Origin: Asterionella formosa
Taxonomy: Eukaryota
Length of the DNA stretch: 54,492 nt
Direction: 5' to 3'
NCBI GenBank assembly: GCA_002256025.1
Contig: NKIB01013636.1
Location: forward strand, 1-54,492
Part shown: positions 1 to 54,492 of the stretch, piece by piece
Layout: the number at the start of each line of letters is the position of its first letter
Position numbering within the stretch: position 1 is the stretch's first letter
Program-made: the position numbers and the translations under genes
Notes under the pieces: generated by a model
The model's database searches: none
What the model saw: the letters and a program-made list of their open reading frames with translations, nothing else
What the model was told of the DNA's origin: nothing

Positions 1-794
1 TAACTACGGTCTGTGTATCCGTCGGTGGACTCGCTTCTGGTCGGCCGTCTGATGAAAAGAAGGGAATTTCAATGAGGTGTTTCGTTACTTATCAAGAAAT
101 TTAACAGAGGACCACCGCCATCACGTACACAGCGTGGTCTTTGCGGCCGTCATTGGCATTTTGCTTTTGTGGCACATGACCATGTCGATATTGAAAAGTC
201 TTATTTTGGAAATGCCGGGAAACGTATAAATACCACGGTATGCACATGGATGTAGATACCGGTATGCATACCGGTATATGATACACCACTGGGAAGTCGC
301 AAAATAGTACCGGTAGCAATATAGCATGACTTTGCCGTACTGTTGTTGTGTCTCCCAGACAACACATATCATGCTGCCATCCAGTCCATAAAGCCTGGGA
401 GTCACAACGAATACCGGTAACAATAATAGGGCTACACAGTACGAACATCATCGATGTATTTCTTATGAATATACCGGTATATAAACAACATGTATCCCGG
501 TAATATCAATATTGCACTGCATGATACCGATACTGCTAATTTCTTGTAGAAAATATAACGACAACGGTACCCACCCCTTGATCCAGTCTCGTCATATACC
601 GATATGATACCGGTAGTAGTCTTTGGGCATTTGAATGTCCATTTCTATATAGCCCTCAGATTTTCTCAGGTCACGACATGCGATGGTGACCTAAGTCACT
701 TATTGTCCTGGTCCACCTTTTGCAAATGTAAGCAAGTATTCTATCTTTGTTCATTATTATATTAGAAAGACCAAGCAACTTCATCTTCTTTGAC

Positions 795-2127
795 ATGAGC
801 GCCACTAAGAGCACTTTGCGCAAATGGGCGTTCCCCCTAATGATGTTGGTCATCGGTGCCGCCTATGTTACCCTGCCTTCACCATTTGATGCTACTGCTG
901 ATGTGACACGAAGTCTTTCGGTTGATGGCGAGGTTGGTGAGGTCGGTGAGGTCGGTGAGGTTGGTGAGGTCGGTGAGGTCGATATGGAAGTCCGCCGTAA
1001 GCTCGTGGCGCCTTACGACACTTCTGCCTCCATCAAGCTTCCTGCCTTTTACAGTTCAATGGCTGATGTCTGGGAGCCTTTCAGTCGGTTCGACACTCCG
1101 TTCCTGTGGGCCGTTCCTCGTACTGGGTCTGGTACCTTCCAGAGACTCATTTGGTGGTGCATGGGAAAGACAGTTGCTGGTCGCGGTTGCATGAACTGCA
1201 ACAACAGAGTAAGTTACTTCTGTCGGCTCAAGTGTTCACAAGACAAACGTTGAACACCAACTGACTATTCGTTTATTTCATTACCAGACCATGGCTACTT
1301 ACTACGGAGGCCAGTCTAGCTGGGCTCCTTACAATGTCACGTACTTGAATACTGTTGTATTTACTAGGTGGTGGCTGCAAGAGTCTAAGAGCCGTGACCT
1401 GCTTGGATCTAGATTGGCTGATGTGGTTTCAACTCATTTGTTGCAAGATTCCATGACCATCCTTTTCAATACTACGTACAGAGCTCGTGGTTTCATCATG
1501 TTCCGTCACCCAGTCAAGCGCGCTATCGACCAATTCTTTTACCGTCAGCATGCCACATGGGAAAAGACCTTCGATCCTGATGTTGCCGTCATGCTTCTCA
1601 ATGAATATGTCAAGTCGGATGCCTTTGTTGAGAACTTTGTTACTCGATCGTTAGTTGGAAAGACTCGATCTGTCATTGACGTCACTGAGCAAGATGTTGC
1701 GCTTGCCAAGGAAATTTTGCGAAGAAGTAAGTTCAACCATGCAAAAAATCAACCCAATCATATTATGACAAATCCCTTACATATCGTCCTTCGCCACTGC
1801 CTTGTTGCAGAGTTCATGGTCGGAATTTTCGAATGGTTCAACGCTGGTATCATGCGATTTGACCACTACTATGGCTACTGGGATGAGTACGACATGGACC
1901 ACAACAGCACAATTGCCAACTGTCACTATAAACTTATCAAGTGGGGCGACCATGTTGGAAACTACCCGAAAGTTCATAATGAGGAAGATACCATCGAGAT
2001 TCTAGGCCAACGTGATTGGGCTGATGTTGAACTTTATCACTATGCCAAGACTCTTTTCCACGAGCAAACCTCACTCGTTGAGGGACCAGCATCTCTGCAT
2101 GGTGCTCACGCCGCATCGGTCGTCTAA
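795..2127 (+). CDS. Sulfotransferase-like type II membrane protein (diatom-expanded family), 3 exons
   Basis: ATG 795. N-terminal TM anchor (WAFPLMMLVIGAAYV). PAPS-loop-like motif FLWAVPRTGSGT and 3'-PB-like motif MFRHPVKRAIDQFFY. Introns 1209-1287 (GTAAGT..CAG, phase 0) and 1727-1810 (GTAAGT..CAG; removal gives EILRRKFMVGIFE). Confidence 0.75.
927..980 (+). repeat. In-frame 9-bp tandem repeat (GGYGAGGTY)x6 encoding (GEV)6
   Basis: Directly visible: ggcgaggtt ggtgaggtc ggtgaggtc ggtgaggtt ggtgaggtc ggtgaggtc. Confidence 0.95.
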
Positions 2128-3238
2128 GTGACTGAAACAGCAGCCATCAGCTTCATTAAGAAACAAAAGCTTCTCAGTGGGACGCTCCTATTAATAATAC
2201 TATAATACATGTTGAATAATTAGTAAAATCTGAATACTAAAATTTTGCTCATCAATGCCTTCACTAGGAGAAATATGCCTAAAGCTAAATTTAATGTTAA
2301 GAATGCTATTATTGTGAAAGGGCTTGATATTTGCAGAGGTGCGTTGTGAAGTTGTACTTGGTGATCCAGACAATGGTGTGGGTCATCGACCTGCCTGTGC
2401 ATTGTTGTGACAACATCACACTGAACTTTACGGATTACATACACAATGTAGGTAGAACATGTGGAAATCAAACCCTAAACCATAAGGTGTGCTTGACCAC
2501 TAAACAATTCCCATAAAATTAACAAATATATTTAAGTGTGACTAAACTAGCTATAATCAACAATATCACACTTTTTCGCCTAATTTACAAGCAAAAATAA
2601 AAAAAGCTACTATACTAATACTACATCAGAGCAGCAAGGAATCCACTGCTGTCAAATTTGCCTTCTTGCCACAACAACAAATTACAACAAAGCCTAAAAA
2701 GGAGCCTAGTACGACATCAAATTGGGTACTCATGAGCATCCTTTCCCCAAGATTATATAGCTTTTCAATCCATATTGCCAATGTACCAATTTTTTGTCCC
2801 TGCTTGAAAATCAAGCATTTATTTGGGCATGCCACTTTTTGAAAAGAGTTTATGACCTATTCTGGGAATTGTATAAATTTTTATTTGAAAGCTTGACATT
2901 CTGCATGTTCTATTGTCATGAGCAATTGATTCCTTCCCTTCTTGCAAGGCTAGGTAATACAAATTTTCCGGGTCACGACTGAAAGAAAAGAGGTATTGCT
3001 TCGAGCAGGATACCAGTCTGAAAGTACATAACACATACCGGTATGTTACATACGAAACATCATTTTTTTACCTGTAATACCGTTTCAAATTTCGAATGAT
3101 ATAGGGTAGTAATGTTAAATACTCATCATAATACATGATACTACAAGCAATAATACTACCAGGTCAGGATTGTACTACCGTATCAACTGTTGAAAAACTG
3201 TTAAATAACCGATACAGGCACCAAGGTACTCATAGACT

Positions 3239-4375
3239 ATGAAAGGAGGTTTCACCATGGCGAACCAGATCTTAATAACATTCCCTTTGAAAGACTTCAG
3301 TCTGAAACGATGCACGCCCACATGGCAGAGACGAAACCGATGGCAACAAGTGCTTTTCGTCTCTGTTTTTGTATGCGTTGTGGTGGCCTCAACCTGGACG
3401 GCCCAGTTATACCGTGCGATAAGCCTAACTACAATGCTTCAGACAGCAATAGAGGAACACGTGATGATTACAGAAGCAACGACGAGTATATCACCGGTAG
3501 ATTCAATTCCGATTCAGCAGCACAAAATTTTGGTCGTGTTTAGCGGTCCAGCTACAATGTCGGAAGGAAATGTCGACAAAAATGAGTTGTACTTTCGAAA
3601 CTTGGACTTTTTTCTTAAGCATGGCGTGGATTGCAAGGTACAAGATACCATTATCGTACTGGGTCATGACGTTGCGCCACTCTATCGGAAAGAGCTAAAA
3701 GAATTGGACAAGGCATGTGAACGAGACCATGCACATCGCATCACTCTGGTAGAACGCGACAATGTCTGCTATGACATGGAATCTGTCCGAATCGTCATGC
3801 ATGGTAATGTCACGGATATTCTTGCTTACGATTACTTTATATACGTCAATTGTGGAACAACAGGCCCCGTCATACCCAAGAACGAGAAAAATTCATTGCC
3901 GTGGACGAGCGCATTCATTGACAAGATGGTTGGAAATGTCAAAATGGTTGGATTGACTCATTGTTGTCGACCCGCTCATATTCAATCCATGGTCTATGGT
4001 CTGGATAAGGTGGCAATTAAAATCATTAAGGAATCACCTTGTGTCTTTGATTGTCGATCCATAATTTCCTTCTTCCCAAGCATAAATTATGATTCACTCC
4101 TGGGACTTATTATAAATCATTATGAAATTGGAATGAGCCGCACAATCATGGATAATGGGTATGGAATTATGAGCCTGACGAGGCCCAGCATACTCACCAA
4201 GGAAAACGAAGGCAACTGTACTGACCTCGACATTTGGTCAACATCACATTTGATTCAAACTTTTGGCAAGGTGCCTTCGCTAGGAGAGGTTCTGTTTTTC
4301 AAAACTTCCCGTGTTTTGACCTCAGAAACGGCTGCATTGATTAACTTTACTAGGAGAATTTCGTGGAATAAGTGA
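3239..4375 (+). CDS. Type II membrane putative glycosyltransferase (RgpF/rhamnan-synthesis-like)
   Basis: Intronless 378-aa ORF with an N-terminal TM segment. Motifs YDYFIYVNCGTTGP, HIQS and YEIGMS resemble RgpF-like proteins. Start could be 3239 or 3257. Confidence 0.55.
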   Translation: MKGGFTMANQILITFPLKDFSLKRCTPTWQRRNRWQQVLFVSVFVCVVVASTWTAQLYRAISLTTMLQTAIEEHVMITEATTSISPVDSIPIQQHKILVVFSGPATMSEGNVDKNELYFRNLDFFLKHGVDCKVQDTIIVLGHDVAPLYRKELKELDKACERDHAHRITLVERDNVCYDMESVRIVMHGNVTDILAYDYFIYVNCGTTGPVIPKNEKNSLPWTSAFIDKMVGNVKMVGLTHCCRPAHIQSMVYGLDKVAIKIIKESPCVFDCRSIISFFPSINYDSLLGLIINHYEIGMSRTIMDNGYGIMSLTRPSILTKENEGNCTDLDIWSTSHLIQTFGKVPSLGEVLFFKTSRVLTSETAALINFTRRISWNK

Positions 4376-4749
4376 GACTTTCCTTACAGAATTCGCGTTT
4401 GTTATTTTGAATGGCTCAATGCTGATATCATGCGGTTCGTCCGCCTCTAGGGTTCCTTGGATAATCACAACTTGGACAACAATGGAAAGGGCAATCAAGA
4501 TTGTCGTCAGCTTGATTGGGCTGATGTAGAAACCAAGACTTTTTTCTACAACCATGCCTCCCCTGTTGAGGCACTATTTGCGCCAAAGCGAGTGACATGC
4601 TAACAATTGGATCCAACAACCAATATCTACGGACTGAATTTGTTCATCGTTACCTTTCACTAGACATTGGATCAATACAATTTTCCTCTTTCTCGGCACT
4701 AATATTCTAGCTATGTACCAGTAAATGTCACGCAAGAACAATGTCATCA

Positions 4750-5592
4750 TCAGCTAGTAGAATCGTCGTCACTATTACTCACATTCCGTTTCCCGCCTTC
4801 TTTCTTCACCAATTTGGTCTCCTCTATACTTATACGATGACTCACTGCCTTGCACATGTCATAAATCGTAAGAGCAGCCACGGATGCTCCTATCAGGGCC
4901 TCCATTTCCACTCCTGTCTTGTGTGTTACTCTACATTCACAAGATATTTTTGCCACATTGCCTTGTAATGTAATGTCAATGTGAACCTTATCAAGCGGCA
5001 AGGCATGACAGAGAGGAATGATATCTGAACATCGTTTGGCTGCCATGATTCCTGCAATTTTGGCAGTTGAAAATATGGGACCCTTTTTGCCAACAAGTTC
5101 CCTCGAGGACACATCGAGAAAGGCAGTCATGACTTCTGGAGGAAAAATCACTTTGGACGTGGCTGTGGCAGTTCGTTGGGTAATGGCCTTGTGTCCTACA
5201 TCGACCATGCTAACGGAATTACCATCGGCCGACAAGTGAGTAAAGTGTTGGTGTGTCCAGTCGTTTGCAGCAGCAGCACTGGATGGAACACACGTGGAAT
5301 CGGGATGGAAAACAGTGTCATCCTCTGGCATGACGGCATCGTTCAGATCCCGGGCTTGACTGATGCTAGCCATCGTTGTGGGACCGGTAGTCTGGATGTG
5401 ACGGATGCTCCAAGCGGCCCTGTCCTCTTGGGTGAAACCAAAGAGGTCCTCACGTTCTTGCGCCAGTTCGGCCATTTGGGCTTTGAAGGCTTCATGAAGT
5501 GCTGCTGCGTCTGCGCTACTGCTGTCTATCGAACGATAGCGACGTATCAGAAGGAATGGGCGAAGCGTTCGACTATAGTGACGCAGGATCAT
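4750..5592 (-). CDS. moaC: Cyclic pyranopterin monophosphate synthase (MoaC/CNX3/MOCS1B) with mitochondrial-type transit peptide
   Basis: Motifs THL..MVDVGHK, KKGP, AGIMAAK..IIPLCH, KTGVEMEAL, LTIYDMCKAV and KEGGK. Arg-rich N-terminus. Confidence 0.95.
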   Translation of the reverse strand: MILRHYSRTLRPFLLIRRYRSIDSSSADAAALHEAFKAQMAELAQEREDLFGFTQEDRAAWSIRHIQTTGPTTMASISQARDLNDAVMPEDDTVFHPDSTCVPSSAAAANDWTHQHFTHLSADGNSVSMVDVGHKAITQRTATATSKVIFPPEVMTAFLDVSSRELVGKKGPIFSTAKIAGIMAAKRCSDIIPLCHALPLDKVHIDITLQGNVAKISCECRVTHKTGVEMEALIGASVAALTIYDMCKAVSHRISIEETKLVKKEGGKRNVSNSDDDSTS

Positions 5593-6169
5593 TATTGTAT
5601 GATGACCTTTCCTTTTGTTGGCTCTTGTGTTATTGTTAGCTCAAGCACTGGTACCATATTTGGTGCTCCTCATGGTTGACGAATGGCTGAGGGGATGATC
5701 ATAAAAGCTGCTACCTGGTACCAGGTACCAGTACAATGCTTTATATCACTGCGACGCCCTCATCATGATGTCTTTCTTAAATACTTAGATCCTGTGAGTT
5801 TATTATCCATATATATGAAACTACTTCTCTTTTTTTTCATCTATACACTCACATGAGACTAGCGGTATACAATGAAGTTACACAAATGTACCGTGTACCA
5901 CAACAAGGATGGCAAAATATCTGCCAGAGAGCTTATGATTTATACTCATACATCGTACCAAACATGAATCATTATGCAGGTACGGTATGCTGGATATAAT
6001 AAACTGCTCTAACGGCTGGTAACATCCATGGCATCTACCGGTACATACATTGAATGTACTGTAGGAGATAAAAAACGCAAAAAAAGCCAAAATACTGAAA
6101 AATATATACCGGTATTTTTCATTCAAACATCTTCACCTTCTGCCACTTGCTCCATGTTCCTTATCCGCC

Positions 6170-7249
6170 ATGTCTAGCAAAAGCACAACCGCCAGTGCAC
6201 TCATCAGAAAAGCATCCACCGACCGCTCCCTCCTTGTCCTAGTCGTAGATGTATCCCCAGTCGCATGGGGCGAACGATCCGTCTTGCGCCAAGCTCAAGA
6301 CAAACAGCGCCTTGCTGCTGGCAAACGATCTGCCGGTCCAGTCACGCTCGACGAATTGCTCCACAGCATCAGAGTGTATTGCGGAGCATATGCCACCCTG
6401 CAACGTTCCGCCTGCATAGTAATTATTGGAGTTGCCGCAGACAAGACTGCCCTGCTTTTTCCGAGGAAAAATGACCTTGAACGCTTCTTTCGAACGGGCA
6501 ACGATGTGGACTTGACACTTCTTCCAAGGCAGCTTTTCGACGGAGTGGCAGAGCTAGTTGCGAGGGTAGCCGTCAATGCAGTATCTTCTACGGGGGAAGC
6601 CTCCATGGCAAGTGCTGTCAGTCAAGCCTTTTGCATGGTCAATCGATTTCTGGTGGCCACGCAACAGGGTGTGTCGGCGCTAACAACAGAATCCTCGGGG
6701 CTATTTCGAAAGGACGACCAAGGCGTAGTAGGAATGATGACTGGTGAGACAAGCAAAAAAAAGTCGACTGCGATCGACTGGTCTCCGCGAATACTAGTAC
6801 TGCAGGCGTCGCCAGATCGGGCAAACGATTACAATTCAATGATGAATTGTGTCTTTGCTGCAATCAAACATTCAATTGTCATTGATGGTTGCTTTCTACC
6901 GGTTGGGAGCAAGAACGCGCCAAAATCAAGTTCTTTCTTGGAGCAAGCATGTGACAGAACTGGTGGCATTTACTTGTCTCCATCAGGTGCTGCACAGGTG
7001 GGTGCTGCTTTGACAGAAGTTTTTATGTGTGTTTTTTTGGCACCTAGATCGGCTAGACCATTACTGAATTTACCGATCGTTCAAAAGGTGGACTTCCGTG
7101 CACAATGTTTCGAGACTGGAGAGAGTGTTGATATTGCCTATGTTTGCAACCAGTGTTTAAGCATCTTTAAGAAGCTACCTTTAGACCAATGCCCGACCTG
7201 TCAAGCAGAAATCAAAAAGAAAGAAGCAAAGGTAGGAACTGCAACTTAG
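6170..7249 (+). CDS. TFB4: TFIIH subunit Tfb4/p34 (GTF2H3)
   Basis: vWA-like SLLVLVVDVSP; YNSMMNCVFAA; FLEQACDRTGGIY; VDFRAQCF; C-terminal C4 zinc finger YVCNQCLSIF...CPTC. Confidence 0.93.
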   Translation: MSSKSTTASALIRKASTDRSLLVLVVDVSPVAWGERSVLRQAQDKQRLAAGKRSAGPVTLDELLHSIRVYCGAYATLQRSACIVIIGVAADKTALLFPRKNDLERFFRTGNDVDLTLLPRQLFDGVAELVARVAVNAVSSTGEASMASAVSQAFCMVNRFLVATQQGVSALTTESSGLFRKDDQGVVGMMTGETSKKKSTAIDWSPRILVLQASPDRANDYNSMMNCVFAAIKHSIVIDGCFLPVGSKNAPKSSSFLEQACDRTGGIYLSPSGAAQVGAALTEVFMCVFLAPRSARPLLNLPIVQKVDFRAQCFETGESVDIAYVCNQCLSIFKKLPLDQCPTCQAEIKKKEAKVGTAT

Positions 7250-7378
7250 GACAGAGTAGAAATAAAACGCGCGATGTTGCATACATCCATCAAGCACATG
7301 TACATCTAGATGCCCGACCTCAAGATTCGTTGACATCTTGAGCGCATTAGTACGGTAGGTCTTGAAAAAAACACTTTC

Positions 7379-9001
7379 TTAGGCTGCCCATTGATCCAAA
7401 AGATCACTAATCTCTTTTGCTGCACGCCTTCCACTCATTAATGCTGAATGAACGCTACCCTCATGCTCAGAGTTGGTCGCTTCGCCACAAAAGATCAGTT
7501 TGCCATCCCATTCAGGTTCTCTCAACGCATCTGTAGTATCTTCTGTTGCCCCCAACGTATGGGAAGAATATGCTCCCAACGAGAATGGGTCCTCCTCCCA
7601 CCTAGTTACATGGGAGTCGATCAGCAACTCATTGAGATTTTGCACTCCCATTACAGACTCCATGATAGTTAACAGTTCTTGAAGGATCGCCTCCGTCGAC
7701 TTGTGAGTCGCCCAATTCGCTTGCTCATTCAATAGAATCACTTCTAAGCACGGGATACCCCGATTGGCCCATAGATTATCAACTAAAATGTATTTTCCAA
7801 GTGGTCCAGAGCCAGATTCATTCAAGAGACCAAGGAATCCTGTAGTCTGGGACCAAAAGATCTTACTAAAGGTCAGAAACACCTTTTTATATGGACCAAC
7901 TCTGAGAGTCTGAATGGCTTTTAATTTCTCTTTTGAGAGCGGGTTTTGAAACAAAGGACGAATATTTTCGGGACTTATTGCTTTTTTCAAGCAGGCAAGG
8001 GGGATAGTAACAACGCACCCTTCGGCTTCAATTGTCAATCCTGTGCCTGTAACAACCACAATCCTACCATCACGTTGTCCAATGCTGATGACCTCTTGAC
8101 CCAATAATATACACTCTTTTACTCCGTTCGTCAACAACGGATCGAGCAGAGTCTTCATTCCACTCACAACAGTGCAATGTGGGCCGGAGTAGTCTCCATT
8201 TTGTTCATATCCATCCCATATGAAGTCCTCATCGTCGTCTTCCTCTTCATCACTGCTTGGTTCCTCGTCTCCCATAAACTCGGAAAGTTGGAGATCCCCG
8301 GCTCGCGATGCTGACCAGCACTCATACAAGAGTTGATAGAATCCCGTAACGAGTTCCAGGTCCTTGTCATTTGTAACAAAGTCACGTTCTGTCTTGACTT
8401 TGTCAATAATCTCCTGCACACTAGTTGAGAAATTTTCTTTGTCTTGATTCTCTCGCTCAAACCCGATCGCCTCTACTCGGTCTAATATCGCGTTGTTTCG
8501 TTTCAGAGCCCGTCGAATAATCGGATTGTCCGTTTCAATTTGCTTTCCTCCTTGGTAAAAGATGATTTGGTTCGTGTCAAAGAGAGCAAACTTGGGCCGC
8601 GTCCACGGATTGCCTGGAAAGACAGGCTGAAGATGTTCTTCAAACGCGGCTTGTTTCCCGACGTTTTGAATGAGCAATTCCATCATGGGATTGGGTTGAA
8701 CCTTTGGTACTCTGATCCTTGCGCCCGTCGGCCACTCGTAGCCTAGTCCATGAACCCACGCAGCTCCGTAGTCCATTGTGAATTCCACGTTTGTCCCATC
8801 GGTAGTTGTTCGTTCCAAGACTTGACTATGAATGCGTCCTCCTATCCGATCGCGGGCTTCGACAATGACACAATCAAATCCGTTTCGCTTCAGAATCGAT
8901 GCGCATTGGAGCCCGCTGGCGCCAGCGCCGACAATGACAACTTGCGTCTTGGCAGAGCCGTGGTTGTTGTTCAGATTCTTGTCTTGGCTATTTGGTGGCA
9001 T
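7379..9001 (-). CDS. Flavin-containing amine oxidase (polyamine oxidase/LSD1-like)
   Basis: GxGxxG motif VIVGAGASGL; EARDRIGGRI; DYGAAWVHG; TRWEEDPFSLGAYS; FCGEAT...GSVHSALMSGRRAA. Confidence 0.92.
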   Translation of the reverse strand: MPPNSQDKNLNNNHGSAKTQVVIVGAGASGLQCASILKRNGFDCVIVEARDRIGGRIHSQVLERTTTDGTNVEFTMDYGAAWVHGLGYEWPTGARIRVPKVQPNPMMELLIQNVGKQAAFEEHLQPVFPGNPWTRPKFALFDTNQIIFYQGGKQIETDNPIIRRALKRNNAILDRVEAIGFERENQDKENFSTSVQEIIDKVKTERDFVTNDKDLELVTGFYQLLYECWSASRAGDLQLSEFMGDEEPSSDEEEDDDEDFIWDGYEQNGDYSGPHCTVVSGMKTLLDPLLTNGVKECILLGQEVISIGQRDGRIVVVTGTGLTIEAEGCVVTIPLACLKKAISPENIRPLFQNPLSKEKLKAIQTLRVGPYKKVFLTFSKIFWSQTTGFLGLLNESGSGPLGKYILVDNLWANRGIPCLEVILLNEQANWATHKSTEAILQELLTIMESVMGVQNLNELLIDSHVTRWEEDPFSLGAYSSHTLGATEDTTDALREPEWDGKLIFCGEATNSEHEGSVHSALMSGRRAAKEISDLLDQWAA

Positions 9002-10209
9002 CCTGGTGCAGAGCCACAGTAAGTGTATGATATGAGCAAGGTGGAGAATGGTTGCAGTAAGGAATAAGGGCTATGTAATGTGGTACAAAATGACTGGGAT
9101 TGAATCGTTCGCTTTCCTTCTAGGACGAATAAACATGTTTGAAATCTAGATTCGGTATACCAGTAGCTAGTTAGCGGTACCAGATTCAAGGCAACAGATG
9201 ATGCACGACCAACAGCAATCGCACACCACAGGAGCGATTATGGCTACATAATCCTGTCCGTATCATACATTGTGCCTACACGGTATTCAAGTTTGTGAAT
9301 TTACGACTCTAATATATATATATATAAATGTAAAGTTATATAATGCCAGTTATATATTTACATATATATAATGCTGAAATACTAAATTTTGTGGAGTTTT
9401 TGGTGCACCATGATCACAGCTTCTGGAATCAAATATCTCCAATAAAAAGTAGCAGAGGAATATTGCAGCATACCTCTGATAAAGTCATTCAACAGTGGTG
9501 AACATCAGCAGTAGTATGTTCGAAGATACATCCATCCAATACATATGTATGTGTCAGTACTTGAACATATGGATTTATGACATACAGCATACTGCTGCAG
9601 CAGTATGCAGACCCAACAAGGAATGCAATAAATTTATAGAACACACATTAGTAGAACAAGTAAAGAATTGGTAACTGCATTTCTCTGTGTCCGGCAGCAT
9701 ATGTTTTCGTCATGATATGTTCAGCACTTGCTTATATTTTGCTTACTAAATAGCAGAGAATTATTACAACATACTTGGAGTACCATCAGTTAAAAGCTGT
9801 AAGCCACGGCTATGGCGACTTATGGACTGTAAGCCACTGCTAACTGTCGACACGAGATTGCGAAATTTGGATATTTTCATGTTTACTCTATTGAGCCAGC
9901 ATCACCTTTTAAATACATATTAATACATATGTATTCTTTCGCTCACTGGTGTGCCGTAATAAAGAGATAAATTCGCATGTGGAAAATGTCAAATTGGAAT
10001 TCCTGGCACGTCCGATTTAACAGTACAAATTCAAAAGGTGTGTACAACAATCACCCACAATACCAATCATCATGACCGTAAATGCACCTCGAAAAGGCAA
10101 AGCCTTGCCTCGAAAGAAGTTGCCTTCTGAAAAGCTCAATAGCATTCACATTTTTCCTTATCAATGTGCCTAGTAGGGAGCGAGAATCTAAGAAGGCTAA
10201 CAATATCGC

Positions 10210-10699
10210 AGAATAGAAAGCAAACGAGCGACGCAAGAAAGATCTTGACCGGTCATTCCAGGGCAGCACTGGAGCGTGCTAGGAAGAAGCGCCATAAATT
10301 TCAACATGGTAGCGCGCTCGTTAGTACATGTTGTATATGGGTATACGTGAAAAACCAGAGGTCGACAGTTCGAGTCCTCAGCAAGAACAGAAAAAAAGAA
10401 TAAGAAAAAAGAGAGGCACTTTGAAAAGTCCTGTAGGATAGGGTGTGTCGAGCATACACAATGGAATGAGGTATGTCAAGCATCAACACCAGGGGAGGGT
10501 ATCAGATTTTATCTCTCAGGCTGTTGATGTTGACAGTTGTCCGAAGACTAGATACTGTCTGGGGAATGTCTAAATGGAAATAGACATTTTTTATATATAG
10601 AAGCAATAAAAAGAAAACAAGCGGCGTGAGAAAGATCTTGATCAGTCATTCCAGCGCAGTACTGAAGCACGCTAGGAAGAAACGCCATAAATTTCAACA
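10210..10699 (+). repeat. Pair of ~90-bp diverged direct repeats (about 10210-10306 and 10609-10699)
   Basis: Shared core agaaagatcttga.c.gtcattccag.gcag.actg.agc..gctaggaagaa.cgccataaatttcaaca. Confidence 0.85.
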
Positions 10700-10711
10700 A
10701 GGGAGAATATA

Positions 10712-11697
10712 CCTGCAAGTTGCAATTATTTTGCTGAAATTGATGATGTGACAATTCAGGACAGGCGTTTAATTATATAGAAAACGTCATCAATTCAGTC
10801 CTTAAAACCGTCTGTATGCATGGTGATCACCACTTATTGATATACTAGGTTTTATGCTAAGTTTAGTATTTTTTTAACTGTGAATCTATAAATTTCATGA
10901 AAAAATGCGCTATCAGCTATTTCAATTTTTGTTGTCAATATTAGTGTTATTACAACTATTCTTTTACAATTGAATTTTTTATATTGTGCTCATTATATAT
11001 ACCCAATAGCAAAGCGTCGTTCTCATTTTTCATGGAGATATTTGTTAATTTTGTCATGGTCAAGGCTGGTGAGAAGACATGATGCACCATGCATACTCCA
11101 GCCACTCATGACGACTACTACTCTGCAGTGCTATACCAGTAAATATTTTGTCTATAGAAAATCAAGAATTGAATCATCTAAGATAAATAATTACAGGTAT
11201 ATACAAGCGCTTATGAGTGCTAGTACCTCAGGTACTACCCTGAGCAGCATGAGTCCAGCCACCACCAGCATGCATATGGTGATACTATGGTTTAATAGTT
11301 AGATCGGGTACAACTAGTTGTTACATGTGATGATGCTAGCATTCAACTATTTCAAATTCTAATTGATATAGAAATTTTCATTATTGGTTGTTTTCATCAC
11401 TTCAGCCAGAAAAGGAGAACAATTTTGAGTTTGGAGAGAATGAAGCAGCAATGTAAGCAAGATTAGCTTACTTTAGCTTCTGGCCACCCCTCTATTGCCC
11501 CAGTCATTGTCATTTTTTTCAGCCATTTGTCTTTTTTGGCATTTCTGTGTCTAGACAAAATAATTATTCACATCACTAACAAGTCATGATACTGTTGACT
11601 CAAAGAGAGAGAGTTGATGAAGTTCTCTTTTTATAAATTTTGAGTGCCTGTCCTGCGTCACATTGTCCATTTCAACAATATGACCGCAACTTGCTGG
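10712..11697. mobile_element. Non-autonomous TIR element (MITE-like), TA target duplication, ends CCTGCAAG...CTTGCTGG
   Basis: Left end TA|CCTGCAAGTTGC...GACAGGCG...AAAACGTCATCAA is the inverted counterpart of the right end TTGATGAAGTT...GCCTGTCC...GCAACTTGCTGG|TA. A third copy of this end lies at about 31860-31993. Confidence 0.75.
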
Positions 11698-11894
11698 TAT
11701 CTGGTACCAGTACAACCTGGTACCTGATACCAGGGTACCAGTACCGTACTAAAAACCAGTAGGTATGCATATGGGAACCACGTATCCTAACGCACGTGTG
11801 GCGTTCCATTTCGCCTGTAAAAGACGAGTAAATCGGGTAAATGCATAAAATACTCGGAGTATTGCTTTGAGAAAATCCTCATCAAGCAACACCA

Positions 11895-13507
11895 ATGAAC
11901 ACGCTGCTGTCGGTCCTTTTGTCTGTCGTCCTTTTGCAGGATGCGTTTCTGGTCTTCTCTGTGGCAGAGCAGACCTGCTCTGTTACTGGGAACGAAGGAA
12001 GAGATCCAAATCTCAAAGAAATGACCTTTGACCTTGGCAATGGCATGGAGTCGTTTTGGGCCTACGTGACTCCCAATGTTACATCCTTCTACCAGGACAA
12101 GCCTCCCGCTAGCCGACCAGTTGCTCCCAAACATGAAGGATTGGCGGGATTGTTTATTAACATGAGTAATAAGAATATGAGATTGTATTGGTGAGTGGAT
12201 ATTTCTGGGACAAGGGACTGACGGACAAATTTGATGCTCTCCATAGTTTCTCACTGCTAACATTGCGTACTATATGGAACGCTTCCCCATCATTGGTATC
12301 TCGCAGGATACCAAGTGAAGACGAAGAGGACCAAGCCATGTTTATGGAGATGATGCCTCCCTTTTCCAATGGCGGTACTGCCACATTTCCTGGGCATATT
12401 TTTTTCATGTCGTCCGACGACGATCCCAAAACTCCTTTGATATATTTCCATGTGGAAGGCTTTCCCAATAACCGCTTTACCTACGATCCCTACCATGTAG
12501 AAGGCGACGAAATCCAAACCGAGAAGAATCTCAGGATATTGTCTCACGATGATCGCCAGATATATGATAGCATGCGTCGGACACAGCTCTTCAATGAAGA
12601 ATATAAAAAGTTCACTGGTCGTTCCTATTTGACCAACTACCCTCGCGCTCCACCGATGCATTACATGTGGCGAGCAGATCATTTTGGACAGACTCATTGG
12701 GTGGTAACCAAGGAGACACATTTTACGACCATACCTCCGGACGTGGAATTAAACAAAGTCGAAGGAATTGGAGCACAGCGCATATTAGGTCCCGACTCAC
12801 CTAGAATGTTACATGACTACCGACAGGAAGGAACCTTGAACATGACCATGAAGGTCTTAAGTTGCGCACCACGTGTCTTTGAAATACCTAACTTTCTAAG
12901 TCAAGTGGAAGTCGACCACATCTTGAAGATTGCTAGTGAAGAGAACTTGGCACTGAGCAGCACAGGACTCGGAAATAGCGCAGACGAATTGGACAAGACA
13001 ATGACTAGAACCTCCTACAACTCATGGGTTGAGAGAGAGCGATCTCCGATAGTTGATGCTGTATATCGACGAGCTGCTGATCTGATGCGCATAGACGAAT
13101 CCTTGTTGAGATACCGAGGGGAGGGAGAGCAGGAGGAGATCCTTGACCCCAGCTCCCTTGCTGAAACTTTGCAATTGGTGCACTATGACCCTGGTCAAGA
13201 GTACACGGCTCATCATGATTTTGGATTTAGTAATGCAGATGACCCGATTCAAGGTCAAAGATTCGCGACCTTGTTGTTGTATTTGAATGAGGGTATGATT
13301 GGTGGATCTACTTCTTTCCCCCGATGGCTCAATGCAGAGACATTCGAAGAATTGCATACAGTACCTGCAGTTGGGAAGGCTGTGTTATTTTACTCCCAAC
13401 TGCCTGATGGCAATATGGATGATTTATCACAGCACCAAGCCAACAAAGTTCGTGAAGGGGAAAAGTGGCTCATTAACTTGTGGGTGTGGGATCCTTTGTA
13501 CGTATAA
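11895..13507 (+). CDS. Secretory-pathway prolyl 4-hydroxylase (2OG-Fe(II) dioxygenase), 2 exons
   Basis: Signal peptide; intron 12191-12306 (GTGAGT..CAG, phase 2, joins W). Motifs LSCAPRVFEIPNFLS, LQLVHYDPGQEYTAHHD (HxD), ATLLLYLN, GGSTSFP, distal H in SQHQA, and K in GEKW. Confidence 0.92.
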
Positions 13508-13579
13508 TGAAATGGAGAATGTCAGTGAGAATTAATGTACTATAATGAGTTAATAAGCGAAAAATAGCATGGGCTACCT

Positions 13580-16500
13580 TTATACCACGACTGCTGGCTG
13601 TGTCGCTTTGGCAGAGCCACCCTTCCTCTTGTTTCGTCGATCCGCTTCAACTAGTCGCCGCAACTCTCCGTTTCTAATAGCGAGCAACTCGCTTGGACTA
13701 CCATATTCTAACAGCTTTCCATCTCCAAGAACAGCAATTTTGTCGTATCCCAGAACTGTGTCTAGTCGATGGGCAACAGTGAGGACAGTTACACCTTTGT
13801 CAACGAATTCACGACGAATAGTTTCTTGTACTTGAGCATCAGTGTTGCCATCCACCGAAGAAGTTGCCTCATCCATCACCAATATTTTGGATCTTCTCAG
13901 CAATGCTCGTGCCAAACAAATCAATTGGCGTTGTCCTGCGCTTAGATTCTTTCCTCCTTCGCTGATGTATGAATCAAGTCCTGTTACAGTCTTCCGAAAT
14001 TGCAATGCCAATTCTGGCGAAGCTGCTTCCAATGCGGCCCAAGCGTCTTCCGGTTTGGCATTTCCAGTTGCATCCAAATTGTACATGAGAGTTCCTGCAA
14101 AAAGGACAGGGTCTTGAGGAATAATTGACAGTGACTCTCGCAAAGTCTTGAGTGATATAGAACGGATATCAACGCCATCTATTTCTATGCACCCGCCATA
14201 CTCAATCTCAACCAACCGAAACAAAGTTAAAAGTAAAGAACTTTTGCCTGATCCAGTTCGCCCAACAACTCCAAGTGAACTACCGCGTGGGACACTGATT
14301 GTGATATTCTTTAGGACCAGGGGAGAAATTGGATTATATCTCATGGAAACTTCCTTGAACAATACATCTCCCTTCCAAGGCCACCCACTTTGTACCAGCG
14401 AAGCATCAGATACAGAAGCCATTGTTATTTCTGGAGGATGGTTTGCATCCTGAGCATACAATTCGACGAGAGCATCTCCCGCATCGGAAAGCTCTTTCGG
14501 CATCACCTCACGATGGTCACGGTGAATGCCTTCGCTATCAAGTAAGGGACCCTTCACTTCGTCTGATTCCAGGTCAGTGAGTTCCTCTACTCTCATAACG
14601 CTCATCATATGAGTTTCGAGATCCGTCAGGGTACGAACGGCCCACGTGAGCAGCCCAGTTATAGCAAGCGCTTGAGTGAGACCCCACCCTGCGGATCCTG
14701 CCTTGAGCTTACCACTCCGAGTCAGGAACACCGAGACGACAGCTGCAATAAAAACTATGGCATTACCAAGATTTTCCAGTCGAATCGACAACCATCGGTC
14801 CAGAGCCTTAACAGAATAGAAAACAGAAAGATTTTGATCAGCGAGTTCTTGGTGTTGCGACGACCATGTCCTACGAGCTAGTGGAATTGATCGAATCACC
14901 TCCGAGCCTCGCAGTGCTTCCCCAAAGTGAGTATAGATCGGCGACCGGCTTTTGCTTTCTGATCTTTTCAAATCACGAGCTGCGGGGCGAAACTTTGACA
15001 TCGTCTTCACATATAGAATACCGATCAAACCAATAGGAACTAACATGCCCGGAGTGATAACACCTGCCAAAGCAGATGCGCTCAGAAAAATTTGCAAAAA
15101 ACAGAAAAGCACCGATCCGATACCATCTGGAAGTGCTCGGTCTACCGTCTCCATTTCTTTTCCGAAGCGCGATAGTAGCTGTCCCGACGGGGTAGCATCA
15201 AAGAAAGACATTGGAGCACCGAAAACTGATTTGAGCATGCGATTGTGGAGAAACTCAGACGCGTTTACTCCAACTTTCATGGTCAAGAAACTTCGTAGCC
15301 AAAGAAAGACGGACACAACAGCAGCTCCATTAACCAAAGATTGAAGATATCTTCCTTGCAACGCGGCAGCCATAGAATTTCCAGTTCCGATTTCTGTCCA
15401 CTTAGCAACAATGTACTGTTGGTAGAACTGAGCACCATTGGCCATGAAGTATGCCAGCACCATTGCAACAATCAAAACAGGATTACGGACTGACTTTAAG
15501 TACGATGTATATGTCGATCGAGGAACGGCACCGGTCGACATGGCATCATCTGTAGATGCCAGCTTCTTGATTAACGAATTATCTGATCCAATGCTGGACC
15601 TGTTGTCAACATCAACGCCGGGAGTTTGTAGTGTTTGCACAGTTGTCTGGATAATCACTCCATTGTCTTCTAAAATATCAGGCGTGACAGGCACAACCTG
15701 GTCAGCCATGTAGTTTGGATACTCTTTGGTACAGTCAACGCAGTCTGGGTCAGCATGCTGAGAATGGTCGGTGCCATTGGAAAGCTTTTCACTAGAGCCC
15801 ATCACTCGCACATTCTCTTCACCATCTTTTGTCTTGGATTCAATGGAAGATACCACGATTTCCGTTTCTTCGTCCAGTTCATCGCAGTCGTCGGCATGTG
15901 TCGAAAGGTTTTGCAGATCATGTCCTCTACGAATAAGCTCGTCGTATGTACCGATGTCGATAATCGTAGAACAAGAATGTGATGATAACGGGTATTTCCC
16001 CATCAAGATTACCCGATCGCATCTTCTTGGGATGGAGGGGTCGTTGGTAACAAGAAGAGTAGCAGCCTTCGATGCACGTAGTCTTCTCGTCATTCGCTCA
16101 AACACTGTAGATCCGACTGACGCATCTAATGCAGCAAGTGGGTCATCAAGGAGGAATACAGTGCTAGTTTCGTCAGCGTAAAGTGCTCTTGCAAGCGCTA
16201 CACGAGCTCGTTGACCACCTGACAACGACGAGCCTCCTTCACCTACATCTGTACTATGACTTAGGACTCCACGGGAGGCAGCTGCCTTTGATTCTGATCC
16301 GATCACCGCGTCCACAATATCTTCGTCTAGACCTGCATCCCGGATAGCAGTTTGATATCTCTGCTCGTTATACTCGCGTCCAAAGACGATCGCATCTCGA
16401 AGGGTCCCCTTTGGCAACCAAGCTTCCTGCGATGCGTAGGAAATATTGCCATGTGCTACGACTGTCGGTTTCTCAAGAAAACTCGTTGGCATATCTGTGC

Positions 16501-18395
16501 CATTGATTTGCCTTTCCAACGAACCGTCCACAATCGCTCTAGGTACTGGAGAAAGCTCGCCTAGAAGGCTCTTAATCAAGGCACTCTTTCCTGATCCAAC
16601 AGGTCCAACGACCGCAACGACTTCGCCAGGCTTGATCTTCAAGTTCACGCCACAAAGCGCTGGGGTGTCCAACTTATGCTCCTCGTCACCTTTGTTTGAG
16701 TTTGACCACAAAAAGTTGCCATGCAACATTTCAATACTTCCGCCACCACCACTCAAAACAGGTAGCGTCTCAACATATGGGATGATCTCCTCTGCCGCAA
16801 GGTAAGTTGAGACTCGCTTCAGAGCATTACGGCCGTTGGCCAATGCGTCAATCAACATCGGGTAGAAGAACAATGGAAATCTGAGTTGATTGAAGAGCGA
16901 AATCGCTGTGAAGATGGTACTAGCCACAATCGGTTCGCCTGTTCGCGCGTATGCTGCTAAAGTTACCACCAAAACCAAGGCAGGCACAGCATTGGAGATA
17001 GCTTGATTCACTGCACGGATGATCCCCCTAGCCTGATGTCGTCGCAACTCTTCGTGTCGATATTTTCGAATGTCATCCGCAAAAGTTTCCTCCCAGCCCT
17101 GTAACTTCAATAGTTTCATATTGGATATCGCTTCACTTGTTCGTCTCGTCCTTGCATCTTTGGCTTCGTTCTCAAACTTGCTCATCTTGTTCAAGATCCG
17201 AAGAGTGATACTATTCAATGGGATTGTTAGTAATAAGACGCCAATTCCCCACAAGACTGAGCGTCCGAGATAGCGAAATAGCAATGTCGTGTACATTGCA
17301 ATCTGAAAAATAACAGAGGTTTAGTAGTCATCCGTTTATAGACAAGTAAATATACACCATGAATCCACTTACCTGCAAGGGGCCGTCCCAGATAGTGTGC
17401 AATTGAAGTGCTGTTGACTCCAAAATAGATGCGTCCGATTGCATTAAGTTTAGCACGCCACCTGCTCCGAGCGCAGCCTTCTCTTTTCCGTCTGTTTCAC
17501 TGACCGATGTTCCTCCTCCACTTGGAAGTCTCAGTGATTTGTCGAATATCAAACCGGCTAGGGATCCTCTGACTTGTGTTGCATACTTGACCACCAGGTG
17601 AAAATACTGATTCTCAATGAGCATTTTGACGGACAAGACTGCAACAAGGGAAATTACCGCAGTGAGTGCTTTGGATAGTGGCTCCTTATTCCCGGACTCT
17701 ACCAGTCGCAATAACCTAGCGACCAACAATGCGGGAAATGCTTGAATGGCTGTATTGACGAATCGAAGAATCCCAGTCAAAATTAACGTTCGCCGTTGCT
17801 GAAGGAGCAGAGCCTTGGCCAGCACTGTAGACTCCGAAGCGACCTCGTTGCCCTTCACTTTTGACTCTTCTATCTTCTTGCGCGCCTTACTGTGACATTT
17901 TTCATAAATGCTTGCCAGTTGAGGGACAGCTGACCCCATCTTTCTTTGCTGAGGTACGGGAAAGGCGTCACTTTCTTCCAGTTGGCGCTCTGAGGCTAAA
18001 TCCAACAACGGGGATGCATAGCTGAACAGGAGACGGGATGCCATGGTTGCATTGTACTCCCCAAGTTTCCACCGTTCGTTCTTCCTTCCAGGGCTTGGGA
18101 TAAAGTGACTTAAAAAGTTGAGGATACCACCACTTGGCTGCGATTCTGAAACTCCAATTGACGCGCTCATGGACTTTGGAGAAGCTAGATTGCTGACAAT
18201 TGTTCCAGCAGAGGTCGGTACGAAGGGCGAAGCCAATGGAAGTACCACATGGGCCAAAACTACGAGTATGGAGACCATCCTGGGCCTAGAGAGCCTCCGT
18301 TTCCGAGACTTCCGTCGCAGCGACGCACTGTCTGATGGTCTGTGATCATTCATTTCGATTTGTGGTATGGTCAACTTGTCCTCTTTCATCTGCAT
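13580..18395 (-). CDS. ABCC/MRP-family full ABC transporter, 2 exons
   Basis: TMD-NBD-TMD-NBD layout. NBD1: GPVGSGKS, LSGGQ, LLDD. NBD2: GRTGSGKS, LSAGQ, VMDE, AHR. Intron 17303-17372 joins WDGPLQ|IAMY. Start is 18395 or, more likely, 18278 (signal-like MVSILVVLAHVVLPLASPFVP). Confidence 0.93.
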
Positions 18396-19058
18396 GGTCC
18401 GCAACTCCAAACCTAAACGCCTTCTCTCGACTGACGTGATGCTGCTCCTGAATGAGCTGTTCTGGGGTCGGAGGTGTGAGGAGCCTTATATGGAGTATTG
18501 CCTATAATATTGCTTACCGGTAAGCTAATACTATTACTGTGTTCCCTCGTACCAGGGTACCGGTACCTGGTACAGTAATCAATATTACATGCCTCAGTGG
18601 GTCCTCACGACGTTCAAAACCTATGTATATTTTGCTTAACAACAAAGCAATCCATGACACTACGATATGAGACCAACATAATGTTCAGTCTATTTTAATA
18701 GCTGCAGTCTAAATTTCACACTAATTTACCTTGCTGCTCTATTGGTCCAGTACCTGGTACCTGGTCCCCCTCGTACCAGTACCTGATACCCTGGTGTCGT
18801 AGGAGTGCCAGGTAGCTGGTGCTACCTGATTCCTGGTCCTCCTACCAGAAGGACCTGGTTTTTACATTCGACGTGATACGTAGTGCAATATTTTTATTAG
18901 CACAACGACCAGTACCAGGTAGTACGGAGTACGGAGTACGGAGTACATCTGGTCGTCCCTGGCTGGTAGAATACGCACATAAAATATAAATTTACTCGTC
19001 CCCCACTCACCCCATCCTCACAAACCGATGACGCATTCACCAGACAATCGCAGGTGCG

Positions 19059-19087
19059 TGGTACCAGGTACCTGGTACCAGGTACCT
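19059..19087. repeat. (GGTACCW)n palindromic array
   Basis: tGGTACCaGGTACCtGGTACCaGGTACCt; 19059-19080 is a perfect 22-bp palindrome. Confidence 0.95.
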
Positions 19088-19436
19088 GCCTGTCAGAGCA
19101 CGATACCTGGCGGAGTACCCTGGTAACTGGATGTCTACATGGCGGGTCAGGATCTTTCAGAAGATACCGGACCGGGTATACATGTAGCTGTACCGATATG
19201 TATATTATGATCACTGTTCTCGCAAAGCTGTGCGGGCGGATGTAGCGTATTGATTTTCTCGATGGCGTCAGTGAGGTCGGCCGCATGCAAGGAGTGTGCA
19301 GATCATACGAACCCGAAATTTGTTGCGAACCCTTGGACAGATCCATTTATCAATCCATCCAGACAACCTTCACTGCTATCGGGCATTGATATTGAAAGGC
19401 CCCTGCTATTCAAGGCTTACAACACCAATCAGCAGT

Positions 19437-20438
19437 ATGCGTGTTTCCCTTTTGGCTTCCTTGCTTATTACCACTTTCACCTCTGTTGTTTCGTTCCACG
19501 CACCTGCTTTTGTCCGTCACACTTCAGCTCTCGCCATGGCAGAAAGATACACCATCCCAGATCAACCTGCTCGTTTCGCGCGGGCTCAAAAAGAAAATAA
19601 CCAGCGGTATCTCAACATTGAATCTGTCTATGATCCATCCTTCATCAAAGGACTTCGGGTCGCTGTCACTGGAGCAAATCGAGGTGTTGGTTTGAGTTTG
19701 GCCAAAGAGTTGACTGCTCATGGCGCGAGAGTTATTGCAATTTGCAGGTCGAGTTCTCCAGAATTGGAAGCATTGAACCCAGAGGAAGTGGTCATAGGCA
19801 TTGACGTTCAAAATGACGAACAATGTGAAGGCATCAAGGACATGATCAAGGGTGGACCAGTTGATATTGTGAGTGTGTAGAAGTTGTTGGAAGATATTGT
19901 GAGCATGCTCAATTTCCTGTTCTCATACGCTTCTACTTGTCAGTTAATTAATAATGCTGGATACTTCTATGAACCATTGGAGACGCTTGACTCGCTCAAT
20001 TTCAAAGAGCAAATGAAGCAAATTGACATTTGCGCGATGGGTCCACTTCGTGTCTCAGCGTCTCTCTATGACGGCAACTTATTGAAGGAAGGTAGCAAGG
20101 TAGTCATGATAACTTCTCAGGGCGGAAGTATAGCGTGGAGAACCACACAGAACCCAACAGGTCATGATTATGGTCATCACATGTCAAAAGCGGCTGCCAA
20201 TATGATGAGTGTGTTATTGTCACAGGAGTTGAAGGGCAAGGGTATCATCGTAGGCATCTTACACCCTGGTTTTAACAAAACAGAGATGACTGCAAAGTAC
20301 AAGGAGATCTGGGAGATCGAAGGTGCCGTTGATCCTGAAGTCGGTGCCAAGAGAGTCATCTACGAGATTGGACGAATGACCATGGATACAACTGGGAAGT
20401 TTATCAACTGTGAAGATGGCCTCGAAATTCCATGGTAA
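19437..20438 (+). CDS. Short-chain dehydrogenase/reductase (CsgA/C-factor-like), probably plastid-targeted, 2 exons
   Basis: ATG 19437. Signal peptide plus VVS-FHAP (ASAFAP-like). Motifs TGANRGVG, INNAG and LHPG. Catalytic region reads YGHHMSKAA. Intron 19869-19943 (GTGAGT..CAG, phase 0). Confidence 0.9.
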
Positions 20439-21369
20439 ACAGGTTTTAAGGCTCAGAGCTACTAATACTAGGGTTAAAAGCACGCAACAATATGTGTTAA
20501 CAATGATTCTGTAGAATGATAGGAATCTGCATTCTAGTTAATTGTGTGAGTGCAATACTGCCAGTGTACATACATTGACTCGTGGAATGATGCAGTCCTA
20601 AGGAGGCTAATATGTTATGAATTGGTCATAACTAGTATGACGTTGTTATACTAACTGACTGAACAATCGTTTCCTTGTCTGTTCAGTCTTTCTATTTATT
20701 TTGTAGACTCTATTACAATTGACTCCCTTCTTTTAACCAATACCCCTCCAAAATCCTATGAGCTTGTCAGGTCTAGTTGCTAATTTCCATTTCTTCATTC
20801 CTCTCTCCATTGCCATTTTTCATAACAAACAAAGCTGTGACACTGTTACTTGTTTTGAAAGCTCCTTTAGGATCATGATGTACATCAGTAGCCTACTGGC
20901 TGCAACTTTTATTTAGATTTGCACTGCCCAGCATCAGGGCCATTTGTATTGTTTTTCATTGGGTATCGCTTCATTTGAAAATTTTTGAAAATGTATCAGC
21001 AATGGTAACTCGATCTGAACTGAATTTCCTCCATTCTCCTTGAAGAGGTTATCGCAGACAATCGTTCCACTTGTTATTGCTAGTAGTATTACGTCGTTGT
21101 TGCAAAAATCGGAGTGAGGACTGATAAAGATGATGAGCCAAAATACATTACTTTAGCTGGTACATTATCCTACCAAGAAATTGAAACACAGGAACCTAAT
21201 TAGAAACAATACTTATAATAATAAAATACCAAAAGGGTTACTATTTAATTTACGAGGGCATTTATCAAAATTATTTGATGATATATCAACAAATTATGAT
21301 CCGATGATCATAATCCTATGATGCACCATAGGAATATGATGGTTTCTATTTGCAGACAAATGCAGCAGC

Positions 21370-22520
21370 ACCCTCATACTTTTGTAGTAGGGGTCTCTCA
21401 GTTGCCATTCTTGAGACCTGTCCATATTTTGGTTTTCAACAAAAACTGTTTTGATATTTATTCATGTTGCTGTCCAGAAATCATAACAGCTTGCGCTTCA
21501 TTGCTGCTTTGTACCCTTCGATTGCCTCCCATGGGATGATATCATGGTGAGCGAGGTCTCGAAGTTGTCAGCATGAAACTCTACCATAAGGCAGGATTCT
21601 ATTGTCATCGCTGTGATGAAATCCAGTTTTCTTGACAACTAAACCTTGTGACTCTAGAAGTTTAAATTGCTCTGTGATAAACTTCACCCACCTTGGAGCA
21701 TTCGACTCTTGCTTGAAGTATTCGCTTAGTAATGAAAACTTGATGATAGGCTAAGTAGCACTAGCCTTCTCATGACCGTCGATTCCATCTTCCAAGGGTC
21801 ATCCAATTGTATCATCATGCTTCAATACCAAGATCATTCATGACTTCAATTGAATACTCTAGACACTGTTTTCATGTACATATTGTTTCACTCTTTTCCT
21901 CCTGCTGAACAAATCGAATCAATTGGATGTGACACTTCTTCATCACACAAATCAGTGCATATGCATTTTCCTTTCTCCTTGCACCCCCTCAAAGTCGCTT
22001 TGTGACAATGTTGTCAAGGAGATAAGCAAAATAACTGTTCTTGGGAAATACATGAGCAGGAGACCAGTTTCGGCAATGAAGGGGTGGTTGTGCAGGACAC
22101 TTTTGACTCAACAGTTCACTCTGTAGTAGTAGTCTACCACTGAGTCACCTTTTTTGGTTGTACATGCCATGGAAGCGAAGTTTTTATTCATAAAGGTCTT
22201 CAGTAATCCCGTTGTTATAAACATGTCAATGCCAATGTTGTAAGCAATGCTGGTTCAAGTACTCAATCAGCAAGTCCGCTGTCATCACAGACAGAAAATA
22301 CATAGTACTGCATTTACGCAAATTTCGTTTGATCATCATTACCGTTGAGTGATACATTTCTGCATTCTTTGTAGAGGTGCATGCATGACTCCTCCCTTTC
22401 ATGAGATACGTATGTTGCGAGAATCTTACAGAAAAAATAACTTTTGGTAGCCAGGTAATCATTTCCGTATTCCATATACAGGTGCACACAGGACTTTTCC
22501 CTTTCATGTGTTTAATCATG
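21370..22520 (-). pseudogene. Decayed N-terminal/central part of an IS630-Tc1-mariner-like DDE transposase
   Basis: By-eye minus-strand translation gives DGHEK (about 21766-21780), APRWVKF, MVEFHADNF and MGGNRRV...VMISGQQHE*ISKQFLLKTKIWTG. These match the DGHE...MVEFHVD...GGNLSV...IFGQDE..FKQ pattern of this family as I recall it. Many stops and frameshifts; the 5' boundary is approximate. Confidence 0.6.
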
Positions 22521-22566
22521 CAACCGCGATAATCAACCCTGCGGGACTTATAATCTTGGTAGTTGC

Positions 22567-22992
22567 CTAATTTTACTGGAAATCATTTCTGACCAAAAGT
22601 ATGATCTAAAATCAATAAAGTTTGATTTGTATATCCTATACGTTCGATCAAAGCATATTGATCTGACGATAAACGGTGTCATTGATATCATGATAAAATG
22701 AATGATCAAAATTTATTTTAAGTAATAGGATAGATTGAAATCAAAAATAAGATCAAAAGAACTAAATATTGTACATCGGTTATCTAATTTTACTGGTCAT
22801 CATTGTTTCTCACCAGAATATGATCTGTAATCAATAAATTTTGATTTGTATATCTTATACGTTGCTTCGATCAAAGCATACTGATCACATGATCAACGGT
22901 ATCATTGATATGAGAAAATGAAAGATCAAAATTTATTTTAAGTAGTAGGATCAATTGATATCAAAAGTAGGATCAAATGATCCTAAACATAT
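22567..22992 (+). repeat. Tandem duplication of a ~217-bp AT-rich unit
   Basis: Both units run ctaattttactgg...atcaataaa.tttgatttgtatatc.tatacgtt...cgatcaaagcata...gatcaaaatttattttaagta.taggat. Confidence 0.9.
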
Positions 22993-23154
22993 GATGTTCA
23001 TGTTTCCGCTTTATTATGTTGGTCCTCCCATGATACAAGTAAATATCAAGTATAATGTGTAGGCCACAACTTTTTCCCGAGCCTTTCTATACATGGTCAA
23101 ATGAATATATGATTTGTGTACCACATGAAAAATGCTTTATGACTCCTGTTAAAT

Positions 23155-23951
23155 TCAAGCTGAAGCATCTTGCCATGATGGTGTTGTCATGGGGACAAAT
23201 TTTTTTTTGACAGAAATCAGCTGTCCCGTATTGACAATGTACCTGCTGAGAACACAAGGAGTAAAGTCAAAAGGAAAAAAGAGAGTTAATCGAACCAGTT
23301 GTATGTACAAATAATGCCATTGACACAAAAGAAGTAATTGAAAGAAAGAAGATTTTGTGGGTAAATCGAAGGGTTTGTTGCAGGTGTTATATGAGAGATG
23401 ATTCATTGATGAAACGAGCATTGAGAAATACAAACTTACTGGAAAGAACAATGATTTCAGAATGGTTGATGATTCTCCAAGCTTAAGACACATGATGATG
23501 ACCCTGGGCTCCGACTTCCTTCATGAAGCAACAAGGAATGGTGGAATGGTGGAATGCATTGGATGAAAGGTTGGAGTGGAAGTTATTCTGAGTGGAAGTT
23601 ATTCTAGCTCCAAAATGATATGCAGAACTTGCAGGCAAAGGAGTAGAGTACATGTGGGCATGATGCTCGAAAAACCACGATCGAAATCTATCCCTGAGGG
23701 AAAAGAAAGGGAAAGACAAATTTACAGAAGCAGTTAGAAAATTTTTGTCAGTCGATGTGATTACATTGACACAAATAAGAAAATTTGCAAAACAAGCAAG
23801 ACAATATTTGATTACTTACCATGCAATTGAAAGTGGTCAAGTCAAGATGATACACTCACAAAGCAACAGACATGGACCTGTTGCAGTTCAAAAGTTGATT
23901 GGTGGCAAGTTCAGAACTCATCATTGTGCAATGGACTTACTTCGATTTTAA
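23155..23951 (+). pseudogene. Decayed C-terminal part of an IS630-Tc1-mariner-like DDE transposase
   Basis: FVGKSKGLLQVLYER*FID; VILAPK*YAELAGKGVEYMWA*CSKN (family pattern PKxHxELAGEGIEYxW); IRKFAKQARQYLITY; KFRTHHCAMD. Confidence 0.75.
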
Positions 23952-24155
23952 GTTTGTAATCAGCATCGATGACGATGATTAATTATCAACATTTAATGAT
24001 GAACCAGTAAATATTTCTGATGAAAACATAAACAACAAATATGATGACTCTTCTTTTACGTATGTATGCAAACCTAATATTTGGTGACACTAAATTTTCT
24101 AACATACTAGTATAATGTCCGGGTGGCTACCCGATGTGCTTTGCTCATGCGCCCA

Positions 24156-24310
24156 GCCATAAAACAACATCACATCTTTGCATGTTGCTATTTATGTTTT
24201 AGACCATGGAGAAAACGGTGGTGAAGTTGGTTTGCTCATTATGTTTGGCGATCAAAAAAGAGCCGATGTCTTGTGCTCTCCTTTAAGTAAAATCAATCGT
24301 GATGGCTGTG
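24156..24310 (-). mobile_element. TIR-element end (terminus CTGTG|TA), inverted copy of 28673-28818
   Basis: Its reverse complement TA|CACAG..CACGATTGATTTTACTTA...CAAGACA...CAAACAT...TTCACC..GTTTTCTC...AACATAAATAGCAA aligns with 28671-28818. Confidence 0.75.
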
Positions 24311-24603
24311 TACCGGTACATTGATGGGTCCAAGAAACCACATTTTACGGTAACAGTTACATACCTGTATGTAAGTTGCAGGCAGAGCGAGGATAGAACC
24401 CACGAGGTCTCCACGAAATTTTGGAATTTTCCCTACTGTGTACGATATCTACAGTTGCTATATATGCAGCATGATATCACACCGGCTGTGAGAAGCCGTA
24501 TGTAGACCGGTAAACATAGCACCAGGTACCGGTATGCAACACAGACACTCCGGTCGATAAAGCATTTTATATATCAATAGGACTGCCAGTAATCTGCAAC
24601 ACC

Positions 24604-27106
24604 ATGGCGAGAGTTTCCGGCTCTAATGAGGATATCCTCATTCAATCGCTTCAGGCGTCGACGGAGATATGGCAAGCTTTCGACTATCAGAATAAACTGA
24701 GCGTCTTTCTCCAGACCGCCAATCAAATCAAAGAACAAAAGGAATCATCCCTTCAAGCGAGAAAGTTGCTAGCTGATACAACGAAACAGTTCAAGCGATC
24801 CGTCAAGTCTATGGAACAGACTTGTACATCTCTCAAGGAAGTGAATAACGCAGATACAAGTTCAGCAGCTGTAAAGTCCATGGAAACCTTGGGCAAAGAT
24901 TGTCGCGGACTTGTTAAGAGCTATCAAGAAGAAGTTGACAACTTGACGCGACGCTCGAAGGCCAGCGAAGGAGCCTTCAGCACGCTGTTTTCGGGTCTTC
25001 AAGAGGCTCCCGATCCCACTAACCTTCTAGGGAGCTCCTTGGAACTTATTTTGAGCTATCAGACTCAAATGAATCAACTCCTTGCGACTGTCGACGAGGT
25101 GAATCGCGAAATGGCAACGATGGATGAAACCTTTGGTTCTGAACGAGAATCGATGCAGAAAGAAATTGAAAAACTTAAGAAAGTCAATGAAAGCGCTTCG
25201 AAATCTGGTATGACTAAGGAAGACCGTGAAGAGCTGGTTCAGCTGAGAAGTGAAGTTGCTGAATACGAAGTGGAGTTCCGATCCCTGAAGAACCAAGATA
25301 TAACTATCCGTAAGTTGGAGGCAAAGATTCAAGACATGCAAGAAAATTCCAAGGGTGAGCTCGAAAAAGAGCTTTCCAAAGCACAGCAGGACCTTGCTGA
25401 GACTGAAGGTCGTCGGGCTGCGGAAGCCTTGGAGCGTGAGGCTGCCATGGAGCGCCAGGTTTACTCGTTGGAGTTGCAACTCAAAGCCGAAAGAGCCGGT
25501 CGCGAAGCCACTCATGCTCATTTGCTCGACCAAGAAGACGGAGCAGGCGAGCGTGAAGCAGCATGGGAGGCACAACGTCGTATTTTGGTGGATGATGCTG
25601 AGCGTCTTCGAGAGAGTTTGCATGGCGCTACCAGAGAACGTGACGAATTGAGGTTGAGAGTTGGAGCATTGGAAGGGAGTGGGCTCAGGACTGGGAAGAC
25701 ACCCCCTTCTTCTGGTGGCTTGGCTATGGCAGATATGATTCTCGAGCGCAGGGCTTATGAAGCTGAGGTGAGTTGCACTATTGTTTGAATTGTTAGACTG
25801 TGATTTTTTCTTAAACTAAATCGTATTGTTCTCATTTATCTTCTCCTCCTTTAACCAGGTTTCTGAGCTGTCTCATGCTACTATGGCCTTACGCGAAGAA
25901 CTACGATTGAAGGACGATGAAATCGCTGAAGTGAGAAGATCCTTGCAAGCATCAATGGAAAGATTGGAGCAGGAGCGCGACTTACTCTCGTCCGATGTTT
26001 CTAATTTAGAGGTTCGTCTCGCAGCTGCCCCGCCGCTTGCACTTGTTGAAAGCATGAAACGCGAGTTGCGTGTATTGAAACGTTTGGAATACAACGCTGA
26101 GGATGGAGATCACGAGCCAGAAATGACTGGAGTCACGCAAGATGATGACCTGGAAAGTGTTCTGGTTGCTAAACTTCGCCGAGTTGAGTCCGAGCTTGTT
26201 CGAGAACGAAATTATAAGGTTGAACTTTCAAAAGAATGTGATCAACTAAGAAACGATCTAATGCAGGCTCAGATTTCTCGTGCTGAAACCGAAGTGTTAG
26301 TCGCGTCGCTTGAAGCCGACTTGCAACGAGCAATTTCCACTCAGTCTGCCACAATATCGCAAAGAAAGGTTGCGCCGTTCATTGTACGTGTGCCAAACCC
26401 TGTTGATCTTGAGCATGTGCTTGACCCGGAGACCCCACTTCCCCCTCTTCCCCCTCCACAGGATACTCCAAGCGCAGCAGAGAAGGTGGATGATGAGCAC
26501 TCTGTTGCCACTATTGTAATGGCTCAGCGTGATCGCCTGCGTGCTCGTTGTGAGTCATTGGAATCCGAGCGTGATGCGTTCAAACGGGAATTGCAAGGTC
26601 AAGTCCAGGCTTCCGAGTCTTTGAAGTCTGACAATACCAAACTTTATGAGAAGGTTCGATACTTACAGAACTTCAACCAGGCTGCATCCCGTGGAATCGG
26701 CTCCAATCGTAAGGGTGCGGACGAGCGCGATTTGGATCTCGAGGCTCTTGAGCAACGTTACGAAGCATCCGTTGACCCGTTCCGTCAATTCGGGCGGACG
26801 GAACGCCAACGCAAAATGAAAGAGATGTCTCCGATGGAGCGGATTGTCTTTCTCGTGGCCAAAACAGTTTTGGCATCGAAGGAAATGAGAACTGCTTTGT
26901 TCTTTTACGTGATTGGAATGCACATCCTTGTTTTTTCTACTACTTACCATTGGTCTGATTCAAGCTGTGACAACACGGAGCATCACGAAATGCTTTCTCA
27001 CCTTTCCCCCGATCATCATCAGCATATTGTAGATGTTATCAGCGCGGTAGCTCCAGTCGTAGGTGATATGACAAGTCAAACTGCGGGCGATTCCGTTGGA
27101 GTCTAG
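24604..27106 (+). CDS. CASP: Golgin CASP (CUX1 alternative product/Coy1 homolog), 2 exons
   Basis: N-terminal LVKSYQEEVDNLTRRSK..E.AF...L.EAPDP; LKNQDITIRKLE; C-terminal AQRDRLRAR, LKSDNTKLYEKVRYLQ, YEASVDPF..F; TM FFYVIGMHILVF with conserved Y and H. Intron 25768-25858. Confidence 0.92.
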
Positions 27107-27340
27107 CAGTATTAATTCTTATTTTGTGACGATAATTCTTTTGCCCCAGTACCTTCTGGAATCAAGATGAACTGTACTGATTTGATAGCCAGAGAGTTCC
27201 GGGCACTTCCTTCGTCAATTCATGCAATGGCACGTACTATAGGGTGCATCGAAAATCTTTCCTTTTTCTATAATTGGTGTTTATAATATTGCTTAAGGAT
27301 GTGTTGAGCATGTGGTTGTCTAAACGAAATCGGTGATACT

Positions 27341-27904
27341 TCATTCGTTTCGATACTTCCGATGATGCTTCTCGGGGGAGAAACTGAGTTTGCAAACTGT
27401 GATAGGGGAGTACATCGGCGATAACGGATCAGAAAGGCGGTATGAAAGGCGACGGGAGAGTATCATTGGTCGCCCACTGTGTTGTCGTCTATCAGCAGCA
27501 CGAAGTTCTCGTTCAGCTTTCTCGCGTTCTTCTGTCGTTGGTTCATATTCGGATTCAGAATCAATGAGAGAAGTGATGCTGGGTGTTAACGATCTGGATC
27601 TTTTACTAGATGTTGACGAGCTGACTCCCTTCAGCAACTTGGTGGGCTTTTCATAACTACTGTAATAGTTTGACATTTCACCGTTACCGACATCGAAGCA
27701 ATCTTTCTGAATGGATTCCTTTCTCTTCTTGGAAGTTCGTGCCAAATCTTCAAATTCATTCATGTAGCAAACGGACGATTTTGAATTCACTTTTGGTTCA
27801 TATGTCCATTGAAGAATGTCGTCAATAATAGACTTTTTGGTCTTATCGTGGGCCCCGGTGGCTGCTCCTTGACGACTGGTTCTCTTGCGCTGTGTTTGTG
27901 ACAT
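27341..27904 (-). CDS. Hypothetical Ser/Arg-rich, low-complexity protein
   Basis: ORF from ATG 27904 (MSQTQRKR), 187 aa, with coding-like composition. No recognisable domain. Confidence 0.5.
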   Translation of the reverse strand: MSQTQRKRTSRQGAATGAHDKTKKSIIDDILQWTYEPKVNSKSSVCYMNEFEDLARTSKKRKESIQKDCFDVGNGEMSNYYSSYEKPTKLLKGVSSSTSSKRSRSLTPSITSLIDSESEYEPTTEEREKAERELRAADRRQHSGRPMILSRRLSYRLSDPLSPMYSPITVCKLSFSPEKHHRKYRNE

Positions 27905-28672
27905 ATTTAGAGATGGTTGGAAGGAATACAAGAGGAATTTGTGCTGAATGGGGAGAGTTGCAAAAGTCGTGTTGTTTTGATTTTGTGAGATGAAACTGTT
28001 CTTGAGGTGGTCGGCGGGGAGATAAATTGAATATTATTTATTTGAGTTTGATTTTGGATTTTGTTCATTTTTAATAATTGCTAAATTATTTACTCATGCT
28101 ATGCACGGGTAGTTGTTTGAAAGTTGAATTTAAGAATTGAGAACTTAAAATTACTGCAGCGGGACTCACCATAACTGCCGGTAAACGTGATGTCACGGTA
28201 GATGCTGCTTTCGTCTGTGCATGCATTTACATACATGAGTATATTTTTCGTTTTGGTTTGCTTGGGCTGGGCGGCTGTCAAAAATGTTTCACCAAGCAAT
28301 TCAGAATTCGAAGTCCCTGCCGGTAACCCGAATATAAACCGGTAACCGGCTGATTGAGGCATCAAAAGCTCGTCGTGTCGTCTCCACCTCAACATGTTCC
28401 AACGAACAAGCCAGTCAGTTTGAGCCCATCAGTTCATAAACACGGGAATGTCAAAATGAGGAAAATCGCTGGAAAAGGAAAGCAAATGGCAATGACTGGG
28501 GCAATAGAGGGGCGGCCCGAAGCCAGCAAATGTGAGCTAAAGCAAGTCTTGCTCGATTTCCTTTTTCTCTCCTACATAACACAAAAACTTTCTCCTTTTG
28601 TGATAGAAACAACCAATAATCAACAGTTCTACCGTAGAACCTGGTGTCTTGTACCTGGTACCCCTCAATGTA

Positions 28673-28818
28673 CACAGGCACGACTGATTTTACTTAGCGG
28701 GGAGTGCAAGACACTGGACCTTTTTTAATCGTCAAACATTAGGAAAAAACCACCTTCACCGCTGTTTTCTCTAAAGTCTACAACATAAATAGCAATAAAA
28801 GATATATTGTTTTTGGTT
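28673..28818 (+). mobile_element. TIR-element end (TA|CACAG...), inverted copy of 24156-24310
   Basis: tacacaggcacgactgattttacttagcggggagtgcaagacac... aligns with the reverse complement of 24156-24312. Confidence 0.75.
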
Positions 28819-29101
28819 CAATCAGCTTCTAGGATCAATTGAATTTCTATTTTTGGAGCACTGGCATGCCCGAATGTTGTCATGACAACAACAGAAATTT
28901 CTTGAGTGTGTACAATTTGTACATTATTCTACGATCTAATAAATTGTGTAGGTTCTACAACTTTGATCATGATAGAAATTGAGGTGAGCCACCCAAATCA
29001 TTTTCTATAGAATCATCTAAAACGACAATTAAATATCAATTAAAGCAAAATGTGTCAAACAATTTATTTATTAACTTATATCAACACTGCAAAAATGATT
29101 C

Positions 29102-29170
29102 ATTGTGAAATGGTAATGATGCATGGAAGCATGGATTGTGAAATGGTAATGATGGAAGCATGGAAGCATG
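29102..29170 (+). repeat. 33-bp-period tandem repeat
   Basis: attgtgaaatggtaatgatg at 29102 and 29135, with recurring gcatggaagcatg. Confidence 0.85.
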
Positions 29171-29276
29171 ATGGTGATGAGATATCAAAACATTTTGCTA
29201 CTGGTATTTTCCTCATTATACCATATATGTAGTCACCAGTCGATATAGTATACATAACATAAGTACCAGTAGGTCT

Positions 29277-31797
29277 ATGGTGGTGCAATGTGGTGCAGCG
29301 ACGACATGACATCACGAAGTCATTTTGAAATATTATTGTTGCGCATGTGCACCTTTTCAATATTCATCTCCAACGTTCTATCATGCACATAACCACACAG
29401 AAATGCAAATAAACAGCAAACTCACCAAATGTGATGATTGAAAGCGGTCACTGGTTCTTGCTATCGCTAACATGCAATTTCTTTTGTTTTACTAACCAAT
29501 TTACTCTACAATCAACCTTTCCTACATCCGCAGCCTTTGAAGAATTTTGAGTGGAGGAACTGGGGATAGAGACTGTGGAAAGTGGTGTCTTTGTTGCTGT
29601 CGCAATGATTCAGGAAGCATGCGATGATCGGCTTGATGAATTTTACATCAAAGAGTCGCATCCTTTCAGTGACATCTGAGTGGAGGAGACGCTCCATTTT
29701 TCTTTCAAGATTCAAGATCAAGTCAAGCTTCTCATGAGATTTTTTCGTTTTTGCAACCTCAAAAATCTCGTCATATTCTATGGACCCACTTTTCCGGTTT
29801 TTCTTTGGTGTTGTGGGGATGGTAGTAGCATCAGTTATTCGAATTGCATTAACTGGCTGTGTTAGTAGAACCATTTTCCTTTGTTGAATCTTGATAACTT
29901 GTAGTAGCAGCAATAGCATTAGAATACATCCGATTTTCTTCATTCTTCATAACTCGTGCATGTACCACAATGTTCGCAAGACTGAAGGAGATTGGGTGTG
30001 ACCTTGGGACATTCAGTCGATCATGTACATAGTTTTGAGGGATTAAACTTTGGTTGTCAAGGCAAGCACCAGCAAACATCTTGAAATTACAAAGCATGAT
30101 TCCTTTAAATTGATTATTCAATACATTCTGACATTCTCTCAACCCTACCTTGTAGAAAGCTCCGAAATTTCGCACTGAAAAACAACCGATGGTAGGTTTA
30201 AGACTAGTGTAGCTGTAGTCATCTTGACAAATATAGACTTGAATGTACGCACTTTGTTTAAATGATTGTTGTGTATGTGGGCAATTGCTAGCTAGCTGGG
30301 CATCTGCATCCTCAACATGAAACATTGCAGTCTTGAGTGACTGGTGTCGAGCAGATTTCATCAAGGCTTCCTCTGCTCCACCACCCCAACAACCAAACAG
30401 GTACCCAGTCCTACGGAGCATGTGCATACCGACCTTCAGATTCTGCAAACCAAGCACCTCCCTAACAAGTTTAGTTAACCGGTTTGTTCCCACTTTGTAG
30501 GACATCTGCGTGACAAAAATGCCATTAGCCGGTGGACATTTTAATTCGTCCTATGTAGGAAAAAGAAAACCTCCCCTGATCTTTGCACAGTGTATGTGAG
30601 ACAGTAGGAGTGACACTGGACAAAACTCGGGAACTCTTCATCGATCCAGAGGAACAGATGCACCCAGTTTTCGTCTGACTTCTCAAAGACTTTTAGACAT
30701 AGAACTCGGATATTTCCGGCATCATCAAATACAAAATGCTTTGCTTCGAAATGGTCTAGCTCGATGTCCACGAAGTCATCAAAGCGAAGGAACAGAAAAA
30801 TAGAAACCTGGATGATTGTAAATGTCTGCAAGTCAATTAATGAATTGCTGGACAAAAGACGATCACGCAACTGTCGTAACCAGCAAGGTAGAAGCTGCTC
30901 TGTAGGTTGCCTTAAGTAGTCTCGTCTATCCATCCCAATTCTATCCAAACAATCTGTAAAGACCGAATTGTATGCAGGATTACCAGATCTAAGTAGAGCA
31001 GGATGACCCTTGTGGGTACTGCATCCCTTATACCACTCATCAAAGGGCATATCACGACAATCCTGACAAGCCTGTATGTAGTTACCAATTCGATTGTGAG
31101 CTTTGTGAATGCACCATACTGCAGTACGAAATCCCTTACGCTTTTCAGGGGCATTCCAATCCCCACGACATTTTATAGGATGCCCAATGACATCAACCTC
31201 TTCCTTTCCACCAAGATCCAATAATGTCATACTTGATGCGTTGTATTTCCACCATACATACATTACAACGGATTCTACCTTCATCGATGGACAGTTTGCA
31301 GGGCATTTGTCCCTAAGCATCAACAGTGACTCATAATCACCAATCAACTTGAAGAATTTTGTAAGACCACGAAAGTGAACCTCATAGCTTATCTCTGTAC
31401 TACGATACCGGAGTGCACTTGTACCAGTCAATTTTGCCAAACGTCGGTCAACAGATGTCTTTTTCAATTTGTCCAAAGCATTCAGAATTCCTTGGGCTAC
31501 TTTATCTTCAATATCTGCTGGTATATCCTTGGCATATAAGACATCCCGAGGTAGATTGGCAAGCTTTTTAGTCTCACCACGTGTATTCTTCTTACTCATT
31601 CTGAGCAACAATTCAAGTATATGGATGTGAAATCGGCAACTTATGTGAACAAATTATTCAACAAATATTAGCAGACAGTTACTTTGAGGATCACATGTAT
31701 TCCTATACAGTTATGTATATTAATATAGTTGCACGGATTTGATATAGTCTGGTGCAATTCAGGTTACTCTAAGTAAAGTGGTGCAATGGTGGTGCAA
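29277..31797 (-). mobile_element. Crypton-like tyrosine-recombinase element (putative extent)
   Basis: YR pseudogene bracketed by an exact 12-bp direct repeat ATGGTGGTGCAA (29277-29288 and 31786-31797). No RT and no TIR pair around it. Confidence 0.55.
29512..31599 (-). pseudogene. Tyrosine recombinase (Crypton-like), disrupted
   Basis: R (FLFLRFDD), K (KSD), CPV (restored by a frameshift near 30628: PEFCPV...GGFLFP), HxxR (HMLRRTG) and H (SARH). The expected catalytic Tyr reads His (TAMFH, codon 30317-30319). In-frame TAG at 30551-30553 and a 4-bp duplication at 30287-30297. Confidence 0.85.
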
Positions 31798-31859
31798 ATG
31801 CCAATGGGCAGTTGAATTTACTAATTGTTTTCCCTGTTTCATCCCGTTTTGGGAAAAGT

Positions 31860-31993
31860 CCCAGTATACTATTAACAGTCATTATGAAAACGATTTTAAT
31901 GAGTGAACTGATGACGTTTTCTTTGTATGTAAACGCCTGTCGTGCGTCACGTTGCTTATCAATTTCAGCAACAAAATGACCGGATCTTGCAGG
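31860..31993. mobile_element. Solo right end of the CCTG/CAGG TIR family
   Basis: ...gatgacgttttc...aaacgcctgtcgtgcgtcac...atttcagcaa...tgaccggatCTTGCAGG|TA matches both arms of 10712-11697. Confidence 0.75.
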
Positions 31994-32228
31994 TACGCAC
32001 TTTTGCTCTGAAGTTATGCCAGTATGTGCCTAGCTAGGTATGTATGCATGCATTCATATCATGCATGATTATAAATAATGAAGGTCTATCCCTGCCCCTA
32101 TGGTACCAGGTGCCAGCGAGCTTGGTAGGTACATATTACCTGGTCGTCCCTTGGTCATCGGAAATACTACATACCGGTATATGATCACCACATCATGGAT
32201 TTATAATGGCGAGTGTGCGTCGTTATAA

Positions 32229-32271
32229 CAGGTACCAGGTACCAGGTACCAGGTACCAGGTACCAGGTACC
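32229..32271 (+). repeat. (GGTACCA)n heptamer tandem array
   Basis: Five full GGTACCA units plus GGTACC (32231-32271); related motifs continue to about 32345. Confidence 0.95.
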
Positions 32272-32585
32272 TGATACACTGGTACTCCTACCAGCCAGGT
32301 GAAAACCAGTGCACCAGGTACCAGTACCAGTTACCAGGTACCATCATCAACGACATCACGGACAATTTACTAGACTAGTTTACAGGTACCGTACCGGCAT
32401 ACCTAAAGATGATACGAAGGACACCCCTGTTGGTGTGGTTGCTCACATGTCGGTACATTGCTTTTGATTAAAAATACTGTTGGACGACACTCTGACGGAT
32501 TACTGCAGACCTGTGTTCCACTCATCCCTGTCTTTTCTTACTTGTTAGACGACATAGACCGAAGGAATTTCAGTAAGAAGCAAGA

Positions 32586-34160
32586 ATGCTGGCTTCAAAA
32601 CGACTCCTGACACCTTCAGCGCTTTTCCGCCTTTCAACCTTGTCCAGCAGCAAGAACACACCACGCCTAGCAGTTATTCGTTGCTTTTCTGGAAGCGAAG
32701 ATGATCCATTCGGTGTCAATTACAAAGATGGCGAAGGAAACATCGGTCCTTCAGAGGAATTGCCTCCAAAACTCGTCAGGGATAGAATGACCGGAAAATT
32801 GACCGGCGTCGTCGAGCAAACCCTGACTGACCAACAAAAGAAGCTCCTAGAAATGGACGAGATCGACTCGCAAAAGAAGATGATGGACGATTTGGTCGAA
32901 AGCTGGGTTCAATCCGAGAGTGACAAGATTGGAGATCCCATCAAGCAGGCTCAATTCGCCAGTCGCATCCGAGAGGAGACGATGGCTCTCAACGTTTTTG
33001 GAAGATCACCAGAGGCCACTTCCCTTCAGGGTAAACTGGATACTGGTGATGATGCCCTGTACAGTGACCTTTCCTCTGATTTATCACCGAAAGAATTTAA
33101 GTCCCTTCAAAAGTACATGTCTCGAGAGAAGGACTACGAGCTGAAAAGGAATCATGATGATGTTCCTGTCAAAATGTCACCTTACAGAGAATCGACTTAT
33201 GCAAACCCTGATCCTGACCTAGACCTCAGGTGGTTGTCCTCTGGTTCTCATAGTGAAATGGACGGTGGGAAAGTGGAAGACCCATTCGCTGATTTGATGC
33301 CTCATGATCTTAACCCAGCTCGTTTGGTCAATCGGGAGAAGGCCAAGCAAATCCCAACTGAACTTGTTCATCACAACAATATCGTTCTTTTGCGCCGATA
33401 TCTGACACCAGGTGGTCAGATCATGAATAGAGTACAGAGTCGTTTGGGAGCCAAGGATCAGAGAAAGATGTCCAAACTAATCAAGCGAGCTAGGTCAATG
33501 GGGTTGATTCCCTATATGGGACAGTGGAAGGTGGAGAATCACGGAAGCATCTACGATAGCGACATCTTCCTGAAGAGAAAATGGGAAGAAGAGCTAGAAG
33601 ATAGAGGTTTGGTTCCGCCCAAAATCAAGGAAGCTGATTGGGAAGCTATGCGAGAATCTGCGACCCTCAAGTATCAAAAGGAAGCTAAGAGGCATGTGGG
33701 TCTGGATGAAAACCCATGGGAGGCTGATCCGTGGTGCCTTTTGGCAGATGATATTTATTTGGTCATGAAGACCAAGGGTATCAGACTCACAAAGAACAAT
33801 GACGTTTACCTTACTTTTGGAATCTCGCAAATGAAGTTAAGTGGAAGTGGAGACGTTGTATTTGTTGATAAAACTGGGGTCATTGCCGAAGGACGCTTCG
33901 AGTTATCTCAAAGTGGTGCCGTTTCGCTCTCGTGGAATAAGGCAGTGAAGTGGAAGGATGATCATTGGGAAAGCGTGACTACGGCTGATTTGGTTACTGG
34001 CTTCAAATTTACCGATCAGAGCGTTGCCAAGTCTACACTCAGCTATGGAGACATCTTGGGCAAAAGAAAAGTTAGTCCCATCGACGCAATGAAGGCCAAT
34101 GAATTCAGCGCACACGCTATCGAATGGAGTGCAAATGAACTACGTAAGTACGTGGACTAG
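32586..34160 (+). CDS. Mitochondrial ribosomal protein bS18m with long N-terminal extension and extra C-terminal domain
   Basis: Mitochondrial-type presequence (MLASKRLL...IRCFS). S18 core HNNIVLLRRYLTPGGQIMNRVQSRLGAKDQRKMSKLIKRARSMGLIP. About 170 further residues of globular-looking sequence. Confidence 0.8.
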   Translation: MLASKRLLTPSALFRLSTLSSSKNTPRLAVIRCFSGSEDDPFGVNYKDGEGNIGPSEELPPKLVRDRMTGKLTGVVEQTLTDQQKKLLEMDEIDSQKKMMDDLVESWVQSESDKIGDPIKQAQFASRIREETMALNVFGRSPEATSLQGKLDTGDDALYSDLSSDLSPKEFKSLQKYMSREKDYELKRNHDDVPVKMSPYRESTYANPDPDLDLRWLSSGSHSEMDGGKVEDPFADLMPHDLNPARLVNREKAKQIPTELVHHNNIVLLRRYLTPGGQIMNRVQSRLGAKDQRKMSKLIKRARSMGLIPYMGQWKVENHGSIYDSDIFLKRKWEEELEDRGLVPPKIKEADWEAMRESATLKYQKEAKRHVGLDENPWEADPWCLLADDIYLVMKTKGIRLTKNNDVYLTFGISQMKLSGSGDVVFVDKTGVIAEGRFELSQSGAVSLSWNKAVKWKDDHWESVTTADLVTGFKFTDQSVAKSTLSYGDILGKRKVSPIDAMKANEFSAHAIEWSANELRKYVD

Positions 34161-35352
34161 CATAACATAAGTTTACGTTGACTAGAATAACAATGGAGAC
34201 CGATATTTCTTTCTGCATTCCTTGTTATTTCCAAGGTACAGATTGATGTTCCAGGATAAAATCTCCAACCACTCATTCATGACTGATAGGATGTAGCCAT
34301 TGAGTTAATGGTGACTTGAATACTAGTGCATACCAGCAGGGCACATGGTACCAACCCTTGTAGAATGTTGAATTCTGATTGTGTATACCTTGTTCTCAGC
34401 AGCTGAAGCAGGGTTGAAGAGTGGATGCCATTGCCTGTAAGGACGCAAGCTCATATTGCATTAAGAATTTGGCCAGGTTGCTGAATTGGATGCTGGATTT
34501 GTGCCAAATATATCAGCTCGTTAAGCCCATTCTTGCACTTAAAGCCGCCTCTGTAAATGACGATGTCATAATGTTCATTTTGTGACTTCTTGGCTTCCTC
34601 CCAATTTTCATTTTGAAATCCAGAATTACTTCTCGTTATAATTGCTATCAAAGCATCATCTTTATTATCAAAAAAGTATTTTCTACAAAGTAAGCCTATA
34701 AATCTTATCATCTTCTCTATTATATTCAATTTTGTATGCTACTTTATGTTCCTTTTTTGTTCAATGCTTACTATTTTATTCCTTGATATCATCATAAAAA
34801 GGTGGAGCAATAGTTTGCTGCATCATTGGTGGCAGTGATTTGGCATGTTTATTACAATGGAGTCCAGTCATTTTGATACATTCTTCTATAGCTGTAAAAT
34901 ATTCTATGCTAGTAGTACAGTCGTCCATGAATCAAAAAAATTTATGATCAGACATGATTGGCATTTTTAACATTATGTGATGCTGATACCTTACTTTAGT
35001 GGAATTAAGGTTTTTATTGAAGGGGTGAAAAATCTATCTATCACCATGATGAAAATGTGTTGCTTTACCCTAAATGAATAGAAACTGATTATCGATGTGG
35101 CATACATATACATATCAGCCAGGAGTGAACTACCAGGAAGTACCTGGTACAACCAAATGCATGCCAATTTCTTGTCAGATTTTGTTTGCAATTCAGATGA
35201 TCAGAATGACCAGTTTAGCAGCTGCAAACTGAAACAAACAAATAAACCAGGACAGCAGCATACGTAGCTGGGGGGGAGAGTATTGGTTACCAGGTGAGGT
35301 ATTATAGTCTACCGGTACCATGATAGCAGTTACACCAGTTACAGTACTGTAA

Positions 35353-35945
35353 TGCTTTAAAAAAAGAGTGAGCTTAATGTACATGTAAATTTGAATGTAT
35401 AATTTTGAAACTTCCAAGCTCATGCATGTTTCAAAATAGAGGTGATCTTCGGAGGTGACGTTCATTTGTGTTCCCAACTTGAACTGAGAATAAACTGCAT
35501 CCTCTTCCTAAATACACATAGCTACTATGACATGTCTCATCTTGACCTATCTCAACTTAGGCCAGATGCTGTTTGATCAATGGCTGCTTACAGAATGATC
35601 ATGTTAATCATCACTAGATTATACCTGGTTTGCTTCTTTAATGTTCCTTGATTTTGCGGACATATCTGCAATTTTTTAGTCAATCATTTATTGATTTGGC
35701 CTCTATTAGGTCTGGTCGCCTTCAACTAGTAGAGTCCATTTAAAAGGCTAGCTAGAGAGAACTTCTCCTGAAAGTTACTCTCTCAAATGTGGCATTTTAC
35801 ACACGTTATTTAACCATGTGTCCTTGAATCGATCATCTAGTGGATTGTGGTACATGTTCCTACCGGTAATCAGGTCACTAGAGACGAAAGAAATTGACAC
35901 TCTCATAACCTGATCTTGAATCAGGAATCTCTATATGCTTCAACT
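35353..35945 (+). repeat. Dispersed ~590-bp repeat, copy A
   Basis: Colinear with 42859-43434, from aaaagagtgagcttaatgta to gaatcaggaatctcta.atg.ttcaact. Confidence 0.95.
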
Positions 35946-36619
35946 ATAGTTTGGGATACAATTCAGCATATCGAATTGAATACACGGTATGAGCGCAGCA
36001 TCAGTATACCGGTATGCATGTATGGCCGGTTTTATCATTTTCTGACTACGTGGTACCAGGTACCCTGGTACCGGGGGACCCATCACGAACCACACATGGA
36101 ACAATGAACACCAGCCAACCACCAACAACCACAAAAAAAGTATACTGGTAGATATGCCCGGTAGTACAGTTTACTGATGGGTAGTTACTACCGGTACCAC
36201 CGGTAGTCTACAAATTATCATTATCATGATAATCATTTTACATCCCATATAGTACCGAATACCGGTACACTAAGGAGCATTTTACAATTGTTTATCATCA
36301 TCTTTCGTGTCACATTGCCGATATCAGTCTGGCATCATCACCAAAAAATAGAAAATGATTCAACTTTTGTCATGATTGGCAAATATCTGATGGAATTGAT
36401 CAAATATAAATAATCTTCCATTTACTGTAATTCGTAGAATTCATGGGTCAGTGAGTTGTTCTCTTATCGATCATAGCGACAGAGAGTCGCTAATACTGCA
36501 GGGCAAGTCTTGTAATTAAGATGGGATACAAGGAGAGAATCCTTCTGGCAAGGAGGTTTTCTGCCGGAACAGGACCTGGGATTATTGAATGCTCTGATGG
36601 AAGGCTAAGGGAACGAGGA

Positions 36620-39427
36620 ATGCATTCTTACTTTCATTTCTTTTTCGTTATCTCAGCCTTTGTCGGGTATTCAGCATCGGCGCTTACACCATCCAGGCCG
36701 AATCCATTTAGGTTCGCACAAGGTAGGTCAAGGACGATCCTCCATTATTCGGTCGAGAGTTCGAGCTCAATTTTATCGGAAAAGGATCAACGCTCCTTTC
36801 TCACTGATTGGGCCGGAATAGAGGATCCAGGCTCACGTGTCTGCGCTTCCATTGTACCCGAGGCGCTTGATCCAAAAGAGGGCTCAGAGGACACCACAGT
36901 GCTGCCTCATTCAATTACTCAGCTCAGGAGCATCACGTGTGATGCCCCTGCAGTTCTCCTCAAATCAGGACCGGGAACTGGAAAGACGTATGCCCTTGCC
37001 TCACGAATAGCTCATTTGATTGGTTCGAAGTCGTGTGGACCAGAGCAAATGGTAGTTCTCAGCTTTACAAACCGCGACGCTCGGAATTTAAAGGAGCGCG
37101 CTATCGACATGATGTTTGGAGAATTGTCGTCGTTGGAGACTTCCGGCCTTGCCAAAGACCAGGTAAACGATCGACTCTGGAGTGGTACCATCCATGCATT
37201 TGCTTCTTCTCTCGTGAAAGCCTATGGGATATCTCGTCGTAAGCTTCGTATTATCTCCAACACCGAATCGAGGATGCGAGTTGATAAATGCTTGCATTTC
37301 CTCCTGGATGAAAAGAACTACCAGTCAGACACTGAAAAACTAAGCAAGATTCGTCGTTTTCATAGAGACGCCCTTTCGGAACTTAGACAATCGAGAGGTA
37401 TGGTTATGCATCAGATCGGACGATGCATAGAACTGTGGAAAGAATCATCTATCTTACCGCCTCCTTCAGTTCAAGGCGTCCTTATTGAAAAAGTGTCGGA
37501 ACCCCGGAGCAAGCAAATGCAACTAGAAAATTGCATCAAAGTTGCAATTCGACTGGGAATTAGTAGCAATGTAGCTCAATTGGCTTGGGAAGTGTACCCT
37601 GAGTACCAAAGTATGCACGAAAAGCACGGAACTGCTGATCCATCTGACGTTGCATCCCTTGCCTACCATCTATTGCTGTCAAATCCAAAGAAACTCACAT
37701 CTATCAGAGGAAAGCTGAAACACATGATAATAGACGAGTACCAAGATGTTAGTATCGCACAGCATTCGTTAATTCGACTAATCATTAGAGGTATAGTGGA
37801 CGAAGATGAGACGTATACTGTGCGACCAATATGTGAGGACAGTGTTGTTCCACCTGTTTTGACAGGTCGAAAATCTGGTCCACTCAGGGATGAACAAGAA
37901 TTTTCCTTTAACGTTCCAAAACTTTTTTGTTGCGGAGACGGAAACCAATCTATCTATGGTTGGCGAGGAGCTGCACCCTCTCTAACTGTTGACGGATTTA
38001 GGAAAGATTACCCGCAAGGTATTGTGGTACCGCTCGAAACTAGCTTTCGGCTTTCAGCTGACATGTGGAATACAGTCAATCTTTTGGCTGATTCTGATTA
38101 CTTTAGATCCAATACAGTAGTACAGGCCAAGAGCCCAATGAGCCAGCTCCACCAAAATCAGTTGCTTCGATTGAGTGTTGACCTTCCTCTAGTTGAGACT
38201 TTGTCAATGATCATTGCAGCGGATTCGTCAGCTGATGACTCCGCTACAATGCGTATTCAAGGTGTTTGGGATGCACGCGAAGAAGCCAAGTTTATAGTAA
38301 AAAAAATTCGAAAACGGTCAAAGAGTCGAGTTACAAGGGTCGTCAATGCCCTAAGATCAGCAACTGGTCATAGTAGCGTCGTCCAAACCGTGGCTGATCC
38401 ATCCGATATTGCTATTATTGTTCGATCTAGCAATCAGATGACAATGATAAAGGAGGCCCTTAACTCCGGCGGTGTTCCTTATGTGGTCTATGAAAGCGAG
38501 TCCTATGGACAAAGGCCGAGTCCAGTTTACCCCTCGGGAGAAATAATCCAAGCAAACCAGATGAAGCCAGTTTCCTTGATGTCAATGCACCGAGCAAAAG
38601 GTGAAGAGTTCGACGACGTTTATCTACCGGGGTGGAGCGAAGGGGAATTTCCCCATCCCACTGCCGTTTCTTCAAATCGCGTGGATGAGGAACGACGCCT
38701 TGCCTATGTTTCCATAAGCAGAGCCAGGAGTCATGTCACAATCACTCATTCCTTTGTTCGGAGGGATTTGCATTATGGACCCAATCTTGCTCAGAAGCTC
38801 GTCACTATGCAAATCAGGCCCAGTCGCTTCCTTTACGAATTAGTTCCTGATGCACAGATCTTAGCAAATGACGTAGTGACGAACTCTGGTTATTTGAAGA
38901 AAAATGAAGTGAACCAAAATGTACCAAGTGTGATTTGGAATCGACAAATGGGTTCAAAGGAGTGGATGGCAGGTCATAATTTACCTTCTCACTTCGCTAC
39001 ATCATATTCGGCGCCGAAACATTTTGAACTTCCCAAGACAACCGCACTCAACACTACTTTTCTCGATTGTCAGAGAAGGCAAAATTCTTTTGCAAAAAGC
39101 CGAGCACATCAAATAATCGTTGTGGAAGGCTCTCACACCGGTGAAAACTTATTAAAGGTGATTTATGGCCTCAATCAGGTGTTCAGAGGAGTTCGTGGGG
39201 CTAAAACAAAATACAAAACAGTATTCCGCAGCTATCTTAAAGATTGGTTCAATTTCACTGGGGGTAGTATTACAACTTTCTCTGACGAGTGGACGCTTGA
39301 AGCGTCCAATATCACGAAAGAGGTGTTGGCAAAGGTTATTGCAAAGCGAGCATCTAAGAAGGCATTTAGTCAGTGCACTACCCAGCAACTTGGTCTCTAT
39401 TTGGTTAGCAAGCTATTTGAAGAATAA
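36620..39427 (+). CDS. SF1A UvrD/Rep/PcrA-like DNA helicase, probably plastid-targeted
   Basis: I GPGTGKT; Ia LSFTNRDA; Ib GTIHAF; II IIDEYQD; III GDGNQSIYGWRGA; IV LETSFR; IVa IAIIVRS; V MSMHRAKGEEFDDV; VI EERRLAYVSISRA. M34 (36620) begins a signal-like MHSYFHFFFVISAFVGYSASALTP; an upstream ATG lies at 36521. Confidence 0.9.
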   Translation: MHSYFHFFFVISAFVGYSASALTPSRPNPFRFAQGRSRTILHYSVESSSSILSEKDQRSFLTDWAGIEDPGSRVCASIVPEALDPKEGSEDTTVLPHSITQLRSITCDAPAVLLKSGPGTGKTYALASRIAHLIGSKSCGPEQMVVLSFTNRDARNLKERAIDMMFGELSSLETSGLAKDQVNDRLWSGTIHAFASSLVKAYGISRRKLRIISNTESRMRVDKCLHFLLDEKNYQSDTEKLSKIRRFHRDALSELRQSRGMVMHQIGRCIELWKESSILPPPSVQGVLIEKVSEPRSKQMQLENCIKVAIRLGISSNVAQLAWEVYPEYQSMHEKHGTADPSDVASLAYHLLLSNPKKLTSIRGKLKHMIIDEYQDVSIAQHSLIRLIIRGIVDEDETYTVRPICEDSVVPPVLTGRKSGPLRDEQEFSFNVPKLFCCGDGNQSIYGWRGAAPSLTVDGFRKDYPQGIVVPLETSFRLSADMWNTVNLLADSDYFRSNTVVQAKSPMSQLHQNQLLRLSVDLPLVETLSMIIAADSSADDSATMRIQGVWDAREEAKFIVKKIRKRSKSRVTRVVNALRSATGHSSVVQTVADPSDIAIIVRSSNQMTMIKEALNSGGVPYVVYESESYGQRPSPVYPSGEIIQANQMKPVSLMSMHRAKGEEFDDVYLPGWSEGEFPHPTAVSSNRVDEERRLAYVSISRARSHVTITHSFVRRDLHYGPNLAQKLVTMQIRPSRFLYELVPDAQILANDVVTNSGYLKKNEVNQNVPSVIWNRQMGSKEWMAGHNLPSHFATSYSAPKHFELPKTTALNTTFLDCQRRQNSFAKSRAHQIIVVEGSHTGENLLKVIYGLNQVFRGVRGAKTKYKTVFRSYLKDWFNFTGGSITTFSDEWTLEASNITKEVLAKVIAKRASKKAFSQCTTQQLGLYLVSKLFEE

Positions 39428-39736
39428 CCATTCGTCGGGGAGTGCAATCTCGAAGCTATATATCGAGATAATAGTCATAAAACAAACTATTACACATAAA
39501 TCTGCGAGAAGGGACTGTCTAGATAATCCAGTGCTACAGTGATGATTTTGAATATTTTTCTGCCGTTGATTGTCCGAAAGGTGTGTTTTATGCTGATCAG
39601 AGATGAGAGAAGCAGAAACTGCGGTGACGCACCGTTCAAGGTCACATCACTGTACGAGCGACTCCCAACCATGGAAGATGATGTCGACAATGTGTTGGCC
39701 ATATCATGACTGGTGGATCATGGGATGCCAAGATTC

Positions 39737-42135
39737 TCATGTACACCCACCAATGTGGGGAGACTCCAAAACGTCTATTTCCTTGGTAGTTAGCGGAGGA
39801 GAAGAACAGGCACTACCAGGATGCTTCGGAGCAAGGGACAAGGGAGTCTGTTTGTACAGGTCGGTTGATGCCGTAACACTGTTGGCACCAGCAGTGTTTG
39901 AGTCTTCCCGGGAAGGCAGTTTGACTCCAAGCGCCGCTTGTAAGGCAGGAATATAACCCATAAATTCTTGAACATAAACTGATGAGCTCTGTTTTCGAAG
40001 CAATGGTAGAGGCATGGGTGTAAAACCAGAAGTAGAACAACTACTTGTACTTCGATAAAGGGAAACACAGGGCACTTGATGGTGTCGGGATCCTGGTGAC
40101 GATATCACTGGAGAAGCAAAACGTGGGGTTTCGTGAAACAGAGTCATTCTCACTGATCCGGGGGTCCCACCAGGACGAGGCAAAGCATACAATGGCCGAG
40201 CTGGATTAGCTTCAATTGCTTCGTCAACAAAGGGAGACCACGATGGAACAGTGACCGAGCTCACAGGATCGTATCCCCAAAGTTTTGATCCCGCATCAAC
40301 ACTTTCATTGGTGTACATAAGATCGCCAAAAAACTTGGTAGGAGTCGTAGCCGTTGGGGTTGGGACGTATTCAATATGCATTTGGCTCGCTGGTTTTGTC
40401 ACTGATATAGGGTATCGCCTTATGGATTGAAGTGGCTTTTTATATCCTCCCTCCTGCTTCAAAAGTCGGCGTTTCTTTGTGAGGAAAGCTTCCTTTATTG
40501 TGGCATTCTTTTTTGTTAGATTGATTGCAACGGTTTTCATTCGTCGAGAGGAAGTCATCTTAGCATGGCCTTTGGCATCTTCCATCGCTTTCATACGAAG
40601 TTCCTTCGACCCAGTTAGCGCAGTTAAATCAGCGACAAGGGCTTCATTCGATAAGGCCGCTTTGGGTTTAAGGTGCATCTTAATAGTTGGCTCATCGGTA
40701 TAACGAACAGGAGTAACTCGGGTACGGCCTGACAGAGTCACGATTTGTGGCATTTCTTTTGAAGTTTCTTCGCTGACGTCCAGTTGGTCTTCTTCGGACG
40801 AAGAATAACTTGAACGCCCAGAGTTCTTTCGAGAAACGAGATTCCGGCGTGTTTGCTTTGTGACAGCTGGACGCTTACTGCTGCAAGGTGGTCCATTTCG
40901 GAGGATCGAGCCAAGCTCTTCGGGGCTCCCAATATCCCGATGAAATTGGGGATTGTGGAAAGCTCCCTTGTATTTACCCACCTGCCACTTTGACCAACCA
41001 TACACTAACAAAGCGGAAACGAAGATGTTAGTGCAAGCCGCAAAGGGTTAAGAATAACAAAACGAAAACGTACTGTTTAGCTGTCGTTGGAGAGAAGTGA
41101 ATTTTCCATGCCGAAAATGTTTCTTCAAAATGCGCTCCAACTTCTTGCCCTACGAAAGAAAATATGGAAAAGAGAAGAAACGATCAAAAATATGAAGGGG
41201 GAAGAACGGACTCTCAGAACACTGTACCGTCGGCTTAAGGCAAGAAAAATGCGATATGAACGCATGTTCTCATACTTACTGTGGTCACTTTGATGACGAA
41301 GGCTTCCCCATCTTCAACCCAATCAATGACATCAGGGTGCTTCTTGGCAGTATCTGACACGAGGTCATGAACGGCAACCGGAAAGTATGTTTGATCTAGG
41401 CCGCCTCCAACTTTTTTGGGGGTCTTGGATGTAGAATTGCTTGCGATATTGTACGCTTTCGGAGAGGCGCTAAGATGAGTCAAGGCATCAACAGCCTCAA
41501 GTTCATGAGGAGTGACTGCAATTGAAGGTGCAGAGTACGTTGGAGAAGAATGGGCGCGTGTTCCAGGTGACACTGATTCAGCTTGATTCTGGAAACGTAG
41601 AGTCTTGCCACGACGTCTGGGGAGTACATCGGGGGTGTTCGTGTTGGAATTGCTCTTGACTGGAGCGCGCTCGTTTTCTTTAGAGATGTTTTCGTCGACT
41701 GCAGAATCGGGGGCAAGAGACTTTATCATATTCTTTAGGATCTTGCCGCGCTGCTGGGTGGGTCGCAAGACAGAGATATTAGAGGAGCATGCACCGTCTT
41801 CCATTACCCCCATTACTGTTTCACTCGTTGTATTTTCGGGAGGAGCGGAAAGGAAAGGCATCTGGAAGTGGCACAATTAGGCTAGGGGATGAGAACGAAC
41901 GGATCCTTCAGAAAATTGAAACCAAAACAGCATTGGGGTGCTCCCTCCGAGGGTTTAGTCACCACAAACTTACCTCTTCCTTCAACTCTTCGGCACTGAC
42001 AGGCTCAATTGCACTGTCTTCATTTTTCTTGAGTTGAATCGTCCCAACAAGGCTCGGACTAGTATCTATATTTTCCAAGCATAATTTTGCCGCCATATTC
42101 ACAGCAATCTGAAGTGATGCTCCGTTCTCTCCCAT
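39737..42135 (-). CDS. Heat-shock-factor (HSF)-type transcription factor, 4 exons
   Basis: Spliced HSF domain FPVAVHDLV...VIDWVEDGEAFVI..|GKKLERILKKHFRHGKFTSLQRQLN|MYGWSK...FHNPQFHRD. Exons 42135-41974, 41861-41280, 41149-41074 and 41004-39737, all with GT-AG junctions and in frame. Confidence 0.88.
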
Positions 42136-42858
42136 GGTCTTGATCTTGTTCGCTTTCTTTTCACTCTTGACGGATGGGCGATGGTATCAAATTGAGCAAT
42201 CAGAACACTTTGTGAATTGTTGCAAAGGATCAATGTCAACAAGCACACTGACGGCATTCAATTCAGAAAATGAAACGATTTTTGAGAGGAGGCAGCAGCA
42301 TCTAGGCGAAAGGCGGAAATGCTATGCCGTAAAGAAAGTCATCCATTGACCGCGTTGTTCAATTCAAAATACAGATGGCGGGCTTTTTTATACTGCGTGG
42401 TCTAGCGGACTAACATACCGGTAATAGCTATACTCCCTACTTATTGTCGGGCAAGATAGCTAATCGAACATCGCAGTTCTCATTTCATTCACGACTTACG
42501 CCGAATCACATATTCCAGCTGCATCACTTTTTGTCATAATTGTCATAATTCCACAACATGTAAAATATACTGATAAGCCGATTGAAGAGGTGCCGATCAT
42601 GGCTGGATGAAAGGGCTTGCATCATGCTCAGATCAAATCAAAAACAGCCGATTGATGATTTCGTGTACAAAAAAAGACAAACATTCGATAGATTTATTGT
42701 GAGGATTTTTTTTAACCGGTATATCCCTTTTATATAATTTTTATATACTGGTAGTTTGGTAGATGCTACGAATCTGTAGCTCTCACGGAGTAAAAGTTGC
42801 TAGAAAAAATGTTTCTACACAATTTGTTTGTTTTACAATGTTTGCTAGTACCGGTAGT

Positions 42859-43434
42859 TGCTTTTATAAAAGAGTGAGCTTAATGTAAATGTGAATTTGA
42901 ATGTATAATTTGAACCTTCCGAGCTCATGCATGTTTCAAAATAGAGGTGATCTTCGGAGGCGAGGTTCATTTGTGTTCCCAGCTTGAACTAAGAATAAAC
43001 TACATCCTCTTCCTAAATACACATTTTTCTAATCTTGACCAGCTCTCAACTTAGGCCAGTTGCTGTTTGATCAAAGACTGCTTACAGAATGATCCTGTTA
43101 TTCATAACTAGATCATATCTAGTTTGCTTCTTTAATGTTCCTTGATTTTGCAGACATATCTGTTATTGTCTAGTCAATCATTTATTGATTTGGCCTTGTC
43201 TAGGTTGCTCTGATCGCCTTCTAGAGTCCATGTAAAAGGTAAGAGAGAACTTCTCCTGAAAGTTCCTCTCTAAACTGTGGCATTTTACACGCGATATTTA
43301 ACCATGTGTCCTTGAATAAATCATCTAGTGGATTGGGGTACTACATGTTCCTAATCAGGTCACTAGAGACGAAAATTTATTGACACTCTCATAGTAACCT
43401 GATCTGGAATCAGGAATCTCTACATGTTTCAACT
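42859..43434 (+). repeat. Dispersed ~580-bp repeat, copy B
   Basis: Colinear with 35353-35945, same orientation. Confidence 0.95.
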
Positions 43435-44510
43435 CGTCCTGTATACTTTTGTTAGGCTATATCTTAGCACGACACAAAAACAGACAGATATGAGCTTTTT
43501 TAGTCAGTGCATCAAATTTCATTGTGTCCGTCCTCATTTCCAATCCAATACACAGCGCAAGCGGCCATTGTTCTTTTATGTCTACACCAAAAACATTGGC
43601 TGGAGGACACGCAGAAACTAATCAACAAATAAATGACTTGGAGAAAAAATAATTACCAAGGATCATGTTGGGATCTTTGCCATCTTTGTATTCTTGAACT
43701 TATTTTTTGTTGCAGCCCTACTACTAGCTAGTTGAAGAACTTTCAAAGTATTTTGGGTTCTGGAGGGACTGGAATGAATTTTATATTAGAATGAACATGT
43801 CTAAGTCAAAGGGTAAGGTGATAGAATTGTTATTCCGACATACTAAAAATAGTAAAGAATACATATAATAATACATAAAATGTGAAGGTGGGTTTGTGCC
43901 AGCAAATGAAATGACTGTGTAGGAATAATTCTAGATGAAGGACTTAAAAAGTTCAGGCTAACTATCATGGATTATTGACAATGACAAAGAATATCGATAG
44001 ATAATATTTTTCATAAGACAAACAGTTTTATTTACGACTACAGGTACACATAATATATAAATAAATATATACATATGTATATATATAATCATGATTGCTG
44101 GTACTCCCTCTGGTGGGCGAAAACAATCACGTCAATTCTTAAAATTTCTCTGGGGCCATTTTAATTCCTACAATTTTCTCCGGCTTGATTACCCTAATGT
44201 GTACCTTGCGCTTAGCAATAGGCAGTCCATGTAAATTGACAACTACTTTTCAAACAAAATTTCGGTTTTGTCGATTTTCACTCACTCATGGCCATCTCAG
44301 GCAAAATGCAGATGCATCTAAGCCGCGTATTACATGAAGTGACCATCAAGTAAAAAAGCCTAGCTGATTTTGAATGGATCACATGAATTAGTTGAATACA
44401 TCAAAATGCTTACTTGAATATATCTATATATTATCTAAATACATCACGTTAATTATTTGATCAGAGTATCATGCATGCATTCCTGATCATCACTATACAA
44501 CGTGATCACC

Positions 44511-44680
44511 TTCACATAATTATTTGAAATACTTCACGTAATTATTTGAAATCCTTCATGTAATTATTTGAAATACTTCACTTAATTCTGTAATTTATTT
44601 CACATTGCCTTATAATTTTGTTCACGTAATTCTATAATATAGTTCACGTACTAATGTATTAAATTTGTTTACGTAATTTA
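44511..44680 (+). repeat. 22-bp tandem array (about 8 degenerate units, TTCACGTAATTATTTGAAATAC)
   Basis: Units start TTCAC/TTCAT every 22 nt from 44511. Confidence 0.85.
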
Positions 44681-46008
44681 AAAGTACAATCAAATATGTT
44701 GATTTCTAATTCAACTGCCGGTATTTCACATTACATGTGAAACAAATCTCGATATGCAATCAAACAAAGCAGTTCTTTCAGCACGGTATCTTCAGTCTTG
44801 AGAAGGCAGGCATTATGAGACGGGGCCGTCTGTAAGGACAATGCAAGACAAACAGACACCGTTCATTCTGAATGAAAAAATTATTCATTCTTGAAAAAGG
44901 CATCATGGTGCGAAATCGCAACAGGAATGTATCACACTGGCTTCCTCCTTGTCCTTGAAATGATTTCTTCATTGACCTGCAAAGATTAACATAACAACAG
45001 TGTGTCAGTAATTCATTCAATAGAACTAGCAACAGCAGAAAGCAACACACACATGTGCTATTCAACTGTTTAACGGTGCAGTCAAATTGACAGCAAGACA
45101 CCGGCATTAGCCAGCCACCAGGCAGCACCGCAACTCACTGATGCATTCAAAAGAATGCTCCTATTGTGTAATGGACGGCTAAAATGTAAAATGAATGTAG
45201 AGAACAATAATAGAACCACGTGATTTATCGCTCGCTTTGCTGATGTGATGACAAAAACTGAGGATTAAGCTTACCTTAGTAAAATCTTCCATTGCGGGTC
45301 TCCATATTGCATCATTTCACCTTCTATCACTCCTGCTTTCAAAAGAACACTTCTTTTCTGAAAAGGCCTCTTCAAATGTCAAATGAATGTTGAGAGCAGC
45401 AGCATATCATTATGAATTATCACTCGCTTGGTGATACTATGATAGCAAAAATAGCAAGCAAATAAATCTTAACTTAAAAGCATCCATTGCAGACCATCTC
45501 AATGTTGCATCATTCCACCTTTTGTTGTTGGTGCAACAAACCATATGTGATCTAATAAAAGATTTGTTTGTAGTAAGTCAGCTGAAAATCTGGAAGGGGG
45601 ATGCTAGTTGTAAGGTTCTTCCCAATGTTGAAAATAAATTGTTCACAGCGGTGTTGAATGTTGGTGTTTTTATGAATTCAGATGGTCAAAAATCCTGGCG
45701 CAGCCATGACTTCCTCTTTGTACCAACAGAACCTACAATCTACACGAAAAAATCTGGCGCAGTCTTGCTAAGAACAATTTCGTCGGGACAAATTTCTGAG
45801 GCTAAAAGTGTGACTTGAACAAATATGACAAGAGGGAGAGGACACAGCCAATAGTTACTCCTAATTGCACATGCACTGAATGATCTACCATTAGCCTCGT
45901 CCTACTAGCTAAAATAAAAAAATAAGCCTTGATTTTATATTGAAAACAATCAACTGATGAGTTAACCAATTCACTTGCATGATGAAATTTTAATCTGTTG
46001 TGTCTTCC

Positions 46009-46560
46009 TCAATTCTGTGTGATTCGTAGTACATTCAGAGCATTGTAGCAACTGCGTGGCAACCCATCGGTCCCATGCTTGTTCCGCCTATAAAGAGCTC
46101 TTGGATCGCTCCCTCGAGTGTCATTGACTCCATATGACGTTTTTCTCCTTCTCAGTTCATCTTCTAGAATGGCTTCTCTTACTGAAATCACTCCATCTGG
46201 CCCTAATCGGTTTCCAGTCAAATACAGTTTGGTCACAGCGCACCCTCTCCTGATCCCATCAGCCAACGCCATGGCGCCTTTTTCCCGCATGTGATTCCCT
46301 GCCAAGTAGAGCGTATGCAAGGCAGATCCAAACAAAGCACGTGCCTATGATCTAATCCCATCATCGCCGACTTGGTTGAATCCAAGATCCAATGATCTCA
46401 AAGCGCGGTGTGCTGAAATCCCGACAGCCAACGTATTAAAACATACCTTCGTTGCCCAAGTTGTTTTAGTAACCTGGTTTGAGAATGGAAAGATTTGAAT
46501 TCTGCAGCAGGGCCACTTTGACTAAGCGTGCGCCTGATGACTGCAATCCTCGCTGTGATA
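46009..46560 (-). pseudogene. RNI-like leucine-rich-repeat gene fragment
   Basis: RGLQSSGARLVKVALLQNSNLSILKPGY*NNLGNEG /frameshift/ ALRSLDLGFNQVGDDGIRS*ARALFGSALHTLYLAGNHMREKGAMALADGIR..VTKLYLTGNRLGPDGV. Confidence 0.8.
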
Positions 46561-49500
46561 ATCAATCTACCAATCGTGAGTACGGATGGAGTATTTGAGG
46601 GAAAAAATCGCCAAGGGGTTACTAGAACAACTGAGTCATGACACAGCGCAAGACAACAACATGCACTCGGGGTGCTTGTACCAGTACATAACTTGGTTAG
46701 CTATCATCGCATGATTGTTTCTGATAAGTGCTGAAGGAAACTCTCTCAAGTCGGCATTGCTTTGGAGTAGTGCGAGTTCAATTTGCCAATTTTACATTGA
46801 CAATGCGCACTTATTTCAGCCTACAGCGGCGATGTTTATGGTTGCATCAATTTGGCGCATGAGGATGGCGAAAACTCTTTTCACTGTCATTTCTTGGCCG
46901 ATTCATACCTTCTCGGCATATGTACCATACGTTACTTGAGTTGCATTTCGCAATGATTATCCTCTAAATCAATTTTATCTTGAACTTTTAAAATATGTAG
47001 TTGTAACATGAACTAGTTTTTTCTTGGAAATCACTGTATGATTCTGAACCATCGCATGAAAACCTCGAAGAGAAGTTTTGTTCACTATAATAGTTCATAT
47101 TATTTACGTGAAGTGCACAAATATAAACTGTAGATGGTCCATGCATGAAATAAGACACTACAAATATCATTACTATTTCACAAATAAAGATGCAGGTAGA
47201 AAATCAATTAGCCACGAGAGCATGATATTAGTTGAACTTTGAAATGAATTATTTGAAACATCAACTAATTCAGTCTTGAGTTCAAAGTTCATTGTGAGAA
47301 CTTCACATGAAACCGTTAAAAGTAACCTTTTTTACGGAAAGAGTGGCATTAAATGAGGACCCATTTTTCTTCGAACCATTTATTCTCTACATACATACGA
47401 AGAAGTTTATAACTGTAGAGAAACAGTAACTTGTTTTCGATCATGGAATGCGCAACTGCGAAAGTGGCGATGATGGGAAGGAAGAAAACGACAGAATGCT
47501 CGTTTTAATAATTGGAACCGTTTTATGTCCGGTGCTCTTTTCATGTTATAAATATCATAGTAGCATGTTTTATTCAGTTTCCCGAAAATACTTGAGTGGC
47601 CGGCCAATGTAAAACAGCAAATGTCGATGTGTATGCACATGTTCGCTATCAATATATGTACTGTATGTCATATTGGTTTCGAATAATTTATTTAGAAGCT
47701 AATAATATTTTAATTTGTGATTAAGAATTTATACTCACGTCTAAATAACTAATTAAAAACACATTTTTCGAGTAAGCCGACCCTCACAAAGAAAAGTGGT
47801 ATATTTTCTACGTAATGCGCACTACAAATAAACTGCTCGGCACTTGAGTGGCTGCAAATTGACGCAATTGTTTTCTCTCAGAGGGAATACCAGGTAACTG
47901 GTAGGACATCAGTATTACTGGTGTCACTATGATAGAAGTGCTGTACCTGGTATCTGGCCCCGGTAATCCTAGAATCCATAAAAGCAATAAAAAGTAGTTC
48001 TGGCTTGTGGTAACAATGTAGTAAAATAAAACTCGTTGTAGGGGTCAAAAAGCTTCATCTATGGATTAAAAGATGTGTACTGAAAGACAACGTTATGAGT
48101 CAAAATGGGTGACATAAAACAGCATTCACATGCAGCACTTGAAAATTTTCCTCTGGTATATTGGGTACGGAAACGTGTAGTGGGAGTAATTAACTAAAGA
48201 AGATTGTTGTTGTCCCTCTTTTCTTATAGTAAACTGATTAATAATTTTATAAGTTGCCATGTGTTGATTAGTATTTGGATGCCCCTCTCGCAGGTGATGG
48301 ATAGGGCAATCATACAGCATGCAACGCCGCTCACCATCATCATTGATGGTTGCAATGGATGAATTACTATAACTAGTATGGATGAGGCCAATATTCTAAC
48401 AACAGTTGCTAGTCAATTAGAGGCTATTGGAATGATGAACGTGAATGCCACTATATTGATAAGGCATCCATGTAGCTATCATCCGCCATTCTAGTCAGTT
48501 TGTAAGGCTGACAGATAGGTCGATTTGTAGATTATTGGAGGTAAAATCCATTTTTGATCCCACAGAAGGTCACGACAAGAACGTTCTTCGGATGTCCTAA
48601 CACTAACCTCCAGTAGCATCTTCAAAATCTGGTCACCTGGAAATTGCCCAACTCATGCTGGCGTTTCCTTGGTTTCTTGGATGCAATATAATCACGGTTG
48701 CATCAGCATCCTTTTCCTGTTCCTTTCGTCAGGATCCCTTTCTTATGCAGTCGCTCTCCATGGAATCACAAACACCGCCGACTAACGGAGATTCGTAAAG
48801 AGAGAGAGTGAGTTGACGTTTTGAATGGCAACACAGCAAGCCAAACAATCAACCTTCTCCAAGGAGTTGATCGGATTATTGACGAAAGGTCGCCTTGCCT
48901 CTGTCAAGTCCTCATCAGTAGTAGCTATCCAGCGGTTTATTAATTCCCAAATGTAACATTCACCTCGATGTCGACCAACCATGATTAGGGCACATGAAAG
49001 GACGATTATCGAACTACAGTGCTGGCAGAGTGATGATCACAAGGATCATGACAAAGCAACAAGCAACAATGAGCCAGCAAGCAAGTGCAATTAGTAAAAC
49101 CTACATACACTCATACCAGCAAGAAGCAATGTACTCCACTTTTCAAAGCTTGCTGGTTGTTCATGTTCATTTTTTCAACTGAAGATTTAAAACAATTTCA
49201 TCATGGTTTTGTCAAATGACATAGGATTGGCTATTACTATTGCCTATTTTTCAATCGTGACGTATGCAATTCGATTGCTCAGAGCAGCTGATTTATAGCC
49301 AAAATTTCTCAATCAAATGACTTGCTGGTAATCATTGATGTGTGTGATTTTTGATGTTTGATAAAGGCACCCACATCAATAACTTTAGTCAAAAGATGGA
49401 GTGATCAAATGTTGGCTCTCAGTTTTTAGGTGGACCTGGTACCAGTACCATACATACTTAAGCTTTCTTCATAAAAGAAAGCGTAAGTCTGGAATGCTGC

Positions 49501-50196
49501 CCAGTTTCGCCAAGAGATGAAGACGTCGAAAATCGCAAATCGTGTCGATTTCATAATTTCGGAGATTCATCACTCATGTGTCTTTTTGTAGAAACCTTCG
49601 TAGCAGGCTTTGTTCTGCCTGTGATCACATCACGGTAAAGCTAGCAAGGTGAATACCGGTAATCCAACTTTTATTACTGGTAGTACTGTACAAATAATTG
49701 ACGACGCACAGACCATTGATGAACCTTCCATTGTACATCGTTCAATTTACAGTACCTGGTACCAGGTACCAGCTACCGCTGGTACAAACAGGTAGACATA
49801 TGTACCACATCACATTTTATGGGAATGCATTTCCTGATCTCCATGTGGGAGGGTGATCATTCATCAGCATTGTTGTTCTCCAATGGGAGCATTATTTAAT
49901 TTTGACATGAAGGATATAGCATTTTATTCATGAATGATTATACACTCCGTACCTAAAATGGTCGTGATGAAGGCGATGATGCAGGCTATATGTACACCGC
50001 TAGTACTCCGAGTATACGGTATGATATTGTCTGCTATAAAATCTAGACTACGGGTATGCTGTGATACATATGTATAGAAAATATTTATACCGGTATTATT
50101 ATATGATGTAAATATAAGCAATACATTACTGGAGTGCAACTATAAATAATCAATTTACATCTCGAGCGAGTAATAGAAAAAGCAATATTCTCGGCA

Positions 50197-51607
50197 ATGA
50201 GTGAAGCCAAGGACGCCGCCGCTGCTGCAGCTAGTGACGCTGGACGAAGCTCCATTCTCCTCAATCAGCCAATTGTCTTAGACAATGGAACGTCTTCGAT
50301 CAAAGCAGGCTTTGCTGGCAGTCAAAAACCAAAGGTGCGTCTTTGCAACTATTTTAGTGCCTCGTTGGCAGCTTTTACGTGTTAGTGCTTGTGTTCGGGG
50401 CTTCCATGCTTTCTTGCTCGATTTGCTCAACATGCAGCTAACGCATTTGTCTTGTCTAAAGGTGGTGGTTGGAACAAAAGTTGGACGATCGAAGCACATG
50501 AGAATCATGCCAGGAGGAGCTTTGGAACATGATTCAGAGATGTCGGGCCCTTCGTCGGTCTTCGTTGGAAGGAAGTTGGATGAACATCGTGGAGCCTTTC
50601 TTCTGGAGTATCCAATGCACAAGGGAGCCGTAGTGGAAGGAGGATGGGAATCCATGGAGCGAGTTTGGGAGGTGAGTCAGATTCGCGTTGAGAGTAGTTA
50701 CAATGCTGGCTGGCTTTCTGACAATGCAACTGCCTTGTGTTGAAAGCACGTGTATTCCAAGGCTAATTTGAACGCTCAAATGGACCAGCACCCTGTCCTT
50801 TTGACGGAAGCGCCTTTGAATTCTCGACGTAATCGGGAGCAGACTTCTGAACTCTTCTTTGAGACTTTTCGCGCACCAGCCCTTTTCTTTTCCCCTCCAT
50901 CGGTGTTGAGTCTCTATGCGTCCGGTCGAACCACGGGTGTTGTGTTGGACGTTGGTGAAGGCGTGACGCATTGTATCCCGGTATATGAAGGGCATGCACT
51001 ACCACATTCGGTGTCACGAAGCGATGTTGCTGGTCGAGACGTTACTAATCATTTGCAACTACTCTTGCGTCGGTCCGGTCTTACATTTACAACGACAGCA
51101 GAAGCCGACTTGGTCAAGAAAATCAAGGAAGAAAGTTGTTATGTATCTCCAACTAGTGTTGTTGGTGAAGTAGAAGAAAAGGATTCTAAAACCCAATACC
51201 AGCTTCCTGATGGACAGGCAGTGACGTTGTCAACAGAAAGATACCAAGCCCCCGAGCTTCTCTTCAACCCAACTTTGATTGGTTCGGAAGAACCTGGTGC
51301 TGCTGATGTCTTGGTCCGGTCGATCCTCAAGTCCGACTTGGACTTAAGATCGACGCTCTTTTCACAGATTGTGCTTTCTGGTGGTTCGACATTGTTACCT
51401 GGCTTTGGTGATAGACTATTGCATGAAGTGCGATCCAGGGTCCCTACTCACACTCGGATTCGAATTTCAGCCCCACCAGACCGAATACACTCCACTTATG
51501 TTGGTGGATCTATCTTGGCGAGTCTAGCGACGTTCAAGTCCATCTGGGTCACAAGGGCAGAGTATGAAGAATACGGAACGTCTATTCTCTATCGAGGCGG
51601 TTTGTAA
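50197..51607 (+). CDS. ARP1: Actin-related protein 1 (centractin, dynactin subunit), 3 exons
   Basis: LNQPIVLDNGTSSIKAGFAG; KHMRIMPGGALE; EHRGAFLLEYPM; HPVLLTEAPLN; IRISAPPDRIHSTYVGGSILASLATFK. Introns 50335-50461 and 50672-50746. Confidence 0.88.
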
Positions 51608-51959
51608 TTTTTTCTGTTGTCCTCACGTGAAAAGTGTTGAATTGAATTATTACCTCCCTCGTCGTATATACCGTATATGTCTGGCTTCTGAATCATAGTT
51701 GGTGTGGTACTCCTATCTACAATTAGCTGGAAGAAGTTGCAATTTGATACTACTGTTTAAGTGTTTCAACACTTTATAGTTATGTTTTTTCTCACTTTTT
51801 GGTTGAACGCATACGAAGTCCTCTAGAAGTAGTAAATAGCATCCTAGAGCACAGTAGATTATCAATGTATCAATTACTTTTCCCCACAAAAAATCGCAAT
51901 ATTTTGCGAGCTTAAAGGCGCTACCTCACAGTACATTAAAATCCCAGACAAGTGTTGCG

Positions 51960-53508
51960 TTAAAGTGCGATCATGACAACTATGAGAGTAATGGCATTTG
52001 CGAATGCAGAAATCACCAACTTGGAACAATCCGAGGTAATTGGCTGGATAGTAGCTGGGTTTGAAGGTGCTGGGGACGCGGGAGAGAGTGATGGTTCTGA
52101 GGAAATTGACGGTTTTTGAGTCTTGGAAGTTGGACTCATAGATATCGTAGGGTCCATCGAAGGAACGGACGATGGGGAACCAGTGGGAGCTTTTGTATCA
52201 CCCCGTCGAGTTGGTGATCTCGAAGGGGACAAAGAAGCTATGAATGATGGCACCGTAGTCGGAACGATACTCGGCGAATCAGAAATGTCCATAGAGGGAC
52301 TAGCAGAAGGGACAGCGGTGGAGTATGCAAGGCAATCAGTCATACTCTCAAAGGTGGTGCAAGTGGGAGTGAAGGAATCGAATTGGGAACTACTCTCAAA
52401 CGAAGATATGAATTGGCAGACTGTTCCGTTCGAGCTCGTGCCATAATTATCAGTACTTTCAACATCACCACCGTATGAAGCAACCGGTGAGACGCCGACA
52501 AGGTTGTTAGAGAAACAGTTGAGCATCATTGACAAGGGACCACTGCTCTCGACCAAGAATGACGCTGTCTGAAACTGTGGATGTACAATTTGTGAGCTCA
52601 ATAGTTACAACATATGAACACTGACTTATAGTTCATCCTGTCTTACCTTTGTATTGTTGAAAATGTAGTCATTGTTTTCGAAGGCGCTTTGGGAAAAGCT
52701 CAACCGATTTTGCACTCCATTGGCAGTCACAATGGCTGGGTTGGCACCATCACCGTAGTATGTGTTGTTCTTCCGTTTCAAAGAAATAACAGATTAGTTT
52801 AACACGAATCGTGATGTCGACAAGCAGCGACTTGTTCACTTACTGTGAAGGAACATCCAATGAAAGAAACGGAGAGCTCACTCGAAATATCGGAACTGCT
52901 GTAGTATTCGAGAAAAACTGGCGCGAGGGCCTCGCTATTTAACTTGAGACAAAGCAGAAGAAAGGAAACGTGAGTTCCAGCATCGACTAGCACAAACGAA
53001 ACTCATGTTATGTCCAAAATTCACTCACCGTAAAGACACAATCCACAAAGGTAATATCGCCTTGTTTTGATGCCCAAACAGAATACCGCAGGGTCTTACT
53101 AAAGGTAACGCCCTCAATGGTAACATTGGGAATTGCAGTCACAGTGTTCCCGAAGTAGCTTGTCCCATCCACTTGTACGTCTCCTCCCGTGATGAAGCAG
53201 TTGTTGGTCACTTTGCCGTCATCGCCGCACTTTAGGTACAAATTGGGTCTCGCTCGGATGAACTGCTGGCCATCGATAACATTGTTGTTCACGTCCAGCT
53301 TTCCAATGTTGTAGAAGGCGTTGGAGCAGAGCACATATGTGCGCCCTTGCGAGAATGTAGGATCATTTGCTCCAAATGCGGTCTCAAAATTCTCCAACTC
53401 GTCAATGGTTTGAATGCAAGGCTGAGCTGTTGCGTTTTGGCATTGGACAGCGCTTGGAAGCGTGCACAAAATAGCAGCAACAAGCAGAGGGAACGTTGAT
53501 GGCGACAT
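51960..53508 (-). CDS. Secreted cell-surface protein with Cys-containing beta-helix-like head, Pro/Ser/Thr stalk and GPI-like C-terminus, 4 exons
   Basis: Signal peptide MSPSTFPLLVAAILCTLPSAVQC. Exons 53508-53029, 52942-52844, 52769-52647 and 52574(or 52568)-51960, all phase 0. PSxxP repeats and a hydrophobic C-terminus. Confidence 0.75.
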
Positions 53509-53759
53509 GGTCGTTGAAGATCACTACAGCACAATCAACCTTTGAAACTCTCCGTGCTTTATAGAAAGGATCGGCGGTGGGTGAATCCTTCCAGGACTGC
53601 CAATACCTAGCTTGCTATTCTCTTGATATTTTTGTTACCGGTATACCGGTATATCATTGGAAAAGGAATGTCGTCTCCTGTAAGATGGTGCGATCATTTT
53701 ACGTCCCTGAATGTATACCGGGGTACATCGGTAGACTACCCTGGTACAAGGGTGCTACC

Positions 53760-53793
53760 GGTACCAGGTACCAGGTACCTGGTACCTGGTACC
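53760..53793. repeat. Perfect 34-bp palindrome (GGTACCA)2 GGTACC (TGGTACC)2
   Basis: GGTACCAGGTACCAGGTACCTGGTACCTGGTACC equals its own reverse complement. Confidence 0.97.
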
Positions 53794-54376
53794 TAGTACT
53801 CCGAGTAGCCACCGGTAGACAATACTCTTTTTCTTTACTACATGACTCTTGGGGCTACGTACATGTATAGGGTTTACATATTTTGAATACGGCACACATT
53901 ACTGAGGGGCAGGCAAAGCCTACATGAATCCAGTACCAAGACCTATGTAGTCGGTCGTGCCTAATTAATCATGTATATTTATTGCCCATGCTGTATGTAG
54001 TGTGTTTGTATTCCTTTTGCTTACCGGTAGTCGGATACCTTAATTAGGATATGCATAGGTGGTCCGGGATGGCGCGGGGGTTGGGAGGAACCCGTGCGAC
54101 CAGGTTACCAGGTACACTAGAACGCACTGCTGGTCCGAAAAAGGTGTATCCAGTTGAATCATGTGAGGAACGCACATGATAAATATTTAGAGAGTATCAT
54201 GTGCGTTGTTTTTCGGGGTGGGTCGGAATCCTCGCTCGTGTTGGAACCGTTGTTTGTGCCAAAAGCGAGCGACTGAGGGTCGTTCTTATCATTCCGAATT
54301 TGCTGTATCATTTCCGGGTTGCGGGCAAAAAGTGACGGTTGGTATCAAAACACGGTATCAGCAACGGTAACTTGAT

Positions 54377-54413
54377 GGTATCAATTTTGTATCATTGATA
54401 CAAAATTGATACC
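54377..54413. repeat. Perfect 18-bp-arm inverted repeat within a cluster of GTATCA motifs
   Basis: GGTATCAATTTTGTATCA-T-TGATACAAAATTGATACC. Confidence 0.93.
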
Positions 54414-54492
54414 TTTTTTTGCCCCCTCCAAAAACGGTATCAGTGATACTGACGTTTTCACGTGGGTATCATTTCCGTTGTCACTAATAAAA

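Follow-up and report, generated by a model that had tools for sequence, protein, structure and literature searches.

The spacers of the freshwater diatom DNA analysed here (54,492 nt in all, referred to as the window) contain many short words in which a GC-cored filler stands between two TA dinucleotides, and the question raised by this locus is where these words come from. The original prediction regarded them as footprints of transposon excision. We consider it likely that a resident non-autonomous, TA-duplicating cut-and-paste family with the ends CCWGCAAG...CTTGCWGG left TACCGGTA, TACCWGGTA and similar words behind as footprints of its excision. The prediction is partly upheld, by matching termini and by differences of the form TA versus TA-x-TA, but not by a transposase: domain searches found none in 22 large ORFs and 75 spacer ORFs of the window, nor in 62 ORFs of related loci. 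The features on which the argument draws are collected in Table 1.

Table 1. Elements, motif clusters and filled sites in the window, with coordinates counted from its first letter.
Position	Strand	Feature	Basis or context
257..615	.	six isolated TACCGGTA	upstream of + gene at 732
5712..6114	.	array TACCTGGTACCAGGTACCAGTA, plus TACCGGTA at 6036 and 6107	divergent MoaC/Tfb4 spacer
10710..11699	+	copy a, full non-autonomous TIR element, 990 bp including TA at both ends	custom TIR scan
11697..11750	.	motif cluster adjoining right end of copy a	TA-TCTGG-TA-CCAG-TA-...-CCAGGG-TA-CCAG-TA-CCG-TA
18515..19186	.	densest spacer, ABC/SDR divergent promoter	10 motif sites
24311..24318	.	TACCGGTA; plain TA in paralogous inverted copy (about 28672)	paralog comparison
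28652..28660	.	TACCTGGTA; absent from paralog (about 24330, TC at homologous dinucleotide)	paralog comparison
31866..31997	-	copy c, terminal ~130 nt, ends ...CTTGCAGG/TA	75% identity to copy a left end over 109 nt
32102..32400	.	(GGTACCA)5 array and satellites	upstream of S18 gene
35861..35868	.	TACCGGTA in repeat copy A; plain TA in copy B (about 43352)	paralog comparison
36007..36267	.	motif cluster	upstream of UvrD-like gene
43343..43397	.	two 3-bp differences in repeat copy B: TACTAC vs TAC, TAGTA vs TA (fillers C, G)	paralog comparison
49114..49330	+	copy b, mini copy, 217 bp, TA/CCAGCAAG...CTTGCTGG/TA	pattern TACCWGCAAG and sequence
49438..50095	.	motif clusters	between mini copy b and actin gene
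53636..54114	.	cluster with mixed-unit array TA-CCGG-TA-CCAGG-TA-CCAGG-TA-CCTGG-TA-CCTGG-TA-CCTAG-TA	sequence and motif positions

Over-represented words

The top over-represented words of the window are TACCGGTA, with 27 copies against a mean of 0.15 in dinucleotide-preserving shuffles, and TACCWGGTA, with 26 copies against 0.13; neither count was reached in any of 100 shuffles. Under both Markov-1 and Markov-2 backgrounds TACCGGTA is the highest-ranked 8-mer of the window, and among its TA-x-TA words with all fillers of 0–6 nt, CCWGG ranks first and CCGG second. The words that had been listed for the spacers are confirmed in both number and position, and the clusters named there, from 257–276 to 53637–53795, are all found at those places. 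Individual forms include 16 copies of TACCAGGTA and 10 of TACCTGGTA.

The tally of fillers in TA-x-TA words of the window is led by CC+GG (27 observed, 0.55 expected) and CCWGG (26 against 0.50), followed by CCWG (13 against 1.9), CWGG (7 against 2.0) and CCWGGG/CCCWGG (5 against about 0.17). The enriched fillers are CC+GG, CCW/WGG, CCWG/CWGG and CCWG+GG, and words predicted from CCWG/CWGG ends are enriched 25- to 170-fold in the window. The one-sided 3-nt footprint TACCWTA showed no enrichment (10 against 7.7 expected), and no six-letter CCW+WGG filler occurs in the window. One-letter fillers (TACTA/TAGTA) total 132 against 86.5 expected. Two further words, TACTAGTA (two copies, at 6792 and 24105; 0.6 expected) and TACATGTA (three, at 19179, 35380 and 53860; 1.4 expected), are not above chance in the window.

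It should be noted that TACCAGTA (11 copies) and TACTGGTA (4 copies) together number 15, with other neighbour pairs at 0–5. These two words could alternatively be TACCGGTA after CpG decay; the observed-to-expected ratio of CpG in non-ORF DNA is 0.69.

Resident TA-flanked family

Three TA-flanked TIR families had been proposed for the window. Of these, the family ending in CC(W)G..C(W)GG does exist and has the form TA/CCWGCAAG...CTTGCWGG/TA, but no convincing CA..TG or CT..AG family was found. In a TIR scan of the window the sole candidate for the latter, at 9540–9933, turned out to be a low-complexity repeat, and a supposed TIR element at 47887 has arms of just 7 nt that consist of the motif itself.

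Copy a reads TA/CCTGCAAGTTGC...GCAACTTGCTGG/TA, and its flanks repeat TA as a 2-bp unit, with different 3-bp (ATA/TAT) and 4-bp (TATA/TATC) flanks; its ORFs gave no Pfam match. Copy b carries an internal CTTGCTGG at 49151–49158. For copy c, an interior piece at 28437–28631 is about 70% identical to positions 11369–11553 of copy a. A search for the other end of copy c did not find it. TA flanks copies a and b as well as end c, as expected of a TA target-site duplication, and three ends can be aligned over ~90–110 nt with 73–75% identity. The pattern TACCWGCAAG with at most one mismatch has 16 matches in the window against 5.96 expected, a number reached in none of 100 shuffles. At the metagenome loci L045 and L007, terminal sequence of the family occurs as mini copies of ~135 bp and ~100 bp that adjoin motif clusters, the one at L007 with GA instead of TA at its right flank. 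The family thus forms a size series of 990, 217, ~135, ~100 and 45 bp, down to fillers of 4–5 nt.

By analogy, TA duplication and TIRs suggest a putative non-autonomous member of the IS630-Tc1-mariner type; a partner element with the transposase may lie elsewhere in the genome.

The enriched fillers are the first and last 2–4 letters of this family, not letters unrelated to TIR termini. The claim that fillers come from TIR ends is supported for CCGG and CCWGG, but not for CATG and CTAG, which are not enriched in the window.

Position relative to genes

Stop-to-stop ORFs contain no more than three of the 73 motif sites in the window, and of these three, two (6107 and 24527) are upstream of the first ATG; the other 70 lie outside ORFs, where genes have their 5' side. 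Of the 12 spacers bordered by the 5' side of a gene, 11 contain at least one site, against one of six convergent (3'/3') spacers. Among 16 genes, 11 have a core motif in the 500 bp before the first ATG and none has one within 300 bp downstream; in those 11 genes the nearest motif is 63 to 361 bp away from the ATG. The presumed scars are thus concentrated in the few hundred bases that precede genes.

Such a strong 5' bias is also expected of a promoter element, and it counts to that extent against a footprint origin. The words could be dimeric transcription-factor sites or core-promoter elements (half-sites TACC/GGTA with a spacer of 0 or 1) that selection maintains, in which case they would resemble the element ends by coincidence or because the element carries such sites; their palindromic form and a mild A/T preference in the flanks of TACCGGTA (A at −1 in 14 of 27, T at +1 in 11 of 27) agree with this. 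However, perfect and one-substitution copies stand at roughly 1:1, with no pattern of tolerated positions, and motif sites also lie in repeated elements distant from genes (35861 and 28652). Two groups of organisms have sharply different filler spectra, with TACCGGTA at densities of 2.24 and 0.17 per kb. Binding-site selection does not produce the indels of exactly 6 or 7 bp by which paralogs and alleles differ at TA, and conservation is lacking in that presence differs among paralogs and even among alleles 98–99% identical. We therefore regard selected binding sites as an unlikely origin of the words. The two readings are nevertheless compatible, since scars could have been co-opted.

The earlier suggestion that intergenic DNA may be 'written' by footprints goes too far, since recognisable units make up 686 nt, or about 2.6%, of the 26,556 non-ORF bases, although some clusters consist mostly of units.

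Filled and empty sites

Three paralogous sites of the window and two allelic metagenome sites occur in both states, as a bare target and as a filler between two targets. Motif units account for three of 14 gap runs in paralog pair 1 (one-letter C and G fillers included) and for two of five events in pair 4.

The insertion at 35861 is isolated, with no other motif within tens of bases, and one contig of run X7 has the empty form, ...TA/ATCAGGTCAC. Removal of 7 bp at 28652 leaves GGGTACAAG, where the paralog reads GGGTCCAAG. Loose ends at 28658 in runs X7 (five contigs) and X9 (three contigs) read ...GTGTCTA/GTACCCC, without the 7 bp; these eight contigs represent other genomic copies, and the polarity at 28652 is gain.

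Alleles were compared at a single locus of a close relative, with contigs drawn from five metagenome assemblies. In the four records L035, L092, L091 and L111, which are 98–99% identical and differ at about four substituted positions, all five indels are motif units: two are isolated TA versus TACCGGTA differences and three are 7-bp changes in array units. The polymorphism expected of excision is therefore present among close alleles as well as among paralogs. At the site GATAGG-TA-GG, the filler is present in the diverged outgroup haplotype L045 and in L035 but missing from L092, a distribution that favours precise loss or recurrent gain. Another part of the prediction, a series of TA, TA-x-TA and full element at one site, is borne out for its first two members, but no site in the window, in related loci or among the contig differences listed combines them with a full element.

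Breaks at TA, whether made by an agent other than this transposon or by any agent at all, could be mended by templated insertion of the polymerase-theta type from an abundant neighbouring motif; the word would then propagate itself without excision. New copies do lie beside old ones in clusters and arrays, and one site occurs in three states (L045, L035 and L111), including a 6-bp deletion that suggests a break hotspot. However, the inserted CCGG has no local template in the flanks CCCT-TA-GGCT and GTTCC-TA-ATCAGG, so local template switching does not explain it, and at 35861 there was no motif nearby to copy. This scheme also requires an unexplained TA-specific break with TA duplication and leaves the identity of the fillers with the ends of a resident TA-flanked family unaccounted for; we consider it very improbable.

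Arrays

In other runs, the window's own spacers differ by more gap letters than substitutions: the X2 contig spanning 18000–21011 has 22 gap letters and 3 substitutions, and the X7 contig over 31837–32891 has 21 gap letters and 5 substitutions and is 21 letters shorter. Array-length changes by 7 and the 21-letter gap total are explained equally well by slippage, and the run of five identical CCAGG units at 32233–32268 looks like a product of it.

A single origin of the unit GGTACCW, as in a mini- or microsatellite spread by replication slippage and unequal exchange, would cover such runs and the alleles that differ by one 7-bp unit. It does not explain isolated TACCGGTA at single TA sites, the 27 dispersed copies of what is a 6-bp-insertion product, or arrays in which 6-bp units stand among 7-bp ones and both letters of W occur (53756–53799 and 18558–18572); the spacer at 18515–19186 contains numerous degenerate CCWGGT pieces besides its mixed arrays. 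As the source of the words, slippage has very little probability; it makes most sense as a later influence on arrays that began in some other way. Heterotypic units have TAs in common within arrays (e.g., that at 53756), which fits serial events at newly made TAs. The proposal that repeated events built nested arrays agrees with these mixed units, but length changes are equally open to slippage.

That the motif is instead the element's preferred target (TA inside GGTACC or ACCGGT) is hardly credible: element ends adjoin clusters (11697–11750, L007 and L045), but the sequence to the left of copies a and b does not resemble the motif, and neither the TA versus TACCGGTA indels nor the agreement of filler letters with termini would be explained.

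Proposed mechanism and known systems

For the excision footprints we propose that a transposase, of Tc1/mariner type by analogy, would act in trans on the non-autonomous copies and cut the non-transferred strand 2–3 nt inside each element end, leaving CC or CCW overhangs on both flanks. End joining that retains both overhangs would give TA-CC+GG-TA, and two 3-nt overhangs overlapping at W would give TA-CCWGG-TA; copy a ends in CCT and CCA, so the overlapping W letters can pair. Every scar would add a second TA, at which re-insertion and excision may create further units; serial events of this kind would lead to arrays of mixed units with common TAs, which would later lengthen and shorten as the 7-bp unit slips. 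Insertion into open promoter DNA, purging elsewhere, or both may account for the 5' bias.

In the passages of PMC6943129 that describe Tc1/mariner excision, the cut lies a few nucleotides inside the end and joining leaves the first or last 2–4 nt between TAs, as in the canonical Sleeping Beauty footprints TACAGTA and TACTGTA; the same passages report both W versions and shorter footprints of 1–2 bp. The words here likewise have TA on both sides, fillers of 2–4 terminal letters, both W versions and 1–2 nt forms. Unlike mariner and Sleeping Beauty, which typically keep one 3-nt end, both overhangs are retained here (CC+GG, CCW/WGG). Sleeping Beauty footprints are assay products, whereas the scars here are a standing genomic population and the most over-represented words of the window.

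Stowaway-like MITEs derived from Tc1/mariner are short, non-autonomous, TIR-bearing elements near genes, with TA duplication and a size series made by internal deletion. The family described here has in common with them short TIR copies, TA duplication, a size series and gene proximity; it differs in the CCWGCAAG terminus, which matched no described family (no eukaryotic repeat database was compared), and no autonomous partner was identified.

Footprints of Ac/Ds and other plant transposons alter genes and promoters, but they derive from the duplicated host target through hairpin chemistry, vary by site, and build neither a recurrent word nor arrays. Persistent short additions that create allelic diversity are common to both systems. 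Minisatellites resemble the arrays, and the arrays only, in their 7-bp units and in between-strain length polymorphism by whole units. Unlike minisatellites, the units here are heterogeneous (CCGG, CCAGG, CCTGG), adjoin one another at common TAs and agree with transposon ends. Many units stand alone, and isolated copies and mixed units fall outside the minisatellite definition.

The excision-footprint mechanism is already known; its scale and the building of arrays appear new as far as the literature was searched. If the words are indeed scars, transposon traffic besides point mutation shapes the promoter-side DNA of this diatom. We suggest, tentatively and with considerable doubt, that the scars are active: repeated hits in nucleosome-free 5' regions, each excision leaving a GC-cored palindrome and a fresh TA in unchanged surroundings, would reinforce themselves and build GGTACC/ACCGGT blocks that serve this lineage as promoter architecture, either binding factors or excluding nucleosomes. 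Change in promoter-side DNA would then come chiefly from transposon 'writing', faster than by point mutation, and each diatom would have its own filler 'alphabet', set by element ends and repair habits. Such an alphabet would be rich in CCGG here and would comprise CCWGG, CTAG and one-letter C/G fillers in the second contig group.

Motif Words and Their Placement in the Window

The data are best explained by the reading that the TA-x-TA motif words are excision footprints (scars) of a TA-duplicating TIR family with ends CCWGCAAG...CTTGCWGG, which we consider probable. The word TACCGGTA, with CC+GG between the two TAs, occurs 27 times in the window against 0.15 expected, and TACCWGGTA 26 times against 0.13; none of 100 dinucleotide shuffles came near these counts, which bears out the abundance that had been noted. 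Against Markov backgrounds, TACCGGTA is the highest-ranking 8-mer of the window. When all fillers x of up to 6 nt were ranked, CCWGG came first and CCGG second, followed by CCAGGG/CCCTGG (5 vs. 0.09 expected) and CCAG/CTGG (15 vs. 2.1), and among one-letter fillers TACTA/TAGTA were modestly enriched (132 vs. 86.5 expected). The CATG and CTAG fillers, also claimed in the original prediction, were not enriched in the window (TACATGTA, 3 vs. 1.4 expected; TACTAGTA, 2 vs. 0.6), nor were one-sided 3-nt scars and the six-letter fillers CCW+WGG. In the window, TACCAGTA/TACTGGTA could be products of CpG decay of TACCGGTA.

Within the window the words lie mostly in spacers and not in coding DNA, as predicted: 70 of the 73 motif sites are outside ORFs, and two of the remaining three are upstream of the first ATG. 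Sites were found in 11 of 12 spacers having a 5′ gene side versus 1 of 6 convergent spacers; a core motif stands within 500 bp upstream of the first ATG in 11 of 16 genes and within 300 bp downstream in 0 of 16. Recognisable motif units amount to 686 nt, about 2.6% of the non-ORF DNA. The coding and intergenic counts come from the 54 kb of the window plus metagenome loci totalling about 98 kb. A promoter element or binding site would account for this 5′ bias but would leave unexplained the indel origin of the words, their presence or absence between alleles and their match to element ends, and we regard it as an unlikely origin; it is possible that scars have been co-opted as promoter elements.

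The 54.5-kb window has a GC content of 36–48%, and its genes are eukaryotic and intron-poor (MoaC, Tfb4, amine oxidase, ABC transporter, CASP, mitochondrial S18, UvrD-like helicase, and actin). Outside Logan assemblies the amine oxidase has no exact match; its named relatives, at 32–39% identity, are diatoms throughout (Seminavis, Cylindrotheca, Nitzschia, Fragilariopsis, Pseudo-nitzschia, and a Bacillariaceae MAG). A 10-kb stretch is present in 20 DNA runs from 15 studies, mostly of freshwater metagenomes. The split of the short-chain dehydrogenase gene (see the table) could reflect an intron, a pseudogene or a sequencing error.

Resident TIR Element Family

We scanned for TA-flanked TIR pairs starting with CC, CA or CT, at 14 nt with up to 2 mismatches and then at 24 nt with up to 7. 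The 14-nt scan of the window returned motif arrays only, and the 24-nt scan picked up copy a of the element. Of the three TIR families originally proposed, the one ending in CC(W)G..C(W)GG was thus found, but the CA and CT starts gave none that was convincing. In the metagenome loci the scan returned only low-complexity TAC/TAG/CCWGG pairs.

Both ends of copy a and the end of copy c can be aligned over about 90–110 nt, and the window holds 16 matches to TACCWGCAAG at up to 1 mismatch, against 6.0 expected. The far (left) end of copy c was not found (local alignment score of 27.0 vs. a shuffle mean of 26.9). The termini also occur in two metagenome loci, L045 and L007, as mini copies (about 135 and 100 bp) immediately next to motif clusters. 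No transposase was found in the ORFs of the window or related loci, and a search of viral contigs with the terminal sequence gave 0 matches. The copy flanks are compatible only with a 2-bp TA duplication, and piggyBac (TTAA) and PIF (TWA) duplications were rejected for this reason.

The enriched fillers are the terminal letters of the element, CCWG/CWGG, in the forms CC+GG, CCW/WGG, CCWG or CWGG alone, and CCWG+GG, so the predicted match between fillers and the termini of a resident TA-flanked family holds. Templated break repair at TA leaves this identity of filler and terminus unexplained, and we give it little credence.

Features of the window and their positions
Feature	Position	Description	Found by
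TIR element, copy a	10710–11699	990 bp, TA-CCTGCAAGTTGC...GCAACTTGCTGG-TA	scan for TA-flanked inverted termini
TIR element, copy b (mini)	49114–49330	217 bp	
TIR element, copy c, end	31866–31997	...CTTGCAGG-TA	alignment with ends of copy a
Motif arrays	53756–53799, 18558–18572, 5712–5733	alternating 6- and 7-bp units with either W letter, TAs shared	
Inverted pair	24161–24352, 28630–28813		
~600-bp repeat, two copies	35353–35945, 42859–43434	85% identical with gaps	
High-copy element	29270–31800		
ORFs of high-copy element	29849–30550, 30541–31653	minus strand, no Pfam match	
Direct repeats near both ends of high-copy element	29272, 31778	GTGGTGCAATGGTGGTGCA-like	
116-bp segment	30030–30145	starts with TA, then TA	
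Most repeated stretch among parts compared	20536–21803		
Short-chain dehydrogenase gene	19275–20438	two in-frame ORFs, separated by one stop (19878–19880)	
LRR fragment	46012–46344	in the long, gene-poor spacer at 41.9–50.3 kb	
22-bp tandem unit, five times	44487–44662	CTTCACRTAATTATTTGAAATA-like; same spacer	
Separate recurring word CTGCCGGTAA (TTACCGGCAG)	28170–28345 and 44718	n = 3, without TA on both sides	
Palindrome	54377–54413	perfect, 18-nt arms (GGTATCAATTTTGTATCA / TGATACAAAATTGATACC), centre 1 nt	

Differences between Paralogs and Alleles

Of the allelic series foreseen in the original prediction, the TA versus TA-x-TA states were observed between paralogs and between alleles, direct evidence for an indel origin of the words at TA, but no site was found in both full-element and scar states among the loci compared and the 12 of 45 contig indels listed. 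The two copies of the ~600-bp repeat differ as GTTCC-TACCGGTA-ATCAGG and GTTCC-TA-ATCAGG, and at two more sites as TA versus TACTA and TA versus TAGTA. In the inverted pair, TACCGGTA in one copy corresponds to TA in the other; at a second site, that other copy has TACCTGGTA and the first TC. These 7 bp are also absent from eight contigs of further genomic copies (two runs), which makes the insertion the derived state.

One metagenome locus was compared in contigs from five records, four of them close (L035, L092, L091, and L111) and one, L045, more diverged. Among the four close records, with about four substituted positions, each of the 5 indels is a motif unit: an isolated TA versus TACCGGTA difference at CCCT-TA-GGC, another at GATAGG-TA-GG, and in the other three cases one 7-bp unit within an array. 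A 6-bp deletion in L045 at the CCCT-TA-GGC site gives three states at one TA. At GATAGG-TA-GG both L045 and L035 are filled, so loss (through GGTA..GGTA microhomology) is the likelier source of the empty form there, or else gain is recurrent. Contigs of other runs over the spacers of the window were likewise poor in substitutions relative to indels, with totals of 3 substitutions to 22 gap letters and 5 substitutions to 21 gap letters; a 24-mer next to the 18.5-kb spacer had no exact match among metagenome contigs.

Metagenome contigs scanned for exact matches to a three-unit array gave at least 124 stretches. Judged from their sequence, the arrays of the window, with their alternating units and shared TAs, fit serial events at new TAs, and runs of identical units with changes of 7 or a total of 21 letters fit slippage superimposed on them. 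Slippage alone could produce arrays of 7-bp units, but isolated sites and mixed units do not fit it, and as a full explanation it is very improbable.

Proposed Mechanism of Scar Formation

In Tc1/mariner transposition the cut in the non-transferred strand falls some nucleotides within the element, and what remains between TAs after end joining is the initial or final 2–4 nt of the element; Sleeping Beauty scars are TACAGTA or TACTGTA, with 1–2-bp footprints as well (PMC6943129). For an element with ends CCW.../...WGG, a 2-nt stagger with lossless joining would give TA-CCGG-TA, and two 3-nt overhangs overlapped at W would give TA-CCWGG-TA; the ends of copy a are CCT and CCA, so the letters in the overlap can pair. 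Every scar would create a new TA, and serial events would then build arrays. Fold-back or template-switch and hairpin (P-nucleotide) origins of CCGG were rejected, since at three sites CCGG could not have been templated by the flanks. That the motif is simply the target preference of the element is the least probable reading, as it too leaves the identity of filler and terminus unexplained.

Excision footprints are textbook knowledge at single loci, and the excision chemistry itself is already known. Here, scars seem to have become the words with the strongest over-representation in a stretch of eukaryotic genome, to concentrate a short way upstream of most genes, to build arrays, and to account for most differences between near-identical alleles. 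Full-text searches, with most subscription journals outside their range, found no paper on this motif, on diatom TA-x-TA scars or on scar-seeded arrays, and no report of scars as the dominant words of promoter-side DNA. If true genome-wide, this would be a mutational engine behind diatom promoter evolution; it would account for strange palindromic "motifs" otherwise liable to be labelled regulatory elements by motif-discovery pipelines, and the scars could be read as a fossil record of transposon activity and would serve as fast-evolving markers separating diatom populations in metagenomes.

Second Organism Group

The metagenome loci were picked for array content, and their per-kb figures are biased accordingly. 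In 35 loci of one contig series (GC 0.446; eukaryotic genes including DUF6824) with the seed pattern masked, TACCWGGTA occurs at 2.05 per kb, TACTAGTA at 0.99 and TACTA/TAGTA at 12.5, and TACCGGTA at only 0.17 per kb; in 11 window-like loci TACCGGTA reaches 2.24 per kb. TACCAGTA/TACTGGTA are common in the second group (1.12 per kb), where TACCGGTA is rare, and are therefore primary there. This difference in "alphabet" between the groups argues against one conserved binding site.

The spacers of the Ga0100/Ga0210 contig series (L010–L013, L029, L034, L052, and others) consist almost wholly of TA separated by C, G, CTAG, CCWGG or CWGG, for example CTACTACTACTAGTAGTAG beside GGTACCAGGTACC. Their grammar is like that of the window but the alphabet is different; the series is from a second eukaryote, probably a diatom. 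The proposed mechanism predicts that element ends in this organism would start with C(C)WGG/CTAG.

Other Repeats

The high-copy element has a summed contig depth of about 140,000–220,000 in run X1, compared with about 800 for single-copy sequence. The nearest clusters of its larger ORF by language-model features carry NDC10_II, DUF3435, DUF3504 and phage-integrase SAM domains, suggesting that the element is of the tyrosine-recombinase kind and Crypton-like. It seems to interrupt copy c, that is, to be nested within the TIR element. As a scar-maker it was rejected, since its ends do not match the fillers and conservative recombination leaves no scars of the TA-x-TA kind. Contigs from three runs (X1, X7, and X9) pass over the 116-bp segment, which is therefore missing from other copies of the Crypton-like element; it may be a separate small insertion of a TA-duplicating type, bounded by GTTTTGAGGG...CTCTCAACCC.

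The ~600-bp repeat reaches very high abundance in the runs, at a summed depth of about 410,000, and has neither TIRs nor coding capacity; TACCGGTA lies 10 bp and 43 bp upstream of its two copies. The most repeated stretch reaches a summed depth of 243,000–488,000 (X1), and positions 21366–21782 are 78% identical to metagenome locus L014.

Follow-up and report, generated by a model that had tools for sequence, protein, structure and literature searches.

In the 54.5-kb window (the whole stretch of DNA that was analysed, 54,492 nt), positions 29261-31866 are very probably occupied by a chromosomally integrated, dead copy of a Crypton-type DNA transposon. Its only gene lies on the minus strand, from the ATG at 31599-31597 to the TGA stop at 29514-29512, and encodes a tyrosine recombinase (YR) of about 690 aa. 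These limits are exactly the 29512..31599 that a first-pass annotation had proposed. There is no other long ORF within 29261-31866, neither a reverse transcriptase (RT) nor a DDE gene is present there, and no terminal inverted repeats (TIR) or long direct repeats (LTR) were found at the element. The window contains one copy of the element. The reference protein is P0005, an intact 690-aa relative, whose residues 1-690 are covered in four frame segments with E = 0 (tblastn against the window) and whose residues 1-326 are matched at 94% identity. A match with E = 0 over the full length is well outside chance. L001 and L002 are metagenome contigs, both of the related metagenome loci retrieved (2 confirmed among 136 pattern matches).

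29261..31866, minus strand: complete integrated copy of the element, 2606 nt with the two terminal repeats counted; the blastn matches of L001 and L002 end there
29272-31866, minus strand: single-core unit, 2595 nt
31856..31866, minus strand: terminal repeat at the 5' end, reading AAGTCCCAGTA on the plus strand; its core CCAGTA occupies 31861-31866 and is TACTGG in the orientation of the element
31778..31796, minus strand: pair of TGCACCAC repeats at 11-nt spacing within the non-coding 5' region, with a degenerate third near 31751-31758
30629..31599, minus strand: ORF segment 1, frame -1, residues 1-~324 (tblastn), with the N-terminal region, R271 and K306
31107-31012, minus strand: N-terminal H164, C177, C180, C192 and H195 in segment 1 (codons checked, and family conservation)
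30786-30784, minus strand: R271 codon, CGC (checked)
30681-30679, minus strand: K306 codon, AAG (checked)
~30628-30632, minus strand: frameshift 1, loss of 1 nt; a G is present at 30628 in other copies
30296..30631, minus strand: ORF segment 2, frame -3, residues ~323-436, following the 1-nt loss; holds the TAG stop, H392, R395, H418 and the CAT
30553-30551, minus strand: TAG stop; GAG in L001
30424-30422, minus strand: H392 codon, CAC (checked)
30415-30413, minus strand: R395 codon, CGT (checked)
30346-30344, minus strand: H418 codon, CAC (checked)
30319-30317, minus strand: nucleophile position, CAT (His); TAT (Tyr) in the intact metagenome copy L001
30287-30297, minus strand: frameshift 2, 4-nt tandem duplication in the context GCTAGCTAGC; the 4 nt are absent from other copies
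30148..30291, minus strand: ORF segment 3, frame -1, residues ~437-482 (tblastn)
30030..30145, no strand assigned: nested MITE-like insertion of 116 nt, TA-flanked, with imperfect 14-nt inverted termini; without counterpart in L001
29860..30029, minus strand: ORF segments 4-5, frame -3, residues 483-502 and 541-578 (tblastn), containing the 114-nt deletion
~29970-29974, minus strand: in-frame deletion of 114 nt (38 codons); L001 1817-1925 is left unmatched by the window, and tblastn shows the gap
29853-29859, minus strand: frameshift 3, 4-nt insertion; the 4 nt are missing at 29853 in other copies
29512..29862, minus strand: ORF segment 6, frame -1, residues 576-690 and TGA, with the C-terminal Cys/His module
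29619-29617, minus strand: C657 codon in segment 6 (checked)
29607-29605, minus strand: H661 codon in segment 6 (checked)
29280..29297, minus strand: pair of TGCACCAC repeats at 10-nt spacing, lying 9-26 nt inward of the 3' end
29261..29271, minus strand: terminal repeat at the 3' end, or target half, reading AAGTACCAGTA on the plus strand; its core CCAGTA occupies 29266-29271

The catalytic set of P0005 is R271-K306-H392-R395-H418-Y427. Checked codon by codon, the window copy retains the first five residues and has His as the sixth, the nucleophile. The first-pass annotation had already reconstructed R-K-HxxR-H and read the nucleophile position as CAT, one base from TAT; both observations hold. 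It had also counted two frameshifts and one stop. The stop is there, but the whole ORF has three frameshifts; one of these had been recognised as a duplication of TA to TAGCTA, and it is real. An intron suggested at GTAGGG near 30149 is rejected, GTAGGG being the end of the 116-nt insertion. This insertion has TA on both sides and inverted termini that match at 11 of 14 positions, and contigs skip it in all four of the four sequencing runs compared. It is also repeated elsewhere independently of the element, with 112 loose ends at 30098 in X1, a run labelled algae metagenome (the runs were compared as contigs). By contig comparison, blastn and pair alignment, the indels of the window and the 116-nt insert are absent from other copies. 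The insertion and the 114-nt deletion were placed by blastn pieces against L001; the global MAFFT pair alignment superimposed the two. The Tyr to His change of the nucleophile, the stop, the three frameshifts, the MITE-like insertion and the 114-nt deletion leave the window copy unable to make the recombinase; it is in itself an ordinary dead insertion.

The ends of the element are defined by the metagenome contigs. L001 and L002 both fuse 29261 directly to 31866, head-to-tail, via one TACTGG, and the element is therefore a unit of about 2.6 kb with one ORF. The unit in L001 has 2599 nt with a single ORF of 2073 nt. In the window the element is bounded by the 6-bp direct repeat TACTGG (element orientation), and the two 11-nt terminal repeats match at 10 of 11 positions. 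The earlier annotation had noted that no RT or DDE gene is adjacent within the repeats. The absence of such genes is correct, but the inverted GGTACC-type arms at 28639-28662 and 32231-32254 are rejected as termini: they are copies of a 7-bp satellite, and the homology of L001 and L002 stops elsewhere. It had also proposed a search for intact copies and circular junctions. Intact ORFs were found in P0005 and L001, and the junction in both contigs, although L001 does not distinguish a circle from a tandem. The two units of L001 differ at 3 of 1109 positions and its first 22 bases are unrelated to the element, so that the junction may stem from a tandem in the genome instead of a circle. L002 opens with 278 nt of eukaryotic LSU rRNA, for which a chimera and an insertion into rDNA are both possible. 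Among the run-contig joints listed, none was an empty-site bridging contig or a joint of 29261 to 31866. A search of genome contigs with an 18-nt piece of the 5' end gave 14 loci, all of them chance matches of 18-25 nt.

Close to both ends lie the short direct repeats. Four of the six TGCACCAC occurrences in the window are at the element ends, all on the same strand, where 2.0 would be expected in the whole window. L001 and a contig of run X15 carry two extra TGCACCAC repeats, and X15 has 23 nt inserted at 31777. Around the L001 junction there are seven copies of TGCACCA[C/G] with a spacing of 10-12 nt, arranged in two clusters.

The head-to-tail junctions, present in two of the two metagenome loci, and the many family contigs of about unit length (2.4-3.7 kb) are also what a small circular episome would give, similar to the yeast 2-micron plasmid with FLP, in which case the window would hold an accidental chromosomal integration. 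We regard this as very unlikely. The unit lacks a second ORF that could serve replication or partition, the flanks appear to differ among other copies, and L001 has both non-element leading bases and differences between its two units. Moreover, X1 contains thousands of diverged pieces near single-copy depth, which fits many decaying chromosomal copies and not a homogeneous plasmid. Specifically, 13,832 contig pieces of X1 aligned to the element at 88-100% identity: 3961 at 99% or more, 6045 at 95-99%, 3516 at 90-95% and 310 below 90%. A few X1 joints lead from the element into other flanks. Summed contig depth in X1, a quantity that is not equal to copy number, is 61k-424k inside the element versus 1.5k-9k in the flanks at 29072-29195 and 31924-32171, and single element contigs have a depth of about 800-1100. 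Contigs of the RNA libraries X15 and X16 cover the element without the lesions of the window. The ratio of element depth to flank depth in them does not exceed that in DNA, and we therefore draw no conclusion on transcription from them.

The protein of the window belongs to a family of 1785 cluster representatives, and no Pfam model covers it. R-K-H-R-H-Y is intact in 117 of the 131 family proteins that cover all six catalytic positions (153 examined). A 68-sequence alignment of the family matches a profile of Cre, Dre and a Vibrio phage recombinase (hhalign, probability 91.75%, E 7.6e-7, 210 columns), the match to the Cre family starting at Cre residue 107. With Cre alone (hhalign, 26%, E 7e-4) the six catalytic positions align with R173, K201, H289, R292, W315 and Y324. 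PHROGs integrase families are matched by 18 (best 3.4e-7) and 13 (best 1.1e-10) of the 68 members, Pfam NDC10_II by six (best 1.4e-6), and the neighbours of the family in the protein atlas are YR families, including Ndc10/Cbf2, DUF3504 and DUF3435. These sequence profiles, on which the YR fold rests, support homology of the family to Cre-type recombinases. Single sequences are less telling: P0005 alone gives a weak phrog_1 match (0.0028), and Pfam searches with P0005-8 and three pieces of the window returned only a below-cut-off Ribosomal_L11 match, taken as chance. None of the 68 members matches NCBIfam. In PDB sequence searches the 68-sequence alignment reached Cre at a non-significant E of 0.7-2.3. 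Other PDB matches were likewise not significant, namely Bcl-2 A1 (E 0.023, with the helical post-catalytic region of the 68-sequence alignment), a coiled-coil protein (E 1.1, middle piece of the window) and MBP-E6 (0.71, earlier family alignment). The earlier family alignment gave 332 pattern matches in viral contigs and no relative among them. A word-index protein search with the 68-sequence alignment returned seven proteins, and the C-terminal 101 residues gave nothing usable when searched against the atlas.

Two Cys/His modules characterise the family. The N-terminal motif C-x2-C...C-x2-H is invariant. At the other end, a conserved extension of about 260 residues carries the module noted in the first-pass annotation as ACFLNHC...KGCGC, which is present in the window and conserved in the family: C657 is found in 113 of 113 covering sequences, H or C at 661 in 113 of 113, and F669 in 109 of 111. 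The long N-terminal region had been listed as unusual. Since the Cre match starts only at residue 107 and the Cys/His residues are conserved, it probably corresponds at least in part to the usual N-terminal region of YRs, to which a conserved Cys/His motif has been added. Among the members are Aphanomyces stellatus KAF0712480.1 and two more oomycete proteins, as well as proteins of the chytrids Zopfochytrium and Boothiomyces; the nearest protein-atlas clusters are from Bacillariophyta and Oomycota. Fragments of about 40 aa from Megasphaera in the family clusters (30 proteins inspected) are regarded as clustering noise. A FastTree was built from 75 proteins, of which 68 were picked from the 153 as being full-length and 7 are named or labelled; as no reference Cryptons are in it, the tree classifies nothing. 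In this tree the subfamily of the window falls outside a clade of 24 rows (support 98) to which the named oomycete and chytrid proteins belong.

Compared to Cre and Dre of phages P1 and D6, the family has a homologous catalytic domain with the six positions in register with Cre. It differs in having His where Cre has W315, an N-terminal region longer by about 100 residues that carry the invariant motif, the C-terminal extension and no inverted repeats around the core, and in being a eukaryotic, apparently multi-copy element. Ndc10/Cbf2 domain II (PF16787) and DUF3504/DUF3435 are its eukaryotic relatives of YR fold, and the NDC10_II matches raise the question whether the locus could be a host gene of recombinase origin (DUF3504 or Ndc10 type) that has decayed, or the remnant of a YR retroelement (DIRS/Ngaro/PAT) after loss of RT. 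Eukaryotes do have both YR retroelements and domesticated YR genes (PMC3212892, PMC13465315, in the text available). Nevertheless, we give this explanation hardly any weight. The junction-defined unit is complete with 2599 nt and only the YR ORF, a search for split or inverted terminal repeats found none, and the element appears to be multi-copy, with sharp ends. The full catalytic set kept in most family proteins is unlike domesticated genes, among which DUF3504 lacks most of the tetrad and the catalytic site of Cbf2 and Gcr1 is not preserved (PMC3212892, available text).

What remains is the placement of the element among the Cryptons. To our knowledge, no class of eukaryotic DNA transposons is less well understood than the Cryptons. 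As described by Goodwin 2003 and by Kojima and Jurka 2011, they have a YR as the sole transposition enzyme, no TIR or LTR, and short (4-6 bp) terminal direct repeats that match the target. The unit studied here has all of these features, and the earlier description of it as a Crypton-like, YR-only element is borne out. No GCR1_C or DUF3504 domain had been recognised in the window, and none was found in the family: both are absent from 68 members at E <= 0.1 and from 24 further members at E <= 0.001. At E <= 0.1 Pfam gives no DUF3435 match in the 68 members; this domain turns up solely among the language-model neighbours. Thus the element does not have the YR with GCR1_C of CryptonF. CryptonA and CryptonI have a DUF3504-type YR with no C-terminal domain, whereas a conserved extension is present here. 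The RT/RNase H and methyltransferase ORFs and the split or inverted repeats of DIRS, Ngaro and PAT are missing from the one-ORF unit, and a 2.6-kb unit without cargo does not correspond to a Starship with its DUF3435 captain and large cargo.

The window copy does not represent a new kind of element; it belongs to a known kind, within which it is poorly catalogued. We consider it a dead copy of an autonomous Crypton of about 2.6 kb, from a family that is likely to be, or to adjoin, the stramenopile group CryptonS. According to the available text of Kojima and Jurka 2011 (PMC3212892), CryptonS elements have no GCR1_C or DUF3504, a conserved C-terminal region and 5-6-bp terminal direct repeats, and they occur in diatoms and oomycetes, among the latter in Saprolegniales. 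The lack of GCR1_C and the C-terminal region fit this assignment, as does the YR as sole transposition gene, and the host range, with oomycete members in the family, and the short repeats are compatible with it; the comparison, including that of the C-terminal region, is with the published description only. The unusual architecture and undescribed lineage proposed in the first-pass annotation are not upheld, as the features are those published for CryptonS. There are also differences from the same description. The core is TACTGG here and TATGG in the CryptonS majority ('majority', not all), a C48 peptidase ORF is absent here, chytrid members are found here, and copy number seems high whereas it is very low for most Cryptons according to that paper (PMC3212892).

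Some of these differences could instead mark a YR-only lineage of Cryptons distinct from CryptonS, F, A and I, recognisable by the N-terminal C-x2-C...C-x2-H and the C-terminal C-x3-[H/C]...H...CC modules. We think this rather doubtful. Its proteins are covered by no Pfam family, but a missing Pfam model is uninformative about Repbase. The core differs from TATGG, the chytrid hosts are not given for CryptonS in the text of PMC3212892 available to us, our literature search found no paper on the Cys/His motifs, and the subfamily of the window with 45 tree neighbours, all without organism name, is apart from the oomycete and chytrid clade. Against a separate lineage, all CryptonS features of Kojima and Jurka are compatible with the element (PMC3212892, available text), and Saprolegniales proteins, those of Aphanomyces, are members of the family by HMM, with E values of ~1e-144 to 1e-163. 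We therefore keep to the assignment to CryptonS or its immediate neighbourhood. Conserved nucleotide sequences between Cryptons of different species were not found by Kojima and Jurka, as far as the available text goes (PMC3212892).

Two other Cryptons are useful for comparison. Crypton activity was first observed in 2023, in Chlamydomonas (PMC9977147, available text). There, CryptonF-1_cRei has a short end motif, CACCG, that equals its target CAYCG, as in our element; its insertion and clean excision fit the Goodwin model, and it gains copies in spite of being excised (Lopez-Cortegano et al. 2023, PMC9977147, available text). It differs in that CryptonF proteins carry GCR1_C (PMC3212892, same limitation), which the window family lacks, in that our element has a core of 6 bp and an 11-bp stretch of similarity, and in that activity was observed there and is inferred here. 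Glomhopper, a CryptonA of Glomeromycota, is also a single-ORF YR element with hundreds of copies and mostly kept catalytic residues; it is defined by DUF3504, which was not detected in the window family, and has other hosts (PMC13465315, available text).

The mechanism that we propose follows the Goodwin model of site-specific recombination for Cryptons, as outlined in the sources above. The recombinase would pair the 6-bp TACTGG at the joined element ends with a look-alike genomic site (AAGTACCAGTA, plus strand) and exchange strands, which would leave one core copy at each end of the element. Recombination between the two flanking cores would then release a circle, or integration beside a resident copy would give a head-to-tail tandem. 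The phased TGCACCAC repeats flanking the joined ends are probable accessory sites for the Cys/His modules of the protein. We infer in this way the strand-exchange site, the outcome as circle or tandem, the roles of the repeats and modules, and current activity. The expected target is TACTGG inside a AGTACCAGTA-like site, and such targets should be enriched beside (GTACCAG)n arrays.

A wider reading can be put forward tentatively, and as a whole we find it improbable rather than probable. The family may be a group of Cryptons of freshwater diatom-like algae that is mobile at present, has a high copy number (order 10^2 per genome) and forms head-to-tail circles or tandems, with a lambda-att-like TACTGG region and phased TGCACCAC arm-type sites read by two zinc-binding modules; it may prefer sites like the 7-bp satellite GTACCAG, and a frameshifted dead subfamily may be mobilised in trans by intact copies. 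If this is true, a defined att-like site architecture together with non-autonomous partners would be on record for a Crypton in stramenopiles for the first time. The locus and its relatives supply a precise end, a head-to-tail junction and a 6-bp core with an 11-bp look-alike target, and the phased subterminal repeats are candidate binding sites of the recombinase. The recombination site of a stramenopile Crypton thereby becomes directly testable. A family of some 1800 cluster representatives, unmodelled by Pfam and with two invariant Cys/His modules, would also better the annotation of transposons in diatom, oomycete and chytrid genomes. Frameshift alleles of the window type make up 59-73% of the summed depth in X1, and intact relatives of the element are common in freshwater samples.

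The interval 29512-31599, in which the first-pass annotation had proposed a tyrosine recombinase (YR) element, is delimited by the two ends of one broken minus-strand gene (ATG at 31599-31597, TGA at 29514-29512). Three long stop-free stretches of 370, 233 and 144 aa cover the gene, and none of the three has a Pfam match above cut-off. Intact relatives of 679-702 aa were found by a word-index search of longer proteins only; the nearest, P0005 (690 aa), shares 94% identity with the first window piece. All 690 residues of P0005 are covered in tblastn against the window, with alternating frames, and the 54.5-kb window holds a single copy of the gene. The element is a dead copy of a Crypton, a YR-only DNA transposon, most likely of the CryptonS type, and has some features worth specialist follow-up. 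Its lesions were listed with P0005 and the intact metagenome copy L001 as reference.

Lesions of the window copy relative to P0005 and L001
~30628-30632, minus-strand gene: 1-nt loss
30553-30551, minus strand: TAG in place of GAG
30319-30317, minus strand: CAT (His) in place of TAT (Tyr), nucleophile position
within 30287-30297, minus-strand gene: 4-nt tandem duplication
30030-30145, inside the recombinase gene: 116-nt insertion
~29970-29974, minus-strand gene: 114-nt in-frame deletion
29853-29859, minus-strand gene: 4-nt insertion

Two single-codon insertions in the same copy are harmless. A codon check against P0005 and L001 bears out the catalytic residues that the annotation had pieced together, including the His codon at the nucleophile position, where L001 has TAT; the TAGCTA duplication is likewise real, as is the C-terminal module. 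Window copy and L001 differ at 50 nucleotides over 522 comparable codons with dN/dS of 0.50, which looks like a mixture of working-copy divergence and neutral decay.

A GTAGGG stretch near 30149 had been suggested as a possible intron. This reading is ruled out, as the 116-nt insert has TA on both sides and inverted termini matching at 11 of 14 positions, is missing from L001 and is bypassed by contigs in 4/4 runs examined. Our interpretation is a MITE-like insertion nested in the gene. The insert is present in other contexts too: the algae metagenome run X1 has 112 loose ends at position 30098, and there the part 30098-30143 has many other contexts and the highest depth bin within the element; the insert appears to be a Tc1/mariner-type MITE with a high copy number in this genome. 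The 4-nt duplication at 30287-30297 changes TA to TAGCTA. Since the nearby MITE-like insert starts with G and ends with C beside its TA, this duplication could be the excision footprint of a MITE-like element, or else come from replication slippage.

Identity of the protein as a YR is based on sequence-profile comparison. When the 68-sequence family alignment was compared with Cre alone, the E-value was 7e-4 (probability 26%) and the catalytic positions stood in register: R271/R173, K306/K201, H392/H289, R395/R292, H418/W315 and Y427/Y324. Against a small Cre/Dre/Vibrio-phage profile the probability was 91.75% (E 7.6e-7, 210 columns). PHROGs integrase families were matched by 18/68 members (best 3.4e-7) and 13/68 (best 1.1e-10), P0005 alone giving 0.0028 over residues 339-453; no significant match came from PDB sequence searches or from NCBIfam.

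With a profile built from four full-length relatives, 1785 cluster representatives were recovered at E <= 0.001, of which 440 reach E <= 1e-30, the majority of matches spanning the whole profile of ~690 positions. The six catalytic positions are all covered in 131 of the 153 family proteins examined, and R-K-H-R-H-Y is the reading in 117 of the 131. The N-terminal region has near-invariant Cys/His residues (C177 and C180 in 138/138, C192 in 135/138, H195 in 136/138), and the C-terminal motif C-x3-[H/C]...F...H...CC is equally well kept (C657 and H/C661, each 113/113); these are two putative zinc-binding modules. The family is not modelled in Pfam: P0005-8 are without match, as are 24 long or named members at E <= 0.001. 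Among the 68 aligned members NDC10_II matches six weakly and Phage_integrase two, and GCR1_C, DUF3504 and DUF3435 match none. Named members come from the oomycete Aphanomyces stellatus and from two chytrids, Zopfochytrium polystomum and Boothiomyces; all three parts of the architecture are present in the chytrid proteins, and the Aphanomyces gene models are partial. In a language-model atlas P0005 adjoins Bacillariophyta and Oomycota clusters, for which no names are given, followed by NDC10_II, DUF3435, Phage_integrase, ALOG and DUF3504 clusters.

Scanning metagenome contigs with P0005 gave two confirmed loci, L001 and L002, among 136 pattern matches. In both of them the match to the window down to 29261 continues directly into the match from 31866 downwards, and the joint passes through a single TACTGG (element orientation), a hexamer that is present at both element ends in the window. 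The 11-nt end stretches AAGTACCAGTA (29261-29271) and AAGTCCCAGTA (31856-31866) are identical at 10 of 11 positions; neither terminal inverted repeats nor long direct repeats were found at the ends. The L001 unit of 2599 nt consists of a 286-nt leader, one 2073-nt ORF and a trailer of ~240 nt. This head-to-tail junction is compatible with a circle or a tandem. L001 contains ~1.4 units, and because its first 22 bases are unrelated to the element and its two units differ at 3/1109 positions, it may represent a tandem in the genome rather than a circle closed in assembly. L002 opens with a piece of eukaryotic LSU rRNA (positions 1-278; Rfam, 168 bits), to which the element interior is fused; L002 may be a chimeric assembly, or else a truncated element copy in rDNA. 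Environmental contigs encoding family members are mostly 2.4-3.7 kb, near unit length, as expected if assemblies break at repeat ends or close on circles.

The L001 junction region has seven TGCACCA[C/G] copies in a single orientation at 10-12-nt spacing: a pair close to the 3' end, on its inner side, and a group of five lying 70-140 nt in from the 5' end. Near each end of the window copy there are two, and a degenerate fifth is present besides; relative to this copy, L001 and a contig of the RNA-library run X15 have 23 nt extra, making two additional repeats. Chance would give 2.0 occurrences over the whole window; there are six, and the element ends account for four. No inverted repeat flanking the TACTGG core was found. 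A 22-nt palindrome (L001 2572-2593, window ~29300-29325) immediately precedes the TGCACCAC repeats in the 3' non-coding region; it is centred on TGACGTCA, a CRE/bZIP-type site, and is mutated in the window copy.

In the Goodwin model, as far as the accessible parts of the sources describe it, the joined ends of the element carry a short core, which recombines with a near-identical genomic site and is left on both sides of the element, and the reverse reaction is excision (PMC3212892, PMC13465315, PMC9977147). The element's anatomy fits this model: a core stands at both ends, one core is found at the junction, and the target is similar to the element end. Strand exchange would take place within TACTGG. 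Lambda integrase has arm-type sites, and by analogy the TGCACCAC arrays would be candidate accessory sites, which the Cys/His modules may read. No description of the junction, the arrays or the modules was found in the literature searched.

Membership in CryptonS, the stramenopile group, is probable when judged against the accessible part of the published description only (PMC3212892). Points of agreement with it are the host groups, the missing GCR1_C, the conservation of a C-terminal region and terminal repeats of 5-6 bp. Against it, the core is TACTGG whereas the majority of CryptonS have TATGG, chytrids are additional hosts, and the window's subfamily falls outside the oomycete/chytrid clade in a FastTree phylogeny built without reference Cryptons.

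The stretch is partly present in twenty runs from 14 studies, mostly freshwater metagenomes with ~0.36 of sampled words; X1 has 0.68 and contains the window's flanks without any difference. Single-contig depth in X1 is ~800-1100, and summed depth is 61k-424k for the element vs 1.5k-9k for the flanks. With 13,832 contig pieces at 88-100% identity, we take this to mean diverged copies in numbers of the order of one hundred, summed depth not being itself a copy number. At the three frameshift sites the intact allele makes up only 27%, 34% and 41% of X1 depth; the window's lesions are therefore probably common to many copies, and amplification of a defective subfamily after breaking would fit these contig depths. 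The unbroken form occurs in RNA-library contigs (X15, X16), where the element-to-flank depth ratio is not above that in DNA and gives no sign of expression.

The target AAGTACCAG resembles the 7-bp satellite unit GTACCAG, and a few X1 joints place other element copies directly beside (CAGGTAC)n arrays; we regard this as a lead, not a result. The satellite lies at 32229-32343, with an inverted copy at 28639-28662, and has the highest summed X1 depth of the region (~808k); in X1 contigs its arrays either abut the ends of other element copies or lie within 25 nt of them. The genes around the element are ordinary nuclear ones whose long ORFs are uninterrupted, and the element itself occupies a repeat-rich intergenic gap of ~4.5 kb.

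Neighbouring genes in the window
13580-17320: ABC transporter
24520-27106: CUX1_N/CASP_C golgin
32577-34160: mitochondrial-type ribosomal protein S18
36494-39427: UvrD-type helicase
elsewhere in the window: Tfb4, an amine oxidase, actin

Left of the element, 28700-29071 is a separate repeat (X1 summed depth 50k-159k) with a 77% similar piece on the opposite strand at 24161-24313; it does not belong to the element, because the low-depth stretch 29072-29195 lies between. The left flank at 29102-29170 is a short tandem repeat, ~2 copies of a 29-33-nt unit with ATGGAAGC, and one X1 contig has one extra 8-nt unit in it.

Follow-up and report, generated by a model that had tools for sequence, protein, structure and literature searches.

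Excision scars are usually rare curiosities of laboratory crosses. The best comparison for the short TA-bounded words described below is given by the footprint forms of the Tc1/mariner superfamily (Tc1/Tc3, Mos1 mariner and Sleeping Beauty), and mariner and Tc1 elements leave 3' overhangs of two to three letters. In C. elegans, taCATGta motifs are described as rare Tc1 excision footprints in the available text of PMC3520976. In the literature searched, which leaves most subscription journals outside, no paper on excision scars in diatoms was found; the only match for TACCGGTA together with 'diatom' was a paper on Phytophthora, and the array strings GGTACCAGGTACC and CCAGGTACCAGG occur in none of the papers searched.

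The window analysed here is a contig of 54,492 nucleotides from the diatom Asterionella formosa (NKIB01013636.1). In it, TACCGGTA occurs 27 times, while 100 dinucleotide-preserving shuffles have a mean of 0.15 and a largest count of 2. TACCWGGTA, i.e., TACCAGGTA or TACCTGGTA, is found 26 times against 0.22 expected, and TACCAGTA or TACTGGTA 15 times against 1.04 expected. We suggest, with a probability of about 0.68, that these TA-x-TA words are the excision scars of a cut-and-paste element that duplicates TA upon insertion.

The composition of the words was studied by an order test, where x is a prefix of CCAG or CCTG followed by a suffix of CTGG or CAGG, four to six letters in total. There are 78 such words compared with 2.8 expected, and the largest number in 100 simulations is 7. 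When the same pieces are put together in the wrong order, 3 words are observed against 4.2 expected. By this test, the words consist of a TA, terminal letters from element ends and a second TA: the start of one end is followed by the finish of the other, and the reverse order is not enriched. Enrichment is equal for half-site spacings of 0 and 1. Words with the full three letters from both sides (CCWWGG) are absent from the window, with 0 occurrences of TACCATGGTA.

The long scars, about 1.4 per kb of the window, are found upstream of genes. ORFs cover 50.6% of the window and contain none of the 78, of which 77 are located in intervals bordering the 5' end of an ORF. Some of them are isolated and others form arrays, for example:

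32233..32269, no strand: array in which six TAs enclose five CCAGG units
53756..53798, no strand: mixed array of CCGG, CCAGG, CCAGG, CCTGG, CCTGG, CC and G between TAs
19062..19084, no strand: mixed array of CCAGG, CCTGG and CCAGG
257..615, no strand: six isolated TACCGGTA, a cluster upstream of the ORF starting at 732

In the arrays the two orientations are mixed almost at random. Neighbouring units have the same orientation in 6 pairs and differ in 5 in the window, and in other loci (seed masked) the numbers are 49 and 35. The words are not equally distributed between the two settings, as 22 of the 27 TACCGGTA are isolated but only 5 of the 26 TACCWGGTA. An origin by excision does not explain this split, which counts against it.

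A repeat of roughly 0.6 kb is present in two copies, A and B, which are distinguished by TA-anchored indels. The relevant features are:

35353..35944, plus strand: repeat copy A, from its alignment to B; it belongs to a dispersed high-copy family and is truncated at its 5' end
42756..43430, plus strand: repeat copy B; the 5' boundary of the family is near 42756, where contigs have loose ends
35861..35868, no strand: TACCGGTA in copy A, TA + CCGG + TA, interpreted as a scar that was added at a TA
43352..43353, no strand: unscarred TA in copy B, homologous to the 35861 site of A by alignment
43339..43343, no strand: TACTA in B where A has TA, by alignment; equals a tandem duplication of TAC
43392..43396, no strand: TAGTA in B where A has TA, by alignment
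42849..42856, no strand: another TACCGGTA, within the 5' part of copy B; other variants have a joint from 42847 to 35362 with 14 letters between
35340..35351, no strand: TA-CAG-TA-CTG-TA string where the family homology of copy A ends; in the family, this position corresponds to 42849 of B

The copies can be aligned from about 35353/42859 to 35944/43430 with a mean column identity of 90%. The depth of the family over copy A is 58-76 times the single-copy depth in run X1, and copy B has a 26-fold depth in 42198-42858, with contigs placed on 23000-42858 and copy B covered up to 42858. An earlier note on this DNA had listed the differences at 35861, 43339 and 43392 as well as the extra words of A, and every coordinate checks out. 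These extra words are TAGTA (35727-35731), TAGCTA (35749-35754), which equals a tandem duplication of TAGC, and TAGCTACTA (35519-35527). The gaps in the MAFFT alignment are poorly placed around 35853-35868, and a reading by eye gives an additional CTA in B and an additional CCGGTA in A, in agreement with the earlier note. The remaining indels between A and B (12, 4, 6, 4 and 1 letters) contain no clean TA-x-TA. The string at 35340..35351 could represent scars of an element with CAG ends.

The polarity of the TACCGGTA differences was studied using contigs of other family copies from four public runs (X1, X2, X12 and X16), aligned onto copy A; this evidence rests wholly on assembled contigs, not on reads. 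At 35861, the depth of contigs omitting the six letters, relative to all depth, is 6712/17599 in X1, 2072/220981 in X2, 383/650 in X12 and 150/157 in X16. The share of the omission is thus small in X2 and under half in X1, in a depth that includes short contigs ending at the indel. The sole X1 contig with the six letters has single-copy depth. As it starts at 35833, the initial 31-letter word of this contig reaches just to the first inserted letter. At the 42849 site, the other family variants shown contain no CCGG-containing insertion and the best-supported variant has TA, while the joint from 42847 to 35362 has a depth of 4917 in X1, 282 in X12 and 96 in X16. As other family copies lack the six letters at the first site and read TA at the second, both TACCGGTA look like derived insertions relative to the high-copy family, judged from sequence comparison.

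The proposal in the earlier note that TACCGGTA differs from a single TA by an untemplated insertion of CCGGTA therefore held when polarised on the other copies, which do not have the consensus with TACCGGTA that would make B a deletion. A third difference of this type was found among near-identical contigs of another diatom-like organism, in which L046, L059 and L099 have TA, L113 has TACCGGTA and L057 has TACTGGTA.

The same note had listed the one-letter insertions together with CCGGTA, allowed that the short ones could also be slippage, and offered no mechanism. A common process is not supported for the one-letter cases, of which TACTA equals a duplication of TAC. TACTA and TAGTA are found 132 times in the window against 71.8 expected, only a 1.8-fold excess, and the control words TAATA and TATTA 114 times against 113.8. 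Proximity to long scars does not raise the density of TA(C/G)TA in the window, with 2.68 per kb near them and 4.04 per kb elsewhere; for the control TA(A/T)TA the values are 2.90 and 3.46 per kb. Without a spatial link to the long scars, TACTA and TAGTA were not counted as scars.

An element family with fitting ends resides in the window:

10710..11699, plus strand: non-autonomous element of 986 bp (the element itself at 10712-11697), with TA on both sides and terminal inverted repeats of about 55 bp
31926..31995, plus strand: solo right end of the same family, ending with CTTGCAGG at 31993, then TA at 31994-31995
49114..49330, plus strand: small family remnant, from TA + CCAGCAAG to CTTGCTGG + TA, with a further right end inside it at 49146-49156
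11698..11760, no strand: TA-anchored scars in a string directly next to the right end of the complete element, starting at its right TA

Read inwards, the complete element begins with CCTG at its left end and with CCAG at its right end. The similarity between its inverted repeats is about 78%, and the three long ends of the family align over about 60 letters. In the remnant, the right end aligns to the family inverted repeat, while the left end matches in the first 10 letters only. The further family ends at 31993, 49116 and 49328 each abut a TA. Insertion at TA with duplication of TA is thus seen for the complete element together with these three ends, and terminal inverted repeats are found in the complete element and in the family ends. 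TACCWGCAAG is found 6 times in the window against 0.16 expected, although the one inside an ABC-transporter ORF may be there by chance. The units of the string adjacent to the element are TCTGG, CCAG, CAACCTGG, CCTGA, CCAGGG, CCAG, CCG and C. With one whole copy and three or four ends in the window, compared with 78 scars, the family looks old and sparse.

The 133-aa ORF of the complete element has no Pfam match. Pfam searches of 12 of the 29 ORFs of at least 150 aa, and 39 of the 92 ORFs of at least 90 aa, detected no transposase in the window; the ORFs of at least 90 aa outside these 39 mostly overlap ORFs already scanned. Neither was a transposase detected by Pfam in 66 of the 81 ORFs of at least 180 aa from the metagenome loci described below.

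A high-copy 3-kb element at about 28850-31836 was weighed as an autonomous partner, and an Atlas feature search led from it to tyrosine-recombinase-like clusters. It has no Pfam match at E-values up to 5, no match among PDB sequences and only four unnamed homologues, and its AlphaFold model is unusable (mean pLDDT 39.3). There is no left end of the inverted-repeat family beside it, and it is therefore not linked to the scars.

At least 120 metagenome contigs also have mixed arrays of the same kind; the single contig checked is from a diatom. The words were counted in 65 of these 120 loci, which are non-identical, have a G+C content of 0.35-0.52 and cover 155 kb, with the seed masked. TA-CCWGG-TA is found 430 times against 1.6 expected, TA-anchored CCAG or CTGG 149 times against 7.6, CCG or CGG 126 times against 16, CCGG 43 times against 1.4, and CCATGG 6 times against 0.1. 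Arrays are present as well in contigs with a G+C content of 0.53-0.71, probably from other organisms, and near-identical contigs show copy-number differences of one unit. TACCWGCAAG is absent from all 120 loci, so these genomes would need elements of their own. A search in the metagenome loci for elements bounded by TA + CCWGG gave only matches between arrays. The closest protein relative, with 66% identity, is on a contig of 1.9 kb.

How could excision produce these words? The source family would insert at TA, duplicate it and have terminal inverted repeats beginning 5'-CC(A/T)G. On excision, a few terminal letters of each end would be left on the flanking DNA, and end joining would seal them between the two TAs, giving TA-CC+GG-TA, TA-CCW+GG-TA, TA-CCAG-TA and similar products. 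If 3' overhangs of two to three letters are left, pairing between the last letters of CCT-3' and CCA-3' could produce CCWGG, and trimming would yield CCGG. Every scar would also bring a new TA, which would let hot spots expand into arrays with units in both orientations, and insertion would be favoured in the open DNA just upstream of genes. Hairpin or P-nucleotide models, as in hAT-like elements, were dropped because they would copy the variable flank and not leave a constant CCGG.

Other explanations have to be weighed against excision. TACCGGTA and its relatives could be sites that a dimeric transcription factor binds and that selection maintains in promoters, with the indels in the repeat being incidental. 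This agrees with the promoter-proximal over-representation of the long words (77 of 78 beside the 5' end of an ORF) and with the many isolated TACCGGTA. According to the available text of PMC3597505, TACCGGTA is listed among the high-confidence promoter motifs of P. infestans, as M94 next to M93 TACATGTA; the latter is reported as bound by the MYB-related factor PsMyb37 in the corresponding part of PMC11134190, and a Tc1-scar origin for it was weighed and dismissed by Seidl et al. in the text available from PMC3520976. However, binding explains neither the whole six-letter units at TA in three independent comparisons, nor the equal enrichment of half-site spacings 0 and 1, nor the enrichment of the prefix-suffix order only, nor the presence of an element with exactly these ends, and we find it unlikely that selection for binding alone created the words. 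An origin as scars with later use as binding sites would fit both readings.

It is very improbable that replication slippage without a transposon produced the arrays in the form of 7-bp minisatellites, (GGTACCW)n, where a change of the middle A/T mimics the two orientations and the isolated words are decayed or newborn arrays. The five identical CCAGG units at 32233-32269 do look like slippage, and the contig of run X12, from another population, that covers 31837-32891 differs there by 21 (3 x 7) gap letters. The one-unit differences between near-identical metagenome contigs, the arrays in contigs of high G+C from what are probably other organisms, and the several short indels in the repeat families that are plain tandem duplications point in the same direction. 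Still, slippage cannot make TACCGGTA from a lone TA in a non-repetitive context, as at 35861, at 42849 and in the L113 group. It would give runs of one unit with new units only beside old ones; instead, 22 of 27 TACCGGTA stand alone, and neighbours are the same in only 49 pairs versus 35 different (6 versus 5 in the window). Nor does it explain the recurrence of one unit at at least 120 loci or the match of this unit to the element ends. Slippage probably adds copy-number change on top of excision. We consider it just as hard to believe that the inverted-repeat element is a user of the words, which inserts into a pre-existing TACCWGGTA and duplicates the central CWG, so that its true ends begin CAAGTTGC. 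Some PIF/Harbinger-like elements make 3-bp duplications, and both junctions of the complete copy are CTG on the plus strand (TAC-CTG, element, CTG-GTA), where a direct CTG repeat fits better than an inverted repeat mismatched at the third letter. Each of the observed ends adjoins TAC or GTA. However, agreement of the middle letter in one complete copy is a one-in-two event, the remnant at 49114-49330 would have CAG at one junction and CTG at the opposite one, and the predicted scar TACCWGCWGGTA has 0 occurrences in the window and one in the 120 loci. This model also explains neither the TA/TACCGGTA indels nor why the words are so abundant.

If the words are indeed excision scars, scars are a main ingredient of promoter DNA here and absent from coding DNA. 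They would allow past transposon activity, and the landing places of the elements in chromatin, to be read from the sequence, show concretely by what mechanism short palindromic words arise in promoters, and offer a testable origin for promoter motifs that are studied as transcription-factor sites in oomycete pathogens. It can be speculated, although we find it rather doubtful, that in diatoms the DNA upstream of genes forms a hot spot of TA-targeting transposons, where self-feeding scars supply raw material for cis-regulatory palindromes. In that case, the stramenopile motifs TACCGGTA and TACATGTA began as transposon scars.

Compared with known systems, the scars resemble Tc1/mariner footprints in that a duplicated TA encloses a few terminal letters of an element and in that a TA-flanked element with terminal inverted repeats is present; the scar word is palindromic because the element ends are inverted repeats. 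Unlike those footprints, they are about 100-fold enriched, confined to gene-upstream DNA and stacked in mixed arrays, in many diatom-like contigs. The ends here begin with CCWG, and as no transposase was found, membership of the superfamily is unproven. The Phytophthora motif M94 is the identical 8-letter TACCGGTA, also promoter-proximal and in another stramenopile (PMC3597505, available text). M93 TACATGTA and M94 TACCGGTA both consist of TA, two letters, their complement and TA (PMC3597505 and PMC3520976, available text). In the available text of these sources the Phytophthora words are taken as transcription-factor sites and a scar origin is dismissed, whereas here the presence or absence at TA and the matching element argue for a scar, from what the sequences suggest. 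Finally, the mimp elements of Fusarium, miniature inverted-repeat elements of the Tc1/mariner type, are, in the available text of PMC3599309, likewise small, non-autonomous, TA-flanked and located in gene-upstream DNA; there the elements themselves mark the promoters of effector genes, while in this diatom mostly the scars remain.

Several words of the form TA-x-TA, where x denotes the letters between two TAs, are enriched in the window, as seen both in an unbiased k-mer scan and in a scan of all TA-x-TA classes. Most likely, with a probability of about two in three, the CC..GG words among them were left behind as excision scars by a family of TA-duplicating elements that have terminal inverted repeats.

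TA-x-TA words in the window, observed versus expected
TACCGGTA: 27 vs 0.15-0.26 (maximum 2 in 100 shuffles)
TACCAGGTA/TACCTGGTA: 26 vs 0.22
TACCAGTA/TACTGGTA: 15 vs 1.04
TACCAGGGTA/TACCCTGGTA: 5 vs 0.04
TACCGTA/TACGGTA: 9 vs 2.46
TACTA/TAGTA: 132 vs 71.8
TAATA/TATTA (control): 114 vs 113.8

Units that share their TAs build arrays, often of mixed orientation, such as the following:
53756-53798: mixed array of CCGG, CCAGG, CCAGG, CCTGG and CCTGG

The CpG observed/expected ratio is 0.79, and some of the TACTGGTA and TACCAGTA words may have arisen from TACCGGTA by CpG decay. A (GTACGGA)n run is located at 18915-18945. Across 31837-32891, which includes the promoter with a CCAGG array, 21 gap letters (3 x 7) separate the window from a contig of run X12, from another population, which suggests that the copy number of this array varies between populations.

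Transposases of the mariner and Tc1 types cut the non-transferred strand within the element, 2-3 letters from its end. On excision the flanks keep short 3' overhangs derived from the two ends, and sealing by end joining yields TA, letters of the ends and TA. With ends starting CCT or CCA, the overhangs could anneal through their last letters, giving CCWGG (W, A or T), while loss of these paired letters would give CCGG. Every scar would supply one more TA, so hot spots could feed themselves.

The model predicts an x that joins a prefix of CCAG/CCTG, from one end, to a suffix of CTGG/CAGG, from the other. With x 4-6 letters long, 78 such words (long scars) are present in the window versus 2.8 expected (largest simulation 7), and 3 versus 4.2 expected when the pieces are joined in the wrong order. 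The excess is weak at 2-3 letters (43 vs 33.4) and 1.8-fold at one letter. Using gene models merged from ORFs in this analysis, none of the 78 long scars falls in ORF DNA (50.6% of the window); 77 lie in intergenic intervals bordering an ORF 5' end and one in the six 3'-3' intervals (1470 bases in total). The interval that precedes the CASP gene is 4.1 kb long and has three scars, all of them no more than 250 bp from where the gene starts. This gene and its neighbour are also bracketed by a 117-nt inverted repeat (24185-24301 and 28679-28795), whose arms are joined on opposite strands in contigs of three runs; the 4.4-kb segment between them may be present in either orientation, or the arms may be members of a dispersed family.

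The window itself is gene-dense and eukaryote-like. Its long open frames represent ordinary nuclear genes: besides CASP, those for an ABC transporter, a UvrD-like helicase, Tfb4, actin, MoaC and ribosomal protein S18. For its amine oxidase, the best relatives with a name come from the pennate diatoms Seminavis, Cylindrotheca, Fragilariopsis and Pseudo-nitzschia (33-39% identity). The stretch is present in 20 of the 24 public runs listed (13 studies), labelled mostly as freshwater or lake metagenome.

An inverted-repeat scan found the arms (10709-10752 and 11657-11700) of one complete element, which has relatives in the window:
10712-11697: complete element with terminal inverted repeats, 986 bp, TA on both sides
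ending at 31993, then TA: solo right end of the element family
49114-49330: small remnant of the element family

The inverted repeats are about 55 bp long and about 78% alike, and, read inwards, they start with CCTGCAAG (left) and CCAGCAAG (right). The family end word TACCWGCAAG occurs 6 times in the window versus 0.16 expected, and the one at 17370, within the ABC-transporter ORF, may be due to chance. The right TA of the complete element is immediately followed by a row of units anchored at TAs (TCTGG, CCAG, CAACCTGG, CCTGA, CCAGGG, CCAG, CCG, C). Within the element, a TACCAGTA word (11134-11141) may be a scar left by a nested insertion, and a 101-nt direct repeat (10212-10312 and 10605-10705, 84% alike) ends just before its left TA.

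The earlier note claimed that copies A and B of a repeat differ by insertions turning TA into TA-x-TA; copy A spans 35353-35944 and copy B 42756-43430. The coordinates in the note are all correct, and the alignment (90% from about 35353/42859 to 35944/43430) confirms three clean differences of this form:
35861: +CCGGTA in A
43339: +CTA in B
43392: +GTA in B

The remaining A/B indels are not clean TA-x-TA cases. Insertion finds support as the explanation of the CC..GG words, where other copies give the polarity, but not of the one-letter cases (TACTA/TAGTA). Among the 12 best-supported indels of two repeat families (72 further indels lie beyond these), only 35861 is an untemplated TA-x-TA; 35749 TAGC, 30287 GCTA and 31398 TAC have the form, yet are plain tandem duplications, and eight are unrelated to TA.

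For polarity, Logan contigs of four public sequencing runs (X1, X2, X12 and X16) were aligned to 23000-42858 at 85% likeness. In X1 the single-copy depth is about 100 and that of the A/B repeat 58-76 times higher, thus it is a high-copy family. The six letters at 35861 are missing from contigs of other family copies; the depth with this omission relative to all depth is 6712/17599 in X1, 2072/220981 in X2, 383/650 in X12 and 150/157 in X16, ratios that are not clean fractions because the denominators include short contigs ending at the indel. The X1 contig with TACCGGTA (record 7, 35833-41336, identical to the window) has a depth of 100.1. It starts at 35833, its first 31-letter word ending at 35863, the first inserted letter, and therefore the assembly graph branches exactly after TA. 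This fits TACCGGTA at 35861 as an insertion private to copy A. Copy B provides a second case: some contigs run from 42847 to 35362 by way of 14 other letters (depth 4917 in X1, 282 in X12, 96 in X16). When these contigs are aligned to B, TA takes the place of the TACCGGTA that B carries at 42849-42856, and the six letters are also missing in two X2 variants. At the family position matching B 42849, copy A reads TA-CAG-TA-CTG-TA (35340-35351), with homology lost upstream.

Another repeat, of about 3 kb (28850-31836), reaches 18-136 times single-copy depth in X1. Its two minus-strand ORFs (29849-30550 and 30541-31653) have no Pfam match. The clusters suggested by an Atlas feature search are tyrosine-recombinase-like (Crypton-like); no more than four homologues were found, all unnamed, and the predicted structure was unusable.

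At least 120 metagenome-contig stretches (L001-L120) contain the palindromic mixed 20-mer GGTACCAGGTACCTGGTACC. Among the 120 matches listed, G+C is mostly 0.40-0.47, with about 20 at 0.53-0.71. The low-G+C loci carry DUF6824, HA and HSF (66 of 81 ORFs scanned), families common in diatoms, and at L020, the one locus checked, a magnesium chelatase shares 74% identity with its Pseudo-nitzschia australis counterpart. The high-G+C contigs (including L009, L017, L021, L027, L028, L033, L043, L062 and L067) are probably from other organisms; they contain mostly simple 7-letter runs, and the L033 array adjoins a tRNA-like stretch. Words were counted in 65 of the 120 loci, after removal of identical duplicates and of loci whose G+C was not within 0.35-0.52, with the seed masked.

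TA-x-TA words in 65 loci, observed versus expected (breadth, not frequency, because loci were picked for holding an array)
x = CCWGG: 430 vs 1.6
x = CCAG/CTGG: 149 vs 7.6
x = CCG/CGG: 126 vs 16
x = CCGG: 43 vs 1.4
x = CCATGG: 6 vs 0.1
x = C/G: 1448 vs 470

At one site, near-identical contigs from different samples have TA (L046, L059, L099), TACCGGTA (L113) or TACTGGTA (L057), and such contigs also differ by one 7-letter unit in an array. The loci also contain TA-CTCCGAG-TA (10 vs 0 expected) and TA-CTCGAG-TA (6 vs 0.1), while TA-GC-TA (151 vs 46) and TA-GAC/GTC-TA (114 vs 29) do not fit the CCWG-end model. TA-CAG-TA/TA-CTG-TA, the form that scars of CAG-ended elements classically take, is found 11 times in the window versus 5.0 expected and 156 versus 33 in the 65 loci; together with TACATA/TATGTA (61 vs 26 in the window) this excess hints at a second element family.

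Against the scar reading we count that no transposase was found among the scanned ORFs of the window and loci (66 of 81 locus ORFs), that the resident inverted-repeat family is old and sparse, that TACCWGCAAG is present in 0 of the 120 other loci, where a search for elements found none, that TACCGGTA is isolated in 22 of 27 cases and TACCWGGTA in arrays in 21 of 26, an unexplained contrast, and that the surroundings of long scars in the window are not enriched in TA[CG]TA. The element can also be read as one that duplicates the CWG within TACCWGGTA; the scar this predicts is, however, absent from the window.

An origin as scars of TA-duplicating elements is compatible with a regulatory role. 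TACCGGTA (M94) and TACATGTA (M93) are known as Phytophthora infestans promoter motifs (PMC3597505). Seidl et al. give taCATGta as a Tc1 scar in C. elegans but consider it improbable that scars are the origin in Phytophthora (PMC3520976). TACATGTA is bound by PsMyb37 (PMC11134190).
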